Source of the DNA: Candidatus Latescibacterota bacterium
GTDB taxonomy: Bacteria > Latescibacterota > UBA2968 > UBA8231
Reading direction: 5' to 3'
Length of the DNA: 64,000 bases
Assembly (NCBI GenBank): GCA_964291625.2
Contig: OZ220089.1
Location: forward strand, 3,392,001-3,456,000
This document shows positions 1-64,000 of this stretch, in pieces; the stretch's first letter is position 1; every line of letters begins with the position of its first letter. Made by a program: the position numbers and the translations under genes. Under the pieces are notes generated by a model, which was given only the letters and a program-made list of their open reading frames with translations, did no database searches and was not told where the DNA came from.

Positions 1-141
1 CAGTACCGCGTCTCCGGCGACCTGGCCGACTCCGACGCGGCCATGGAGCGGTCCTTCTGGGTGGGGGTCTATCCCGGGATCGATGAAGCGATGGCGGCCC
101 ACATGGTCGAGAGCCTGAAGCACTTCTGCTCGCGATTCTGA
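1..141 (+). CDS. 3' end of RfbH-like DegT/DnrJ/EryC1/StrS family protein (LPS sugar biosynthesis), partial
   Basis: Frame 1 reads QYRVSGDLADSDAAMERSFWVGVYPGIDEAM...CSRF*; the YRV.G.L..SD..M...FWVGVYPG pattern is typical of the RfbH C-terminus. Confidence 0.75.
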   Translation, partial: QYRVSGDLADSDAAMERSFWVGVYPGIDEAMAAHMVESLKHFCSRF

Positions 142-184
142 AATCGCTCCGAAGACCCGCCGCGATTCGTGGGCCAAGGCCCTC

Positions 185-889
185 GTGGAGGCTCCCTTGC
201 AGCCCGTAGAGCTGTCTGTCGTCATGGCGGCCTACAACGAGATCGAGACGATCGCCGCCGCCATCGACAGGGTGCTGGCCGTCGACGTCTCCAAGGAGCT
301 GATCGTGGTGGACAACTGCTCCGAGGACGGCACGCGGGAGTTCCTCGAGTCCTTCGAAGCGGACGGCGTTCAGGTCATCCTGCAGCGGGAGAATCTCGGC
401 AAGGGGAACTCGATCCGCACCGCCCTGCCGAGATGCCGTGGAACCTGCACCGTCATTCAGGACGCGGACCTGGAGTACGATCCCGCCAGCTTCCCCGCCC
501 TGCTGGCGGCGATCGAGGCCAATGGCTGGGACGCGGTCTACGGGTCCAGGGTCCTGGGCGGACATCCAGCCATATACCAGCACTACTACTGGGGCGTCCG
601 CTTTCTCACCTGGCTCACCAACGCCGCCTTCGGCTGCCGGCTGACCGACGTGGCCACGGCCTGCAAGATGGTCCGCACCGAGGTCTTCCAGAGTCTCGAT
701 CTGAAGGGGAACGGGTTCGAACTGGATTTCGAGCTCACCAACAAGCTGGCGAAACTGGGCTATCGGATCGGTGAGATCCCCATCGCCTACAGCCCTCGGT
801 CCTTCGAGGAAGGGAAGAAGATCCGGGCCGGGGACGGCCTCCGGGCCATGGGGGCCATCGTTCGGGACAGGCTGTCGAATGGCCGTTAG
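185..889 (+). CDS. Glycosyltransferase family 2 (DPM1-like)
   Basis: LSVVMAAYNE, VVDNCSEDGT, QDADLEYDP and LTDVATACK motifs. Confidence 0.9.
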   Translation: MEAPLQPVELSVVMAAYNEIETIAAAIDRVLAVDVSKELIVVDNCSEDGTREFLESFEADGVQVILQRENLGKGNSIRTALPRCRGTCTVIQDADLEYDPASFPALLAAIEANGWDAVYGSRVLGGHPAIYQHYYWGVRFLTWLTNAAFGCRLTDVATACKMVRTEVFQSLDLKGNGFELDFELTNKLAKLGYRIGEIPIAYSPRSFEEGKKIRAGDGLRAMGAIVRDRLSNGR

Positions 890-896
890 AGAGACC

Positions 897-2768
897 ATGA
901 TCCGGTGGGAGATGCGGTCTCTCATCGCCGCGGGCGCGATCGGGCTCTTCTACCTGCTGCTCACCTGTCTGCAGCCGGTCAGGACGGGATGACGTCTTCT
1001 GGCACCTGAAGCTGGGGGAGATCCTGTGGGCAGGGAAGGAGTTCCCGGCACAAGACCCCTTCCTGTTCACCAGTCCGGAGGACACCTACCCCTTCTACCA
1101 CGAGTGGCTCTTCCAGGTAGTCACCCACCTGGTGCATTCCCAGTGGGGCCTGGGCGCTGTGAGAGTGCTGACCGCTCTCCTGGCCCTCCTGGCCTGCGGG
1201 GCGGTCTGGTACTGGGCCCGCGGCATGGACGTGACCGCTCATTTCTCCTGGCTGGCCTCGGCCGTCCTGGTGCTCTTCGCCTATCAGCGGCTGATCCAGC
1301 TGCGGCCCCACGTGGTGACCGTGATCTTCTTCTTCCTGCTGCTGGGCTACCTGTGGCGGCGGAGGGACCGGGTGGGTTGGGGCACCCATCTGCTCTGTGC
1401 CGCGGCGATGATCCTGTGGGCCAATCTCCATTCGGTGGCCCTGATCATCTTCCCTTTCTGGTTGGTCTTCCTGGTCCTCCTGAGATTCCCCCGTCAGTCG
1501 GCCGGCGCCGATGTGTGGGGCCACTGGACGAACCTGGCCCTCAGCTTCGTGGCGGTCATCGTGAACCCCATGGGCTGGAAGCTCTACGTCTTCTACTGGT
1601 TGAGCCAGTCCCACGACCCGGATATCGAGGTCTACGACTATACGAAGGTCCTCGATGAGTGGGGCCACTGGAACCCCTTCGGCATGACGAACTTCCTGCC
1701 CCTCTCCTCGCCGGTCCTCGTGGGGGGATTCGTCCTGCTGTTGATCGTCCTGCTCTTCCGCCTCGGACAGGGGATGAAGGGAGCCTGGCGTGAAGGGACA
1801 CATTCCCTGGACAGGGAACGGCTGGTCCTGGCTTGCTGGGGCGTGATGGCGGCCGGCCTGATGCTCTTTGCCGTGCGCTTCTTCTGGATGGCGCCCCTGG
1901 TCCTGGCGGCCATTCTCTTCTTCCCGCGGAGCAGGCAGGGCCGGGGCCGTCGGTGGCCGCACCTGGCGGGAAGCCTCCTCCTGATCCTGGCGGTCCTTCT
2001 CCACTTCCAGCATCCCGGAACCGCGAGCTACCGGTTCCCCTGGCGCACGGCGGAGCAGCGTTCGCGGTACCTGGGGCAGGAGATCGACGAGGTGAAGTAC
2101 CACTGGAAGGCGATCCAGTTCCTGAAAGAGCTGGGCCTGGAAGGCCGGGTGTTCAATCCGTACCACCTGGGAGGGGCCCTGAGCTTCGGCCTGAACCCCG
2201 GGTCAGGACCTTCATCGACGGCCGCATGGAGCACTACCTGGACCGGGTCAACCGCGATCATCACACGATCGAGACGGTGGGGGAGAGCTTCTCCCAACTC
2301 CTCGAAGCGTACGACGTCAACCTGGCCTTCGTTCCCATCAGCCGCTACACGGTGCGCCTGCGCCTGGCCCTGAAGGAGCTCGACTGGGTCCTGATCTACA
2401 CCAACTTCCAGACCCAGGTCTATGGCCGCTCGGACCTCTTCGATCTGCACCGGACCGCCATCCTGGGACACTACGGCCTGGAAGACGGAGGCAGCCGTCA
2501 GGCGCGCAACGATCTCCACGAGCGGCTGCTGACCTCCGCCTTGGGCATTCCCGGCTGGCCCATGGGGGCGGTGAGCACGAGAGACCCGGCGTACATGAGG
2601 TACATGGATCTCCTGCTCATGCACCTGTTCACCTCCGAGGCGCGGCACTGGTACAGGGCCGGGTCCCCGAGGCTCGCCACATCCGACCGCCGGCTGGTGG
2701 ACTTCCGCCAGGTCTTTGCCCGGCACGACCAGATCCGCAGACAGTTGAGTCAGGAGCGCCGCAGGTAG
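897..2768 (+). CDS. Polytopic membrane protein (GT-C-like), interrupted by two frameshifts at about 988 and 2202
   Basis: MIRWEMRS...PVRT continues in another frame as DDVFWHLKLGEIL...DPF...HEWLFQ, then many TM helices; LNPG joins VRTFIDGRMEHY in the 1833..2768 frame. Both breaks are in GGG runs. Confidence 0.7.
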
Positions 2769-2793
2769 TGCGAGAATCAGAAAGGAGCCGCGT

Positions 2794-3864
2794 TTGATCA
2801 GGCGAGCATGCACAATCGGGGCGGCCGTGCTGTGGGGGATCTCGTCCTCCGAGGCCCTGGAGCGCACCGACAGGGAGTTCAAGATCTTCCAGTTCCCCGC
2901 CGACATGATCCCGCGAATCGACGGCGACACCGGCGACTGGGACATGGTTCCCGACAGCTACGCGTACGGCGTGGACGAGCTCTCCGACACGGTGAAGGGA
3001 AACTTCACCAACCACAACCGCGACGATCTGGACGTCACCGTGCGCGTCGGTTGGGTGGAGGGGCTGAACCGCCTCTACTTCCTCTACGAGGCGTACGACG
3101 ACTACTGGAACATGTACTACAAGTACGGAGACTTGTTCGAGGTCGCCGTCGACGCGGACCGCTCCGGGGGGCCGAACATCGTCAACCCCCAGATCGACAA
3201 TCCCTGGGAGAGCCACTTCCTGTTCAAGGGGGTGCACGCCCAGAACTACCACATCTTCACGCCCGCGGGAGAAGGGCGGGACTGGGCTTTCGTCTGGGGG
3301 TGCCAGCCGTGGATCGGCCGGCTGCCCTGGGCCAACCACGCCTACTCGTACGACTTCGAGGAGGGGGAGAGCGGCCACCTCGTGCTGGAGTTCTGGATCA
3401 CGCCCTTCGACTACGCCCCGTACGACGGCCCGGAGAGGGCCGCCGTCTCCCGCCTGGAGGAGAACGGCCTGATCGCCCTCTCCTGGTCGGTCCTCGACTT
3501 CGACGAGAACACCGAGGAGTACGAGGGGTTCTGGAACCTGTCCCACGAGACCAGCATGTACTGCGACGCTTCGAGCCTGTGCGCATTCCGCCTGATGCCG
3601 CTGGAACCGGAGTACCTGAAGCCGCTGGAGGCGGAGTACTCCTTCCAGGTCATCGACATGGACCGGCGGCTGATCGCCTTCACGGACCGGTCGCGGGGGG
3701 AGATCACGTCATGGTCGTGGGACTTCGGCGACAGCACCTCCTCCGCCGAACAGCACCCGATTCACCGGTACGAGGGGCCCGGCGAGTTCGTGGTCATCCT
3801 GGAAGTGGAGGGGCCCCAGGGGAAGGCCCGGCGCATCAAGGTGAACCAGGTGGTGGTGAAGTGA
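2794..3864 (+). CDS. Secreted protein, CBM9/DOMON-like domain plus C-terminal PKD domain
   Basis: Signal peptide; IDGDTGDW...VRVGW...LYF..E..DD motif; PKD motif FTDRS.G.ITSWSWDFGD...QHPIHRY..PGEF; AAAGGAG RBS. Confidence 0.8.
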   Translation: MIRRACTIGAAVLWGISSSEALERTDREFKIFQFPADMIPRIDGDTGDWDMVPDSYAYGVDELSDTVKGNFTNHNRDDLDVTVRVGWVEGLNRLYFLYEAYDDYWNMYYKYGDLFEVAVDADRSGGPNIVNPQIDNPWESHFLFKGVHAQNYHIFTPAGEGRDWAFVWGCQPWIGRLPWANHAYSYDFEEGESGHLVLEFWITPFDYAPYDGPERAAVSRLEENGLIALSWSVLDFDENTEEYEGFWNLSHETSMYCDASSLCAFRLMPLEPEYLKPLEAEYSFQVIDMDRRLIAFTDRSRGEITSWSWDFGDSTSSAEQHPIHRYEGPGEFVVILEVEGPQGKARRIKVNQVVVK

Positions 3865-3885
3865 TGCTCCGGCGATCCGGCGCGT

Positions 3886-5216
3886 TCACACGATCGAGAA
3901 GCTGTAGAGGCTGGCTCTGCTGAACCGGAAGCGGATGCGCATCGCTCCGCACGAGGGCAGAGGGTCGCGGGTCCTCCAACTCATGGGCTGACGGACACCA
4001 TCCCCCGTTGCCGGGCGGCACTCGGACAGGCCGTAGCCGGGGACCGGGGCTCCCGACGGGTCGAGGACCTCGGCCCTCAGCTCCCCCTGGCAGCATCGGC
4101 GTTGACGATCAGCCGCTGACCGGTCCCCGCCATGGGCGTGGTCTCCACGGTGCCCGGCGTCTCCCCGGCGTCGAGGGAGACGCAGCCGTCCAGCCGCCAG
4201 GCGGCGCGGGCGATGGCGATCTTCTTCAGCGGCACGTATCCCCCGTGGGTCGTGGTGATACCCGTGTAGTAGAGGCGAACCTCGTCCTCCGCCAGGATGG
4301 GCCCGTTGGCGACCCCGAGAATGCAGCCGGCGTCGTATTCGTGGGGGCCGTTCGGGATGACGGGGGACCGGTCCTCGCACCGGGACCACGACCGCCCGTC
4401 GCGGCTGTGCACCAGTTGCACGTCGATGGGACCGTCGTCCCGGCTCTGTTCCGGGCCTTTCTCGACGGGCGGACCCGTATGTCGGAAGTGGGTGAGGAAA
4501 CCGAGCCACATCCCGCGGTACGGGAAGACCGACATGTGGTAGAACTGCGAGAACAGGCCGCCCTCCGCCTGGGTCCGGGCGTCGTCGATCTCGTCCGGGG
4601 CCATGACCAGGGCGGGTTCGGACCAGCTCTGCATGTCGGGGCTGGAGGAGAGGAAGACCAGGCGGCGCCTGCGGCCCCGGTGGATGCCGTAGCGCTTGTG
4701 GAAGGCGAGGTAGTCGCCGGTGGCGGGGTCCCGGGCCAGGCTGCAGGTGTCGCCGCCGGGCAGGACGGGGTTGGAGGGGTAGAGCTGCCAGTGCAGGCCG
4801 TCCGAAGAGTGCGCGGTGCAGTAGCCGCGGCTCTCGGGTGAGCGGGAGACGCCGAGCATCTTGTAGCGGCGTTCGGGGTCGGGGTCGGCCGGATCGTGGA
4901 TGACGCTGGGGCTGTGGAGGCGGATGGGGAGGACGTTGTTCCTGCCGAGCTCCGGCCGGCGCCATGACAGACCGTCCTCCGATTCGGCGTAGAGGACCCG
5001 GTCCGGCCAGCGCATGTACCACATTCGAAGGGTGTCACCCTCTTCGGAGGGCAGGACGGTCCCGTAGATGTAGACGCGCTCGTCGTCGGCAGGCGCCTGC
5101 CACGGCTCCCGGCCCGAGATGACCGGCCGGGGCAGCTTGCGGCAGGGATGGGTGCGGCGGACGACACCCTCCTTGCGGGCGATCGCTTCGTCGTCGACGA
5201 AGAGGTGGGTCGTCAG
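3886..5216 (-). CDS. Five-bladed beta-propeller glycosidase-like protein; frameshift at about 4085; start uncertain (CTG 5216 or fused upstream)
   Basis: THLFVDD..., YAESEDGLSW, SSDGLHW, SRDGRSW, WRLDGCVS; NADAARG continues in a second frame as ELRAEVLD..G.PVPGY. Paralog of 10012..11469. Confidence 0.7.
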
Positions 5217-6328
5217 AAGGATGCGCCGGCGCCCTCGGCCGCGAGGTCGATCTCGGCGACGAAGATGTCCGCAGGTCCGGACTTGAAGTGCGAGAGCTCG
5301 TAGCCGGCCGGGGGCGCTTCCCGCCGGAGGGTGCCCCACCGCTCGATGTGGTGCAGCCGCTTTTTCTCGCCCTCGACGGCGCCGCCCAGGTAGGCGTGCT
5401 GCGAGTAGTAGCTGATGATCAGCCGGTCCGGCTCGAGCGAGAGGAGACCCGGATAGGCGGCGTCGCCGTCGCTCGGCAGGGCGAAGACCGGCGTCACGCC
5501 GTCCCGGTCCAGCAGGAAGATCCCCGTGTTGCCCGCTGGGGAGTGCTGGGGAACCCAGGGCGCCGTGGGGTCGCGGCGGCCGGCCACGTACACCTGGCCC
5601 GCGGACTCGCACAGGGCCGGGCAGTGGATCAGCGTCTCCAGGTCCACGCAGGACCACTCCTCGTAAGGGGGGCTGGAGGTGTAGAGGAGGGAGTGCTGAT
5701 TCTCCCGCCTCGTCCGGGAGACGCACCACAGCTCCCCATCGGGGCGGAAGATGACGTCCGACTCGTTGAACCGCGGGGTCGTGCGGTGGTCCAGCTCGCG
5801 CATCTCCCGCAGCTCCCGCGGACTCGCGCCTTCGGGTTCGGAGGGGATCCTGGAGACAAAGCTCCAGCTGCGGCCGTCCCTGCTGGACAGGAGGTCGCCG
5901 CCCTTCTCGGCGCAGTAGAAGACCCCTTCGTGGCAACGAATCCGCCAGAGCCAGTAGTTGCGGTCGTAGATCCTCGCCGCCGCCGACCACCGGTAGCCGT
6001 CTTCGGAGCTGAACACATGGGGCTCGGCGATCTGGCGTATCCGTCCGGCCACCGGCTCATACCAGCTGTCGGCGCAGAACACGAAGAGCTCGTCGTCGGT
6101 GGCCGCCAGCTTCGCGTCGCGGGCGTCGTTGGGCGTCTTCAGGACGGCGACCTCGTCCCAGCGCCGCAGGTCCGCCGACCGGAGCAGGACGACGACGCCG
6201 TCCGGCGCCGTGTGAGCCGAGGTGCGGTCGTAGACCAGCCAGAACGTGTCCCGCCAGAAGCAGAGGTCCGAACACATGTTGTGCCAGCCGTCCCGGACGA
6301 CGGTGCGGTGGGACAGGACCTGCGGCAT
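5213..6328 (-). CDS. BNR/Asp-box (sialidase-like) beta-propeller protein
   Basis: Asp-box repeats SADLRRW, SSEDGYRW, SRDGRSW; LPSDGDAAYPG...ISYYSQH C-terminal motif. Confidence 0.75.
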   Translation of the reverse strand: MPQVLSHRTVVRDGWHNMCSDLCFWRDTFWLVYDRTSAHTAPDGVVVLLRSADLRRWDEVAVLKTPNDARDAKLAATDDELFVFCADSWYEPVAGRIRQIAEPHVFSSEDGYRWSAAARIYDRNYWLWRIRCHEGVFYCAEKGGDLLSSRDGRSWSFVSRIPSEPEGASPRELREMRELDHRTTPRFNESDVIFRPDGELWCVSRTRRENQHSLLYTSSPPYEEWSCVDLETLIHCPALCESAGQVYVAGRRDPTAPWVPQHSPAGNTGIFLLDRDGVTPVFALPSDGDAAYPGLLSLEPDRLIISYYSQHAYLGGAVEGEKKRLHHIERWGTLRREAPPAGYELSHFKSGPADIFVAEIDLAAEGAGASF

Positions 6329-6362
6329 GAGAGCAAGACCTCCGGTTGTCGTGGCGGGGACG

Positions 6363-6398
6363 AAAAAAAGGGGGCGAGAATCGGATGATCTCGCCCCC
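6363..6398 (-). terminator. Rho-independent terminator of the 6439..7341 gene
   Basis: GGGGGCGAGA/TCTCGCCCCC stem followed on the minus strand by T7. Confidence 0.85.
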
Positions 6399-6438
6399 CG
6401 GGTATCAGCCGTCTTGCGGCGACGGCAGCGCCGTCACC

Positions 6439-7341
6439 TCAGTTGGCGAAGGTATCCTTGATCCGGCCCCAGGTGTCCTGCTCGACAGCCGTCTCGGCCA
6501 CCCAGATGCTGGAATCGTAACCGAGCAAGGTGTAGTCGACGAAGGCATTGGCCAGGAAGTAGAGGTTGACGTTGCCGCTGTTGATCCAGTAGCCGTTGTA
6601 GCCGCCGTCAGCGGGGACATCGTCGTCTACGGCGGCGAAGCCGACGCCGATGATCTCACCCTCGGTCAGATCGTGCACGACCACGTCGGGATCGTCGATG
6701 CCCGAGGAGCTGGTGGGCAAGTCGTCGAAGGGCGTCACCCACATCTCCACGAAGAGGTTGACGGCGCCGCCGTCGGTGTCGCCCTCGATGTTGTACTCAA
6801 CGCCGGCGTAGGGCCTCTCGCCGGCCCAAGGTGCGGCGCCCCACAGGAACAACTCGCCCTCGATGTGGAGCTGCCAGCGGTAGTTCTGTGTCAGGGCTCC
6901 CTCCCACCGCTCCGCGTCGAGACCCGCGCCGGCGACATCGTTGAACTGCTCGTCGCCGCTGTGATCGAAGTCGATGGCGATCTCGGTGTTCTCGTAGTTG
7001 GTGTCGGTATAGCCGAAGAACAGGTCGTCGAAGCGCTCCTCCATGAAGTAGAAGAGGTTGGTCTCCGGGCTCCAGCCCAGGATGATGCGCGTGGCGAGGT
7101 TGGCGGGGTCGGGATCGCCCAGACCGTGGATCGCCTCGGTCAGATCGTCCTGCGTCGTCCAGAAGACGGAGGGCACGTTGTCCCACTCTCCCAGGTCGCC
7201 GTCCATCACGACGGGACGGACGCCATCGGCGCTGATGGGGACCTGCACGGCGGCGAAGTTGTCGTCCGGCCGTTGGTGGGCGGAAGTGGCGACGGCCGCA
7301 GCGAGGACGATCGCCAGTGCGGATGTGAAAGCTCCCTTCAT
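6439..7341 (-). CDS. Secreted acidic CBM9/DOMON-like protein with C-terminal TAVEQDTWGRIK motif
   Basis: AAGGAG RBS before MKGAFTSALAIVLAAA (signal peptide); MDGDLGEW...IILGW..ETNLFYF.EERFDD, homologous to 2794..3864. Confidence 0.8.
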   Translation of the reverse strand: MKGAFTSALAIVLAAAVATSAHQRPDDNFAAVQVPISADGVRPVVMDGDLGEWDNVPSVFWTTQDDLTEAIHGLGDPDPANLATRIILGWSPETNLFYFMEERFDDLFFGYTDTNYENTEIAIDFDHSGDEQFNDVAGAGLDAERWEGALTQNYRWQLHIEGELFLWGAAPWAGERPYAGVEYNIEGDTDGGAVNLFVEMWVTPFDDLPTSSSGIDDPDVVVHDLTEGEIIGVGFAAVDDDVPADGGYNGYWINSGNVNLYFLANAFVDYTLLGYDSSIWVAETAVEQDTWGRIKDTFAN

Positions 7342-7949
7342 CGTTCGATTCTCCTTGTTGCTTCCCCCCGCGACTCCCGGCAGGGATGAAGGTGGCGAAC
7401 GGGCGCTCGCGCCAACCAGGGCAGGAAACCGCGAACGGTTCTCTGGAAAACGATACTCCAAGGCCCGCCTCGGGGCAAGCAGAAAGAGGCCGCCCGGCCA
7501 TCGGCGAGACCGGCCGCGAAGAGTGTGCTCCGGGTTGCGGATTTCCCTCCGCAGGCCCTCCCGGGGATTGTCCGAAACCCGTGTCTCCCGGGCGGCCGCC
7601 AGGCGGCGGCCCGGGAGGTGAATCAGGGCCCAATCCCCGGAAGGCTGTCCCCGGACGGTTTGAGCGGCACGACCTGCCCCGCGGAGCGCATTGCCAGAGG
7701 CAGACCGCTCCCTGTTAATTCCCAGGCCGTAGAGCGGACGGGGGAGCCTCCGGCACGTAGGGATGCCCGCGCCCCCGGATCGCAGCAGCACCCCCCTCCT
7801 GGCGTGTCCTGATCTACTCCGGAGGACTTCCTCCTGCGCCCGAACCGTGCCGAGGTGAAGAGCTCGACCGCCTCCCCACCGAGCCCCGGCGGCTGTACGG
7901 CCGCCCTGGCGCGGAATCCCCGCGTGGGGCGCTGCACGGCAGGCCCCCG

Positions 7950-9911
7950 ATGACGGCGCCACCGCAGAGGGACCGCGGGCAGACGCGGGACCCTCGGGGG
8001 ATCCCGGTGCGGGGCCTCCTCATCGGGGCCGTGCTGTCCCTGGTGCTCAACGTCTGCGACACCTACGCGACGAACGCCATCCAGGGGTCGTACCTGACCC
8101 TCAACTTCAGCACCCCCGCCGCGCTCTTCTTCTTCTTCTTCCTCGTCCTGGCCAGCGGCGCCGTCGGCCTCCTGCACCGGTGGCTGGAGCTGAGTCGGTC
8201 CGAGCTGATCACGATCTACGTCATGCTGCTGGTGGCCTGCTGCATCCCCGGCATGGGCTTCACCCAGTTCATCATCCCCTGCCTCCTCGGGTCGACGTAC
8301 TACGCCACGCCGGAGAACAACTGGGAGGAGCTCTACAACCAGTACATCCCCGAGTGGATGATCCCCCGCGGGGAAGGCGTGGCCCGCTACTTCTTCGAGG
8401 GGCTGCCCGAGGGCGGCTCGATCCCGTGGGGCGCCTGGGTGGTGCCCCTGGGCCTGTGGTTCGGCTTCTTCCTGGCTCTCGGCTTCGCCATGATCTGCGC
8501 CATGGTCATCCTGCGCCGGCAGTGGGTCGACAACGAGCGGCTCACCTACGCGCTGGTGCAGGTGCCGATGGAGATGATCCAGGGGGAGGAAGGCGGCGCC
8601 GTGGGCCGCTCGTTCTTCACCAACAAGACGATGTGGCTGGGCTTCGCCGTCTCCTTCCTGCTGCTGAGCGTCATCGGCCTGAACACCTACTTTCCGGAGT
8701 TCCCCCGCTTCGAGCGCACCGTGGGCCTGCCCCTGTTCGGCAACACCGGGCTCAGCTTCTGGTTCAGCCCGCCGTGGACGGGGTTCTTCTACTTCGTCAG
8801 CCTCGACATCTCGGCCTCGATCTGGGTCTTCTACCTCCTCGTCCGGCTGCAGCGGGGCGTCTTCAACGTCCTCGGCGTGCACAGCACGCAGCGGATCGAC
8901 TTCTACTCCGAGGACCCCTTCCTCGCCCACCAGGGCCTCGGGGCGATGATCGTCTTCGTCCTCGTCGGTCTGTGGGTGGCGCGGCGGCACCTGCGCCAGG
9001 TGGTGGCCAAGGCCGTCCGCGGTTCGCGGGATGTCGACGACAGCGGCGAGATCCTCACCTACCGGCAGGCCTTCTTCGGGTTGATCGCCGGCCTTCTGAT
9101 CGTCGCCGTCTGGCTGTCGGCGATCGGCCTTCCCTTCGCGGTGGCCCTGCTCTTCGTCTTCGGCGCCATGGTCCTGTTCATGGCCCTGACGCGGGTCGTG
9201 GCCGAGGGCGGCATCCCGGCCATGCGTCCCCCCCTGATGACCTCGACCTTCGTGATCTCCACGGTGGGCACCTCGGCCATCGGCGCCCAGGGCCTGGTGG
9301 CCCTCGGCTTCTCCTACGGCTGGCACTCCGAGATCCGCTCCTTCGTCATGTCCTCGGTCGCCAACGGCCTCAAGATGAGCGAGATGATCCGCGGACCGAA
9401 GCGCCGCCTGTTCTGGGCCATCGTCATCGCCATCCTCGTCAGTCTGGCGGGTTCCTCCTATATCACGCTGGTCATGGCCTACGAGCACGGCGGCATCAAC
9501 CTCAACCCCCTGTTCTTCTCATGGCAGTCGACCCACTTCGGGCCCATGGACATGACGCCGCGCATCGCCGGCGCGCCCGAAGGCCCGCGCTGGGACGCCG
9601 TGCAGTTCATGCTCATCGGGGGAGGGGTGATGTCGGCGCTCATGTGGGCTCGCCACCAGTTCGTGTGGTGGCCGCTGAACCCCCTCGGGTTCACGATCGC
9701 CGCCAACTGGAAGACGGGCCACATCTTCTGCAGCGCCCTGATCGCCTGGTGCCTGAAGTACCTGATCCTGCGCTACGGCGGCGTGCGCCTCTACCGCAGC
9801 CTGCGGCCCTTCTTCCTGGGCCTGATCCTGGGCGAGATCGTCGGCGCCGGGGTGTTCCTGGTGATCGACTACCTCACCGGCACCACGGGCAGCTTCCTCA
9901 CGCAGATCTGA
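7950..9911 (+). CDS. DUF6785/DUF6784-like polytopic membrane protein (putative transporter), copy 1
   Basis: 653 aa, many TM helices; LRRQWVDNERLTYALVQVP, RVVAEGG, WWPLNPLGF, LRYGG..LY...RPFFLGLILGE motifs. Confidence 0.8.
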   Translation: MTAPPQRDRGQTRDPRGIPVRGLLIGAVLSLVLNVCDTYATNAIQGSYLTLNFSTPAALFFFFFLVLASGAVGLLHRWLELSRSELITIYVMLLVACCIPGMGFTQFIIPCLLGSTYYATPENNWEELYNQYIPEWMIPRGEGVARYFFEGLPEGGSIPWGAWVVPLGLWFGFFLALGFAMICAMVILRRQWVDNERLTYALVQVPMEMIQGEEGGAVGRSFFTNKTMWLGFAVSFLLLSVIGLNTYFPEFPRFERTVGLPLFGNTGLSFWFSPPWTGFFYFVSLDISASIWVFYLLVRLQRGVFNVLGVHSTQRIDFYSEDPFLAHQGLGAMIVFVLVGLWVARRHLRQVVAKAVRGSRDVDDSGEILTYRQAFFGLIAGLLIVAVWLSAIGLPFAVALLFVFGAMVLFMALTRVVAEGGIPAMRPPLMTSTFVISTVGTSAIGAQGLVALGFSYGWHSEIRSFVMSSVANGLKMSEMIRGPKRRLFWAIVIAILVSLAGSSYITLVMAYEHGGINLNPLFFSWQSTHFGPMDMTPRIAGAPEGPRWDAVQFMLIGGGVMSALMWARHQFVWWPLNPLGFTIAANWKTGHIFCSALIAWCLKYLILRYGGVRLYRSLRPFFLGLILGEIVGAGVFLVIDYLTGTTGSFLTQI

Positions 9912-10011
9912 AGGGCCGGCCAGCGCAGGACGAGCGGGCTTGTTGCCCGGGGGGACAGGGAGGATTTCGTTAGCGCCGGCGCAGAGCCCCGAACACGGAA
10001 AGGGAACCGGA

Positions 10012-11469
10012 ATGGCCAAGAGGAAAGCGAAGGCGAAGGCGGTACCGAAGAGGAGGGCGGCAGCCGGCACAGCCCCGGCCGGCGTCATCGAGCTGGGCGG
10101 CAGGCGCGAGTTGTTCGTCGACGACTACCTGATCGAGCGGCTCTCCAACGTCGAGCTGCGCCTGCAGAAGCCGGTGCCGCGGAACGTGGCCCTCGACCAC
10201 GATGTGCCGTGGGAGGGCAACACCAGCGCCTACCACACGGTCTTCCAGGACGGCCGCCTGTTCCGCGCCTACTACCGGGGCTCTCACTACGACCCGGGCG
10301 GCTACAAACCGGTCGTGTGCTACGCCGAGAGCCGCGACGGCATCGAGTGGTACCGGCCGGAGCTGGGCCTGGTGAGCTACAAGGGCTCGACGCGCAACAA
10401 CATCATCTGGGACGGCCCCGGCTCGCTCGACTTCACGCCCTTCCGCGACACCAATCCGGACTGCCGCGAGGGAGAGGAGTACAAGGCCCTGGGCAGCCCG
10501 AGCGCGCGCAACCATGAAGAGCAGGCGCTCCTCGCCTTCAAATCGCCGGACGGCGTGCACTGGAGCCTGCTGTCGGAAGAGCCGGTGATGGATCACACGG
10601 CGGGCACCAATGTATTCGACTCGCAGAACCTGGCCTTCTACGAGCCTCGCCGCGGCTGCTACGTCGAGTACCACCGCGACTCCATCTACCCCGGCGGCGT
10701 GCGCTACCGCCAGATCATGACCTGCACCTCCACCGACTTCCGGAGCTGGACGAAGCCGCAGTTGCTCGACTATGGAGACGCACCCCTCGAGCACCTCTAC
10801 ACCAACGCCGTGACGCCCTACTACCGGGCCCCGCACATCTACATGGGCTTCCCCAAGCGTTTCATGCCGGACCGCCGCATGCCCGGCAACACGGTCGCCG
10901 GCGTATCGGACGGCCTGTACATGACCAGCCGCGACGGCCTCCACTTCAAGCGCTGGGGAGAGGCCTTCGTGCCGCCCGGGCCGCAGCGCAGGCGTTGGGG
11001 GAGCCGCAACAACATGACGGCCTGGGGTATTCTGGAGACGGCCAGCGACCTTCCCACGGCGCCCAGGGAGCTGTCGATCTTCAGCGGCGAGGGATTCTTC
11101 GGCGGCGAGGCCACCCGGCTGCGGCGCTACACCCTGCGCCTGGACGGCTTCGTCTCGGCCAACGCGCCGCTGAAGGGGGGCGAGCTGATCACCCGGCCCT
11201 TCACCTTCGAGGGTGGGGCCCTGAGTCTGAACGCGGCCACGTCCGCCGCCGGCTCGGTGCGCGTCGAGCTCCAGGACGGCGACGGCAAGACGCTGAAGGG
11301 GTACGCCCTCCGCGACTGCGACGAGATCTACGGCGACTACCTGGACCACAAGGTCACCTGGAAGGGCCTGGCCGACGTCAGCGGCCTGGCGGGGCAACCG
11401 GTGCGCCTGCGCTTCGCCCTCAGCGACGCCGACCTGTACAGCCTGCAGTTCACGCCCCGGCCCGTCTGA
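10012..11469 (+). CDS. Five-bladed beta-propeller glycosidase-like protein
   Basis: RRELFVDDYLIE, YAESRDGIEW.RPELG, SPDGVHW, FDSQNLAF, SRDGLHF, LRLDGFVS. Confidence 0.8.
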   Translation: MAKRKAKAKAVPKRRAAAGTAPAGVIELGGRRELFVDDYLIERLSNVELRLQKPVPRNVALDHDVPWEGNTSAYHTVFQDGRLFRAYYRGSHYDPGGYKPVVCYAESRDGIEWYRPELGLVSYKGSTRNNIIWDGPGSLDFTPFRDTNPDCREGEEYKALGSPSARNHEEQALLAFKSPDGVHWSLLSEEPVMDHTAGTNVFDSQNLAFYEPRRGCYVEYHRDSIYPGGVRYRQIMTCTSTDFRSWTKPQLLDYGDAPLEHLYTNAVTPYYRAPHIYMGFPKRFMPDRRMPGNTVAGVSDGLYMTSRDGLHFKRWGEAFVPPGPQRRRWGSRNNMTAWGILETASDLPTAPRELSIFSGEGFFGGEATRLRRYTLRLDGFVSANAPLKGGELITRPFTFEGGALSLNAATSAAGSVRVELQDGDGKTLKGYALRDCDEIYGDYLDHKVTWKGLADVSGLAGQPVRLRFALSDADLYSLQFTPRPV

Positions 11470-11588
11470 GATCCGATGCATCCACGCGGCGGCCTGCGGA
11501 TCTTCTGCGACGACGCCATGCTGCTTGACGCCTCCCGAAGGGGCTAGCTACCGTAACGGCGGTTTCCGTCCGTGGAGGAGGCGAATCC

Positions 11589-13538
11589 ATGCGCTCCTGC
11601 CTGCTCTCCTGCCTCGTCGCCGGCCTGCTCGCCCACGGCGCCTCGGGTGCAACCCTCATCCGGATCGGCCAGCCCCATACCGCGGCCGAGCGGGACAGCC
11701 TCGACCGGTTGGGCGTCGAGGTTCTCCACGTCCCCTGGCTGTCGGCGCACGTGCAGGACCAGATCGACCAGGACTCCCTGCAAGCCGATATGCTGGTGCC
11801 GAAGTTCCTCCCCGACGACGAGGATCTCGCCGCCGGACTGCTGGACCGGGGCGGCCGGGTCTGGGTCGACCACAACATCGGGGTAGGCGGCGAGAACACC
11901 CTCGTCGGGCAGGTGCTCATCGATCAGGACCCCACCACCGAATACGTGTGGGCCGAGATCGAGGCGGACCGGTTCGGGTTGAGGGGCTGGTGGGGCAAGG
12001 TCACCTTCGATCTCGGCGGACGGTTCCTGATCAAGGAGGTGCGGTTCCGGCCCGTCGAGGGCCGCACCGACCACTACCTGGATACCTTCGCCCTCGGTGT
12101 CAGCGACCTGGTCTTCAACACCTACCGGATCCCGTGGTTCAACCGCGAGCGGTGCGGGCCTCCCTGCGGCGAGCGCGAGGTGGCCTCCGTCAAGGAGAAC
12201 TCCGAGCACGACATGCGCATCGTGCTGGACCCGCCGGTGACGACCGAGGCGATCCAGCTCCTCGTCACACGCACCTCGCCGAGGGAGCTCGGACTGGCCG
12301 ACTTCGAGGTCTACGGCGGCGGCTACGTGACCGAGGCCGCGTACGAGTCGGAGGTCGTGGAGCTGCCGGACATCGCGAGCTGGGGGGAGATCCGCTGGTC
12401 GGGCCGTCAGGATCCACGCGCCCGCGTCCAGATCCGTTCGCGTCTGGGCAGCGACCGCCACCCGGAGATCTACTGGGAGTACCGTCCCGACCTGCTCGAC
12501 AGGGTCGAGTACCTCGACGGCGGAGGCGAGCTCAGCGTGACGGAGTACAAGGCGCAGTACGACAAGCTCGCGGGCCACTTCAAGCCCCAGGACGAGGAGG
12601 ACCGGGTGAGCTCCGACATCCAGAACTGGAGCTTCTGGTCCCGCATCTACTCCTTCGATGAGCCCGGGGTCGAGATCGTCTCTTCCGGTCCCCGCCAGTA
12701 CTTCCAGGTCCGCGTCGACTTCTCCTCGAGCACGGTGGAGGACGGCGGCCGCATCGACTACATCGAGGCCATGGCGTCGAAACCGATGGCGCGCGAGCTG
12801 GTGGCCGAGATCTTCCCGGTGACGACCCGGGTCGGCGAGGTGACGCGGTTCACCTACTACGTGAAGCCCACGATCCGCGGCGGCGACGGCGGCTTCGACG
12901 GACTGGAGATCTCGACGCCCTTCACCGTCGTCTCGGTCGACTCGCTGCGCATCGACGCGGTGGACGAGCCCTTGACCTGGACCCGCACCGAGGAGGGCTT
13001 CGAGGTCCTTCTGCCGCGGCGGCTGGGGACGACGGACAGCGGGGCCCTCCTCGAGGTCGTCTTCACGGCCCCGGTCCTGCGCGAGGTGAGCACTCCTTTC
13101 GCCGGCCGCGTCTTCGACACCGAGAGGCCCCTGGAGGTGCGCCAGCAGGTCAGTCCCGGCGACGCCATCGCCGAAATCGACAGCGATCAGCTCACCGTGC
13201 AGGCCCCCCTGAGCGCCTCGCTCCTGTTCTCGCCGCGCTTCGAGCCGAATCCGTTCACGCCCAATGGCGACGGGGTCAACGATGTCGTGCACATCTCCTA
13301 CAAGCTGCTGCGCCTGACCGCCGCCGTCCCCCTCTCGATCATGATCCACGATCTCTCGGGCCGCCTCGTGAAGCGGCTCTACTCGGGAGACGATTCCCTG
13401 GGCGAGTACGACCGTCCGTGGGATGGCCGGGACGAGGCGAACCAGCTCGTTCCCCCCGGCCTGTACCTCTGCCGGATCGAGGCCGACGCGGGGTCGAAGC
13501 GGGAGACGAGCATCGGCCTCGTCTCCGTAGCCTACTGA
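11589..13538 (+). CDS. Secreted protein with C-terminal FlgD-Ig / CHU_C-like domain, paralog A
   Basis: GGAGGAGG RBS, signal peptide, WSFWS, PNPFTPNGDGVND...HDLSGRLVKRL...WDG...PPGLY...VSVAY*. Confidence 0.8.
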   Translation: MRSCLLSCLVAGLLAHGASGATLIRIGQPHTAAERDSLDRLGVEVLHVPWLSAHVQDQIDQDSLQADMLVPKFLPDDEDLAAGLLDRGGRVWVDHNIGVGGENTLVGQVLIDQDPTTEYVWAEIEADRFGLRGWWGKVTFDLGGRFLIKEVRFRPVEGRTDHYLDTFALGVSDLVFNTYRIPWFNRERCGPPCGEREVASVKENSEHDMRIVLDPPVTTEAIQLLVTRTSPRELGLADFEVYGGGYVTEAAYESEVVELPDIASWGEIRWSGRQDPRARVQIRSRLGSDRHPEIYWEYRPDLLDRVEYLDGGGELSVTEYKAQYDKLAGHFKPQDEEDRVSSDIQNWSFWSRIYSFDEPGVEIVSSGPRQYFQVRVDFSSSTVEDGGRIDYIEAMASKPMARELVAEIFPVTTRVGEVTRFTYYVKPTIRGGDGGFDGLEISTPFTVVSVDSLRIDAVDEPLTWTRTEEGFEVLLPRRLGTTDSGALLEVVFTAPVLREVSTPFAGRVFDTERPLEVRQQVSPGDAIAEIDSDQLTVQAPLSASLLFSPRFEPNPFTPNGDGVNDVVHISYKLLRLTAAVPLSIMIHDLSGRLVKRLYSGDDSLGEYDRPWDGRDEANQLVPPGLYLCRIEADAGSKRETSIGLVSVAY

Positions 13539-13539
13539 C

Positions 13540-16221
13540 ATGAGCGCGCCCCGAGTGCCGCCGCGTGTCCCGCGTCCGCCTTCGGTCCTGGCGGCGGTCC
13601 TGGTCCTGGCATTCTCCACGCCCGGAGGGGGACAGCAGGGCTACAGCCGCGAAGCGAACCGCGTGGTCATCGACACGCCCACCCAGTGGCAGGAGTGGCA
13701 GTCGGCCACGGCGGAGATCAGCGAATCCGGCGTGCGCCCCGGCTACATCCGCCGGAGCACCCGCCTGGAGGTCGACGGCGAGACGGTCGTCGTGCCCGGC
13801 GTCAACGCCTCCCTCGACGCGGCCGCCTTCGGCGGCGGTGTGAGGGCCGCGGGCTCGGGCGCGGCGAGCGCCGGCGCGCTGATGGACGGCCGCCTGGACA
13901 CCTGGTGGGAGCCGGACCCGGACGATCCCGTGCGCGACTGGTGGGTGCAGCTCGACCTGGGCCGGACCGTGTCGGCCACCCGGATCGTCCTCAAGTTCGT
14001 CGACGCGGATCTGGGCGATCCCTTCCTCCACTTCAAGGTCACCACCTCCCAGGGGGAGCTCAATCTCGGCCTGCCGATCTACCGGACGCGCTACACGACC
14101 AACACGCCGGTGAAGGGCCAGCGGGTCTTCGAGATCGACCTGCGGACGCAGTCGCCGACGAAGTGGCCCGTCGTGTACGGCGACTTCACGGGGGACGTGA
14201 TCAACCTCGTCGGCATCCAGGCCACCGACAGCGACTTCGGCAAGGCCCGCCAGGTCTCCGAGGCCGTCTGGGAGAGCCTGCCGCCCGACCAGCAGGGGGA
14301 CGTGGAGTACTACCGGCTCGACGCCCGCGGCCGGGAGCGGCTCCTGGGCGGCAAGGAGGACTGGGACTCCCTGGAGGGCACCGGCCGCCAGGGGCCGGTG
14401 GTCCACTACCGCCGCGAGCGTCCCCGGCTGGCCGAGGTCGAGGTGTGGTCCATCGGCGACAACATCGGCACCGGGGTGCTGGAGCGGGGGGGGACTCTGA
14501 CCAGCGTCGACGACACCGGGGCCGAGCCCGCCGTCGTGGACGGACACTTCTTCGGCGAGCAGGCCCACTGGAGCGCCCTCGGCGGCTTCAACCCCGACCA
14601 GGCCTCGGTATTCCAGTCGCAGGACCTGGAGCGCCAGCTCCTCATCGATCTGGGGGGCGCCTTCTTTCTCGACCACATCCGGGTCCTGCAGCGGAACCAG
14701 GGGTTCGGCCATGTCCTCGGCTTCCCCCAGTACCGGATCGAGCTCTCCGACGGCTCGCGGGTCGCCGGCGGCAGCCTCGCGTGGAAGACGGTGGGGTCGG
14801 CGGGCAATCTCGACAACAGCCACGAACCGACGAGCCAGACGTACAACGGCTTCGATTTCCCCCTCACCAAGGCGAAGTACTTCGCCTTCACCTACCCCCT
14901 CTTCGCCAAGCCGGCCGACTCGGGCACGCTCTCCTTCGGCCTGTCGGAGATCCAGTTCTTCGGGGAGGGCTACATGCCCGAGGTGGAGATCACCTCCGTC
15001 TTCGACGGGGATCTCCCCTTCATCGAGCTCGGCAGCCGCGCCCGGAACCTGACCACCGTCGAGTGGGACGCCGACCTGCCGCCGGGGACCGGACTCGTGC
15101 TGCAGACGCGCACCGGCGACACCGTCCTGGAGTCGACCCACTACCTGAAGAAGAGCGGCGAGCCGTACCCGGGGACCCTGGAGGAGGCGAAGAACAAGTG
15201 GGAGGAGGACAAGAAGTTCTTCGGCGACGCCGCCGTCGGGCCCATCGTCACCGAGAAGCTCCCCGGTCCCGACTGGAGCGGCTGGAGCCAGCCCTACGAG
15301 CGGTCCGGCGACCGGATCACCTCGCCCAGCCCGCGGCGCTACGTCGCCATCCGCGCCATCCTCCTCACCGATGAGCCTCGCGCGGCCCCCACCCTGCGCT
15401 CGGTGGCGCTGAACTTCGCGCGCCCCGTGGCCAGGAGCCTGGTGGCCGAGGTCCTGCCCGCCCGCCTGGAGGAGATCGGCAGCCGGCAGGCGTTCTCCTA
15501 CATCCTGCGCTCGACCTTCGAGGGCGACAGCCGGGGCTTCGACGAGATCCTCCTCGAGGGCCCTCCGGGGCTGGAGATGGACCTCGACCGGGTGGTCGTC
15601 GAGGCCGGCGAGGAGCCGGCCCTCGCCTGGGAGGCCGCCGACGAGCGGCTCGAGGTGCTGAGGGACGGCTCCGACTCCCTGTGGGTCCGCCTGCCGGCGC
15701 CGGTCGAGGCCGGAGCCGGGGAGGCGCGGGTGGAGCTGCACTTCGAGTGCGTCCCCTACACCTACAACAGCTACTTCATCGGTTCCGTCGGGCACTCGGG
15801 CTTCGCCGGTTCCTGGCAGGGGGTCGAGGACGGCGACGCCAACGGCGTCACCGACAGCGAGACGACGATCGTCCTGGCCCTGCAGCGCGGCGACGTGCTG
15901 GGAGCGGTGGAGATCTCCAGCCCGGTGGTCACCCCCAACGGCGACGGCGCCAACGACGAGCTGGGGGCCCGCTTCACCCTGATGCGCATCAGCGCGCCGG
16001 CGCCGGCCGCGGTGGAGGTCTACGACCTGGGCGGCCGGCTGGTGAAGAGGCTGTGGGACGGGCCCCTCGCGGCGGGAGGCCACAGCGTCGCCTGGTCGGG
16101 CGTCGACGCCTCCGGGGCCTTCGTGCCGCCGGGGATCTACCTGTTGCGGATCGCCGTCGATCTCGACTCCGGTTCCGGCGGCAGCACCCGGGCCCACCGG
16201 CTCGTGCATGTCGCCTACTGA
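13540..16221 (+). CDS. Secreted protein with discoidin-like and FlgD-Ig / CHU_C-like domains, paralog B
   Basis: MDGRLDTWW...WWVQLDLG (F5/8-like), WSGWS, VTPNGDGAND...YDLGGRLVKRL...PPGIY...VHVAY*. Confidence 0.8.
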   Translation: MSAPRVPPRVPRPPSVLAAVLVLAFSTPGGGQQGYSREANRVVIDTPTQWQEWQSATAEISESGVRPGYIRRSTRLEVDGETVVVPGVNASLDAAAFGGGVRAAGSGAASAGALMDGRLDTWWEPDPDDPVRDWWVQLDLGRTVSATRIVLKFVDADLGDPFLHFKVTTSQGELNLGLPIYRTRYTTNTPVKGQRVFEIDLRTQSPTKWPVVYGDFTGDVINLVGIQATDSDFGKARQVSEAVWESLPPDQQGDVEYYRLDARGRERLLGGKEDWDSLEGTGRQGPVVHYRRERPRLAEVEVWSIGDNIGTGVLERGGTLTSVDDTGAEPAVVDGHFFGEQAHWSALGGFNPDQASVFQSQDLERQLLIDLGGAFFLDHIRVLQRNQGFGHVLGFPQYRIELSDGSRVAGGSLAWKTVGSAGNLDNSHEPTSQTYNGFDFPLTKAKYFAFTYPLFAKPADSGTLSFGLSEIQFFGEGYMPEVEITSVFDGDLPFIELGSRARNLTTVEWDADLPPGTGLVLQTRTGDTVLESTHYLKKSGEPYPGTLEEAKNKWEEDKKFFGDAAVGPIVTEKLPGPDWSGWSQPYERSGDRITSPSPRRYVAIRAILLTDEPRAAPTLRSVALNFARPVARSLVAEVLPARLEEIGSRQAFSYILRSTFEGDSRGFDEILLEGPPGLEMDLDRVVVEAGEEPALAWEAADERLEVLRDGSDSLWVRLPAPVEAGAGEARVELHFECVPYTYNSYFIGSVGHSGFAGSWQGVEDGDANGVTDSETTIVLALQRGDVLGAVEISSPVVTPNGDGANDELGARFTLMRISAPAPAAVEVYDLGGRLVKRLWDGPLAAGGHSVAWSGVDASGAFVPPGIYLLRIAVDLDSGSGGSTRAHRLVHVAY

Positions 16222-17953
16222 CCGCGCCCGCATGGCGGCTCGGGCGGCATCGCTTCCGGCGGCCGTCGCGGCGGCCCTCGCCTTCGGGACCGCCGCGGGC
16301 CCCGCCGCCGCCGAGCTTGTCGTCGTCGGCGGCAGCGGCCCGGGCTCCCGCCCATGGGGCGAGAGCCAGTCGGTGGTCTCCGTCATCGACTTCGACACGC
16401 GTCCCGGCTTCATCCTGCCGGCCCGCAACGGTCCCGAGGACAACATCGCCCTGAGGCTGCTGCAGCGCGGCGGTCGGATCACCTCGCCGAATGCGCGGGT
16501 GGTCCTCGAGACATCGCAGAGCGCCGTGGACGAGCTGCTGAGCAAGATGGTGGACGGCGGCGGCGAGGCCTTCGTCATCCCCGGGGCGCAGACGAGGGGG
16601 ATCATCTTCCGCGTCGACCTGGGGGAGCGGTTCGGCGTCAACCGGGTCCGGTTCTACCCGCGGCCCGGCTTCGAGGAGGCGTACCTGCGGGGCTACCGGC
16701 TGTCGCTCAACGACGGCAGCGAGGCCCAGACGACGATCTCGGGTGAGCCGAAGATGAGGGTCTTCAAGTCGGACGACCGCAACACGGACCCCGTCGTCGA
16801 CATCCCCATCCCGCTGCAGTACGTGCGCTACATGGAGATTCAGCAGCTGGTGAGGGGGGCGTGGGAGATCGACGAGTTCGAAGTCTTCGGCGAGGGCTTC
16901 CCTTCCGCGGCGTCCTACCTGTCCCGGGTCTTCGACCAGGGACAGGCAGCCGTCTTCGGCAGCCTCTGGTGGTCGGAGGAGGCCATCGGTGAGCCGGCCA
17001 AGGTGAAGGCCACCCTGCGGACGCGCAGCGGCACGACGCCGGAGACCGGCGACAGCCTCGCCTGGAGCGGCTGGTCGCCTCCCTACCCGTCGGGGGCGTC
17101 CGCCGCCGTCGCCTCCCCGGCTCCCCGGAGATACTGGCAGTTCCACGTCCAGCTCGAGAGCACGGAGATCCTCTCGGCGGCGCTGGTCGACTCCATCGCC
17201 GTCGAGGTCTCTCCCGCCCTGGCCGATTCCCTGGTGGCGGAGGTGTGGCCCCGGGAGGCCGTCATCGGCCAGCCGACGGAGCTCACCTACTGGGTGCGCA
17301 GCTACAACAGCCGCGGCTTCGACCGGCTCGACATCGACACCCAGGCGCCGGTGGAGGTCATCCGGTCGGTGCAGATCGACGGCGGCGACGTGGCGTGGGA
17401 GAAGGCCGACATCGAGGGCGGGGTCCGGGTCGGATTCCCGAGGGTCACGGGCGACCGGGTGCTGCGAGTCGTCTTCGAGAGCATCGCCCTGCGCTACAAG
17501 ACCGTCTTCAGCGGCAGGGCCTCGGACAGCGAGAGGCCGGGGGACCTGCCCCAGGAACTGGCGGCGGGAGAGACGGGCGCCGATGCCGACGCCGCGGGCG
17601 GCGGGCTGTCGGTCACCACCCGCTTCGCCGGCGACCTCGTCCACGCCGTCGAGGTCGATCCGGCGCCGTTCTCGCCCAATGGCGACGGTCTCAACGACGA
17701 GGCCACCATCACCTGGGACCTGACCAATCTGACGAGCCGCGTCCCCGTCTCGGCGGCGGTCTACGATCTGGCGGGACGGCGGCGGAAGCGGGTCTACTCC
17801 GGCCTCGACGGCAGCGGGCGCTACGACAGGGCCTGGGACGGGACCGACGACGCCGGAGAGAGGCTGCCGCCGGGGCTGTACGTGGTGCGCGTGGAGATCG
17901 AAGCGGACACGGGGACCGAGAGCCGGACGGCGATCGTGTCCGTCGTGTACTGA
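16208..17953 (+). CDS. Secreted protein with FlgD-Ig / CHU_C-like domain, paralog C
   Basis: Ala-rich signal peptide, VDLGERFGVNRVRFYPR, WSGWS, FSPNGDGLND...YDLAGR...PPGLY...VSVVY*. Confidence 0.8.
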   Translation: MSPTDRARMAARAASLPAAVAAALAFGTAAGPAAAELVVVGGSGPGSRPWGESQSVVSVIDFDTRPGFILPARNGPEDNIALRLLQRGGRITSPNARVVLETSQSAVDELLSKMVDGGGEAFVIPGAQTRGIIFRVDLGERFGVNRVRFYPRPGFEEAYLRGYRLSLNDGSEAQTTISGEPKMRVFKSDDRNTDPVVDIPIPLQYVRYMEIQQLVRGAWEIDEFEVFGEGFPSAASYLSRVFDQGQAAVFGSLWWSEEAIGEPAKVKATLRTRSGTTPETGDSLAWSGWSPPYPSGASAAVASPAPRRYWQFHVQLESTEILSAALVDSIAVEVSPALADSLVAEVWPREAVIGQPTELTYWVRSYNSRGFDRLDIDTQAPVEVIRSVQIDGGDVAWEKADIEGGVRVGFPRVTGDRVLRVVFESIALRYKTVFSGRASDSERPGDLPQELAAGETGADADAAGGGLSVTTRFAGDLVHAVEVDPAPFSPNGDGLNDEATITWDLTNLTSRVPVSAAVYDLAGRRRKRVYSGLDGSGRYDRAWDGTDDAGERLPPGLYVVRVEIEADTGTESRTAIVSVVY

Positions 17954-17969
17954 AGGGGGAATCGCAAGG

Positions 17970-20675
17970 ATGGCTGGTCACGCAGTTCGGGTGAGAATGT
18001 GGGGAGCAGGGCCGCGGGTCATGGGCTGCGCCGCGGTCCTGGCGCTGATCCTGGTCTCTTCGCAGGCCGATGCGCAGGGGGCCGACCACCGGCTCACGGG
18101 TGCCCGTGTAGCCGGCAAGCTCACTTTCGAGCCCAGGGGGCCGGGCGTCCTCTTCGGGGCCCTCGACCCGGCGGTGAGGAAGTGGTACGTGCCGCAGGAG
18201 CTGTACCACGAGTACCGGTGGAGGTCGTGGGAGTACACCAACTACGCCAGGGAGATCTACCAGCGCTACGTGGGCACCAACCTGGAGGGCGACTACTTCT
18301 ACGACCTCTACGGCACCTACGTCACCCGCGGCTGGCTGATCTACGACTGGAGCCAGACGCAGCCGCAGCAGGACGGCAGCAACGTCTGGAAGAGCGCCTA
18401 CTACGGGGGCTTCTTCAACAACCTCGTCGTCGCCGCCGACCGCAAGGGGCAGAATCACCTGGCCATCACCATCGGCGACGAGATCCGCACCACCTTGACG
18501 CCCATGACGTTCTCCAAGCCGGCCTTCGACGGCATCCAGATCGACTACCAGTCCAACAAGTACGAGGTCACCGCCCTGCTGTCGCGCATCAGCTCCCCCG
18601 GTTCCGCCGGCCACCGCAACCCCTCCGTGCAGGAGACGACCACGTCGTCGACCCTCACCGGGGGCCGCGCCACCGCCCAGGTGGGCGACTTCGTGAAGGT
18701 GGGCGGCACCTACGCGAGCGCCCACAACTCCACCCAGCTCCTCGACGCCTTCGAGGGGAGCCCCCGCACCGGCTCGATCGTGGGAAGCCAGAACGCGCAG
18801 AACGTCACCCGGGTCCTGGTGCGGCTCTCGGACGATTCCCCGGAGGACGACGAAGGGGGGGTGAACCTCTTCGCCTGGGACGTGGTGATCAAGGCCGACG
18901 TCGAGCAGGTGGGCCCCGACGGCGAGCTGATCGTGGAGAGGGAGGTGGTGCGCGCCAGCGAGGCCGGCCTGATCCCGGCACCCGAGGGGGGGTTCCAGCG
19001 GTTGGGCTACGTCGAGGCCAGCGGCGCCGAGCAGATCGAGCTGATCTACGACTTCACCCTCGCCACCTACCACGGCCCCGACCCCTCGCAGATCCGCGAG
19101 CTCACCTTCGAACTGGCCGTTGCCAACGACTACCGGATCGAGATCACCTCGGACCGGCAGACCGACCGGCAGGGGACCCCCTTCTATCTCCTGGCGGCGC
19201 GGGCCGACGGCAACGTCCAGGACGGCTCCAACCTGAGCCTCCTGCAGATCCCGTACGGCCTGCCCACGGCGACGGAGATCTTCGGCTTCACCCTGGAGGT
19301 GCAGGACCTGGGGGGCTTCAAGCTCTACGGCGAGTGGGACCGGAGCATCAGCCACCGCAAGTACCCCAACCGCGCCCACACCCGCCACCTGGGCTCGGCC
19401 AGCGAAGGCGACGCCTGGATGGTGAACCTGTCGAAGATCGCCTACCCCTGGTTCGCCTTCGGCGAGGCCTACAGCATGGAGCACGACTACAACACGAGCG
19501 CCATCCTGGCCCGCGGCGGGCAGAGCATCGACTACTCCGACAAGGGCCAGTTCTACTACGAGCTGGTGGAGGACAACGACGACCAGGACCGCTTCCCCGA
19601 CTGGCAGCGGATCTTCGACAACGCCGACTTCGAGATCTTCCCGGGGTACGACGAGAACGTCGACTTCGTCTCCGACTTCAACCAGAACTCCACCCGCGAC
19701 CTGCCGAACCTGGTGCCCGACTACGAGGAACCCTTCCTGCGCTTCACCACGGACCGGCCCGAGTTCCTCTTCGGCGTCGACATGAACAACAACCTGTGGG
19801 TCGACCGCTTCGAGAACGACGACGAGCCCGACTTCCCCTACGGGCGGGACCTGCGCGGATACAACGTCTACGGCGGCGTCGACGTGATCCCCAGGGTCCG
19901 GCTCACCCTCGGCCGCACCGACGAGAGCCTCATCGCCGGCGACGGCCGCAACACCACGAACTACCTGCTCTTCACCGTGGAGCAGGACTACGCCGGCCTC
20001 GGCGAGATCCGGTTCTTCGAGAGCTTCCGCGTCGCCGAGGACGACATCGCCGACGACCTGCGCCAGTGGTCGGAGGTCGACCGCGGCAACGTGCCCACCC
20101 TCGATCCCCTGGCGGCGCGGGACACCTGGATCAACTCGACCTTCCTCGGCTTCGACTACACCGGCATCGACGACCTGACCCTGACGACGAAGGCCAAGTA
20201 CGACCGCTGGCACCAGCGGCAGGAGCAGCCGGACCTGCGGGAGGACTCCTACTTCCTCGGCCTGATCAACAAGATCGATCACGAGCGCCAGGTGGCGCAG
20301 GTCATCCTCCAGCCGCGGTTGAAGAACGAGCTGCGCCTGGAGGCCCCGCCCCTGAAGTCCGGCGCCAGGCGCCGCGAGGACACGCTGCTGTTGTCCCTGC
20401 TGGCGCGTTGGCCCCTGCTCGACGCGTCGTCCATGGAGGTGGGCGTGGAGTACACGATCTTCAACCAGTTGCGCGAGTCCGAGACCGCGGTCCGGGAGGG
20501 ACTCCTCGACGACTTCACCGAGGTCGTGGCGGCGGTGCAGTACTCGACCTCCCCCTCTTACCAGGGGTACAAGCTGCACACCAAGTTGGGTCTGCGGCTG
20601 ACGCGGCGAGAGATCGGCGGCGAGACGGAGTCCGGCAAGGTGGCCTTCGCCACCGTGTACGCCGGTCTGCGATAG
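17970..20675 (+). CDS. Large exported protein, putative outer-membrane beta-barrel with Ca-binding Asp-rich loops
   Basis: Signal peptide; DNDDQDRFPD, YDENVDFVSDFNQN and DMNNNLWVD motifs; amphipathic strand-like C-terminus ending FATVYAGLR. Start may be 17998 or 18021. Confidence 0.65.
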   Translation: MAGHAVRVRMWGAGPRVMGCAAVLALILVSSQADAQGADHRLTGARVAGKLTFEPRGPGVLFGALDPAVRKWYVPQELYHEYRWRSWEYTNYAREIYQRYVGTNLEGDYFYDLYGTYVTRGWLIYDWSQTQPQQDGSNVWKSAYYGGFFNNLVVAADRKGQNHLAITIGDEIRTTLTPMTFSKPAFDGIQIDYQSNKYEVTALLSRISSPGSAGHRNPSVQETTTSSTLTGGRATAQVGDFVKVGGTYASAHNSTQLLDAFEGSPRTGSIVGSQNAQNVTRVLVRLSDDSPEDDEGGVNLFAWDVVIKADVEQVGPDGELIVEREVVRASEAGLIPAPEGGFQRLGYVEASGAEQIELIYDFTLATYHGPDPSQIRELTFELAVANDYRIEITSDRQTDRQGTPFYLLAARADGNVQDGSNLSLLQIPYGLPTATEIFGFTLEVQDLGGFKLYGEWDRSISHRKYPNRAHTRHLGSASEGDAWMVNLSKIAYPWFAFGEAYSMEHDYNTSAILARGGQSIDYSDKGQFYYELVEDNDDQDRFPDWQRIFDNADFEIFPGYDENVDFVSDFNQNSTRDLPNLVPDYEEPFLRFTTDRPEFLFGVDMNNNLWVDRFENDDEPDFPYGRDLRGYNVYGGVDVIPRVRLTLGRTDESLIAGDGRNTTNYLLFTVEQDYAGLGEIRFFESFRVAEDDIADDLRQWSEVDRGNVPTLDPLAARDTWINSTFLGFDYTGIDDLTLTTKAKYDRWHQRQEQPDLREDSYFLGLINKIDHERQVAQVILQPRLKNELRLEAPPLKSGARRREDTLLLSLLARWPLLDASSMEVGVEYTIFNQLRESETAVREGLLDDFTEVVAAVQYSTSPSYQGYKLHTKLGLRLTRREIGGETESGKVAFATVYAGLR

Positions 20676-20697
20676 GCAAACAGGAAAGGAGGGTAGA

Positions 20698-22365
20698 ATG
20701 GAGATCGGCCGGGGTCGTCCCCGGGTGGCGGGGCCTCTGTGCGTTCTGGGGGCGGCGGCCATCCTGTGGAGCGGCTGTGCGCGGGAAGAGCGCGGGGTGG
20801 TGGCGGTGGTGGGAGACAAGGCGATCACCGCCCAGGACGTGCGGGACCTCGGGGCCCGCCTGGCCGGGGAGTCGGGCGAGGCCGCTTCGCCGGACCGGGT
20901 GATGGAGCACCTGCAGGCCCTCGTCGACAGGGAGCTGCTGCTGCTGGAGGCGGAGAAGGAGCGCATCGAGGAGAGCCCCTTCTACGTGCGCCGCATGGGA
21001 CGCCTGCGGCGGGACAAGCTCGTGGGCACCCTCGAGGCCCGCACTCTCGCCGTCACCGTCGGCGACGACGAGGTGGGCCGCTACATCCGGGAACAGGGTT
21101 ACGACCGCGCCATCCAGACGGCGGACATCATGGTCCCGGACCTGGAAACGGCGGAGCACGTCCTGGAGCTGATCGAGCAGGGGGCCGACTTCGCCGACGC
21201 CGCCCGCAGGTGGTCGGCCAACCGGGAGACCGCTCCCCAGGGAGGGGACATGGGCCGGTTCGTGACTCGGCACCAGATGGTCCCGGCTCTCGGCGAGAAG
21301 CTCTTCACCCTGCCCGTGGGGGCGATCTCGCCTCCGGTTCAGGTAGGCCGGTGGCATTCGATCTTCAAGGTCCTGGCCGAGTCCTCCATCGAGCTGACGC
21401 CGCAGCAGCGGCAGGCGGTGACGGCGGAACTGGAGCGCCGGAAGCTGCAGGCGGCGAGGGACTCCCTGGTGGCCGTCCTGCGGCGGGAGTACCGCCTGGA
21501 GCGGGATGCAGAAGGCCTGGCCGCCTTCGTCGAAGCCCTGGGCGGCGGCGACGAGCCCGCCCCCGACCTGGTACTCTACCGCTACGACGGCGGCGAGATC
21601 GAGGCCGCCGAGGTCGTCGAGAAGGCCCGGAGCATCCGGGGCGACATCCTGGCTGACGTCGTCGACGCCGGGGGACTGACGGCCGTCGTCGATCGCTGGG
21701 TCGTGCCCGAGGTGGTGCTGGTGGAGGCCGCCCGGCGCGAGGGGATCGACGCCGAGGAGGAGATCGTCCGGTGGCTGGCGGAGATGGAGCAGCAGACGCT
21801 GATCACCGGACTCCGGGGACAGGTCCTGCAGCAGCGGGCCAACGTCACCGACGACGAGGTGCGCGAGTACTTCGAGGCCAACCGCGGCGAGTTCCTGCAC
21901 CCGGAGCAGATCGAGCTGGAGGAGATCCTGGTGGAGTCCGAGTCCGAGGCGGCGGAGCTGCGGCGCCGGATCGAGGCGGGCGCCGACTTCGGGGCCCTGG
22001 CGCGGTCGCGCTCGCTGCGCTCGCCGGAGATCCGCGACGAGAGCGGGCGGTTCCACATGCACCGGTACGAGTCGCCGAGGTTCGGCGGTCTCGTGGAAGC
22101 CGTTGTCGACGCCGAGGCCGGCGAGTTGACCGGACCGGTGGAAGTGGAGGAGGGCTTCACCCTCTTCCGCATCCTGTCGCGGGAGCGGCGCCAGGAGACC
22201 TGGGAGGAAGCCAGGGCGCGGGCCACCTCCAAGCTGCGGCGCCAGCGGCAGCGCCAGGCCTTCAACGACTACATGCGGGAACTGCGGGAACGCTACGACT
22301 CGCAGGTCGAGATCCGCCGCGGCGCCCTCGAGGCGGCCTTCGGGGCGGCCCCTCAGTCGGGCTGA
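20698..22365 (+). CDS. Parvulin-type peptidyl-prolyl isomerase (SurA/PrsA-like), probable lipoprotein
   Basis: LWSGC lipobox-like; two rotamase domains (GADFADAARRWS...GGDMG; GADFGALARSRS); AAAGGAGG RBS. Confidence 0.85.
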   Translation: MEIGRGRPRVAGPLCVLGAAAILWSGCAREERGVVAVVGDKAITAQDVRDLGARLAGESGEAASPDRVMEHLQALVDRELLLLEAEKERIEESPFYVRRMGRLRRDKLVGTLEARTLAVTVGDDEVGRYIREQGYDRAIQTADIMVPDLETAEHVLELIEQGADFADAARRWSANRETAPQGGDMGRFVTRHQMVPALGEKLFTLPVGAISPPVQVGRWHSIFKVLAESSIELTPQQRQAVTAELERRKLQAARDSLVAVLRREYRLERDAEGLAAFVEALGGGDEPAPDLVLYRYDGGEIEAAEVVEKARSIRGDILADVVDAGGLTAVVDRWVVPEVVLVEAARREGIDAEEEIVRWLAEMEQQTLITGLRGQVLQQRANVTDDEVREYFEANRGEFLHPEQIELEEILVESESEAAELRRRIEAGADFGALARSRSLRSPEIRDESGRFHMHRYESPRFGGLVEAVVDAEAGELTGPVEVEEGFTLFRILSRERRQETWEEARARATSKLRRQRQRQAFNDYMRELRERYDSQVEIRRGALEAAFGAAPQSG

Positions 22366-24056
22366 GCGCCGCTGCCCTCGCGGACCACGAGGACCTGGTT
22401 CGCCTCCAGGCCGTGCCAGGTCTCGACGAGCCCGTTGGGCCAGGTGACGCGCACCTCGTCGACGCCGGCGGCCTCGCCGAGGCCGAAGTGCAGGCGAGGG
22501 TCGCTGCTCGACAGGTAGCTCGACCCGCTGGCCACCTCCCGAACCTGGATCCGCTCCCCGCAGCGGACTCCCACCCGGGCGCCGACGCCGTCCCGGTTGC
22601 TCGCCGTGCCGACGGTGCGCACCTGCAGCCAGTTGGCCCGGTTGCCGCCGTCGTTGCGCAGCAGCGTCGGCGCCTCGTTCAGGTTGAGGACGAGGATGTC
22701 CACGTCGCCGTCGTCGTCGTAGTCGCCGAAGGCGGCTCCCCGGCTCACCTTCTCGATCCGAAGGCCGGGTCCGGCGGCCAGGGAGACCTCGTTGAAGGTG
22801 CCGTCGCCCAGGCTCTCGAAGAGCTGGTTCCGCTGGGCATAGGCCACCCCCAGGTTGGCCCTGTCCACCTGGGGGAAGATGTGGCCGTTGGCGACGAAGA
22901 GATCCTGGTCGCCGTCGTTGTCGTAGTCGAAGAACCCGGTCCCCCACGCCAGGAAGGGGAAGCTCTCGAGGCCGACCCGCGCCGCGAAGGTGACGTCCGA
23001 GAAGACCTCGCCGCCGCCGTCGTTGCGGTAGAGGGTGTTGGTCTCCTCCCAGAAGTTGGTCACCAGGATGTCGGCGTCCTCGTCGTTGTCGTAGTCGCCC
23101 AGGGCGATGCCCATCGACCCCTGGGCCTCCCCGGACTCGCCGTAGGCGACACCCGCCATCCAGCCCAGCTCCTCGAAGGTGCCGTCGCCCTGGTTCCGGT
23201 AGAGGTAGTTGGGGCCCGTGTCGTTGGCCACGTACAGGTCGGCATGGCCGTCGTCGTCGAGGTCGCCGGCGACGACGCCGAGCCCGTAGAGCCGTTCCTC
23301 GTCGACCACGTTGGCCGCCGCGGTGGCATCGGTGAAGAGGCCGTCCCCCTCGTTGCGGTAGAAGACGTCCGGCTCGCCCCGCAGCCCCCGCGGCCCGAAG
23401 TGGACGGTCAGGCCGCGCCAGGTGTGGCGCCGCTCCGGCGTCGTCGCCAGGAAGTGGCGGAAGTCGACGTAGTTGGCCACGTAGAGGTCGAGATCCCCGT
23501 CGCGGTCGGAGTCGAAGAAGGCGCAGCCGGTGCCGAAGCCCTCGTCGCCGACGCCGGCGCGGGCCGTGACGTCGGCGAAGCCCCCGCCCTCGTTCCGGTA
23601 GAGGACGTTGCGGCCGTAGTTGGTGATGTAGATGTCCGGATCGCCGTCGTTGTCGTGGTCGGCGACGGCGACGCCCATCCCCCAGCCCGGGTCCCCGAGA
23701 CCGGCGGCTTCGGTGGCGTCGGCGAAGGCGGCCCGGTCGTTGCGGTAGAGGGCGTTGCGCGGGCCCCCGCCGTCGGGGAACCCGCCGATGCGCGAGCCGT
23801 TGAGGACGTAGAGGTCGAGATCGCCGTCGCTGTCGTGGTCGACGAAGGCGACGCCGCCCATCATCGTGTCGACGAGGTACTCCTGCTCCTCCTCGCCGGA
23901 GACGTTGAGGAGGGTGACGCCCACGTCGGCGGCCACATCCGTGAACTGCACGGGGGCCGCCGCGGTCTCGGCGGCGGTCGCGGCAGCCCCGGGCCCTAGG
24001 GCCGGCAGCAGCACCAGGGGCAGGAAGGTCCTCCGGAGGGACCCGCAGCCGCTCAC
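22353..24056 (-). CDS. CRTAC1 family protein (FG-GAP/VCBS repeats plus ASPIC/UnbV)
   Basis: Repeated DxDxDGDxDLY motifs; NRDGVGARV...GSSYLSSSDPRLHFGLG...VTWPNG. Confidence 0.9.
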   Translation of the reverse strand: MSGCGSLRRTFLPLVLLPALGPGAAATAAETAAAPVQFTDVAADVGVTLLNVSGEEEQEYLVDTMMGGVAFVDHDSDGDLDLYVLNGSRIGGFPDGGGPRNALYRNDRAAFADATEAAGLGDPGWGMGVAVADHDNDGDPDIYITNYGRNVLYRNEGGGFADVTARAGVGDEGFGTGCAFFDSDRDGDLDLYVANYVDFRHFLATTPERRHTWRGLTVHFGPRGLRGEPDVFYRNEGDGLFTDATAAANVVDEERLYGLGVVAGDLDDDGHADLYVANDTGPNYLYRNQGDGTFEELGWMAGVAYGESGEAQGSMGIALGDYDNDEDADILVTNFWEETNTLYRNDGGGEVFSDVTFAARVGLESFPFLAWGTGFFDYDNDGDQDLFVANGHIFPQVDRANLGVAYAQRNQLFESLGDGTFNEVSLAAGPGLRIEKVSRGAAFGDYDDDGDVDILVLNLNEAPTLLRNDGGNRANWLQVRTVGTASNRDGVGARVGVRCGERIQVREVASGSSYLSSSDPRLHFGLGEAAGVDEVRVTWPNGLVETWHGLEANQVLVVREGSGAQPD

Positions 24057-25576
24057 GGACTGCGCTCGGCCAGTCTCCTGGCGATGGCGAGCTGCCTGCG
24101 GGCGTCCTCGTAGCGGCCCACCTTCCTGTAGGTCTCCCCGAGGTCGCGGTGATAGCGGGCGTTCGTCGGCTCCAGGGCGATGGCGAGCTTGTGCTCGTGG
24201 ATCGCCTGCAGGTGCCGGCCCCGCCGGGAGTACTGCACGGCCAGCTCGGCGTGGAACTTCGGGTTGTCCGGAGACATGGAGACGCTGCGCTCGAGATCGT
24301 CGAGGCTCTCCCGGCTCTGCTCGCGGAAGACGGCCATCGCCTGCCGGCTCTCCTCGCGCCGGCCTTGTTGCATCAAGGCCCTGGCCAGACCGTAGTGGGC
24401 CTCCGTGTTGTAGGGGTCGAGGTCGATGGCCCTGCGGAACTCCGGGATCGCCAGACCGTGGCTGTCGGCGCGGGCATGGGCGGCGCCCAGGGCGTAGCGG
24501 AAGAGGGAGCTCTCCGGCTCGAGCCGGACCGCCTGCCGCAGCTGGGCGATGCCCTCCTCGTGCCGCGCCTCCCGGGAGTAGATGCCGCCCAGACGAAAGC
24601 GTGTGTACGCCAGGTCCGGGTCGACGGCCAGGGCCCGCTCGTACTGGGCCGCCGCCTGGCCGTACTCCCGCTGCCGCTCGTAGGCCATGCCGAGGCTGTG
24701 CTGAAAGCCGCCGTGGCCGGGGGCCAGCTCGGCCGCCCTGCGATGGGCCGCGACGGAGGCGGCGAGCAGGTCCTGGTCCGCCATCGCCGTCCCCAGCGGG
24801 GCGTGGGCCTGCTCGGCGTAGACCCGGCCCAGCTGGTGGTGGACGGCGGCCCTCCGCGGGTCGAGGCGGAGGCTCGCCTGCAGGGCCTCCGCCGCCTCCG
24901 ACAGCTTCCCCACGGCCATCCGCGCCGTGGCGAGGAGGTAGTGCACGGAGGGCTCCTCGGGAATCAGCCCGGCCGCCCTCTGCAGGGCGGCGATCGCCTT
25001 TCCGTACTCCTGCTCTTCCAGGTAGATGCCGCCGAGGCGGTAGAGGGAGGGGGGGTAGTTCGGGTTGATGCGGTGGGCGGTCTCGAAGTGGCGCAACGCC
25101 GCCGCGCGGTCGCCGCGCGCGTGGATCATGCCGAGGCCGTGATGGGCGAGGTAGTAGCCCGGGTCGGCGGCGATCGCCTTCCGGAAGGCCTCCTCGGCCC
25201 GGGCCGGGTCCTGACGGATCAGGAACAGCTTGCCGAGCTTGTAGAGGGACGGGACGTGACCGGCATCGAGGCTCAGGGCCCGCTCCAGGGCCCGCCGGGC
25301 CTCGGGGAAGCGGCGCTGCAGGGAGTAGACGAAGCCGAGGCCGTCGAGGGCCCGGACATGGGTGGAGTCCAGCGCCACGGCCTTCCGGTAGCTCACCTCG
25401 GCGCAGGCGTAGTCGCCGCCGCCGGCGCAGCGCCGGCCGTGCTGGTAGAGGGACTCGGCGCTGCCCGGCTCCGGCGCCTCCTGGGCCGCGAGGCGGGGCG
25501 TCGCCCCGGCGAGGACGGCGGCGCAGGCGTAGACGGCCGCGTGCCGCGGGCGGAACAGGCGCAGGCCGGGGTTCAC
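24053..25576 (-). CDS. Tetratricopeptide repeat protein, exported
   Basis: About a dozen TPR units (e.g. AHYGLARAL, YRLGGIY, A..LDP); signal-like N-terminus from GTG 25576; overlaps the CRTAC1 gene start. Confidence 0.85.
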   Translation of the reverse strand: MNPGLRLFRPRHAAVYACAAVLAGATPRLAAQEAPEPGSAESLYQHGRRCAGGGDYACAEVSYRKAVALDSTHVRALDGLGFVYSLQRRFPEARRALERALSLDAGHVPSLYKLGKLFLIRQDPARAEEAFRKAIAADPGYYLAHHGLGMIHARGDRAAALRHFETAHRINPNYPPSLYRLGGIYLEEQEYGKAIAALQRAAGLIPEEPSVHYLLATARMAVGKLSEAAEALQASLRLDPRRAAVHHQLGRVYAEQAHAPLGTAMADQDLLAASVAAHRRAAELAPGHGGFQHSLGMAYERQREYGQAAAQYERALAVDPDLAYTRFRLGGIYSREARHEEGIAQLRQAVRLEPESSLFRYALGAAHARADSHGLAIPEFRRAIDLDPYNTEAHYGLARALMQQGRREESRQAMAVFREQSRESLDDLERSVSMSPDNPKFHAELAVQYSRRGRHLQAIHEHKLAIALEPTNARYHRDLGETYRKVGRYEDARRQLAIARRLAERSP

Positions 25577-25904
25577 GCCGCCCGCACCGGCACCCGGTGG
25601 ATGATGCGGCCCGGGCAGCCCTCGAGGGTCCTCCCGGCGGACCAGCCTCCGGGCCGGCATCGCCGACTTCGATTCGTCTTGCACCAGGCTCCTTGGGACG
25701 GTGGTGTGTAGTGTACGGGCACGGTTACCATATGGGCCGAGCCGGACTCTCGGGGTCCGGTAAGGCACAGGGCATGGCATCTCTCGGGGCAGCGGCCCTG
25801 CACCATCTTCGCGGAATCTACGATAAGGAAGCCGGCCCTCACGAGCTTGTCCCTGTGACCGAAGACCGGCCGGGCGGAGTCCCGTTGAGGACCATGGATA
25901 CCCG

Positions 25905-27869
25905 ATGACGTCACCTCCGCGGAGGGACCGTGGGCAGGCGCGGGACCTTCGGGGGGTCCCGGTGCGGGGTCTCCTCATCGGGGCCGTGCTGTCCCTGGTG
26001 CTCAACGTCTGCGACACCTACGCGACGAACGCGATCCAGGGGTCGTACCTGACCCTCAACTTCAGCACCCCCGCCGCCCTCTTCTTCTTCTTCTTCCTCG
26101 TCCTGGCCAGCGGCGCCGTCGGCCTCCTGCACCGGTGGCTGGAGCTGACCCGGGCCGAGCTGATCACGATCTACGTCATGCTGCTGGTGGCCTGCTGCAT
26201 TCCGGGCATGGGCTTCACCCAGTTCATCATCCCCTGCCTGCTCGGCTCGACGTACTACGCCACGCCGGAGAACAACTGGGACGAGCTCTACAACCAGTAC
26301 ATCCCCGAGTGGATGATCCCCCGGGGGCCGAACGTGGCCCGCTACTTCTTCGAGGGGCTGCCCGAGGGCGGCTCGATTCCGTGGGGCGCCTGGGTGGTGC
26401 CCCTGGGCCTGTGGTTCGGCTTCTTCCTGGCCCTCGGCTTTGCCATGATCTGCGCCATGGTCATCCTGCGCCGGCAGTGGGTCGACCACGAGCGGCTCAC
26501 CTACGCGCTGGTGCAGGTGCCGATGGAGATGATCCAGCGGGAGGAAGGCGGCGCCGTGGGCCGCGCCTTCTTCACCAACAAGACGATGTGGCTGGGCTTC
26601 GCCGTCTCCTTTCTGCTGCTGAGCGTCAACGGGCTCCACTCCTACTTTCCGGAGATCCCCCGCCTCGAGCGCATCGCCGTGCTGCCCGCCTTCGGCAACA
26701 CCTGGTTCCTCTTCTGGTTCAGCCCGCCGTGGACGGGGTTCTTCTACTTCGTCAGCCTCGACATCTCGGCCTCGATCTGGGTCTTCTACCTCCTCGTCCG
26801 GCTGCAGCGGGGGGTCCTGAACGTCCTCGGCGTGCACAGCACGCAGCGGATCGACTTCTACTCCGGGACGGACCCCATCCTCGCCCACCAGGGTCTCGGG
26901 GCGGTGATCGTCTTCGTCCTCGTCGGTCTGTGGGTGGCGCGCCGGCACCTGCGCCAGGTGGCGGCCAAGGCCCTGCGCGGGGCCCGCGAGGTCGACGACA
27001 GCAACGAGATCCTCACCTACCGGCAGGCTTTCTTCGGGTTGATCGCCGGCCTGCTGATCGTCGCCGCCTGGCTGTCGGCGATCGGCCTTCCCTTCGCGGT
27101 GGCCCTGCTCTTCGTCTTCGGCGCCATGGTCCTCTTCCTGGCTCTCACGCGGGTCGTGGCCGAGGGCGGCATCCCGGCGATGCGTCCCCCCCTGATGACC
27201 TCGACCTTCGTGATCTCCACGGTGGGCACCTCGGCCATCGGCGCCCAGGGCCTGGTGGCCCTCGGCTTCTCCTACGGCTGGCACTCCGAGATCCGCTCCT
27301 TCGTCATGTCCTCGGTCGCCAACGGCCTCAAGATGAGCGAGCTGATCCGCGGCCCGAAACGCCGCCTGTTCTGGGCCATCGTCGTCGCCATCCTCGTCAG
27401 CCTGGCGGGTTCCTCCTACGTCACCCTGGTCATGGCCTACGAGCACGGCGGCATCAACCTCAACCCCCTGTTCTTCTCATGGCAGTCGACCCACTTCGGA
27501 CCCAGGGACATGGCCCCGCGCATCGCGGGCGCGCCCGAAGGCCCGCGCTGGGACGCCGTGCAGTACATGCTCATCGGGGGAGGGGTGATGTCGGCCCTCA
27601 TGTGGGTGCGCCACCACTTCGTGTGGTGGCCGCTGAACCCCCTGGGGTTCACGATCGCCGCCAACTGGAAGACCGACCACATCTTCTGCAGCGCCCTGAT
27701 CGCCTGGTGCCTGAAGCTGCTGATCCTGCGCTACGGCGGGGTGCGCCTCTACCGCAGCCTGCGGCCCTTCTTCCTGGGCCTGATCCTCGGCGAGATCGTC
27801 GGCGCCGGCGTGTTCCTGGTGATCGACTACCTCACCGGCACCACGGGCAGCTTCCTGACACAGATCTGA
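25905..27869 (+). CDS. DUF6785/DUF6784-like polytopic membrane protein, copy 2
   Basis: About 47 differences from copy 1 over 654 aa (manual count). Confidence 0.8.
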   Translation: MTSPPRRDRGQARDLRGVPVRGLLIGAVLSLVLNVCDTYATNAIQGSYLTLNFSTPAALFFFFFLVLASGAVGLLHRWLELTRAELITIYVMLLVACCIPGMGFTQFIIPCLLGSTYYATPENNWDELYNQYIPEWMIPRGPNVARYFFEGLPEGGSIPWGAWVVPLGLWFGFFLALGFAMICAMVILRRQWVDHERLTYALVQVPMEMIQREEGGAVGRAFFTNKTMWLGFAVSFLLLSVNGLHSYFPEIPRLERIAVLPAFGNTWFLFWFSPPWTGFFYFVSLDISASIWVFYLLVRLQRGVLNVLGVHSTQRIDFYSGTDPILAHQGLGAVIVFVLVGLWVARRHLRQVAAKALRGAREVDDSNEILTYRQAFFGLIAGLLIVAAWLSAIGLPFAVALLFVFGAMVLFLALTRVVAEGGIPAMRPPLMTSTFVISTVGTSAIGAQGLVALGFSYGWHSEIRSFVMSSVANGLKMSELIRGPKRRLFWAIVVAILVSLAGSSYVTLVMAYEHGGINLNPLFFSWQSTHFGPRDMAPRIAGAPEGPRWDAVQYMLIGGGVMSALMWVRHHFVWWPLNPLGFTIAANWKTDHIFCSALIAWCLKLLILRYGGVRLYRSLRPFFLGLILGEIVGAGVFLVIDYLTGTTGSFLTQI

Positions 27870-28022
27870 AGGCGGGCGCCCGGGTCAGGACGGGTTCGCC
27901 GGCAAGGCAACGCCGGGCCGTCCGGGACTCGCTTGTGGCCGCCGGCGGGACGGGGTCCCGGGAGAGGAGGGTACTGGCGAAGGGGGCCGCACGCCGCCGG
28001 CGGGACGGGCGCGGGCCGGGGG

Positions 28023-29327
28023 TCAGGCCACCCGCACCGGCACCCGGTGGACGACGTTGCCGAGGTAGCCCTTGGGGTTCCAGGGCTGGCGGAAGGGCTG
28101 GGCGTTGTCCGCCTCGTCGAAGGCGCGGGCCCAGATCTCGTAGTAGCCCCGGGCGGCGAGGATCAGCTCGGCCGACCAGCCGTACCAGGCGTAGCGGTTG
28201 GCCGGCGGGGTCAGCCGCGTCTCCTGCCAGTGGACGCCGAAGTCCGTCGAGACCAGGACCCTGGCCACCTGGCCCTCGCCGGCCCAGGCGTGTCCCCTGA
28301 CCCGCAGCGGAACGCCCCGCTGCACCTCGGCCTCGGGCGCGGGAGCGGTGATGAGGGACTTGACCACCCACGAGGTGGCGATGGCCATGTCCGACTCCGG
28401 CGGCTGTTGGCCGGGCGCGACGGGATAGGCGGGCACCCGGTAGGAGTAGCCGCTCATGTGACGCGAGTCGTGGACGGTGTCGCGCACCTGGATGCGGTGG
28501 AGCCACTTCTGCATGGAGCTGCCGATCCAGCCCGGGACCAGCAGGCGCGCCGGGAAGCCGTGGGCCGCCGGCAGGGGCTCGCCGTTCATCTTGAGGGCGA
28601 TGAGGGTGTGCTCGTCCATCGCCTTGGCCACCGGGATGCCCCGGGAGAACACCGGCCGGTCCTCGCCGTGGTTGCCGAGGTACACGGCCTTCTCCGCCAG
28701 GCCGGCGGCCTGCAGCACGTCGCGCAGGCGCACGCCCGTCCACTCGCTGCAGGCCACGGCGCCGCGGACCCACTGGGTGCCGCCCACGGCGGGAGCGAAG
28801 AGGCTGCGGCCGTTGCCCGCGCACTCGACCACCAGCCGGCGGGTGACCTGGGGCAGGCGGCCCAGGTCGTCGTAGGAGAAGGCGCGCGGCGTGCGGACCT
28901 CGCCGTCGACGGTCAGCTTCCAGTCCTGCAGGTCGCGGCTGCGGGCGCGCTCGGGGATGCCGCCGTTGTTGCGCACGAAGTGGCGGCTCGTGGGGGTCAC
29001 CGCGTCGTCGAGCAGGTGCGGGGGGAACTCGCCGTTGAAGGGCTCCTCGGAGTGGACGATCATCCCCGGCTTGGGCAGCCCGTCTCCGGCCGTCACCGCC
29101 CAGGCCCCCGGGATGAGCCCGCGGCCGAAGAGGCCCCTCGCCGCCGCGTCGGGGCCGGCGCCGAGGACGCCGAGCCCGGCCAGCGCCGCTCCCTTCCCCA
29201 CGGACGACAGGAACCCGCGCCGCGAGGTCATGCGGTCGAAGCGGTCCAGCGCCTCCCCGCGGGCCCCGTTCTCCTCCAGCAGGTGGCGCAGCCTCTCCGG
29301 TTCCAGCGCGTGGTTCGATTCGGGCAT
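28023..29327 (-). CDS. Tat-exported sulfite oxidase family molybdoenzyme (SoxC/SorA-like)
   Basis: SRRGFL Tat motif, HFVRNNG, ECAGNGR Mo-ligand Cys, HGFPARLLVPGWIG, QPWNPKGYLGN. Confidence 0.9.
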   Translation of the reverse strand: MPESNHALEPERLRHLLEENGARGEALDRFDRMTSRRGFLSSVGKGAALAGLGVLGAGPDAAARGLFGRGLIPGAWAVTAGDGLPKPGMIVHSEEPFNGEFPPHLLDDAVTPTSRHFVRNNGGIPERARSRDLQDWKLTVDGEVRTPRAFSYDDLGRLPQVTRRLVVECAGNGRSLFAPAVGGTQWVRGAVACSEWTGVRLRDVLQAAGLAEKAVYLGNHGEDRPVFSRGIPVAKAMDEHTLIALKMNGEPLPAAHGFPARLLVPGWIGSSMQKWLHRIQVRDTVHDSRHMSGYSYRVPAYPVAPGQQPPESDMAIATSWVVKSLITAPAPEAEVQRGVPLRVRGHAWAGEGQVARVLVSTDFGVHWQETRLTPPANRYAWYGWSAELILAARGYYEIWARAFDEADNAQPFRQPWNPKGYLGNVVHRVPVRVA

Positions 29328-29351
29328 GGGGTCTGCTGGCGGCTGCGGCCG

Positions 29352-30311
29352 TTACCCGTAGTGGAAGAGCACGCCCAGGGCCGAGCCCAGGTCGTCGACG
29401 AGCAGGTCGAAGGCCTGCTTCGCCTCCTGCAGGGGGAAGCGGTGGGTGATCATGTCCTCGGTGGCCAGGTGGCCCTCCGCCAGGAAGCGCGCCGCGTCCC
29501 GGCTGTACTCGCCCCGGGGCTTATCGCTGCGGATGCCGCCGACCACGAGCTTGCCCATGACGCGGCTGGCGTCGAGGGGGAGGGGCTGGCGGTGGTAGAG
29601 GCCGACGAGCTGGATCACGCCGCCGCCGGCGCACATCTCCTGGGCCTGGGCGAAGGACTGGACCCCGGCGGCGCCGCCGACGCAGTCGATGACCACCTGC
29701 GCTCCCCCGGGGCAGAGCCGCCGGACCGCCTCCACCGGGTCCTCCCGCGAGCAGTCCACCACGTCGTCGGCGAAGCGGGCGGCCAGCCGGCAGCGGCGCT
29801 CCAGTCCGTCCACGGCCACCAGCCGGCCCGTCTCCCGCTGGCGCACCACCTGCAGCAGGATGCTGCCCACCAGCCCCTGGCCGAGGATGACGACGCTGTC
29901 CCGCGGGCCGATCATGGCGCTGTCGGCCCAGGCGAGGCTGCTCGTGGTCAGGGGCAGGAAGGTGGCGGCCTCGAAGCCGACCTCGTCCGGCAGGGGCACG
30001 ACCCGGGGCCGCGAGGCCTGGCCGATGGCGTACTCGGCGTGGGGGGCGGAGACGACGACCCGGTCCCCGGGGCGGGGATCGTCGACCCCCGGTCCCGCCT
30101 CGGCGACGACGCCGGCGGCGGAGTAGCCCATGCGCGACGGGTCGACGGCGGTCTCGCTCAGGTAGCGGCCGCCGATCTCGGAGCCGCGGCTGATCAGGGA
30201 CGCCTCCAGGCGCACGAGGACCTCGCCCTCGGCGGGGCGCGGGACCTCGACGCGCTCGACGACGACGTTGCCGACGCCGTCGTGCTTGGCGGCTCGCAGC
30301 ATGGTGGCCAT
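29352..30311 (-). CDS. MDR-family dehydrogenase, apparently lacking the Zn ligands
   Basis: SLISRGSE and MGYSAAG in place of GHE; GQGLVG Rossmann motif; ITHRFPL. Start at 30311 or 30302. Confidence 0.8.
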   Translation of the reverse strand: MATMLRAAKHDGVGNVVVERVEVPRPAEGEVLVRLEASLISRGSEIGGRYLSETAVDPSRMGYSAAGVVAEAGPGVDDPRPGDRVVVSAPHAEYAIGQASRPRVVPLPDEVGFEAATFLPLTTSSLAWADSAMIGPRDSVVILGQGLVGSILLQVVRQRETGRLVAVDGLERRCRLAARFADDVVDCSREDPVEAVRRLCPGGAQVVIDCVGGAAGVQSFAQAQEMCAGGGVIQLVGLYHRQPLPLDASRVMGKLVVGGIRSDKPRGEYSRDAARFLAEGHLATEDMITHRFPLQEAKQAFDLLVDDLGSALGVLFHYG

Positions 30312-30403
30312 GGCCGCCAAAGGTAGGGCGGGAAGAGGCGCGGCGGCCACCGGCGGTACGGCGGGGCTGGCGCCGAGCGGGAGCGGGGACGAGTCTTTGC
30401 GCC

Positions 30404-31165
30404 ATGAAGGTCCTGATCACCGGCATGAGCGGCCTCATCGGCGGCGCCGTGCGGCGGCAGCTGGAGGGCCGCTTCGAGCTGTCGGCCCTGAACCGCCGCC
30501 CCGTGGAGGGAGTCCCCTGCCACCGGGCGGACATCGCCGATCTCGAGGCGATCCGCCCCGCCTTCGAGGGCGTGGACGCGGTCGTCCACCTGGCGGCGGC
30601 GATCCGCGGCGACTGGGAGACCCTGCTGCGCAACAACGTGGTGGGCACGCGCAACGTGCTGGAGGCGTCGTGCCAGGCGGGGGTGTCCCGCGTGGTCTAC
30701 GCCAGCAGCGGCTCGGTGGTCTCGGGCTGGGAGCGGGAGGAGCCGTACAAGAGCCTGGTCTCAGCGGATCCCGCCGACGTCCCCGCCTCCTGGGAGATGC
30801 TCACCCACGAGACCCCGCTGCGGCCGGCGGGCCTCTACGGCTGCACCAAGGCCTGGGGCGAGGCCCTGGCCCGGCACTACTCGGACTCCACCGGGCTCTC
30901 GGTGATCTGCCTGCGCATCGGCGCCGTCCGCCCCGAGGACCGGCCCCTGGAGCGGCGCGACGAGTCCGTGTACTGCAGCCAGGCCAACGTGGCCCTCCTC
31001 GTCGAGCGCTGCGTCACGGCGCCGGCGGAGGTCGGCTTCGACGTGTTCTACGCGGTCTCCGACAATCGGCTCAGCTACCGCGACACCGAGCACGCCCGCC
31101 GGGTCCTGGGCCACGAGCCGCTGGGCTCCGCCGATTGCCCACCGGAAAGCCCGCCCGTACCGTAG
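30404..31165 (+). CDS. NAD-dependent epimerase/dehydratase (uronate dehydrogenase-like SDR)
   Basis: TGMSGLIG, VVHLAA, YGCTK, ICLRIG. Confidence 0.85.
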   Translation: MKVLITGMSGLIGGAVRRQLEGRFELSALNRRPVEGVPCHRADIADLEAIRPAFEGVDAVVHLAAAIRGDWETLLRNNVVGTRNVLEASCQAGVSRVVYASSGSVVSGWEREEPYKSLVSADPADVPASWEMLTHETPLRPAGLYGCTKAWGEALARHYSDSTGLSVICLRIGAVRPEDRPLERRDESVYCSQANVALLVERCVTAPAEVGFDVFYAVSDNRLSYRDTEHARRVLGHEPLGSADCPPESPPVP

Positions 31166-31185
31166 TGAGAAAGGAAGGAGAGAGG

Positions 31186-31413
31186 ATGATCGACAAGATC
31201 GAGATCCAGTACTGCAGCTCCTGAGGCTACGAACCCCAGGCCGTCGGTCTGACGGCCGCAATCCTGAAGCACAAGAAGCTCGACCTCGGCCAGCTCGTGC
31301 TCCTGCCGTCCCACGGCGGGCGCTTCGAGGTCACGGTTGACGGCGAGCTGATCTTCTCCAAGCTAGCCGAGGGGCGTTTCCCCGAGGAGAGGGAGATCCT
31401 CGAGAAGATCTAG
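31186..31413 (+). CDS. SelT/SelW/SelH (Rdx) family selenoprotein, 75 aa, Sec at UGA 31222-31224
   Basis: MIDKIEIQYCSSUGYEPQAVGLTAAILKHKKLDLGQLVLLPSHGGRFEVTVDGELIFSKLAEGRFPEEREILEKI*; CxxU motif; Rdx homology continues past the UGA; strong RBS; SECIS. Confidence 0.92.
31239..31257 (+). promoter_or_regulatory. Bacterial SECIS element
   Basis: GGCCGTC-GGTCT-GACGGCC perfect hairpin starting 15 nt after the in-frame TGA; the GGUCU loop resembles the E. coli fdhF SECIS apex. Confidence 0.85.
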
Positions 31414-31432
31414 CTTCGGGGAGATCCGCAAA

Positions 31433-31484
31433 GAGAGCCCGCCCGCGGTCCGGTGCATGTCGCCGGTTCCGCGGGCGGGCTCTT
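31433..31484. terminator. Long hairpin, probable bidirectional terminator between convergent genes
   Basis: GAGCCCGCCCGCGG...CCGCGGGCGGGCTC with inner CCGG/CCGG pairing. Confidence 0.6.
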
Positions 31485-31498
31485 CTGGTTCTGGTGGG

Positions 31499-31735
31499 TT
31501 ACAGCAGCTTGACCAGCGCCGCAACCGCGACGACGGCAACGACGAGCATGCCGCCCATCATGCCCAGCCGGATGATCAGCCGCTGTTCCAGGCGTTCCAG
31601 GTCGTCCTTGGTCGCCAGCCGCTCGTCGATGAGCCTGGCCTGTTCGTCGGCCAGCGCTTCGGCCTGTTCTTCGGGCATCCCGACGCCTGTCAGGCGCTTC
31701 ACGAAGGCGTGCGTATCGAAGACGATGCTGGCCAT
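31499..31735 (-). CDS. DUF1640/CCDC90-like small coiled-coil membrane-anchored protein
   Basis: FDTHAFVKRL...GMPEEQAEAL...LATKDDL, C-terminal TM helix. Confidence 0.85.
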   Translation of the reverse strand: MASIVFDTHAFVKRLTGVGMPEEQAEALADEQARLIDERLATKDDLERLEQRLIIRLGMMGGMLVVAVVAVAALVKLL

Positions 31736-31789
31736 AGCTCAACGAGAAGGTTCAACGGCGTCGGCGCAATGGAGCGGGCGGGTCGGTTG

Positions 31790-31886
31790 TGGCGGGAATG
31801 TGTGGGAATCGAACCCACCCGGCGCGGGAGACCGCGCCGCAACGGATTTGAAGTCCGCGAGGGCCACCAGAGCCCCAGCCATTCCC
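31790..31886 (-). tRNA. selC: tRNA-Sec (UCA anticodon)
   Basis: GGGAATGG...GCGGA-CTTCAAA-TCCGT, 8-bp variable arm, GTGGG-TTCGATT-CCCAC, ends GCCA; 97 nt, directly after selB. Confidence 0.96.
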
Positions 31887-31902
31887 TTCCGGCGGTGTCA
31901 GG

Positions 31903-33846
31903 TCAATCTCCGGCGGGGTTTCCGCCACTGTCAACCGCGCCGGGGACGAGGCGGCGGAGGGCGTCTTCCCGTTGGGTCAGGCCCTTGCCGTCGAAGTAGT
32001 TGAGCAGGGGCAGGGCGAAGCGCCGCGTGGTATCCACCAGCTCGCGGAAGCCGGCGACCTCGATCTGCCCGTGCTCCCGCAGGTAGGCGACGAGGTCCGA
32101 CTCGATCCGCTCCAGCACCCCGGCGTCGAAGAGGAGGCCGTCCCGCAGCCGCACGAGGTCGCCGCGCTCCTGCATGACGGCGACCACGGCCTCCACCTCC
32201 GCCGCCGGCCGGCCCAGCCTCCCGGGCAGCTCCCCCTCGTCCGGAGGCCGGGCGCCGCCGTCCCGCAGGGCCTGGCCGATCGCCTGCCGCAGCGCCTCCT
32301 GCTCAGCCGTCAGCTCGACCCGGTGCCCGGGCAGGGACAGCCGCCCGGCCTCCAGGCGCACCCGGCCGACCGCGGCCAGGGACTCCGCCACCGCCTGGAA
32401 GACGGCGGCCTCGGGATCGCCGCCGGTGCGCCGGTTCAGCTCCTCCCGGGATACCGCCGGCTGCAGGGGCTGCTCCTCGTGGAATGCGGCCAGCGCCGCC
32501 AGGATCTCCTCCCCCAGGCGCTCCCAGGCGCCGACGTGCACGAAGCGCCGCCGGCCCGCCTGCTCGAAGTCGACGCAGGCGCCGCGGTCGCGCAGCTCCC
32601 TCAGCCTCGCCTCCACCTCGGCGACGCTCCTTCCCAGAACAGGGGCGAGGTCCGACCCCGAGTTGCTGCCGGCGCCGGCGTCGAGCAACAGGGACTCCAG
32701 GACCGCCCCGGGATCCTCCGTCTGCAGGCGCCGCAGCTGCTCCAGCACCTCGGGGCGCCGCCGCCGCTGTGGTCGCGCCCGGGGATGGAGGACGGAGCCG
32801 CCGGCGATGGTGCGGGCCGGCGAGTAGCGGCGCGCCACGAAGCGGTCCCCGTGGGCGGCCACCCCCGGCCTCTCCAGCCGGAGCTGCACGAAGCCGCTCT
32901 CGCCGGGGGCCAGGACGTCGGCGTCGAGCAGCACCACCCGCCCCAGGACCTCCCCCGGCCCCAGGTGGAGGCGCAGGCGGTCCCGGTGCTTCAGGACCGC
33001 CGGGGCGTCGGGGAGCATCCGCAGGTGGGCGTCGATCAGGCTCGTGGCCTCGAAGAACCCCGGCTCGGCCAGGGTGTCGCCGCGGGCGACGTCGTCGACG
33101 TCGACGTCGGACAGGTTCACGGCGGCGCGGTCCCCGGGCCCCGCCGCGGCCACGTCGCGGCCGTGGATCTGCACCCCCCGCACGCGCACCGGACGGCCCC
33201 GCGGCTGCAGGACCAGCTCGTCCCGGGGCCGCACCGAGCCGGCCAGGACGGTGCCGGTCACCACCGTGCCGAAGCCGCTCATGGAGAAGGCGCGGTCCAC
33301 GGGCAGGCGCAGGGCGCCCCGGTCGGGGCGTTCCCCGACGCCGGCGACGCGCGCCTCCAGCAGCTCCCGCAGGCGGTCGATCCCGTCGCCGGTCACCGAG
33401 GAGACGGGGAGGATCTCGGCCGTCTCGAGGAAGGTGCCGGCGAGCAGCTCGCGCAGGTCCTCGACGACCATCTCCACCCACTCCGGCTCCACCAGGTCGG
33501 TCTTGGTGAGGGCCACGATCCCGTCGCTCACCCCGAGGAGGCGGAGGATGGCGAGGTGCTCCCGCGTCTGGGGCATGACGCCGTCGTCGGCGGCGACCAC
33601 GAAGAGGGCGAGGTCGACGGAGCTGACGCCGGCCACCGCGTTCTTGACGAAGCGCTCGTGGCCGGGCACGTCGATGAGGGTGACGCCCTCCCTCCAGTAG
33701 GCGAAGCCCACGTCGATGGTCAGCCCCCGGGCCCGCTCCTGCGGGTGGGTGTCGGTCTCGATGCCGGTGAGGGCCTTCACCAGGGCGGTCTTGCCGTGGT
33801 CGATGTGGCCCGCCGTGCCGATGATGACGTGGCGGTCCTCGGTCAC
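31903..33846 (-). CDS. selB: Selenocysteine-specific elongation factor SelB
   Basis: IGTAGHIDHGKT, RGLTIDVGFA, DVPGHERFVKN, C-terminal winged helix TTRRFALPLLNYFD. Confidence 0.96.
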   Translation of the reverse strand: MTEDRHVIIGTAGHIDHGKTALVKALTGIETDTHPQERARGLTIDVGFAYWREGVTLIDVPGHERFVKNAVAGVSSVDLALFVVAADDGVMPQTREHLAILRLLGVSDGIVALTKTDLVEPEWVEMVVEDLRELLAGTFLETAEILPVSSVTGDGIDRLRELLEARVAGVGERPDRGALRLPVDRAFSMSGFGTVVTGTVLAGSVRPRDELVLQPRGRPVRVRGVQIHGRDVAAAGPGDRAAVNLSDVDVDDVARGDTLAEPGFFEATSLIDAHLRMLPDAPAVLKHRDRLRLHLGPGEVLGRVVLLDADVLAPGESGFVQLRLERPGVAAHGDRFVARRYSPARTIAGGSVLHPRARPQRRRRPEVLEQLRRLQTEDPGAVLESLLLDAGAGSNSGSDLAPVLGRSVAEVEARLRELRDRGACVDFEQAGRRRFVHVGAWERLGEEILAALAAFHEEQPLQPAVSREELNRRTGGDPEAAVFQAVAESLAAVGRVRLEAGRLSLPGHRVELTAEQEALRQAIGQALRDGGARPPDEGELPGRLGRPAAEVEAVVAVMQERGDLVRLRDGLLFDAGVLERIESDLVAYLREHGQIEVAGFRELVDTTRRFALPLLNYFDGKGLTQREDALRRLVPGAVDSGGNPAGD

Positions 33847-35251
33847 GGCGGGACCGAGGCGCGGCGCAGGGCCGCCTCGAGGATGGCGATCTCGGCGGCG
33901 GCGACGGTGCGCAGGTCGAGGTGCAGGCGGTCGCCGCGCACGTACCCGAGGACCGGCGGGTCGTGCCGCCGCAGGCGCGCCGCCAGCTCCTCCACCGCAA
34001 GGGCCGGGGCTTCACGGCGAGGGCGGCGCTCGGGATCTCCTCCAGGGGCAGGGAGCCGCTGCCGGCCTGGGCCCGCGAGTCGATCACCTCGATGAGCCAG
34101 CCCGCCTCCCGGAGATCGGTTAGACGGCCGCGCAGGCGGCCCCCGCGGCGCTTGAGGGTGGACACCGGCACGGTGAGCCGGCTGAGCACCGGGTGCTCGG
34201 CCAGCAGCCGCGAGCGGTCGAGATAGAGGCGCAGGGTGGCCTCCAGGGCCGCGTAGGTCAGCTTGCCGCAGCGCAGGGCCCGCATCAGCGGGTTGGTGCG
34301 GATGCGGTCGACGCTCTCCCGGCGGCCGACGATCAGACCGGCCTGGGGGCCGCCGAGGACCTTGTCGCCGCTGAAGGTCACCACGTCGGCGCCGGCGCTC
34401 ACGCTGTCGGCCACCAGCGGCTCGGCGGGCAGGCCGAGTGCCGCCAGGTCGATGAGGGCGCCGCCGCCGAGGTCCCGCGCCACCGGCAGGCCGCGCCGGC
34501 GGCCGAGGGCGGCCAGATCCTCCAGGGGCACGGAGGCGGTGAACCCGAGGACGCGGTAGTTGCTGGTGTGGGCGTCGAGGAGCAGCCCCGTGCCCTCGCC
34601 GATCGCCGCCTCGTAGTCGGAGAGGTGGGTGCGGTTGGTGGTGCCCACCTCCACGGGGACCGCGCCGCTGCGCTCCATCACGTCGGGCAGGCGGAAGGAG
34701 CCGCCGATCTCGATCAGCTGGCCCCGGGAGACCACGACCTCGCGGCCCAGGGCGAGGCTGTTGAGGGTGATCAGCACCGCGGCGGCGTTGTTGTTGACCA
34801 CGGCCGCCGCCTCGGCGCCGGTCAGCTCGCAGAGCAGCTCCTCGACGATGCGGTGGCGGCTGCCGCGCCCGCCGGTCTCCAGGTCGATCTCCAGGCCGCA
34901 GTAGCCGGAGGCGGTCTCGGCGATGCGGCGGAGGGCGTCTGCGGTCAGGGGGGCGCGGCCGAGGTTGGTGTGCAGGACGATGCCGGTGGCGTTGACCACC
35001 GCGCCGAGGCGGGGGGCGAGCTTGCGGTCGAGGCCCTCGCGGACGGCGGCCACGGCGAGCTCGATCAGCTTCGGCCGGTCCGCGGGGGCGCGCCCCTCCA
35101 GCAGGTCTTCGCGCAGCCGGGCGAGGGAGTCCCGCACCAGGCCGGCCAGGACGCGGCGGTCGCAGCGGTCCTCCAGCCCGGCGACCCGGGGGTCGTCGAG
35201 GACGCGGTCCACCGGCGGCAGGGGGGACAGCGCTGTCTTGGAGGAGGTCAC
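33843..35251 (-). CDS. selA: L-seryl-tRNA(Sec) selenium transferase SelA; frameshift at about 34008
   Basis: VVNATGIVLHTNLGRAPL, VNNNAAA, EIGGSFRLPD, EVGTTNRT, FSGDKVLGGPQAG; C-terminus (LRRHDPPVLG...LDLRTV) lies in another frame after a CCCC run. Confidence 0.93.
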
Positions 35252-35485
35252 GGGGGGAGTCGGCAGATCCCGGGGCCGGGGAGCCCGGCGCCCGGGGCGA
35301 GGATACTCGACGCCCCCGCGGGCGGCAAGCCCGGAGAGGGTTGCGGCCGGCGCGGTCCACGGCGAACCGCGGCCGGCTCTTGAGCGGACCGGCCGCTGGA
35401 GGCCGGCTTCCCTTGTGCGCGGCGTCTCCGGGCCTCTCTCTTTCCGCTGCGCGGCGAACGCACCCCGACCCGAGGAGGGACAGCC

Positions 35486-36961
35486 ATGGCCGACGCAGGG
35501 CGCCGACCGAACGTGCTGCTCATCTGCACCGACCACTGGAGCGGGCTGCTGACGCGGCCGGCCGGGCACCCGGTGGTGATGACGCCCACGGTGGAGCAGA
35601 TGAGCCGCAACGGCGTCACCTTCGAGCAGGCCTACTCGGCCTGCCCCTCCTGCATCCCGGCGCGGCGCTCGCTGATGACGGGGATGAACGCCCGCTCCCA
35701 CGGGGACCGGACCTTCATGGACAAGAACCCCCTGCCCGACGCGCCGACCCTGGCCGGCTGCTTCCGCGAGGGCGGCTACCAGACCTACTGCGTGGGCAAG
35801 CTCCACGTATACCCCCAGCGCGACCGGGTCGGGTTCGACGAGGTGATTCTGGAGGAGCAGGGCCGCCACCAGTACGACGGCCGCGCCGACGACTGGGAGA
35901 TCTTCCTCGCCGAGCGCGGCCACGCCGGCATGGAGTACGCCGGCGGCATGTGCCACAACGACTTCCTGGCGCGGCCCTGGCACCTGCCCGAGGACTGCCA
36001 CCCCGTCAACTGGGCGGTGCGCCAGATGTCGAAGGCGATCCATCGGCGGGACCCGCGCAAGCCGGGGTTCTGGTACCTCTCGTTCTCTGCGCCCCATCCG
36101 CCGATGACGCCGCTTCGGGAGTACCTCGACATCTACCAGGACGTGGAGATCGACCGGCCGTCGACGGGGGACTGGTCCGCCGATCCGTCGCGGCTGCCCT
36201 ACACCCTCCGCTGCCGCAACGAGAACATGAGCGCCATGGTGGGGGCGCCCTGGCACGAGCAGCGCCTGGCGCGGCGCGCCTTCTACGCCACCCTCACCCA
36301 CATCGACAACCAGATGCGGCTCATGGTCGGCCTCCTGCGCGAGCAGGGGCTCCTCGACGACACGATCATCGCCTTCACCTCCGACCACGGCCACATGATC
36401 GGCGAGCACGGCCTGTGGTGCATGACCCCCCTCTACGAGATGTCGGCCAAGATCCCCCTCATCATCGTGCCGCCCCGCGGCGAGGAGCGGCTCGTTCCCG
36501 GGACGCGGGACACCCGGCTGGCCGAGTTCGGCGACCTCATGCCGACGCTCCTCGACCTGTGCGGGCTGCCGGTCCCGGCCACCGCCGACGGCCTCTCCCT
36601 GGCCGGGGAGGAGCGGCGCGACCACCTCTACGGGGAACACTTCGAAGGCGGGATGGCGACGCGCATGATCCGCGCCGGCCGCTACAAGCTGATCTATTAT
36701 GCCGCCGGCAACCGCTCGCAGCTCTTCGACCTGGAGACCGACCCGCGGGAGACGCGGGACCTGGCCCCCGATCCCGCTTGCGCCGACGACTTGAGGCGCC
36801 TGCAGGGACTGCTGATTGGCGAGCTCTACGGCGGCGACGAGGACTGGGTCCGGGACGGCGAGCTGGTGGGCCTGCCCGAGCCGGACTTCGACGCCACCTC
36901 CCGGCGCGCCATGGTCCCCCCCAAGGGGATGGGGAACCAGCGCGGCCTGCGGTTCGTGTGA
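35486..36961 (+). CDS. Cys-type (formylglycine-dependent) sulfatase
   Basis: RPNVLLICTD, CIPARRSLMTG (CxPxR), VGKLH, FTSDHG. Confidence 0.93.
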   Translation: MADAGRRPNVLLICTDHWSGLLTRPAGHPVVMTPTVEQMSRNGVTFEQAYSACPSCIPARRSLMTGMNARSHGDRTFMDKNPLPDAPTLAGCFREGGYQTYCVGKLHVYPQRDRVGFDEVILEEQGRHQYDGRADDWEIFLAERGHAGMEYAGGMCHNDFLARPWHLPEDCHPVNWAVRQMSKAIHRRDPRKPGFWYLSFSAPHPPMTPLREYLDIYQDVEIDRPSTGDWSADPSRLPYTLRCRNENMSAMVGAPWHEQRLARRAFYATLTHIDNQMRLMVGLLREQGLLDDTIIAFTSDHGHMIGEHGLWCMTPLYEMSAKIPLIIVPPRGEERLVPGTRDTRLAEFGDLMPTLLDLCGLPVPATADGLSLAGEERRDHLYGEHFEGGMATRMIRAGRYKLIYYAAGNRSQLFDLETDPRETRDLAPDPACADDLRRLQGLLIGELYGGDEDWVRDGELVGLPEPDFDATSRRAMVPPKGMGNQRGLRFV

Positions 36962-36978
36962 GTCCTGAGAGGATTCCC

Positions 36979-38640
36979 ATGGGCTCGACCATGCTTTCCG
37001 CCGCATTCGTCACCATCCTGCTGTGGATGTGCGGCTGCGGATCGAGGCCTGCCGAGGGGCCCGTGCAGCCGGACCGCGAGGCTGGCGAGGTGACCTTCGC
37101 CGACACGGGACTGACGACGGCGGTCGCCAGGGCCCTGGTCGTCGAGGATCGGGCCTTCAGCCAGGGCGCGCTGGCGGCCCTGACCGTGCTGAACGCAAGC
37201 GGCCACGGCGTCGAGCAACTCGACGGCATCCGGGTCCTGGGCCATCTCGAGCGGCTGACCCTGGCCGACAACCGCATCCGGGAGATCGCCCCCCTGGCCG
37301 CCCTGACCCGGTTGAAATGGCTGGATCTGAGAAACAACCGGATCCGCGATCTGTCACCCCTGAAGGACCTGCAAGACCTGCGGTACCTGGATCTCTCTCT
37401 CAACGATGTCGTCAGCATCGAGCCCCTGAGCGGGCTGGCCCGTCTGCAGACACTCATTCTGTCCCACAATCCAACGGCCGACCTGACGCCGTTGTTGGCC
37501 TTCGAGGCGATGGACTACATCGAGCTGGCCGATGCTCAGTTGTCCACCGAGGACGAAGCCCTGCTGGGCCGACTCCAGGAGAAGGGTGTAGAGGTCTTTC
37601 TGCGGCGAGAGGCTCCCGACGAGGACGAGCCCGAGCCGTCCGAGATCGGCAGGATCATCCAGACGAAGATCGCTTTCGTGGCCAACCTCGACAGCACCGG
37701 CTGGTTCGACATCTACGTGTTGGACTCGACGGGGCGTCTCCGCCGGCTGACCCATGACGAAGGGGAAGAGGGGAGGTCTCGCCGGTCCCCCCTCTCCTGG
37801 TCCCCGGACGGGACGAAGATCGCTTTCGACCGGGACGGGGATCTGTTCACCGTCGACGTGGACAGCGGGGCAGAGACAAGGCTCACACAGACCAAGGGCT
37901 GGGAGGGGGACCCGACCTGGTCGCCCGACGGCCACAGGATCGCCTACGTGGGACAGAGTCCGACCGAGATCGAGGTCCCCAGGAGAGAAGTCGGGGGCCA
38001 GATAGTCGGCGGCTTCTCCATCAAGCCCAATGAGCTCTTCGTCATGGACGCCGATGGCGGCAGTCACAGGCAGGTGACCGATGACATACTCGCGGAGCGG
38101 TCCGTCGAGTGGTCGGGTCACGACAAGCTCGTCTACTGCGTGGGCATTGGATGGCATCCCTACCCCAGGGAGAGGATCGGGGTACACGAGATCAGCCTGG
38201 ATGGCGGGACGGCGCGGATGATCACCGAGGAGCAGGACATGTCCAGCGGAATCCACGCATGGGACTACTACGATCCGGCCCTCTCACCCGACGGCCAGCG
38301 ACTGCTCCTGGTCAGGGAACGGAACATCAATACGTGGGTGGACCCGCCCGTCCTGTCCAAACGAACGGACCTGGTGCTGATCGACATCGCCACCGGCGAT
38401 CTGACCGTCCTTACCGAGGACAGCATCTTCAACGAGGTGCGGACGAGTTTCGTCAGGGCTCCGAGCTGGTCGCCCGATGGTTCCAGGATCCTCTTTGTCG
38501 CGGATGGAAATGGAAATTGGGCGGATCTGTACGTGATGGAGGCAGACGGGAGCAGCCTGATCCGGGTGATGGAGGAGAATCCACGAGACCCGGCCGGGTG
38601 GGCGAGGAGATACCTGCGCGCCAGCTGGGCGCCTAGATGA
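36979..38640 (+). CDS. Lipoprotein with internalin-like LRRs plus TolB/PD40 beta-propeller
   Basis: LWMCGC lipobox-like; LxxLxLxxNxIxD(L/I)xPL repeats; WSPDG repeats. Confidence 0.85.
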   Translation: MGSTMLSAAFVTILLWMCGCGSRPAEGPVQPDREAGEVTFADTGLTTAVARALVVEDRAFSQGALAALTVLNASGHGVEQLDGIRVLGHLERLTLADNRIREIAPLAALTRLKWLDLRNNRIRDLSPLKDLQDLRYLDLSLNDVVSIEPLSGLARLQTLILSHNPTADLTPLLAFEAMDYIELADAQLSTEDEALLGRLQEKGVEVFLRREAPDEDEPEPSEIGRIIQTKIAFVANLDSTGWFDIYVLDSTGRLRRLTHDEGEEGRSRRSPLSWSPDGTKIAFDRDGDLFTVDVDSGAETRLTQTKGWEGDPTWSPDGHRIAYVGQSPTEIEVPRREVGGQIVGGFSIKPNELFVMDADGGSHRQVTDDILAERSVEWSGHDKLVYCVGIGWHPYPRERIGVHEISLDGGTARMITEEQDMSSGIHAWDYYDPALSPDGQRLLLVRERNINTWVDPPVLSKRTDLVLIDIATGDLTVLTEDSIFNEVRTSFVRAPSWSPDGSRILFVADGNGNWADLYVMEADGSSLIRVMEENPRDPAGWARRYLRASWAPR

Positions 38641-39739
38641 AGAGCCGTTCGACGAAGAGGTCGCCGATACGCCGGGCCGCGGCGCCGTCCCACAACTCGG
38701 GGACGGCGCCCTTCTTGTAGTTCCCGTCCAGGATCTGATCGGTCTTGCGCTCGATCAGGTCGGCGTCGAGGTCGACCACGGTGGCCGTCCCCACCTCGAC
38801 GGTCACCGGCCGCTCGGTGGACGGACGCAGGGTCAGGCAGGGGACCCCGAAGACGGTGGACTCCTCCTGCAGGCCGGCCGAGTCCGACAACACGAGGCGC
38901 GCCTCCTTCTGCAGCCGCAGCGAATCCAGGTAACCCACCGGCTCGACGAGGCGCAGGTCTGGCGCCTGGGCCAGCCGCCCCTGGAGCCCGAAGCTCTCGA
39001 TGCGGTTGCGGGTGCGCGGATGGACGGGGAAGACCACCGGCAGGCGCCGCTGCACCCGCTCGATGGCGTCGATCGCCTGCCGCAGGCGGTCCTCGACGTC
39101 GACGTTGAAGTCCCGGTGCAGGGTGAGGTACGCGTACCCCCGCGGCTCCAGGCCGAGATCCTCCAGCACCGTCGACTTGTCCAGGGATTCCAGCGCCCGA
39201 TGCAGCGAATCCACCATCACGTTGCCGACGAAGTGGATCCGCTCCGCGGGGATGCCCTCGGCGCGCAGGTTGTCGTCGGCGTCGCGGGAGGGGGTGAACA
39301 GGACGTCGCAGACGGCGTCGGTGACGATGCGGTTGATCTCCTCCGGCATGCGGCGGTCGCGGCTGCGCAGGCCGGCCTCCACGTGGGCCACCGGGACGTG
39401 GAGCTTCACCGCGCCGAGGGCGCAGGCCATGGTGCCGGTCACGTCCCCCACGACGACGACGAGATCGGGCTCCTCCTCGATCAGGACCGGGTCGAAGGCG
39501 GCCATGATGCGCCCCGTCTGCACGCCGTGGGTCCCCGAGCCGGCCCCCAGGTGGTGGTCGGGCGGCGGCAGCTCGAGGTCGTCGAAGAACACGTCGGAGA
39601 GCAGGGAGTCGTAGTGCTGCCCGGTGTGGACCAGGCAGATGTCGAAGAGCTCCGGCCGTTCCCGCAGCCGGGCGAGGATGGGCGCCACCTTCATGAAGTT
39701 GGGCCGCGTGCTGACGACGAGGAGGATCTTGCGCTTCAT
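38633..39739 (-). CDS. wecB: UDP-N-acetylglucosamine 2-epimerase (non-hydrolysing)
   Basis: TRPNFMKVAP, VHTGQHYD, HVEAGLRS.DRRMPEEINR, DSAGLQEE, PELWDG. Confidence 0.93.
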   Translation of the reverse strand: MKRKILLVVSTRPNFMKVAPILARLRERPELFDICLVHTGQHYDSLLSDVFFDDLELPPPDHHLGAGSGTHGVQTGRIMAAFDPVLIEEEPDLVVVVGDVTGTMACALGAVKLHVPVAHVEAGLRSRDRRMPEEINRIVTDAVCDVLFTPSRDADDNLRAEGIPAERIHFVGNVMVDSLHRALESLDKSTVLEDLGLEPRGYAYLTLHRDFNVDVEDRLRQAIDAIERVQRRLPVVFPVHPRTRNRIESFGLQGRLAQAPDLRLVEPVGYLDSLRLQKEARLVLSDSAGLQEESTVFGVPCLTLRPSTERPVTVEVGTATVVDLDADLIERKTDQILDGNYKKGAVPELWDGAAARRIGDLFVERLFI

Positions 39740-39771
39740 GCCCCGACCTCACGCCGGACCGGGCGACGGGG

Positions 39772-39993
39772 TCAGCCCCGAGCTTCGTCGAGGTACTCGT
39801 CGACTCCAAGCCCGGTCGGCAGGCGTCCGCGGCCCCGCCACTTGCGGATCACGTCTTCGGGCTGAACCTTGCGCGCCACCAGGACTCCGTCCTCGACCTT
39901 GAGGTCCAGCACTGTCCCCGCCTCGAGCCCGAGCTCGTCGCGGCAGGACTTGGGAATCGTCACCACTCCTCCACGGCCAAGTGTCGCCTTCAT
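39772..39993 (-). CDS. AbrB/MazE/SpoVT family DNA-binding protein (antitoxin-like, no adjacent toxin)
   Basis: MKATLGRGGVVTIPKSCRDELGLEAGTVLDL...DEYLDEARG; ATGA overlap with the upstream gene. Confidence 0.8.
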   Translation of the reverse strand: MKATLGRGGVVTIPKSCRDELGLEAGTVLDLKVEDGVLVARKVQPEDVIRKWRGRGRLPTGLGVDEYLDEARG

Positions 39994-41321
39994 TCCGCCC
40001 CCAGCTCCCGCGCCGTCTCCTCCACCGCCTCGGTCACGGCGCGCACCGTGGTCTCCACCTCGTCCTCGTCGACGGTGAAGGGCGGGCTGATGGCGATGTG
40101 GTCGCCGCGGACGCCGTCCACCAGCCCCGGGGCGCCGGGCATGATCAGCACGCCGCGCTCGAAGACGCGGTCGACCACGGCGGCGGTGACGCCCCGCTCC
40201 GCGGGGAAGGGCTCCCGCGTCTGCTTGTCGGCGACGAACTCCACCCCCGTGAGCAGGCCCTTGCCGCGCACGGCCCCTACGATGGGGTTGTCCAGCAAGG
40301 GCTCGAGGCGCTCCAGCATGAGGTCGCCCATGCGGCGGCAGCGGTCCACGAGGCCGTGGGCGGCGACGTGGTCCTGCACGGCCAGGGCCACGGCGCACGA
40401 GAGGGGGTTGCCGCCGTAGGTGTGGCCGTGGACGTAGTGGTCCTGCCTCTCGTAGATGGCGTCGTAGATGCCGTCGCTCACGACGGTGGCGGCGATCGGG
40501 GTGTAGCCGCTGCTCAGGCCCTTGCCGGTGGCCAGGATGTCGGGCACCACGTCGAAGTGGTGGAAACCGAAGTCGAGGCCGGTGCGGCCGAAGCCGGTGA
40601 CCACCTCGTCGGCGATCAGGAGCACGTCGTGGCGGTCGCAGATCTCGCGGAGGGTGCGGAAGTAGTCGGGCGGCGGCGTCAGGCCGGCGCAGGAGGTGCC
40701 GAGGATCGGCTCGGCGATGAAGGCGGCGATCGTCTCGGCCCCCTCCTGCAGGATGACGCGTTCCAGGTCCTCGGCGCAGGTGAGGGCGCACTCGTCGCGG
40801 CAGTAGGGGCAGCGGTACGGGTAGCAGGGGCGGATGTGGGGGAAGTCGAGGAGGTAGGGCTCGTAGTCGCGGCGCCACGACGACCGCCCCGACATGGAGA
40901 GGGCGCCCACGGTGTTGCCGTGCCAGCTCTGCCAGCGGGAGACGATCTTGTGCTTGCCGGGGTTGCCGGTCTCGAGGTGGTACTTGCGGGCGATCTTCAT
41001 GGCCGACTCGGTCGCCTCGGAGCCGCCGGAGACGAAGAACACGCGGTTCAGGTCGCCCGGGGTCATGGCGGCGATGCGGTCGGCCAGGTCGACCTGCGGT
41101 TCGGTGAGGAAGCGCGAGTAGGTGAAGGCGACCTTGCGGGCCTGGGCCTCCATGGCCTCGGCGATCTCGGGGACCCCGTGGCCGATGCTGACCACGTGGA
41201 CGCCGGCGCAGGCGTCGAGCCAAGCGCGGCCGTCGTCGCCGTAGAGCCAGCAGCCCTCGCCGCGGGTGACGTGGAGCCAGCGGTCCTTGCGGACCCGGTG
41301 GAAGAGGCGGTCGCCGGCCAC
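39990..41321 (-). CDS. Class III PLP-dependent aminotransferase
   Basis: FVSGGSEATESAMK, SWHGNT, AAFIAEP, LIADEVVTGFGRTG, GKGLSSGY, HGHTYGGNP. Confidence 0.93.
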   Translation of the reverse strand: MAGDRLFHRVRKDRWLHVTRGEGCWLYGDDGRAWLDACAGVHVVSIGHGVPEIAEAMEAQARKVAFTYSRFLTEPQVDLADRIAAMTPGDLNRVFFVSGGSEATESAMKIARKYHLETGNPGKHKIVSRWQSWHGNTVGALSMSGRSSWRRDYEPYLLDFPHIRPCYPYRCPYCRDECALTCAEDLERVILQEGAETIAAFIAEPILGTSCAGLTPPPDYFRTLREICDRHDVLLIADEVVTGFGRTGLDFGFHHFDVVPDILATGKGLSSGYTPIAATVVSDGIYDAIYERQDHYVHGHTYGGNPLSCAVALAVQDHVAAHGLVDRCRRMGDLMLERLEPLLDNPIVGAVRGKGLLTGVEFVADKQTREPFPAERGVTAAVVDRVFERGVLIMPGAPGLVDGVRGDHIAISPPFTVDEDEVETTVRAVTEAVEETARELGAE

Positions 41322-41323
41322 GG

Positions 41324-42040
41324 TCAGTCCAGCAGGCCGGCGCGCAGCCGCGTCACCTCCTCCGCGGACAGGCCGATGGTGCGCACGTAGGTCTCGATCC
41401 CGCCGTATTTGCCGTTCAGGTGCTCGAGTGGGATTTCCATGGCCCTCGTGGGGGAGACCTCCCGCTGGTATTCCTCCGCGGTCCGGGGGTCGCCCTCCTC
41501 CAGGCGGTGGACCAGGAACCAGCCGCTGAGGCTGTAGTCCTCGGCGATCACTTCGTCAGGCACCCCGGCCAGGCCGAGGAGCAGGGCGGCGGTGACGCCG
41601 GTGCGGTCCTTGCCGCCGGCGCAGTTGAACAGGGCGGGCACGGCCCCGGGCGCGGCCAGGGTGCGCAGGATGTCCCGAACCTTGTCGCGGCGGTTCTCGA
41701 GCCACCCGCAGTAGAGGTCGCCGATCCACTCGGCGCCTTCGAGGGGCCGGGAGGCCTCGACGGGTCCTTCCCCGATGAAGTCCACGTGGCGGTAGGCGAC
41801 CTCCTCCGAGCCGGCGAAGACGCTGGGGTTCTCGGCCAGGTCGCTGCCGCGCCGCAGGTCGAGGACGGTGCGCAGCCCCAGGCCCAGAAGCTCCTCGCGG
41901 CCCGGCCCGGCGAGCTGGTGGAGCTTGTCGGCGCGCAGGAAGCGGCGCCACCTGGTGGTGCGGCCGTCGGCCGTCGGGTAGCCGCCGAGATCGCGGACGT
42001 TCATGGTGCCTTCGAGAGCGAGGTGCCGGCGCGGGTCCAT
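41324..42040 (-). CDS. Tyrosine-protein phosphatase (PtpB/Y_phosphatase3-like), tandem copy 2
   Basis: NVRDLGGY, DLR, LFNCAGGKDRTG (CX5R), EDYSLS; start may extend to 42052 or 42061. Confidence 0.88.
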   Translation of the reverse strand: MDPRRHLALEGTMNVRDLGGYPTADGRTTRWRRFLRADKLHQLAGPGREELLGLGLRTVLDLRRGSDLAENPSVFAGSEEVAYRHVDFIGEGPVEASRPLEGAEWIGDLYCGWLENRRDKVRDILRTLAAPGAVPALFNCAGGKDRTGVTAALLLGLAGVPDEVIAEDYSLSGWFLVHRLEEGDPRTAEEYQREVSPTRAMEIPLEHLNGKYGGIETYVRTIGLSAEEVTRLRAGLLD

Positions 42041-42063
42041 GGGAGCGGCCATATCGCGCACGG

Positions 42064-42783
42064 TCAGTCCAGCAGGCCGGCGCGCAGCCGCGTCACCTCC
42101 TCCGCGGACAGGCCGATGGTGCGCACGAAGGGCTCGATGCCGTCGTACTTGCCGTTCAGGTGCTCGAGGACGATCTCCATGGCCCTCCGGGGCGAGGCCT
42201 GCTCCTGGTACTCCTTCCGGGTCCGGGGGTCACCCTCCTCCAGGCGGTGGACGAGGAACCAGCCGCTGAGACCGTAGTCCTCGGCGATCACGTCGTCGGG
42301 CACCCCCGCCAGGCCGAGGAGCAGGGCCGCGGTGACGCCGGTGCGGTCCTTGCCGGCGGCGCAGTTGAAGAGGGCGGGAACGGCCCCGGGCGCGGCGAGG
42401 GCCCGCAGGGTGTCGCGCACCTGCTCGCGGCGCACCTCGAGCCACTGGCAGTAGATGTCGCCGATCCGCTCGGCGCCTTCGAGCAGTGGCTGGGAGGGGT
42501 CGATGGGGCTCTCGCCGACGTAGTCCACCTGGAGGTAGTCGACCCCCTCCAGGGCCGCGAAGACGCTGGGCCTCTCGGCCAGCTCCCTGTCCCTCCTCAG
42601 GTCGACGACGGTGCGCAGCCCCAGGTCCAGCAGCTCGTCGCGGGCGGAGTCCGCGAGCTGGTGGAGGCCGTCGGCGCGCAGGAACCGGCGCCACTGAGTG
42701 GTGCGGCCGTCGGCCGCCGGATAACCGCCGAGATCGCGGACGTTCAGGGTGCCTTCGAGAGGCAGGTGCCGGCGTGGGTCCAT
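42064..42783 (-). CDS. Tyrosine-protein phosphatase (PtpB/Y_phosphatase3-like), tandem copy 1
   Basis: MDPRRHLPLEGTLNVRDLGGY...LFNCAAGKDRTG...EDYGLS. Confidence 0.88.
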   Translation of the reverse strand: MDPRRHLPLEGTLNVRDLGGYPAADGRTTQWRRFLRADGLHQLADSARDELLDLGLRTVVDLRRDRELAERPSVFAALEGVDYLQVDYVGESPIDPSQPLLEGAERIGDIYCQWLEVRREQVRDTLRALAAPGAVPALFNCAAGKDRTGVTAALLLGLAGVPDDVIAEDYGLSGWFLVHRLEEGDPRTRKEYQEQASPRRAMEIVLEHLNGKYDGIEPFVRTIGLSAEEVTRLRAGLLD

Positions 42784-42800
42784 GGGAGCGGTCGTGTCCT

Positions 42801-43883
42801 TCAGGAAGAGTGGGGGAAGAGGGGCATGGTGCGCGCCTCCTCGACGCTCTGCTCGCGGCCCGAGTTGTCGCCGCCGAGCCAGCGGTAGCGGGTCGGGTAG
42901 AGGGTGAGGGAGCGATCCTGCAGGGGCAGGGAGACCGGGACTGCGTTGCGCAGGGCGGACTCCCGGGCGGCGATGGCGACCTCGAGGGACTGGAGCAGGT
43001 CGCGGCCGGAGATGCGCAGCTCGCCGCCGTGGCGGACGACGTCGATGAAAGAGCGGATCGAGGTGCCCAGGTAGGTGAAGCGCGGGTACTCGATAGGCTT
43101 GTACGGGCGCTCGACGCGGATGCGGGCGCCGGAAGCGTCGAAGCCCTGCCAGATCTCCGGCAGCGCCCAGCTCCAGCGCACGAGGGCGTCGTCGGTCCAG
43201 ACGTCCACGCCGCGGCAGGGGTCGCGGGAGCTGAAGACGGGGCACTCGATGCCGCTGCTGAGGCGGAAGAGGCCGTTGATGGCGAGGTCCTTGTCGGTGC
43301 CGGACTCCAGGGCCTCCCGGGGCGAGCCCCAGGCGGTGACCTCGGCCACCTCGGCGCCGGTGAACAGGCGCATCACGGCGATCTGCTGGCAGCCGCCGCC
43401 GGAGATCTCGGTGCTCAAGGAGTGGACGGCGGCGCCCCGCAGCTCGCCGAAGTCGCCGGCCCGCAGCCAGGCGGCGGCCTCCTGCACCTCGCTCATGGCG
43501 CGCACCAGGTTGCCGCCGGCGAAGACGACGCCCCGGGACTCGCAGGCCTCGATCATGGCGTCCACGTCGGCCAGCCGGGCGCCGATCGGCTTGTCCGTGG
43601 AGACGCCGCGCACGCCGGCCTCGGCGCTGGCGGTGACGGCCTCCTGGATGAACTTGGCGGGCAGGACCACGGCGGCCAGATCCGGGGTCATGCGGCGGTA
43701 GAGCTCCTCCACGTCGGCGAAGAGGCCGTCGACGCCGAAGCGCTCGCCCACGGCCTGGCGGCGGCCCGGGTTGGGCTCGACGAGGGCCACGACCTCGGTG
43801 TCGGGGAGGATGTTGTAGACCTCGACGTAGTGCTGGCCCAGGCGGCCGCACCCGATGATGGCGACGGTCAGCTTGTCAGTCAT
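42801..43883 (-). CDS. Gfo/Idh/MocA family oxidoreductase
   Basis: VAIIGCGRLG, TDKPIG. Confidence 0.85.
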   Translation of the reverse strand: MTDKLTVAIIGCGRLGQHYVEVYNILPDTEVVALVEPNPGRRQAVGERFGVDGLFADVEELYRRMTPDLAAVVLPAKFIQEAVTASAEAGVRGVSTDKPIGARLADVDAMIEACESRGVVFAGGNLVRAMSEVQEAAAWLRAGDFGELRGAAVHSLSTEISGGGCQQIAVMRLFTGAEVAEVTAWGSPREALESGTDKDLAINGLFRLSSGIECPVFSSRDPCRGVDVWTDDALVRWSWALPEIWQGFDASGARIRVERPYKPIEYPRFTYLGTSIRSFIDVVRHGGELRISGRDLLQSLEVAIAARESALRNAVPVSLPLQDRSLTLYPTRYRWLGGDNSGREQSVEEARTMPLFPHSS

Positions 43884-44113
43884 GGGCGGCTAATGTGGGC
43901 CACGGCGGGGGCTGCCGCCAGTCGCCGCCTGCCCGCCCGCGGGAGCCTGCCCCGGCCCGGCGGCCGTCTGCGGGCCTTCCGCGAGTCCCGCCCCGGGCCG
44001 GTGGCCGCGGAGGACCTCCCCCCGGCTGGCGGCCGTCCCGCGGGGGGATTGCCGCGAGTCCTGCCCCCGGGCCGGCGGGGCCGTATACTTCGCGCCTTCC
44101 AGGGAGGACCTCC

Positions 44114-44746
44114 ATGCTGACGATCGACGGAAAGCAGGTCTGCGAGAGCCTGGCGGAGGTGGTCGACCCGTCGCGGGCGGCGCTGGCCGTGATCGACATC
44201 GAGAACGTCCCCCGGTGGGACGAGGGTTCCGACCGGGTCATCTTCGACAAGGTGAAGCTCCTCACCGCCGCGGCCCGGCGCCGCGGGGTGCCCGTGTTCT
44301 ACTTCTACAACCACCGCAACCGCGGCCTCACCGACGCCTCCGCCGCGGTGATCCGCACCTGGCTCAACCTCGGCCACCGCCCCGACAGCTTCCACGAGGA
44401 TTTCGAGCCGGACTACGACCTGGTGCGGGTCCACCCCGGCCTGGAGCCGCGGGAGGGCGACCACGTCCTGCCCAAGCACCGCGGCTGCGCCTTCGAGGGC
44501 ACCGACTTCGACCTCATGCTGCGCGCCCTGCGCCGGGAGAGCGTCGTCCTCGTGGGCTGCTCCACCGACTGGTGCCTGGAGGCCACCGCCTGGAGCGCCA
44601 CCAACAAGGACTACTATGTCGCCGTCGTGGAGGACTGCACCCGCTCCCCGCGCCCGCACGGCCACGAGGCGGCCCTGCGCCAGTTCCGGGAGATCGGGCT
44701 GGACCTGACGACCTCGGAGGAACTGCTGGGGCTGTGGGAGGGGTAG
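44114..44746 (+). CDS. Isochorismatase-family cysteine hydrolase
   Basis: AGGGAGG RBS; ALAVIDIEN, KHRGCAFEGTDFD..LR, GCSTDWC, VEDCT. Confidence 0.88.
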   Translation: MLTIDGKQVCESLAEVVDPSRAALAVIDIENVPRWDEGSDRVIFDKVKLLTAAARRRGVPVFYFYNHRNRGLTDASAAVIRTWLNLGHRPDSFHEDFEPDYDLVRVHPGLEPREGDHVLPKHRGCAFEGTDFDLMLRALRRESVVLVGCSTDWCLEATAWSATNKDYYVAVVEDCTRSPRPHGHEAALRQFREIGLDLTTSEELLGLWEG

Positions 44747-44786
44747 GCGGGGGGGGGGGGCGATGCGGCCCCGGGGGGGCGTGTCA

Positions 44787-44825
44787 CCTACTAATTTCCT
44801 ACTAATTCATGCAGAATTAGTAGGA
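44787..44825. repeat. AT-rich direct plus inverted repeat (CCTACTAATT twice, then GAATTAGTAGGA)
   Basis: TCCTACTAATTC (44797-44808) pairs with GAATTAGTAGGA (44814-44825); extra direct copy at 44787-44796. Confidence 0.8.
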
Positions 44826-44976
44826 GAGGCCGGACTCCCAAAGGGAATCGTGCGCACTGCCTGCGCCGCCTCAGCGCGGGAAGAGGCTCACCTGACCTCA
44901 TGCGGTCTTGACCACGAATCCAGGGTTGATGAGGACATGCAGAACCGGCTTTGGGCCGCCAAGGGGAGGTAGCTCT

Positions 44977-46098
44977 GTGGCACACTTTCTGGACCTGTTT
45001 ACGCCTGAGACCTGGCACGCCTTTCGGGAGATAGGCGCAACGACTACCGGCTTTCGTGAACGACATCGACGATTCGCAGAGGGGCGCGTCAGCCAGGGCG
45101 ACATTTTCCTCTGTTACCTGACTCGCTTGTCGCGCTGGTGCGGAGTGCTGCAAGCCGAGTCTGGGGCGTATCACGACAGCACCTCGATTCACCCGGATCT
45201 GGATCCTTTCCCGGTTCGATTCAAGGTCAAGCCAATCGTCATGCTGGAGCCCGAGTCGGCCATACCGATCTATGACGAGAGGGTGTGGAGTTCGCTGACC
45301 ATCACGAAGCACCACAAGAGGCGAACCCCTACCTGGACAGGGTTCTTCCGAGCGTCTCTCAACAAGCTTGAGGAAGAGGATGGGGAGTACTTGGTCGAAC
45401 TCTTGAAGGAGCAGCAATCGAGGCCAAGGAGCTACCCGCTCACCGACAAAGACAAACGTCAGCTCGCTGGGAGGAGGAAGGTTCCCACTCTGGATAGAGA
45501 GGTGGAGGTCGAGGTACCAGAGGAGGGAGATGAGGAGTCTTCTCTCGAACCGGAGATGGTCGAGCCTTCATCCAACCATCGGGAGTCGACTCGATATCAG
45601 GCAAAGGTAGCCCGAATCGGCGTTGAGATGGGGTTTCGCATCTGGGTGCCAAGGAACGACAAAGCGCGGGTTCTGGAGCTTGTCCCGACGGCCATGCACG
45701 AGAGCTTTCTGCCCAGACTGCCTCTGAACTACGACGACACGACCCTGAGAACCGTAGAGCAGATCGATGTGCTGTGGCTAAAGGGGCGTTCCATGGCCAG
45801 GGCGTTTGAGGTCGAGCACACAACTTCGATCTACTCAGGCTTGTTGAGGATGGCAGACTTATTGGCCCTTCAACCAAACATGGATATCCATCTGCACATT
45901 GTTGCCCCGCCAGACAAGCGGGAGAAAGTCCTACGCGAGATCCGGAGGCCCGTGTTCTCTCTCTTGGACCGGGCACCTCTATACGAGAGGTGCTCCTTCC
46001 TCTCATATGAATCAGTAGACTCGTTGGCTGAGGCGCCGCATCTGTCCCACATGAGCGACACGATCATTGGCGAATACGAGGAATCTGCGGAGGTGTAG
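44977..46098 (+). CDS. EVE-like domain fused to a PD-(D/E)XK nuclease-like domain; low-GC insertion
   Basis: GGGGAGGT RBS; FTPETW...TGFR...GDIFLCYLT...W.G (EVE-like); QIDVLWL...AFEVEHTTSIYSGLLRMADL. Confidence 0.75.
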   Translation: MAHFLDLFTPETWHAFREIGATTTGFRERHRRFAEGRVSQGDIFLCYLTRLSRWCGVLQAESGAYHDSTSIHPDLDPFPVRFKVKPIVMLEPESAIPIYDERVWSSLTITKHHKRRTPTWTGFFRASLNKLEEEDGEYLVELLKEQQSRPRSYPLTDKDKRQLAGRRKVPTLDREVEVEVPEEGDEESSLEPEMVEPSSNHRESTRYQAKVARIGVEMGFRIWVPRNDKARVLELVPTAMHESFLPRLPLNYDDTTLRTVEQIDVLWLKGRSMARAFEVEHTTSIYSGLLRMADLLALQPNMDIHLHIVAPPDKREKVLREIRRPVFSLLDRAPLYERCSFLSYESVDSLAEAPHLSHMSDTIIGEYEESAEV

Positions 46099-46171
46099 GA
46101 GGAGGACTCAACGGCGATCGAGGTGATTTCTTCAAGCCCCGGACGGCCCCTATCGAAAGGCATAGATCCCC

Positions 46172-47374
46172 ATGAGCACCGTGACCATCCAGGACGTGCA
46201 GGTCATCGCCACCCAGCCGGCGGGAGCCCGGCTGGTGATCGTCAAGATCATCACCTCCGAGCCGGGGCTCCACGGCGTCGGGTGCGCCACCTTCACCCAG
46301 CGCTTCCGCGCCGTGATCGCCGCCGTGGAGCGGCACCTGAAGCCCCTGCTCATCGGGCGCGACGTGGACCGCATCGAGGAGATCTTCCAGCTCTCCTGCG
46401 TCAACGGCTACTGGCGCAACGGGCCGGTGCTGAACAACGCCATCTCCGGTGTCGACCAGGCCCTGTGGGACATCAAGGGCAAGCGCGCGGGCATGCCCGT
46501 CTACCAGCTTCTCGGGGGCAAGTGCCGCGAGGCGGCGGCCTGCTACGCCCACGCCGGCGGCGCCAGCAAGGAGGAGATCGTCGACTCGATCCGCGCCTTC
46601 CAGGAGCAGGGCTACCAGTACATCCGCGTGCAGCAGGGCGGGTACGGCGGTCTCGCGGCGGAGCGGCCGGCGCCCGAGGGCGCCCAGCCGGGGTCGTACT
46701 TCGATCCCCGCGGCTACATGCGCGCCCACCTGGAGGTCTTCGACCACGTGCGCGAGCAGTTGGGCTTCGAGGTGGAGCTGCTCCACGACGTGCATGAGCG
46801 CCTGGTCCCCATCGACGCGGTCGGCTTCGCCAAGGAGATGGAGCGCTTCCGGCTGTTCTTCCTGGAGGACCCGCTGGCCCCGGAGGACCTGGAGTGGTTC
46901 CGCAACATCCGCCAGCAGTGCTCGACGCCGATCGCCATGGGCGAGCTGTTCAACCACCCGCGCGAGTGGCAGCCGCTGATCGAGGACCGGCTCATCGACT
47001 TCCTGCGCATGCACGTGTCGCAGATGGGGGGCCTCACGCCGGCGCGCAACGTCGCCGCCTTCGGAGCGATGTACGGGATCCGCACCGCCTGGCACGGCCC
47101 CGGCGACGTCTCCCCCGTGGGGCATGCCGCCAACCTGCACCTGGACCTGTGGGCGCCGAACTTCGGGGTCCAGGAGTGGTGCCGGTTCCACGAACGCGTG
47201 GCCGAGATCTTCCCGGGCATGCCCGAGGTGCGCGGCGGCTACATGTATCCCAACGACCGGCCGGGTCTCGGGATCGAGGTGGACGAGGAGCTGGCGGCGA
47301 AGCATCCCTGCACCGACGGCGTCGAGACCTGGACGCAGACACGGCTGCCGGACGGCAGTCCGGCGCGGCCGTGA
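46172..47374 (+). CDS. Enolase superfamily, RspA/D-mannonate dehydratase-like
   Basis: YWRNGPVLNNAISGVDQALWDIKGK, LLHDVHERL, FFLEDP, MGELF, TAWHGPGDVSPVG. Confidence 0.9.
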   Translation: MSTVTIQDVQVIATQPAGARLVIVKIITSEPGLHGVGCATFTQRFRAVIAAVERHLKPLLIGRDVDRIEEIFQLSCVNGYWRNGPVLNNAISGVDQALWDIKGKRAGMPVYQLLGGKCREAAACYAHAGGASKEEIVDSIRAFQEQGYQYIRVQQGGYGGLAAERPAPEGAQPGSYFDPRGYMRAHLEVFDHVREQLGFEVELLHDVHERLVPIDAVGFAKEMERFRLFFLEDPLAPEDLEWFRNIRQQCSTPIAMGELFNHPREWQPLIEDRLIDFLRMHVSQMGGLTPARNVAAFGAMYGIRTAWHGPGDVSPVGHAANLHLDLWAPNFGVQEWCRFHERVAEIFPGMPEVRGGYMYPNDRPGLGIEVDEELAAKHPCTDGVETWTQTRLPDGSPARP

Positions 47375-48327
47375 GGATCGGCATCGTCGGATCGGGGGGC
47401 ATGGCCCGCCGGCGGGGCCTGGCCTTCGCCGCCCTCGGCGGCTGCACCGTCCCGGCGGTGGCGGCGCGCAACCCGCAGACCGGCGCCGCCCTGGCCGGCG
47501 AGCTGGGCGCCCGGCAGCTTGGCGGGTGGGAGCCGCTGGTCGAGGGCGACCTGGTGGACGCGGTCGCCGTCTGCACCCACAACGACAGCCACGGGCAGAT
47601 CGCCCTGGCGGCGGTGGCGGCGGGCAAGCCGGTCTTCGTCGAGTATCCGCTGGCGCGGCGCGAGGCCGAGGTGGAGGCCCTGACCCGCGCCGGGGTGGAA
47701 GGCGGCAGCGTCGTGCGAGTGGCCCACGGGGAGGTGGTCAGCCCCGGGCATCGGGCCCTGCGGGATGCCGCGGCCGGTCTGGGCGATCTGATGGCGGCGG
47801 TCTTCGTGCGGCTCACGCCCGGCCGGGGGGCCCGCCCCGAGGTGCTGCTCAACCTGCCGGTGTCAGGGCCGCCGGCCCTGTTCTTCGTTTACCAGGTGTA
47901 CCCGCTGGTAGACCTCTTCGGTGCCGCCCGCTGGGTGGAGGCCTCGTGCCGCTACGAAGGGCTCGACCCCGCCACGGGGCGCTACCGCCGCTTCCAGAAC
48001 ACGGTCACCGCCGGTCTGGGCGGCGGCACGGCCACCTGGGTCTGGTCCGGCGGCGTCGAGATCGACGAGGCGGAGCAGTTCGAGCGGCTGGTCATGTCCG
48101 GCGGCACCCTGGTCCGCGCCGGCGGCGCGTGGTCGGTGGCCACGCCCTCGGGGCGGAAAGCGCTGGCGCCGGACGAGGGCCCAGCGGAGTCGCTGGAGCA
48201 GCTGTTCCTGCGGGACGTGCGGGGAGAGGAGACCGGTTGGCGGGCGGACTTGGCCACGGCGGCCGCCGCGGCGCGGCTGGGCCTGCGGGCCGAGCGCGCC
48301 ATGCAAGAGCGGGAGCGGAGCCGATGA
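47371..48327 (+). CDS. Gfo/Idh/MocA family oxidoreductase
   Basis: (V)RIGIVGSGGMA, VCTHNDSH, GKPVFVEYPLA. Confidence 0.82.
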   Translation: MRIGIVGSGGMARRRGLAFAALGGCTVPAVAARNPQTGAALAGELGARQLGGWEPLVEGDLVDAVAVCTHNDSHGQIALAAVAAGKPVFVEYPLARREAEVEALTRAGVEGGSVVRVAHGEVVSPGHRALRDAAAGLGDLMAAVFVRLTPGRGARPEVLLNLPVSGPPALFFVYQVYPLVDLFGAARWVEASCRYEGLDPATGRYRRFQNTVTAGLGGGTATWVWSGGVEIDEAEQFERLVMSGGTLVRAGGAWSVATPSGRKALAPDEGPAESLEQLFLRDVRGEETGWRADLATAAAAARLGLRAERAMQERERSR

Positions 48328-49514
48328 AGATCCTGGTGGCCAACCTCGGCAGCACCTCCTTCAAGTACAAGCTCTTCGACATGCCCGGCGGCGAGGTGCT
48401 GGCCCGGGGAGGCATGGACCGCATCGGCGGCGCCGGCGCGTCCGTGCACGAGTACCGCCTCGGCGGCGGCGACCCGGTGGAGCAGGAGTGCGACCTGCCC
48501 GACCACGGGGCCGCCATCGACGAGGCCCTGAGGCGGCTCACTGGCGGCGGGGGGGCGCCTCTGGCGTCGGTGGAGGACCTGCAGGCGGTCGGCTTCAAGA
48601 CCGTCCACGCCCGGGGCATCACCGGCGTTGTGGAGCTGGACGAGGAGGTCCTGGGCCGGATGGAGGACTTCTACCGCCTGGCGCCGGCCCACAACCCGGC
48701 GTACGTGGCCGCCGTCCGCGGGTTCGCCCGGGTGGCGCCGCACGCGCCGCGGGTGGGCTGCTTCGAGCCGGCCTTCCACGGCACCGCCCCGCTGCGGCGG
48801 CAGCTCTACGCCGTCCCCTGGCACTGGTACGAGGAGTACGGCATCCGGCGCTACGGTTTCCACGGCGCCTCTCACCGCTACGCCGCCGAGAAGGTGCTGG
48901 AGTTGGCGGACACGGACCGCCTGCGCCACGTCAACTGCCACCTGGGCGGCTCCTCGTCCCTGTGCGCGGTGAAGGCCGGCCGGTCGCAGGGCGCCTCCCA
49001 CGGACTCAGCCCCCAGGGCGGGGTGCCGCAGAACAACCGCATCGGCGACCTCGACCCCTGGGCCCTGCAGGTGGTCTGCGACCGCGAGGGGATCTCCCTC
49101 GACGAGGCCCTGGAGGTCTGCGCCACCGAGGGCGGCCTTCTCGGGCTGAGCGGGGTCTCCAACGACATGCGCGACATCGAGGAGAAGGCCGCCGCCGGCG
49201 ACCGCCGCTGCGCCCTCGCCATCGAGGTCTACACCTCGTCGATCCGCGACTACCTCGGGGCCTTCGCAGTGGAGCTGGGGGGCCTGGACGCGATCAGCTT
49301 CACCGGCGGCATCGGCGAGCACTCCAGCCGGGTGCGCGCCCGGGTGCTGGCGGGCCTGGAGTTCCTCGGCGTCGAGTTGGACCCGGCGAGGAACGAGGCC
49401 GTCCGCGGCGAGGGGAGCCTGCACGCCGCCGGCAGCCGCGTGCGCCTGCACGTGCTGCGCACCGACGAGGAGTGGATCGTGGCCCGCCAGACCTTCGAGC
49501 TGCTCACGGGCTGA
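48324..49514 (+). CDS. ackA: Acetate/propionate kinase
   Basis: MKILVANLGSTSFKY, APAHNP, IRRYGFHGASHRY, CHLGGSSS, FTGGIGE, TDEE. Confidence 0.92.
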   Translation: MKILVANLGSTSFKYKLFDMPGGEVLARGGMDRIGGAGASVHEYRLGGGDPVEQECDLPDHGAAIDEALRRLTGGGGAPLASVEDLQAVGFKTVHARGITGVVELDEEVLGRMEDFYRLAPAHNPAYVAAVRGFARVAPHAPRVGCFEPAFHGTAPLRRQLYAVPWHWYEEYGIRRYGFHGASHRYAAEKVLELADTDRLRHVNCHLGGSSSLCAVKAGRSQGASHGLSPQGGVPQNNRIGDLDPWALQVVCDREGISLDEALEVCATEGGLLGLSGVSNDMRDIEEKAAAGDRRCALAIEVYTSSIRDYLGAFAVELGGLDAISFTGGIGEHSSRVRARVLAGLEFLGVELDPARNEAVRGEGSLHAAGSRVRLHVLRTDEEWIVARQTFELLTG

Positions 49515-49593
49515 GGCGCCGCCAACCGGTCCCGACCTTCGGGCGGCGCCGGGCACCGGCCCTTATCTTGAGTGACCGCAGAGGAGACAAGCG

Positions 49594-49824
49594 ATGAGGT
49601 CATTCGACAGGATTACCATCGATCCCGCCGTCATGGGAGGTAAGGCGTGTCTTCGAGGTATGCGCGTGACAGTCGGCACTGTGGTCGGCCTGCTGGCGGC
49701 TGGCCGCTCACCCGAGGAGATTCTCCGAGCATACCCATATCTTGAGCGGGAGGACATCGATCAGTCCCTGGCCTACGCCGCCTGGAGGCTGGAGGAGCGC
49801 GAAGTTCCCCTCTCCGCGCCATGA
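49594..49824 (+). CDS. DUF433 antitoxin
   Basis: RITIDPAVMGGKACLRGMRVTV...EEILRAYPYLEREDI. Confidence 0.92.
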   Translation: MRSFDRITIDPAVMGGKACLRGMRVTVGTVVGLLAAGRSPEEILRAYPYLEREDIDQSLAYAAWRLEEREVPLSAP

Positions 49825-50058
49825 GGCTGAAACTCCTCGTGGACATGAACTTTGTCACCCGAATGGGTACCCGCTCTGAGTAAGCACGGATGGCAGGCCG
49901 TGCACTGGTCTACGGTGGGCGGTCCCAGGGCGAGCGACATGGACATCATGGGTTGGGCGGCTGCTCACCAATACGTCGTGTTCACTCACGATCTGGACTT
50001 TGGCACCATGCTGGCGCTCTCCCATGAGGCGGGGCCGAGTGTTGCCAATGTGATGTGA
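49821..50058 (+). pseudogene. DUF5615 PIN-like toxin, frameshifted (about 49851) and truncated
   Basis: MRLKLLVDMN then, in another frame, LSPEWV...AVHWSTVG...VFTHDLDFG..LA...GPSV followed by an early stop. Confidence 0.8.
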
Positions 50059-50172
50059 GGTTGCCGCAAGAGTGACCCGCAAGACGTCTTGGTCAGCAGG
50101 GGCCACCCCAGTGTCCCGGACTAGGCGTCAACGCCTTGGCTGATGCGCGAGTCTAACGCGAGGAGGATTCAC

Positions 50173-50324
50173 TTGAATCGGACATACACCGCCATTATTC
50201 AGCACCGCGACGGTTGGTGGATAGGTTGGGCCAAGGAAGTCAGGGGAGTGAACGCTCAGGAGAGGACCCGTGCAGAGCTTCTTGTCAGCCTCCGGTGCGC
50301 CTTTGAGGATATTCTGGTGACTAC
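50173..50324 (+). pseudogene. HicB-like antitoxin, 3'-truncated
   Basis: GAGGAGG RBS; NRTYTAII...GWWIGWAKEV.GVNAQERTR.EL..SL. Confidence 0.7.
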
Positions 50325-50408
50325 CAAACTTCCGTGCCTCGACACACGGAGATAAACGAGATTCTCGTACGCAAGATATGCTCAGACCTCGGCATTCCTA
50401 TCCCATAG
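50325..50408 (+). pseudogene. C-terminal remnant of a HicA toxin
   Basis: QTSVPRHTEINEILVRKICSDLGIPIP* (VPRH...ICxxLGI) with no N-terminal half. Confidence 0.7.
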
Positions 50409-50429
50409 CCCCCTGAGTATCGGTTACAT

Positions 50430-50496
50430 GACCTCGACCCTCGTGCCCTGCAGGTGGTCTGCGACCGCGAGGAGATCTCCCTCGACGAGGCCCTGG
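50430..50496 (+). repeat. Degenerate internal copy of ackA (49047-49113)
   Basis: GACCTCGACCC...GCCCTGCAGGTGGTCTGCGACCGCGAGG.GATCTCCCTCGACGAGGCCCTGG, near-identical. Confidence 0.9.
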
Positions 50497-50534
50497 CCCT
50501 GCGCCCTACCGGATCTTCTGTAAGGAGAGAACCC

Positions 50535-53075
50535 GTGTTGCATCGCTCTACTGCAATCTCCTGCCTCACATGCATACTCGCCCTCGCAACCGCTGCCGCG
50601 GCCATCGAGGAGGCGTCCCTGCCTGCCGTCTGGCAGGTCAAGCTCGATCCTGATGATGTGGGCCTGAAGGAACGGTGGAACGCCGCCGACCTCGATGACA
50701 GCGACTGGACCGCGCTGCGCACGGACGACTGGGAGGGTTGGGAGAATCAGGGGCTGATCGCAGAGTCCGACTATGGCTGGTACCGCGTCCGCTACGAGGT
50801 ACCCATGGCGCTCGAAAGCAGGAAGCACGTCTACCTGTACTTCAACTGCGTGGACGAGCAGGCCTGGGTCTGGTTGAACGGCCAGGAAGTGGGAGAGCAT
50901 ACGTTCGTCAGCGAGGGACTGGTGGGCTCAGAGAGCGAGAGACGTGACGGCATGTGGGCCGCCCCCTTCGCCCTGGAGATCCAGGAGCACCTGCGCGGAC
51001 GGGAACCCGACGCGTTCGCGGTGCGAGTGAAACGCGGCGGGGACGCCGGGGGCGGCGTCTGGAAACCGGTCTACCTGTTTGCCAGTGATACGCCGTTGGA
51101 ACTCGGCGAGATGACCTCGCGCGCCGATGAGATGAATGCCCGCACCCTCGAGGCCAAGGAGCCGACGGTGCAATACGAGGTCTGGACGACGAACCCGTAC
51201 GATCCGATCTATCCGGATACGGAGGGCACGGGTCCGGTGAGGATCGAACAGAAGGGTGTCGGCGCCTCACATGCCCACAGCCTCACGGACACAATTCGCG
51301 CCAGCGGCACCTGCGGGGAGTACGTGCCCTTGGCCATCCACGTGCGCAACCACGGCGATGCCACGCTCCCGGTACGTTTCGACCTGGCCGGCGTCGGTCA
51401 CGAACAGACCGGGCTGCGGTTGCGCACAGATCGCGTGCAGGTCCATCTCGTGGACTACATCCTTACTCGTCGCAAGAAGCTGGTCCCTGATCCACTGCCG
51501 CGAGCCGACGGCGCCAATGGCTTGCGCCTCGGCCCCGGGGAGACGGGCAGTCTCTTCGTTCTGGTCGACACGCGCGGCATGCCGGCCGGTCCATGGAAGG
51601 GCCGCGTGCGTTTCACTCCCTTGCGCAGCGGCCCCAAGCTGGAGATCCCCTTCGAGCTGGATGTGGCCCCGGTCGTTCTGCCGCAGCGGGTGCCGATCTG
51701 GGTCACGTTCTGGTCGTACTCGCCGTCCCATGGCTGGATGTCCGAGGGCCGGGGCAGGAACAAGCCCTACATGGACCTGATGCGGCGAGCGGGCACGAAC
51801 GTGGTGCAGATGTCCTACCGGGACGGGGCACCGCAACCGATCCTGGATGAGAACGACGAGATCGTGGGAATAAAGGTCGACGAGTTCGACCGGATGATGC
51901 TTCGCCGTGAGTTCACCCATCACGACTATCTCGTCGTCGGGCTCACGATCCGTCGCGGGACGAAGCGCTGGGGACCGAACTTTCTCGAAGCCGGGCACGA
52001 TCAGTGGAAACGGAACTTCGTCGCGTACACGAGGATGCTCGCACGACACATCCGCGGCAACTACGGCCTGGCCGACGATCGATGGGGCCTGTACCTGAAT
52101 GACGAGCACATCGGTGACGACTTTCTGCCCCTCGGGAAGCTGGTGCGGCAGGCCGACGGGCGCATTCAGATCTGGGCCAACCGGATCGAGGATCTCGAGA
52201 CCACGAAGAGGGCCGAACCGTACATCGACGTGATCGTTCCCTACAGTCCGTGGCTCTCGAAGGAGGGGCTCGGGTTCGGCCGCAATGGCGAGGCCGAGAA
52301 GTTCTTCTTGGAAACGGGCAAACCCTGGTGGGCCTACCGGCACGCCTTCTGGACCAGCCCCGAGCGCACCGCCATACCGCGCGCCAACCCGAAGTCGCCC
52401 CACGACATGCTGCGCAGCCGCCCCTGGCTGGCCTGGAAGCTTGGACTCGACGGATACGGTTTCTGGGTCTTCACCGCGCCGCGGTGGTGGGGACGCTACG
52501 ATGGATTCCCCGACGTCGCCCCGAAAGGGCCCTACACCAATGTCGGCTTCATCTACATGGGACACGATGGCCCCATCACCAGCCGGCGATTGGAGGCCTA
52601 CCGCGATGGATGGGAAGACTACAAGCTGCTCTGGATCGTGAAGCAGGCGGCTCAGATCGAGGGCCAGGACCCGCGGTTGGCCCGACAGGCCCTCGATGAG
52701 ATCGATTCGGCGGTTGAACGCGTACTGGCGGGCGCAAGCCAGGACGAGCTTCGACAGATGAGGCAGAGACTCATGGAGCACGCCGTTCAACTGGCGGAAG
52801 CGGAACCTCTGAGCGCCATGATCACCGACGTGGAGACAACGCGCCACAGCGCCGTGGTCCGACTCTCGGCGTCCCAGCCGGCGCGAGTCTGGACCTGGGT
52901 CAACCGCGGCCGCAATCACCGCCGATTCATCGACACATCGCGCCAGACACACACGCCGAGTGTGACGATCGACAATCTCGTGCCCGGTGAACGATGCCAG
53001 CTCACCTTCGTCGTCGGCGGCCCCCACGGCCAGCAGAGGGTGCTGCGGCACGAGGTGGTCACCCAGGGCTGGTAG
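50535..53075 (+). CDS. Secreted carbohydrate-active protein (GH2-type sugar-binding N-domain; DUF4091/GH123-like C-region)
   Basis: AAGGAG RBS, signal peptide; GYGWYR-like YGWYR...LYFNCVDEQAWVWLNGQEVGEH...GGVWKPV; PITSRRLEAYRDGWEDY. Confidence 0.7.
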   Translation: MLHRSTAISCLTCILALATAAAAIEEASLPAVWQVKLDPDDVGLKERWNAADLDDSDWTALRTDDWEGWENQGLIAESDYGWYRVRYEVPMALESRKHVYLYFNCVDEQAWVWLNGQEVGEHTFVSEGLVGSESERRDGMWAAPFALEIQEHLRGREPDAFAVRVKRGGDAGGGVWKPVYLFASDTPLELGEMTSRADEMNARTLEAKEPTVQYEVWTTNPYDPIYPDTEGTGPVRIEQKGVGASHAHSLTDTIRASGTCGEYVPLAIHVRNHGDATLPVRFDLAGVGHEQTGLRLRTDRVQVHLVDYILTRRKKLVPDPLPRADGANGLRLGPGETGSLFVLVDTRGMPAGPWKGRVRFTPLRSGPKLEIPFELDVAPVVLPQRVPIWVTFWSYSPSHGWMSEGRGRNKPYMDLMRRAGTNVVQMSYRDGAPQPILDENDEIVGIKVDEFDRMMLRREFTHHDYLVVGLTIRRGTKRWGPNFLEAGHDQWKRNFVAYTRMLARHIRGNYGLADDRWGLYLNDEHIGDDFLPLGKLVRQADGRIQIWANRIEDLETTKRAEPYIDVIVPYSPWLSKEGLGFGRNGEAEKFFLETGKPWWAYRHAFWTSPERTAIPRANPKSPHDMLRSRPWLAWKLGLDGYGFWVFTAPRWWGRYDGFPDVAPKGPYTNVGFIYMGHDGPITSRRLEAYRDGWEDYKLLWIVKQAAQIEGQDPRLARQALDEIDSAVERVLAGASQDELRQMRQRLMEHAVQLAEAEPLSAMITDVETTRHSAVVRLSASQPARVWTWVNRGRNHRRFIDTSRQTHTPSVTIDNLVPGERCQLTFVVGGPHGQQRVLRHEVVTQGW

Positions 53076-53153
53076 CACTCACTCTCCTCACCAGGGTCAT
53101 ATCGCCGACGCAGCTCGGCGAACGGGAACTGGACGAGGGAAGGGGCATCGGTA

Positions 53154-54215
53154 TTGATTGCACGGTGGATTGAAAGCAAGTATGGAGCCATTCGCGCAAG
53201 TGGGGCACATCCCCACAAGCCACGGTTCAACAACGCCAATCGCTTTGCCCGCATCCTGTACCGTCTTGGCGCCTATCGCAGGATAAGCACCCTTATGCTC
53301 CGCCGGGGCATCTCGCCTCGCCACCTCCTGCGAACCCAGTTTCCCCGACTCGCTGGTTTCCCTCGATGCCCCTTGGTTGTTTCCCTTGAACTCACCAATC
53401 ACTGCAATCTCCGCTGTGTCTATTGTACGAGCCCGGTAAGCCAGCGACCTCGAGGCTTGATGGACCAAGCCACCTTCAGCAGGACACTATCCGGGATTCG
53501 CATGCTCGGCGTTGACCGCGTCAGACTGGTCGGCAATGGGGAGCCAACACTCCATCCGGATCTGGGCTCCTTTGTCCAGGAGCTGGCCCGCACGGCCCCC
53601 TTTGTCTCCGTCGTCACGAACGGGCAATGGATACATCCGGCGCGAACCATTTCAGCCCTTTTGGACGGCCCCCTGGACATGGTTGAAGTGTCCGTCGACT
53701 CCTCGAACAGGGCAGGCTATGAGTCATCGCGTCCAGGTGGCAGTTTTGAGCGCCTTCTGCGCAATCTATTGGCCCTTCGAGAGGCCATAGACAACCGCCC
53801 CTGCCGCACTCTCGTCAACCTGAGATTGATGACACGACCAACTGAGAGAGGGATGGAAGGGGACCTGAGGGCCTTCTGGCGTCGATACGCGGATACGGTG
53901 ATGCTGCAGCCCGTTGTCGAGCGCACGACACAACCCGCTGTGAAGGACATGTACCGGCCAGTCCAATTCGACCAACGATCCTATCCTGCCTGTTCCCTGC
54001 CCTTCAAGGAACTTCAAGTGAACTGGAACGGCGACGTTCCACTCTGCGCCCTGTCGGCACAGCAGCTGCCGCCAGTGGGCCTGATCGTTGGCAATGTCAT
54101 GGAACAGACCCTTCACGAACTCTGGAATCACAGCCTCATGGAACAGTATCGACAAGGCCATCGCGACCGCGACTGCCAAAAAATGGAAATCTGTGAGGGC
54201 TGCTCCGGGGTATAG
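53154..54215 (+). CDS. Radical SAM protein with SPASM/twitch domain, low GC
   Basis: ELTNHCNLRCVYC, GNGEPTLHP, TNG, C..PF....VNWNGDVPLC...GN...C..C..C; start uncertain. Confidence 0.88.
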   Translation: MIARWIESKYGAIRASGAHPHKPRFNNANRFARILYRLGAYRRISTLMLRRGISPRHLLRTQFPRLAGFPRCPLVVSLELTNHCNLRCVYCTSPVSQRPRGLMDQATFSRTLSGIRMLGVDRVRLVGNGEPTLHPDLGSFVQELARTAPFVSVVTNGQWIHPARTISALLDGPLDMVEVSVDSSNRAGYESSRPGGSFERLLRNLLALREAIDNRPCRTLVNLRLMTRPTERGMEGDLRAFWRRYADTVMLQPVVERTTQPAVKDMYRPVQFDQRSYPACSLPFKELQVNWNGDVPLCALSAQQLPPVGLIVGNVMEQTLHELWNHSLMEQYRQGHRDRDCQKMEICEGCSGV

Positions 54216-54232
54216 GGCCCCGCCTCCGGGAA

Positions 54233-54459
54233 GTGCTGGCGGGCCTGGAGTTCCTGGGATCGAGCTGGACCCGGCCCGGAACGGGGCCGTCCTCGGCGAG
54301 GGGCACCTGGGCGCCCGCAGCCGGGTGCGCCTGGATCCGCTGCGCCCCGACGCGCAGCGGATCCAGACCTCCGAGCGGTTCACCGGCTGAGACACCGCCG
54401 CGGACCGGCCTTCGCCTCCGGGCGGGGCCGGGCACGGTCCCTTATCTTGCAGTGACCGC
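54233..54459 (+). repeat. Degenerate copy of the ackA 3' end and downstream intergenic region (49344-49579)
   Basis: GTGCTGGCGGGCCTGGAGTTCCT...TGGACCCGG...CAGACCT.CGAGC...GGCTGAG...CCCTTATCTTG(C)AGTGACCGC. Confidence 0.88.
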
Positions 54460-54512
54460 CCGGGGGCCTCCCGGGACACAGGCCCCCGCCCCCCTTCCGC
54501 GCCATCAGACCC

Positions 54513-57449
54513 GTGAGCGACTCGCCCCCCGCACCCGCCCCGCGCCGCACCCGCCTCGGCCCCCTGCAGAGGCGGCTGCTGCTGGTCGTCGTCGGCCTCG
54601 GCGTGCTGATGCTGGCCGACACCCTCTACCTGCTCGCCAACCGCGCCGCCGACGCCCTCGGCATCGACTACTTCGCGGTCACCGATCTCTCCCTGCCCCG
54701 GTTCTACCAGTCCATGGTGATCTCCCACACGGTGGGCGGCATCGTGCTGGTGATCCTGGCCCTGGCCTTCGTCGAGTGGCACCTGCCCACGGTCTGGCGA
54801 CGCCACCGCCGGCGGGCGATCTACACCGGCCTGGTCTCGGTCACCCTGGGGGTGACGCTGCTGGTGACGGGCCTGTTCATCCTCACCGAGGCCAACAGCC
54901 GCGACAACGCCTGGGCCTGGTGGTGCCACGTGGCGGCGGCGGCGGCCCTGCCCGTCTTCTACCTGGCCCACCGGCGCATCTCGATCTGGAAGCCCTCGGC
55001 CCGCAGCTACCGCGTCGTGCCCCTGGCCACGGCCGGGCTGGCGGGGCTGGCGATCGTCGTCCACGGCCTCACCTACGACCGCGAGGACTACACCGAGGCG
55101 GCCGAGGAGGCCTTCGCCAGCGGCACCCACACCGGCCCCGGGTCGCGGCAGCGCCAAACCCGCGGCGGGCCGACGGAGTTCGTGCCCGCCAACTTCGTCC
55201 CCTTCGAGAGCCCCTTCTTCCCCGCCGCCACGACGACGACCACGGGCAGCTACCTGCCGTCGCGGATCATCACCCGCGGCGGCCTGCCGCCGCAGGAGTT
55301 CCTCGACCGCGAGGTCGAGCAGCAGGGCTTCGTCGTCAGCGAGAGGCTGGGGGCCTTCGACTGCCAGCGCTGCCACGCCGCGGTGGTCGCCCAGTGGGCA
55401 ACCTCGGCCCACCGCTTCGCCTCCTTCAACAACCCCTTCTACGAGGCGACGATCAACGACATGCGGGAGCGCTCCACCTCCCTCAACGCCGAGGTGGAGG
55501 CCCACATCGACCACTTCTCGCGGCTCGACCCGGAGCGGGGGGGCCAGGACCTGGAGGGGCGCCAGGCGCTGGTGAAGTCGAAGTGGTGCTCCGGCTGCCA
55601 CGACCCGGCGCTGATGCTGGCCGGCGGGATGACGGAGGAGATCGACCGGCGCACGCCCCAGGCGCAGGCGGGCCTGACCTGCCTGGCGTGCCACGCCATC
55701 GACCACATCCACGGGGTCACGGGCAACGCCGACTACAACATCGCCGACCACCAGGAGGACCCCTACCTGTTCGCCGACACCGAGCACGGCATCCTGCGGC
55801 TGCTCCACGACACGGCCCTCAAGGCGCGGCCGGCGGTCCACAAGCGGCAGATGCTCAAGCCCTTCTTCCAGACCTCCGAGTACTGCGCCACCTGCCACAA
55901 GGTCAGCCTCGACACCCGCGTCAACGGCTACCGCTGGCTGCGGGGCCAGGACGAGTACGACAACTGGCACGACAGCGGCGTCGCCCTCAACGCCTCGCGC
56001 ACCTTCTACCGGCCCGGGTACCGGCGCCTCTGCCAGGACTGCCACATGCCCCTGGAGGAGGCCGTCGAGGGGGACGTGTCGGCCAGGGACGGGTACGTGC
56101 GCTCCCACCGGTTCCTGGCGGTCAACACGGCCCTGCCCTTCCTGCGCGGGGACCGCGACACGATCGAGCGCATCGAGGCCTTCCTGCGCGACGCCAAGCT
56201 GCGCGTCGATATCGCCGCCCTGCGCCGGACCGACGGCGGCGTCGACTATCAGCCGGCGCTGGCGCCGCCGGCCGTGCGCCCCGGCGAGCGCCTGGAGCTC
56301 GACGTGGCGGTGCGCAACCTCGGCGTGGGCCACACCTTCCCGGGGGGCACCAACGACTCCAACGAGGGCTGGCTGGAGATCACGATCGCCGACGGCGGGG
56401 GGCGGGTGCTGGCGCGCAGCGGCTCGATCGGAGCGGACGGCCACGTCGACCCGGCGGCCCACTTCTACAAGGCCCTCCTCGTCGACGCCGAGGGGCAGGC
56501 GATCCACCGCCGCAACGCCCAGGACATCCACGCGCCGGTCTACGTGCGCACCATCGGCCCGGGGGCGGCGGACGTGGCCCATTACGGATTCACCGTGCCG
56601 GACGACTACGCCGGGGGGCCGTTGACGGTCACGGCGCGCCTGCTGTGGCGCAAGTTCGACCGCGCCTACACGGAGTTCGCCTTCCACGCCAACCGGGAGG
56701 GGTTCCGGCCCTTCGACGAGGTGCCCGACCTGCCGGTGACCGAGATCGCCTCCCACACCCTCACCCTGCCCCTCGAGGGCGGGGACCCGGCGCCGGCGGC
56801 CGACCCCGGGCCCGACGCCTGGCAGCGGCTCAACGACTACGGCATCGGCCTGCTGCTGCAGGGGGACACACGCGGGGCCACGGCCGCCTTCGCCGAGCTG
56901 GCGCGGCTGCACCCGGAGCGCGTGGACGGGCCCCGCAACATGGCGCGGGCGGCCCTGGCCGACGGCGACATCGAGGGCGCTTACGGGCTGCTGCGGCGCT
57001 GCGAGGAGCTGGCCCCCGCCGACGCCCAGACCGCCTGGGTGTGGGGCGTGGCCCACCAGAAGAGCGGCCGCTACGCCGACGCCGAGCTGGCCTACCGCCA
57101 CGTGCTGGAGAGTTTCCCCGACGACCGCGCGGCGTGGCGCAACCTCGGCCGCGTCCTCTACCTCGACGGCCGCTTCGAGCAGGCCCTGGAGGCCCTGGAC
57201 CAGACCCTGCGGATCGACCCCGAGGACCGCGTCGCCCACTACCACCGCATGCTCTGCCTGCGCAGCCTCGGCCGGCAGGCCGAAGCGGAGGCCGCCGAGC
57301 AGGCCTACGAGTACTACCAGATCGACGAGTCGGCCCAGGCCGTGACCCGCCGGTACCGCCTGAGCCACCCCCACGACAACCTCGAGACCCAGCCGATCCA
57401 TGTGCACGAGCTGACGCCCCCGGAGGCCGGCGCCGGGGGCGGGGCCTGA
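54513..57449 (+). CDS. Membrane-bound multiheme c-type cytochrome with C-terminal TPRs
   Basis: About five N-terminal TM helices with His; five CxxCH motifs (CQRCH, CSGCH, CLACH, CATCH, CQDCH); GVGHTFPGGT.D; TPR tail. Confidence 0.85.
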   Translation: MSDSPPAPAPRRTRLGPLQRRLLLVVVGLGVLMLADTLYLLANRAADALGIDYFAVTDLSLPRFYQSMVISHTVGGIVLVILALAFVEWHLPTVWRRHRRRAIYTGLVSVTLGVTLLVTGLFILTEANSRDNAWAWWCHVAAAAALPVFYLAHRRISIWKPSARSYRVVPLATAGLAGLAIVVHGLTYDREDYTEAAEEAFASGTHTGPGSRQRQTRGGPTEFVPANFVPFESPFFPAATTTTTGSYLPSRIITRGGLPPQEFLDREVEQQGFVVSERLGAFDCQRCHAAVVAQWATSAHRFASFNNPFYEATINDMRERSTSLNAEVEAHIDHFSRLDPERGGQDLEGRQALVKSKWCSGCHDPALMLAGGMTEEIDRRTPQAQAGLTCLACHAIDHIHGVTGNADYNIADHQEDPYLFADTEHGILRLLHDTALKARPAVHKRQMLKPFFQTSEYCATCHKVSLDTRVNGYRWLRGQDEYDNWHDSGVALNASRTFYRPGYRRLCQDCHMPLEEAVEGDVSARDGYVRSHRFLAVNTALPFLRGDRDTIERIEAFLRDAKLRVDIAALRRTDGGVDYQPALAPPAVRPGERLELDVAVRNLGVGHTFPGGTNDSNEGWLEITIADGGGRVLARSGSIGADGHVDPAAHFYKALLVDAEGQAIHRRNAQDIHAPVYVRTIGPGAADVAHYGFTVPDDYAGGPLTVTARLLWRKFDRAYTEFAFHANREGFRPFDEVPDLPVTEIASHTLTLPLEGGDPAPAADPGPDAWQRLNDYGIGLLLQGDTRGATAAFAELARLHPERVDGPRNMARAALADGDIEGAYGLLRRCEELAPADAQTAWVWGVAHQKSGRYADAELAYRHVLESFPDDRAAWRNLGRVLYLDGRFEQALEALDQTLRIDPEDRVAHYHRMLCLRSLGRQAEAEAAEQAYEYYQIDESAQAVTRRYRLSHPHDNLETQPIHVHELTPPEAGAGGGA

Positions 57450-59242
57450 TGGCCGGGCGTCTCCGCCTGCGGCGGCTGGTCCCGGCGGCGCTGCTGCTGG
57501 CCGCGTGCGCCGAGGAGGCCCCGGAGGTCGCCCCGGAGCCGCCGGCCTACTCGCGCCCCACCCCGGACTACGCCCGGGCCGAAGACGCACCGACCCCGCC
57601 GGCGGTGACCTTCACCGAGACCGCGGCGGCCTCGGGCCTGACCTTCCGCCACGAGACCGGCGCCTTCGGCGAGAAGTGGATGCCCGAGACGATGGGATCC
57701 GGCTGCGCCCTCCACGACCTCGACGGCGACGGCGACGACGACGCCCTGCTGGTGAACGGCGCCTGGTGGCCGGGCCACGAGGGCGAGGGGGCTCCGCCGA
57801 CCTCGGCCCTGTTCGCCAACGACGGCGCCGGCTCCTTCACCGACGTCACCTCCGGCTCGGGCGTCGACGTGAGCGTCTACGGCATGGGGGTGACCGCCGC
57901 CGACTACGACGGCGACGGCGACGCCGACCTCTACCTGACGACCCTGGGCGACAACCTGCTGCTGCGCCAGGACCGCCCCCTCGGGTTCACCGACGCGGCG
58001 GCGCAGGCCGGGGTGGCGGGGGAGACCTGGACCGACGAGGAAGGCCGCCGGCACCCGGAGTGGTCCACGGGGGCGGCCTGGGCCGACGTCGACGCCGACG
58101 GGAGCCCCGACCTGCTGGTGACCAACTACGTGCACTGGTCGCGGGAGAACGACCTCTACGCCAGCTTCGACGGCAAGAGCAAGTCGTACGCCACGCCCCA
58201 GCAGTACACGGGCTCGACGCCGCGCCTCTACCGCAACCGCGGCGACGGCGGCTTCACCGACATCACCGCCCAGGCGGGGCTGCTGCTGCCCCACGCCAAG
58301 TCGATGGGGGTGGCCGCCGACGACTTCGACGCCGACGGCCGCGTCGACCTGGTGATCACCAACGACACGCAGCCCAACTTCCTGCTGCGCAACCTCGGGG
58401 GCGGCCGCTTCGAGGAGGTCGGCACGGCGGCCGGCATCGGCTACGACGAGTCGGGCCGGGCCCGGGCCGGCATGGGCGTGGACGTGGCCGACCTGGCCGG
58501 CGACGGGGTGCTGGCCATCGGCATCGGCAACTTCAGCCGCGAGGCCGTCTCCCTCTACCGGCAGACGGCGGCGGGGGGCACCGTCTTCCTCGACGGCGCC
58601 GGCAAGAGCCGCCTCGTGGAGCCGACCCTGCCGACCCTGACCTTCGGCCTGCGGTTCTTCGACTACGACCTCGACGGCCGCCAGGACCTGGTCCTGGCCA
58701 ACGGCCACATCGAGCCCGAGATCAACGCCGTGCAGCGCGAGATCGCCTACGCCCAGCCGCCGCAGCTGTTCTGGAACGACGGCCGGGGGAGGCTGGTCGA
58801 CGCGAGCGCCGGGGCCGGACCGGCGCTGGCCGAGCCCCTGGTGGGCCGCGGCCTGGCCGTGGGCGACATGGAGGGCGACGGCGACCCCGACGTGCTGATC
58901 ACCACCAACGGCGGCGCTCCCCGGCTGCTGCGCAACGACCTGGAGGGCGGGAAGGCGCTGGTCCTGCGCCTGCGGGGGCGATCCCCGGGAGCCGACGCCC
59001 TGGGCGCGGTGGTGACCGTGCGCGCCGGCGGGCGGACCCAGTCGCTGCGGGTGCGCACGGGATCGTCCTACCTGAGCCAGAGCGCCCGAGAGCTGACCTT
59101 CGGCCTGGGCGAGGCGGAGGCGGCCGAGGCGGTGACGGTGCGCTGGCCGGACGGGGCGGTGGACGAGCTGGGGGCGCTGGAGGCGGGGGGGTATGCGGTG
59201 GAGGTGGGAGGGGTGGTGGGGGGCGATCGCGGAGATCCCTGA
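57449..59242 (+). CDS. CRTAC1 family lipoprotein (FG-GAP plus ASPIC/UnbV)
   Basis: LLLAAC lipobox; MPETMGSG; DxDGDG repeats; GSSYLSQS..LTFGLG...VRWPDG; TGATG coupling to the cytochrome gene. Confidence 0.9.
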   Translation: MAGRLRLRRLVPAALLLAACAEEAPEVAPEPPAYSRPTPDYARAEDAPTPPAVTFTETAAASGLTFRHETGAFGEKWMPETMGSGCALHDLDGDGDDDALLVNGAWWPGHEGEGAPPTSALFANDGAGSFTDVTSGSGVDVSVYGMGVTAADYDGDGDADLYLTTLGDNLLLRQDRPLGFTDAAAQAGVAGETWTDEEGRRHPEWSTGAAWADVDADGSPDLLVTNYVHWSRENDLYASFDGKSKSYATPQQYTGSTPRLYRNRGDGGFTDITAQAGLLLPHAKSMGVAADDFDADGRVDLVITNDTQPNFLLRNLGGGRFEEVGTAAGIGYDESGRARAGMGVDVADLAGDGVLAIGIGNFSREAVSLYRQTAAGGTVFLDGAGKSRLVEPTLPTLTFGLRFFDYDLDGRQDLVLANGHIEPEINAVQREIAYAQPPQLFWNDGRGRLVDASAGAGPALAEPLVGRGLAVGDMEGDGDPDVLITTNGGAPRLLRNDLEGGKALVLRLRGRSPGADALGAVVTVRAGGRTQSLRVRTGSSYLSQSARELTFGLGEAEAAEAVTVRWPDGAVDELGALEAGGYAVEVGGVVGGDRGDP

Positions 59243-59249
59243 CTCAACG

Positions 59250-59786
59250 TCAGAGGGTTCCTCGCTCCAATTCCCCACACAGACCAGGAATGCTGATGCT
59301 GCTCCAGCATTTCTGTGTCAGGAGTGAGCCCTGAGGAGGGAACGCCCCGTGTACGACCTTGATGCCGCGGGTTCCCAGAAACTCGGCCACCGGTACCAGG
59401 TCTTGGTCGGAGGTAACCAGTACGGCGATGTCATAGTTGTCCGCCCAGGCGAGACTGATCATGTCCGTTGCCATACGAACGTCAACACCCTTCTCCTCCG
59501 TGCCCCGCATGGTCGCCCCGCATCGGGGACAGGTGGCTATCTCCCCATGGCAAGTCGGGCAGCTTGGTGGCGACCGCCTCTTTTGCCGAGGAACCATCGA
59601 GACACTCACACCGGGAAAGGAGTTCACTACCGTCGTTGCCCACCGATGCAGATTCCGATCCCCTTCCCGGTCAGGGTTGAAGGATCCGTAGAAGTTCAAC
59701 CCTTGATACTGCTCCGTTGCGTGCAGGAAATCGACGAATACCCGTACACGGTGGCCTCGACCATGTGCGGGCTCATCGGCGTTCAA
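59250..59786 (-). CDS. NYN (LabA/DUF88) nuclease with Zn-ribbon insert, possibly internally deleted
   Basis: RVRVFVDF, CPTC..CPRC, EEKGVDVRMATDMI, VLVTSDQDLVP; TTG 59786 start tentative. Confidence 0.75.
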   Translation of the reverse strand: MNADEPAHGRGHRVRVFVDFLHATEQYQGLNFYGSFNPDREGDRNLHRWATTVVNSFPGVSVSMVPRQKRRSPPSCPTCHGEIATCPRCGATMRGTEEKGVDVRMATDMISLAWADNYDIAVLVTSDQDLVPVAEFLGTRGIKVVHGAFPPQGSLLTQKCWSSISIPGLCGELERGTL

Positions 59787-59801
59787 GTCGCCATCCAGAA
59801 C

Positions 59802-59829
59802 AAGAAAAGGGACGCCGGAAGGCGTCCCT
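59802..59829 (-). terminator. Intrinsic terminator-like hairpin just upstream of the NYN gene
   Basis: Minus strand AGGGACGCC-TTCC-GGCGTCCCT followed by TTTCTT. Confidence 0.65.
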
Positions 59830-59959
59830 GGAGTATACCTGACCGGACCCCGGTGTTCCCTCTGTGGGCGGCGATCCGGTGGGTTGTAATGTCCATGGAA
59901 TCTACTCCGGAGCATCCAGACGGGCAACGTCCGCCGAGGTCCCACCGCAAGCGGCGGGC

Positions 59960-60226
59960 TCACCTCCTCGCCGGCAGCTTCGTCTCCACGTAGGCCGCCA
60001 GGGCTGCCACCGTCCCGAAGAGCTCCTCCGTCAGATCGTCGTCGTCGACTTCGATTCCGAAGGTCTCCTCCAGCTCGACGACCAGCTTGATCGACAGGAT
60101 CGAGTCGACCTCGCCGTCGGCGCCGAAGAGGGGTTCGCTCTCGGGGAGCTGGTCGGGCTGGATGGGCAGGTCGAGGGCCTTCACCACGGCCTCCCGGACC
60201 CTGCGGGTGATCTCGGCCTTCGTCAT
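59960..60226 (-). CDS. Acyl carrier protein
   Basis: VDSILSIKLVVELEETFGIEVDDDDL...TV (Ppant Ser motif). Confidence 0.88.
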   Translation of the reverse strand: MTKAEITRRVREAVVKALDLPIQPDQLPESEPLFGADGEVDSILSIKLVVELEETFGIEVDDDDLTEELFGTVAALAAYVETKLPARR

Positions 60227-60936
60227 GGGCGGGTCCCTTGGGTCTGTGCGGGAGACTCCGGTCCCGCGGGTGTGGGGAGCACGCGGCCGTTGGTCAGGCG
60301 GATCTTCCGCCTCGCGTGCCGCGCCACCTCCTCCTGATGCGTTACCAGGACGATGGCGATGCCCTCGTCGTTCAGTCTCGCGAACAGCTCCATGACTTCC
60401 GCCGCGGCCTGTGGGTCCAGACTGCCGGTGGGCTCATCCGCCAGGATCAGCGAGGGCTCGTTGACCAGGGCCCGGGCGATCGCCACTCGCTGCCGCTGGC
60501 CCCCGGACAGCTCCTCGGGCCGGAAGTCGCGGCGGTCCCCCAGCCCGACCCGCTTGAGGGCCGCGTGGGCGGCCTCCCGCCGCCGCCGGCGAGCCGCTCC
60601 CGCGTAGATCATGGGCAGGGCGACGTTCTCCGCGGCCGTCGCCCTCGGCAGCAGGTGGAAGCTCTGGAAGACGAAGCCGATCCGGCGGTTTCTCACCTCG
60701 GCGAGGCGGATGGGATTCAGGCCGGTTACATCCTGGCCCTCCAGGAGGTACCGGCCCGCCGTCAGCTGGTCGAGACAGCCGATGATGTTGAGCATGGTCG
60801 TCTTCCCGGAGCCGGAGGGACCCATGAGGGCGACGAACTCTCCCTCGCCGAAGGCGGCGTCGACTTCCCAGAGGGCGCGCACAACCTCGGCACCCCTCTG
60901 GTAGACCTTGCAGGCGGACTCAAGCTCGACCAGCAT
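60223..60936 (-). CDS. ABC transporter ATP-binding protein (MacB/LolD type)
   Basis: [44 protein letters not shown]. Confidence 0.95.
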
Positions 60937-62137
60937 GCCTCATGGCCTCCGCGGGAGGGAGTTCCGCGGCCTGCACCGCGGGCACGACGCCGGAGCAGAT
61001 GCCCACGGAGAGGGAGACGGCCAGGGCGAGGCCCGCGGACCCCCAGTCGGTCGAGCCGGCCATGGAGGTGCCGAGCCATCCGGAGAGCATCGCCTCCCCG
61101 CCCCGGGCGAGTCCCCATCCCAGGGCCAGCCCGAGCCCGCCGCCGCAGCAGCTCAGGACCACCGCCTCGGTGACGAACTGACTCACGATGGCCATCGGCC
61201 GGGCGCCCAGGGCCTTGCGCAGGCCGATCTCCCAGATCCGCTGCCTGACCGAGATGAGCATCGTGTTGAGGACTCCCACGGCGCCGACGACCAGGGCCAT
61301 CCCGGCGATGGCCGTCGTCACCACCCGCGCCGCGATCAGGGCCTTGTTGATGTCCTCGAGGAACTCCCGGCCGCTCAGGACCTCGTAGCGATCGAGGTCC
61401 TGAGCGCCGCGGGCGAGCACGCGGCGAACGGCGGCCACGGCTCTCGAAGGGTCGGCGCCGGCCGCCAGGGATGCGCGGATGCCGTGGACCCCGGGGGCCC
61501 CGCCGTGAAAGCTCTCCAGCGTGCGGACCGGCAGGATGAGCCGCTCGTCGCCCGGGGCGGCCTCCATCAACCGTCTTCTCTCGAGCACTCCCACGACCGT
61601 GTAGGTGGTGCCGTCCAGGCGGACCCTCCGGCCCGTGGGTGGGCCGCCTCGCAGCAGCCGCTCGGCGAGGTCGGCGCCCAGGACGCAGACCCGGCGGCGA
61701 GTCAGGCCATCGGTCTGATCGAGAAACCGGCCCGATGCCATCGTGTCTCCCAGGAGCCGCCGGTAGCCGGGCACCGTCCCCGTGGCCCGGGCATGGGTCC
61801 CCCGGCCCCCGGACTGGATCCGGAGGTCGATCCGCCGCATGGGCACCACGTGGTCGAGACCGGGCACGGTGCGCTCGAGCTCCGCCACCTGCCGGAGGGT
61901 CAGCAACGGCGCCGGTCCCTGCAGTGGCGGAGCCGGCCGGGGGTGCACGAGGACCAGCCTCTGGAGCCCGAGCCTGCCGAGCTCGCCCATGACCAGCCGC
62001 TGCACCGCGGCGCCGACGGACTGGATCGCCACCATGGCGGCGACTCCGGTGGCTACCGAGACGACCGCGACCACCGCCCTCAGGCGGAACCGCCGTACCA
62101 CCTCCAGGGCCATGGGGGCCGCATGCAGACTCGGCAT
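60920..62137 (-). CDS. MacB/FtsX-type ABC permease
   Basis: GVLNTMLISVRQRIWEIGLRKALGA...QFVTEA...GVVPA..AA.L.PAEAMR. Confidence 0.88.
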   Translation of the reverse strand: MPSLHAAPMALEVVRRFRLRAVVAVVSVATGVAAMVAIQSVGAAVQRLVMGELGRLGLQRLVLVHPRPAPPLQGPAPLLTLRQVAELERTVPGLDHVVPMRRIDLRIQSGGRGTHARATGTVPGYRRLLGDTMASGRFLDQTDGLTRRRVCVLGADLAERLLRGGPPTGRRVRLDGTTYTVVGVLERRRLMEAAPGDERLILPVRTLESFHGGAPGVHGIRASLAAGADPSRAVAAVRRVLARGAQDLDRYEVLSGREFLEDINKALIAARVVTTAIAGMALVVGAVGVLNTMLISVRQRIWEIGLRKALGARPMAIVSQFVTEAVVLSCCGGGLGLALGWGLARGGEAMLSGWLGTSMAGSTDWGSAGLALAVSLSVGICSGVVPAVQAAELPPAEAMRHAGRA

Positions 62138-62143
62138 TCTCGC

Positions 62144-63367
62144 TCAGGTCTCCTTGAGGGCTTCCACCGGGCTCATCCGCGCCGCTCGCACGGCCGGGAC
62201 GGCCCCCGACAGCAGGCCCACCCCGCCCGAGGCCAGCCCGGCCGCGAGCAGGACATCGCCCGTCACGCCTGCGCGGAAGTCGACCTCGGGCAGGAACAGG
62301 TGGACGGACCACTCGACGCAGGACGAGAGGCCGGCGCCCAGGGCGATCCCCGGGAGGAAACCCGCCAGGTTCATGGCGAGGGACTCGGCCAGGAGCTGCA
62401 GCAGCAGGGCGTGGCCGGGAGCCCCGACCGCCGCGCGCAGGCCCATCTCGTAGACGCGCTCATCGAGGGAGGCCAGCATGGCGCTGAGGATGCCCAGCCC
62501 CCCCAGGCCGAGGCAGATCGCCGCCAACCCACCCAGCGACACCTCGATGGCCCGGAGGGTGCGGACGGCGCCCCGGGCGTCGGCGGCGGCCGAACGGACG
62601 CGGAAGTCGCCGCCGCGGTGGGCCCCCGCCAGCCACGCCCGGATTCGTTCGACGATGGCGGGGACCTCCTCCACATGGGCGGCCTGAACGGTGACCCGGC
62701 CGATGTCCCGGACGCGGAGCGCCTCGAGGGAGGTCGTGATGGGGACGAGCACCACCTCGTTGGCGAGGGGATCCCGCGACACGAGTTCCTCCAGCGTCCC
62801 GACTACGGCGAACCGCAGCCCGTCGATGGAGACGGCGCCTTCCGTCCCCCGGGCGCCGGGGAACAGCCGCGCCGCGACCGAGTGGCCGAGCACGCAGACT
62901 CGCCGCGACGAATACACATCTTCGGCAGCGATCCCCCGGCCCGCGTCCAGCCGCCGGCCGCCGCCGGCCAGGAACTCCGGCGTGATGCCCCGCACCTGCG
63001 CCGCCACCTGCCGCCCTCCGGCGGCGATCCACCCGGGGGCGATCGCTTCGGGGACCACCGCCTCGACGCCGGGAATCCGTCCGATCCGATCGACATCGGC
63101 CCGGGTCAGGGAAGCGCGGGCCCCCGCTGCGGCCTGTGGAGAAACGACCACGCTCAGGTTGCCCCCCGCCTGGCGCGCGTCGGAGATCACCAGGCGCCTG
63201 AGCCCGCCGCCCACGGACAGCACCGCCACGAGTCCCGCCGCGCCCACGGTGATGCCGAAGCAGGCGAGGGCCGTGCGGGGCAGGTGGCCCCCGAGCTGAT
63301 ACTGCAGACCCTGCACCACGGCGGCCCGGGCGACCCGGCAACGCCGCCCCAGGAGACTCGGGTTCAC
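62144..63367 (-). CDS. MacB/FtsX-type ABC permease
   Basis: RTALACFGITVG, ERVYEMGLRAAVGA, QLLAES, PAVRAARMSPVEALK; GTG 63367 overlaps the upstream stop. Confidence 0.85.
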   Translation of the reverse strand: MNPSLLGRRCRVARAAVVQGLQYQLGGHLPRTALACFGITVGAAGLVAVLSVGGGLRRLVISDARQAGGNLSVVVSPQAAAGARASLTRADVDRIGRIPGVEAVVPEAIAPGWIAAGGRQVAAQVRGITPEFLAGGGRRLDAGRGIAAEDVYSSRRVCVLGHSVAARLFPGARGTEGAVSIDGLRFAVVGTLEELVSRDPLANEVVLVPITTSLEALRVRDIGRVTVQAAHVEEVPAIVERIRAWLAGAHRGGDFRVRSAAADARGAVRTLRAIEVSLGGLAAICLGLGGLGILSAMLASLDERVYEMGLRAAVGAPGHALLLQLLAESLAMNLAGFLPGIALGAGLSSCVEWSVHLFLPEVDFRAGVTGDVLLAAGLASGGVGLLSGAVPAVRAARMSPVEALKET

Positions 63368-64000
63368 TCCGCCTCCTCCTCGAGAGCGGCTGCATCCGCC
63401 GCGACCAGGTCTCCGGCCCGGAGGCCGGACCGGACGACGACGCGGCTCTCCGTGCCTCGCGAGATCCGCAGCTCCACCGGCCGCAGGCGGTCCCGCGGGC
63501 AATCCGGCGCCGCCTCTGCGCCGGCGCGATCCTCGGCCGCGCACAACCAGGCGCGGGCGGCCACCGGACCGCGGGCTCTCCAGGCGGCGGCGTCGAGTCC
63601 CTCCATGACGACGGCCTGCAACGGCAGGGAGACCACGTCCCTCTCCACGTAGGTGGGGACTTCCACGACACAGGACATGCCGTGCCGCAGCCGGCCGGGC
63701 GCTTCGTGGAGGTCGACCACCGCCTCGAAGGTGACCATGTGGGTGCCCGGGCTCCGGCGGCCCAGTCTGGAGATCCGCCGCACCCGCCCTTCGAGCCGGT
63801 CTCCCGGGAAGGCCTGCACCATGACCATCGCCGGCCGGTCCTCGCTCCAGGACTGCACGTCGACCTCGGCCACGTCGCAGCGGGCGACGAATCGTCCCGC
63901 CGAGGCGATCGACACCAGCGCGGGCCCACCCTCGAAGCCGGCGAGGACGCTCTCTCCCGCGTCCACGTGCCGTCTCACCACGGCCCCGCCCCGGGGGGCC
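63364..64000 (-). CDS. Efflux periplasmic adaptor (MacA/HlyD-like), partial; 5' end outside the window
   Basis: VAEVDV...AFPG..LEGRV..IS...LRHGMS...V.LP..AV...SGLRAGDLV. Confidence 0.85.
   Translation of the reverse strand, partial: APRGGAVVRRHVDAGESVLAGFEGGPALVSIASAGRFVARCDVAEVDVQSWSEDRPAMVMVQAFPGDRLEGRVRRISRLGRRSPGTHMVTFEAVVDLHEAPGRLRHGMSCVVEVPTYVERDVVSLPLQAVVMEGLDAAAWRARGPVAARAWLCAAEDRAGAEAAPDCPRDRLRPVELRISRGTESRVVVRSGLRAGDLVAADAAALEEEAE

Follow-up and report, generated by a model that had tools for sequence, protein, structure and literature searches.

In Bacteroidota, passages of two papers (PMC9143113, PMC12618676) describe type-B cargo as binding and requiring a genetically linked outer-membrane barrel partner. 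The module reported here shares several features with such T9SS pairs (SprB-SprF and PG1035-PorP). Its P proteins end in a tail of CHU_C type that bears the FxPNGDGxND motif, their genes lie directly upstream of the gene for a dedicated, predicted outer-membrane barrel (X), many such pairs are found per genome, and SprA and PorU are encoded together with a PorV-like protein that matches below cut-off. Unlike PorP/SprF (~300 aa), X is ~900 aa long, shows no detected sequence or profile similarity to that family and lacks C-tail cysteines. The module also differs from the Bacteroidota type-B systems in that GldL and GldM were not detected in its genome and GldK matched below cut-off, in its extra core genes (a PPIase and a CBM9-like protein), and in the coexistence of X with a small PorP/PorV-like barrel in other phyla.

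The SusC/SusD loci ("utilisomes") of Bacteroidota are a second point of reference. Like them, the module occurs as divergent multi-copy cassettes, joins a barrel of the outer membrane to surface proteins bearing carbohydrate-binding-type modules, and often has an inner-membrane transporter close by. Unlike them, it has no TonB-dependent receptor/Plug, SusD or secreted glycoside hydrolase, its surface proteins are T9SS-tailed rather than lipoproteins, and its transporter is OPT-type. Term searches of the literature found no description of the module. It is widely conserved yet undescribed, and the genome carries eight paralogous copies, the present locus among them. The reading we favor, to which we give about an even chance, is a conserved Latescibacterota envelope module for surface display built on barrel X. 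This locus type may represent a new route for surface display or uptake of material.

Organization of the locus

All ten genes that the original prediction had listed were confirmed, with their coordinates, in the window (the whole 64,000-nucleotide stretch of DNA that was analysed). Together with gene u, the features are:

6439..7341, minus strand: u, secreted CBM9-like protein of 300 aa; belongs to the recurrent core and lies outside the limits first predicted
7950..9911, plus strand: D1, DUF6785/DUF6784 polytopic membrane protein with a predicted OPT/Yellow-Stripe-type transporter fold (Pfam E 1.2e-129)
9940..11469, plus strand: G, 509 aa, from a large family that is uncharacterised, perhaps a GH32-like propeller; no Pfam family
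11589..13538, plus strand: P1, 649 aa, secreted; its T9SS C-terminal domain is type-B-like
13540..16221, plus strand: P2, 893-aa paralogue, secreted; combines a discoidin (F5/8 type C) domain with a C-terminal domain that is type-B-like
16208..17953, plus strand: P3, secreted 581-aa paralogue, directly upstream of X
17970..20675, plus strand: X, 901 aa, exported, from a family not yet described; predicted to form a large outer-membrane beta-barrel
20698..22365, plus strand: I, SurA/PpiD/PrsA-like double-parvulin lipoprotein PPIase
22353..24056, minus strand: C, secreted CRTAC1-like protein with seven FG-GAP_3 repeats and UnbV_ASPIC (Pfam); accessory
24053..25660, minus strand: T, TPR protein (Pfam TPR families); accessory; its ORF extends to 26017
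25905..27869, plus strand: D2, DUF6785 and DUF6784 (Pfam E 3.5e-131), a recent duplicate of D1

When the spacings were recomputed, the run 11589-22365 was as tightly packed as had been claimed. P1 and P2 are separated by 1 nt, P2 and P3 overlap by 14 nt, and gaps of 16 nt and 22 nt lie between P3 and X and between X and I, respectively. The convergent genes I and C overlap by 13 nt, and T and C by 4 nt.

The product of I gave Rotamase, Rotamase_2 and Rotamase_3 matches in two regions (residues 151-225 and 383-506; Pfam). It resembles SurA, PpiD and PrsA in its two parvulin domains and chaperone-like flanking regions, and the NCBIfam models of all three matched it far below their cut-offs. It differs from them in being a lipoprotein, a proposal supported by a Cys ending the signal sequence in 6/6 copies (the window copy and five paralogues), and in having seven genome copies, each beside an X gene. 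The u protein has a signal-like N-terminal sequence and no match in Pfam or NCBIfam; its Atlas feature score to clusters bearing CBM9_1 was 0.97. No secreted hydrolase was found in the locus.

Conservation and copy number in Latescibacterota

The neighbourhoods of 73 related loci all keep X and P, so the co-occurrence that had been proposed is strongly conserved. Genes u and I were present in 66 and 64 of these loci, TPR in 44, CRTAC1-like in 39 and DUF6785 in 33. In 72/73 the distance from the end of a P gene to the X gene downstream was below 400 nt, and the core was kept across at least five recurrent architectures.

The genome itself contains 25 X-family genes, of which 12 are close and 13 distant copies. 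The regions within 12 kb of an X gene, which make up 6.1% of the genome, hold 28/29 copies of P, 7/7 of I and 6/8 of u. DUF6785 (9/27), CRTAC1-like (8/16) and propeller (2/20) copies were also counted near X. By these counts DUF6785, TPR, CRTAC1-like and especially propeller genes are accessories rather than the module components they had been taken for. The X family is missing from 62/168 genomes of the phylum, whole families included.

X is a predicted large outer-membrane barrel

X has no family or sequence match in Pfam, NCBIfam or PDB, and its family comprises 1178 representatives at 50% identity. The AF2 model (pLDDT 74, pTM 0.73) and fold searches both agree with the suggested outer-membrane barrel, and every structural match listed for X is a transmembrane beta-barrel. 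The best one is Deinococcus SlpA (7zgx_A; Z 14.9, 434 residues aligned, rmsd 9.6 A, 11% identity). Roughly 25 or more strands are predicted over the ~900 aa, with an inserted domain (residues ~281-411) and an acidic loop that is conserved (~530-625). X thus resembles SlpA/SDBC, MtrB, LptD and FimD as a very large predicted barrel, a likeness in class of fold only, and differs from them in having none of their accessory domains. Mature X contains no cysteine.

A relationship of X to PorP/SprF was supported by none of the tests run. Neither PF11751 nor TIGR03519 matched X, the profile-profile probability against a PorP/PorV-like family was 0.14%, and X is three times longer than PorP/SprF.

P proteins carry type-B-like tails

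P1, P2 and P3 are indeed paralogous, with 29-34% identity among the three. In Pfam, P1 matched CHU_C and FlgD_ig at 30.8 bits each (both cut-offs 27), and P3 matched them at 28.1 and 31.8 bits, respectively. P2 matched F5_F8_type_C (35.9 bits) and FlgD_ig (34.4 bits), and its isolated tail matched CHU_C. The F5/8 type C domain is above threshold in P2 and sub-threshold in P3. P1 carries the motif FTPNGDGVND and its C-terminus ends in ...VAY.

The tails are type-B-like, as had been predicted: CHU_C matched 16/16 cassette tails and Por_Secre_tail 0/16. Among 20 random tails drawn from the 110 away from X, Por_Secre_tail matched 13. A FlgD_ig-like C-terminal domain ends 142 ORFs of the genome. 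The P[ND]GDGxN[DE] motif was found on 26 of them, 25 at most 12 kb from an X gene and one 14.8 kb away; only 4/90 ORFs with the NPFN/S motif were within 12 kb of an X gene. On the tail tree, the near-X label needs 3 changes, compared with 29 on average after shuffling. Shared ancestry of the P proteins would by itself also predict such clustering, which weighs against taking it as a sign of surface display on X.

T9SS machinery in the genome

The expected T9SS genes were recovered in part. SprA was found as one 2117-aa frame (607 bits summed), PorU gave two matches (572 and 537 bits), and a PorV-like gene, whose match is below the family cut-off, adjoins PorU. GldK gave a match below cut-off only, and GldL and GldM were not found in the genome; the controls for both were likewise silent.

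No PorP/SprF gene was found in the genome. Across families, X and PorP_SprF are partially complementary, counted in related genomes that are non-independent observations. X was present in 75/75 genomes of family f1 and PorP_SprF in 0/75, while in f4 the respective counts were 0/31 and 26/31, the f4 matches being weak (20-28 bits). In f3 they were 0/22 and 1/22, and both genes are present in f7, f9 and f12.

The P-X pair in other phyla

The module had been proposed to be lineage-specific, which does not hold: Ignavibacteria and Kryptonia carry the P-X pair as well. In 61 loci of the Ignavibacteria/Kryptonia form (Ignavibacteria, Kryptonia and Bacteroidota MAGs), P adjoins X in 55, and in 57 a separate small barrel, PorP/PorV-like, is encoded between the two. 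Cassettes of Ignavibacteria and Kryptonia encode a TPR protein and ExbB/ExbD alongside the pair; ExbB was counted in 45 and DUF4159 in 41 of the same 61 loci. Distant X paralogues of the own genome likewise adjoin TPR, ExbB, ExbD and DUF4159 genes. The window's own cassette has no ExbB/ExbD. Read by eye, the L165 DUF4159 protein starts, like TonB, with a membrane anchor and a proline-rich stretch. Overall, the original prediction is partly supported: conserved co-occurrence, the predicted barrel and the type-B-like tails stand, while its permease bracket and lineage-specificity do not.

A surface-display model

In the display reading, the module core would consist of u, two to four lectin-like P proteins bearing a discoidin domain and a type-B-like T9SS tail, one or two X barrels and a dedicated PPIase, I. 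The P proteins would cross the inner membrane by Sec, as signal peptides visible in the sequence suggest, and their tail type points to the T9SS of the genome as the probable route through the outer membrane. They would then be retained on the outside of the cell, either on their cognate X or next to it, as the invariant pairing of the genes suggests. The lipoprotein PPIase may aid the folding or insertion of barrel or cargo, judging from the roles of SurA-type proteins, and the discoidin and CBM9-like modules suggest that the complex would bind glycan-bearing ligands. It is plausible that the enriched accessories (OPT-fold permeases, TPR and CRTAC1-like proteins) may carry small, peptide-like products inward.

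In favor of the display reading are the gene pairing, the tail class, the SprA, PorU and PorV-like matches, the barrel prediction, the Bacteroidota precedent, the partial complementarity of X and PorP_SprF, and the P-X pairs of other phyla. It is weakened by X having none of the defining features of PorP/SprF. Because other phyla place a small PorP/PorV-like barrel between P and X, the anchor or shuttle role may belong to that barrel, with X doing something else. The results for GldK, GldL and GldM also count against this reading, as do the weak f4 matches and the families f3, f7, f9 and f12, which depart from the complementary pattern.

DUF6785 permeases and a possible role in uptake

The transporter-like nature proposed for the DUF6785 proteins was supported by an OPT/Yellow-Stripe fold. 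The AF2 model of D1 (pLDDT 83, pTM 0.87) gave a single strong match over the whole protein, barley YS1 (7wsr_A; Z 24.8, rmsd 3.7 A, 545 of 600 residues; YS1 structures PDB 7wsr/7wst), and the next match had Z 5.5. The proteins differ from OPT/YS1 in sequence, with 12-14% identity and no match to the Pfam OPT model.

Such a transporter fits an uptake machine, a functional PUL analogue, which we consider possible but rather unlikely. X would mainly be an import channel, P and u capture or lid proteins, the OPT-fold DUF6785 the carrier across the inner membrane, and signal-less propeller enzymes would process the products; energy may come from ExbB/ExbD systems encoded elsewhere in the genome. 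The many divergent paralogous cassettes (25 X genes, five or more architectures), the F5/8 type C and CBM9-like modules, and the DUF6785 copies near X (9/27, vs 6.1% of the genome) are consistent with uptake, as are the TPR, ExbB, ExbD and DUF4159 neighbours of distant X paralogues and of Ignavibacteria/Kryptonia cassettes and the TonB-like start of the L165 DUF4159 protein. However, Pfam shows neither a Plug nor a TonB-dependent receptor domain in X, DUF6785 is missing from 40/73 loci with 18/27 copies away from X, and the propeller family is unlinked to X. The locus has neither a secreted hydrolase nor its own ExbB/ExbD, and the substrates known for the OPT family are peptides and metal chelates rather than glycans.

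Secretion through X and envelope biogenesis

A T9SS-independent secretion or assembly system, with X as an usher-like or two-partner-like pore for P and the PPIase as periplasmic chaperone, appears improbable. FimD and PapC are among the fold matches of X (Foldseek E 4e-7 to 4e-6; VIA Z 9.3-9.8), and a chaperone-type gene directly follows X in the window and is present in 64/73 loci. Nevertheless, these matches are no better than those to porin, LptD or BamA-type barrels, Pfam shows neither an usher plug nor a POTRA domain in X, and the P tails are of T9SS class in a genome that has SprA, PorU and, below cut-off, a PorV-like match.

A role in envelope biogenesis or as a coat, with X and I as an LptD-SurA-like pair or X as an SlpA-like surface-layer anchor for P coat proteins, is very improbable: SlpA is the best fold match (Z 14.9), LptD was also matched, and lptD and surA are adjacent in E. 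coli, but a housekeeping role does not suit a family with 12 close and another 13 distant copies in one genome, no LptD or SLH family match was found for X in Pfam or NCBIfam, and the family is missing in 62/168 phylum genomes.

Accessory genes

The near-identity of the twin permeases was confirmed (93% at the protein level), but they do not form a conserved bracket and reflect a recent single-gene duplication. The DNA repeat (7946-9932 vs 25901-27892, 94.2% identity) is confined to the ORF. L018 and L037, relatives at 84-87%, have no D2, L035 does have it, and DUF6785 genes occur in at least three different cassette architectures.

The glycosidase-like propeller gene, G, is real, while its glycosidase link is PF00251 on just 3 of 120 listed homologues. 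It has 7802 homologues, those listed being all unnamed or "hypothetical", and no Pfam, NCBIfam or PDB sequence match. G is probably cytoplasmic, because no signal peptide was seen by eye, and its true start may be the Met at 10012. T probably starts at the Met at 25660 rather than at 26017; the portion of the ORF before this Met does not look like coding sequence, and a signal-like hydrophobic stretch comes after it.

Gene content of the locus

The window has a G+C content of about 70% and its raw ORF lists are crowded; the frames named by the original prediction stand out by third-position G+C. The genes lie where they had been placed, and their families were borne out by Pfam.

Features of the locus and its surroundings (window coordinates, strand, description)
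2749-3864, +, PKD-domain protein, unrelated neighbour
6439-7341, -, u, CBM9-like protein, a recurrent core component
7950-9911, +, D1, DUF6785 and DUF6784 (Pfam)
11589-13538, +, P1, secreted protein with FlgD_ig/CHU_C tail (Pfam)
13540-16221, +, P2, paralogue of P1 with the same type of tail (Pfam)
16208-17953, +, P3, paralogue of P1 with the same type of tail (Pfam)
17970-20675, +, X, 901 aa, exported, without a Pfam family
20698-22365, +, I, peptidyl-prolyl isomerase (PPIase) with two parvulin regions (Pfam)
22353-24056, -, C, CRTAC1-like protein with seven FG-GAP repeats and UnbV_ASPIC (Pfam)
24053-26017, -, T, TPR protein (Pfam)
25905-27869, +, D2, DUF6785 and DUF6784 (Pfam)
28026-29327, -, sulfite-oxidase-type molybdopterin oxidoreductase, unrelated neighbour
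29355-30350, -, zinc alcohol dehydrogenase, unrelated neighbour
31903-34011, -, selenocysteine elongation factor SelB, unrelated neighbour
35384-36961, +, sulfatase, unrelated neighbour

The co-directional run P1-P2-P3-X-I is tightly packed, with intergenic gaps of 1, -14, 16 and 22 nt. Genes past 27.9 kb (molybdopterin oxidoreductase, zinc alcohol dehydrogenase, an epimerase, SelB) are not related to the module. Directly upstream of it, two further signal-less propeller-type proteins are encoded at 4080-5186(-) and 5216-6328(-); one is a paralogue of G, the 509-aa propeller at 9940-11469, and the other weakly matches the BT_1020-like beta-propeller family.

Pfam finds two Rotamase regions in the PPIase, and its best NCBIfam scores were 83.5 bits for PRK00059 (cut-off 303) and 30.2 bits for SurA (cut-off 394). 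A cysteine stands at the end of the signal sequence in the window copy and in all five other copies examined from the same genome. Hence the call of this protein as a lipoprotein is sound.

The u, P, X and PPIase genes form a conserved core

Seventy-three loci from species-representative genomes, several per genome, were compared. X and P were present in all 73, u in 66, PPIase in 64, TPR in 44, CRTAC1-like in 39, DUF6785 in 33 and propeller G in 17. The co-occurrence in other genomes on which the original prediction depended was thus found for P and X at every locus, and in 72 of the 73 a P gene ended less than 400 nt upstream of X. The u-P-X-PPIase core was kept in at least five recurrent gene orders.

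The genome from which the window comes (5.9 Mb, 2 contigs, 95% complete) carries 25 X-family genes. Twelve are close to the window copy (36-100% identity) and spread over eight loci, and the other 13 are distant (23-28% identity), mostly in tandem runs of three. Sequence within 12 kb of an X gene makes up 6.1% of this genome. Within that distance lie 28/29 copies of P, 7/7 of PPIase and 6/8 of u; hence u, P, X and PPIase were taken as the core. TPR (4/5), CRTAC1-like (8/16) and DUF6785 (9/27) are by the same counts enriched accessories. As only 2 of 20 copies of G lie near X, the propeller is an incidental neighbour.

The tails of the P proteins are a distinct cargo class

P1-P3 are 29-34% identical to one another and are built alike, from a signal peptide, a discoidin-like domain, a second conserved domain, an Ig-like region and the tail. 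Pfam recognises the F5/8 type C domain clearly in P2 and, below threshold, in P3, and searches of solved structures with the P2 sequence returned only FlgD Ig domains, at the tail. On whole proteins, CHU_C (PF13585, cut-off 27) scored 30.8 bits for P1, 28.1 for P3 and, under the cut-off, 16.9 for P2; NCBIfam TIGR04131 reached only 21.2 bits on P1 against a cut-off of 35. When 130-aa tails from the paralogous copies of the P-X module (cassettes) were searched in isolation (E<=0.01), all 16 matched CHU_C and none matched Por_Secre_tail. The C-terminal domain thus fits the type-B T9SS tail proposed for P1-P3, and not the type-A model.

In the same genome, 142 ORFs end in a FlgD_ig-like domain. 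The consensus of the cassette tails reads ...FTPNGDGxND...WDGRD...PPGxY...VAY, and that of 20 tails drawn at random from the 110 not near X reads ...NxPNPFN...LLR; Por_Secre_tail, the type-A signal, matched 13 of these 20 and CHU_C matched 8. An X gene is found no more than 12 kb from 25 of the 26 ORFs that carry a type-B-like motif and 14.8 kb from the remaining one, and type-A-motif ORFs are near X in 4 of 90 cases. When nearness to X was mapped on a tree built from the tails, it required 3 changes as compared with a shuffled mean of 29, a clustering also expected from the common descent of the P proteins. The cassette tails are a distinct cargo class, linked exclusively to X.

X is predicted to be a large transmembrane beta-barrel

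Clustered at 90%, the homologues of X number at least 967; all lack a Pfam domain, and 'hypothetical' is the only name that any of them bears. A profile search over all proteins of the 50% library put the family at 1178 or more representatives, of which 412 had E<=1e-30, and homologues are 850-1050 aa long. An AlphaFold2 model of X from 40 sequences (pLDDT 74, pTM 0.73) consists of nearly all long antiparallel strands, with a domain inserted at about residues 281-411. The conserved N-terminal segment at about 36-106 is unfolded in the model. An acidic stretch at about 530-625 is poorly modelled and highly conserved, with many invariant Asp and Asn residues.

The Foldseek and VIA matches listed for X were all transmembrane beta-barrels. 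The best was Deinococcus SlpA (Z 14.9, rmsd 9.6, 434 residues aligned), followed by MtrB, FimD/PapC, LptD and porins. Together, the model and these matches predict that X is a transmembrane beta-barrel, as had been suspected; the matches set the fold class and nothing further. Sequence searches of solved structures with the X profile, G and u gave no match.

The original prediction had cited the PorP/SprF-type barrels of Bacteroidota as known partners of such cargo. X gave no match to PF11751 or TIGR03519 (Pfam, NCBIfam, E<=0.01), and as an enlarged PorP/PorV barrel it fared no better, with an hhalign probability of 0.14% against a PorP/PorV-like small-barrel family. PorP/SprF is a small barrel of about 300 aa, whereas X has 901. 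According to PMC12635249, SprF bonds to GldK through twin cysteines in its C-terminal tail. Unlike SprF, mature X is cysteine-free, its sole Cys being residue 20 within the signal peptide. By sequence, length and cysteines X is thus no detectable relative of the family; of the PorP/SprF traits compared, the only one that fits is a gene directly beside that of a type-B CTD protein.

X was also considered as a TonB-dependent transporter of the SusC kind. Plug and TonB_dep_Rec were absent in Pfam, and TonB-dependent barrels appeared as generic barrel matches only (Z 8.6-9.9). About 20 true TonB-dependent receptors are encoded elsewhere in the genome. Co-folding of X (residues 100-901) with the P3 tail scored 0.00 in two runs performed without controls, which weighs neither way.

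The P-X pair extends beyond Latescibacterota

X was found in 106 of 168 Latescibacterota genomes. In families f1 and f10 X was universal (75/75 and 13/13) and PorP_SprF was absent (0/75 and 0/13). Family f4 showed the reverse, with X in 0/31 and PorP_SprF in 26/31, family f3 had X in 0/22 and PorP_SprF in 1/22, and families f7, f9 and f12 had both. The two are therefore partly complementary across the phylum, with few independent contrasts and with weak PorP_SprF scores (20-28 bits).

The module had been regarded as lineage-specific, a view that did not survive for the P-X pair. Through a distant homologue of X with an Ignavibacteria label, 61 loci came to light in Ignavibacteria, Kryptonia, Bacteroidota MAGs and Zhuqueibacterota; P stands next to X in 55 of them. 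Because the pair occurs across phyla, the P-X pairing is ancient. The order in these loci is P (F5/8 type C and CHU_C), a 305-aa small barrel, X, a TPR protein of about 1050 aa, ExbB, ExbD and DUF4159. The small barrel was found in 57 of the 61, TPR in 56, ExbB in 45 and DUF4159 in 41.

In locus L165 the small barrel (7018-7932) lies between the type-B cargo gene and X, and 56 further loci among L139-L199 also have it. It scored 54 bits with the PorV/PorQ model and 34 bits, over its full length, with the PorP/SprF model, both under the NCBIfam cut-offs. Since X accompanies a PorP/PorV-like barrel where one is present, X may have a role other than or beyond anchoring.

The window's genome has only two small-barrel homologues, neither in the window, and its TPR-ExbB-ExbD-DUF4159 homologues stand beside the distant X triplets. 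In L200 (G000:C1:4435001-4446000) and L202 (C1:281001-292000) of this genome, the distant X triplets are followed by a large TPR protein, ExbB, ExbD and DUF4159, as is X in Kryptonia-type cassettes (L165, 14116-16679). A cassette at 293-306 kb has a small-barrel homologue with TPR, ExbB, ExbD and DUF4159 adjoining. The N-terminus of the DUF4159 protein has a membrane anchor and a stretch rich in proline, and is TonB-like in this respect. TPR-ExbB-ExbD-DUF4159 may make up a motor and transducer, so far undescribed, that belongs with the X barrels.

The DUF6785 proteins are predicted to adopt an OPT/YSL fold

Over 545 aligned residues (rmsd 3.7 A), a model of the DUF6785/DUF6784 protein from 21 sequences (pLDDT 83, pTM 0.87) matched barley Yellow Stripe 1 (YS1, 7wsr_A) with Z 24.8, far ahead of the second match at Z 5.5. 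Foldseek gave E 2e-9 and TM 0.64-0.71, and an Atlas feature scored 0.79 as a lead for 'peptide transporter/OPT'. YS1 is a member of the OPT superfamily. DUF6785/DUF6784 is thus predicted to have an OPT/YSL transporter fold, an assignment at the fold level. Pfam OPT (PF03169, E<=1, own genome) did not match the D genes or their paralogues, and gave two weak matches elsewhere. One of them (G000:C1:4236501-4236773, 19 bits over model positions 529-622) is part of a 903-aa open frame, and a DUF6785 paralogue (4237157-4238953) follows directly downstream.

D1 and D2 had been viewed as twin permeases bracketing the locus. The copies are indeed near-identical: 7946-9932 and 25901-27892 align over 1994 nt with 94.2% identity, and of the codons that differ 42 are synonymous and 46 non-synonymous. 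However, they are not a conserved bracket. D2 is present in the 97% relative L035, but in the 84-87% relatives L018 and L037 the TPR gene is directly followed by unrelated downstream genes. As the duplication is gene-only and D2 is missing from L018 and L037, the twin-permease bracket is recent and local.

Secretion machinery and possible role of the module

What is known of type IX secretion and surface display comes almost wholly from Bacteroidota. The genome encodes core T9SS genes, as the original prediction had proposed to check: SprA and two PorU genes scored over cut-off, and a PorV-like gene adjoining one PorU reached 114 bits, under its cut-off of 250. GldL and GldM gave no match in this genome, and control genomes were equally silent. 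GldK gave only sub-threshold matches of the sulfatase-modifying-enzyme type; one such gene (G000:C1:1766330-1766791) sits within a paralogous cassette (1757-1786 kb). PorP/SprF (PF11751) was not matched in this genome either, and this search works, because the same model finds 31 of the 168 genomes of the phylum. According to PMC9143113 and PMC12618676, the type-B cargo of Bacteroidota binds to barrels of the PorP kind and relies on PorP/SprF shuttles to which it is genetically linked.

In the reading that we favour, P would be exported by the T9SS and seated on or by X, the PPIase would assist assembly, the complex would bind glycans, and the permease would take up the products. We give such display on a barrel an even chance of being correct. 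It is somewhat unlikely, though possible, that X itself is the import channel of a utilisome-like machine; the ExbB/ExbD motor genes leave room for an energised transport role. Broader still, and rather doubtful as a whole, X with T9SS-displayed lectins could be a new class of outer-membrane machine for nutrient capture and import in FCB phyla outside Bacteroidia, a functional counterpart of the SusCD utilisome. It would be ancestrally energised by ExbB/ExbD and the TonB-like DUF4159 rather than TonB, and in sponge-associated Latescibacterota would have expanded to at least a dozen substrate-specific cassettes feeding OPT-type permeases. Usher-like export without the T9SS is improbable, and a housekeeping or coat role is very improbable.

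A type-B cargo class is here tied one-to-one to a predicted giant barrel (26 motif ORFs versus 25 X genes) whose family is unnamed and has neither a Pfam model nor a solved relative. The pair is kept from Latescibacterota to Ignavibacteria/Kryptonia, which points to an old, general envelope machine. If X anchors the cargo, type-B cargo would have a second means of attachment. Should X conduct substrates as well, this would explain feeding without SusCD in these polymer-degrading, often host-associated bacteria. DUF6785/DUF6784 gains a fold-level OPT/YSL assignment.

Literature term searches returned no description of the module, of DUF6785 or of Latescibacterota type IX secretion, and for DUF4159 only the Pfam paper. 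The passages searched in two Latescibacteria genome papers (PMC4454575, PMC12993501) do not mention the module; their supplementary tables may list these genes. The present analysis adds the two-class split of the tails, the cross-phylum cassette with small barrel and ExbBD, the predicted OPT fold of DUF6785 and the recent origin of the twin.

Occurrence of the locus in public sequencing runs

Runs labelled as sponge metagenomes, one library being metatranscriptomic, contain contig pieces of 350-660 nt with 0-5 mismatches to the locus, which shows presence only. Contigs from two libraries filed as metatranscriptomic (X4, X22) align, at few mismatched positions, with portions of G, P1, P2, P3, X and D2; as contigs they carry no information on transcription, strand or operon structure, and DNA carry-over is possible.

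The FG-GAP repeats encoded by the CRTAC1-like gene are also visible in the DNA, as seven copies of a 58-nt repeat at 22683-23856. Summed contig depth over this interval was very high, up to 208, in all four runs compared, most likely from paralogues and other organisms. A second CRTAC1-like paralogue lies at 57578-59185 of the window (G000:C1:3449578-3451185), far from any X and 41% identical to the locus copy.
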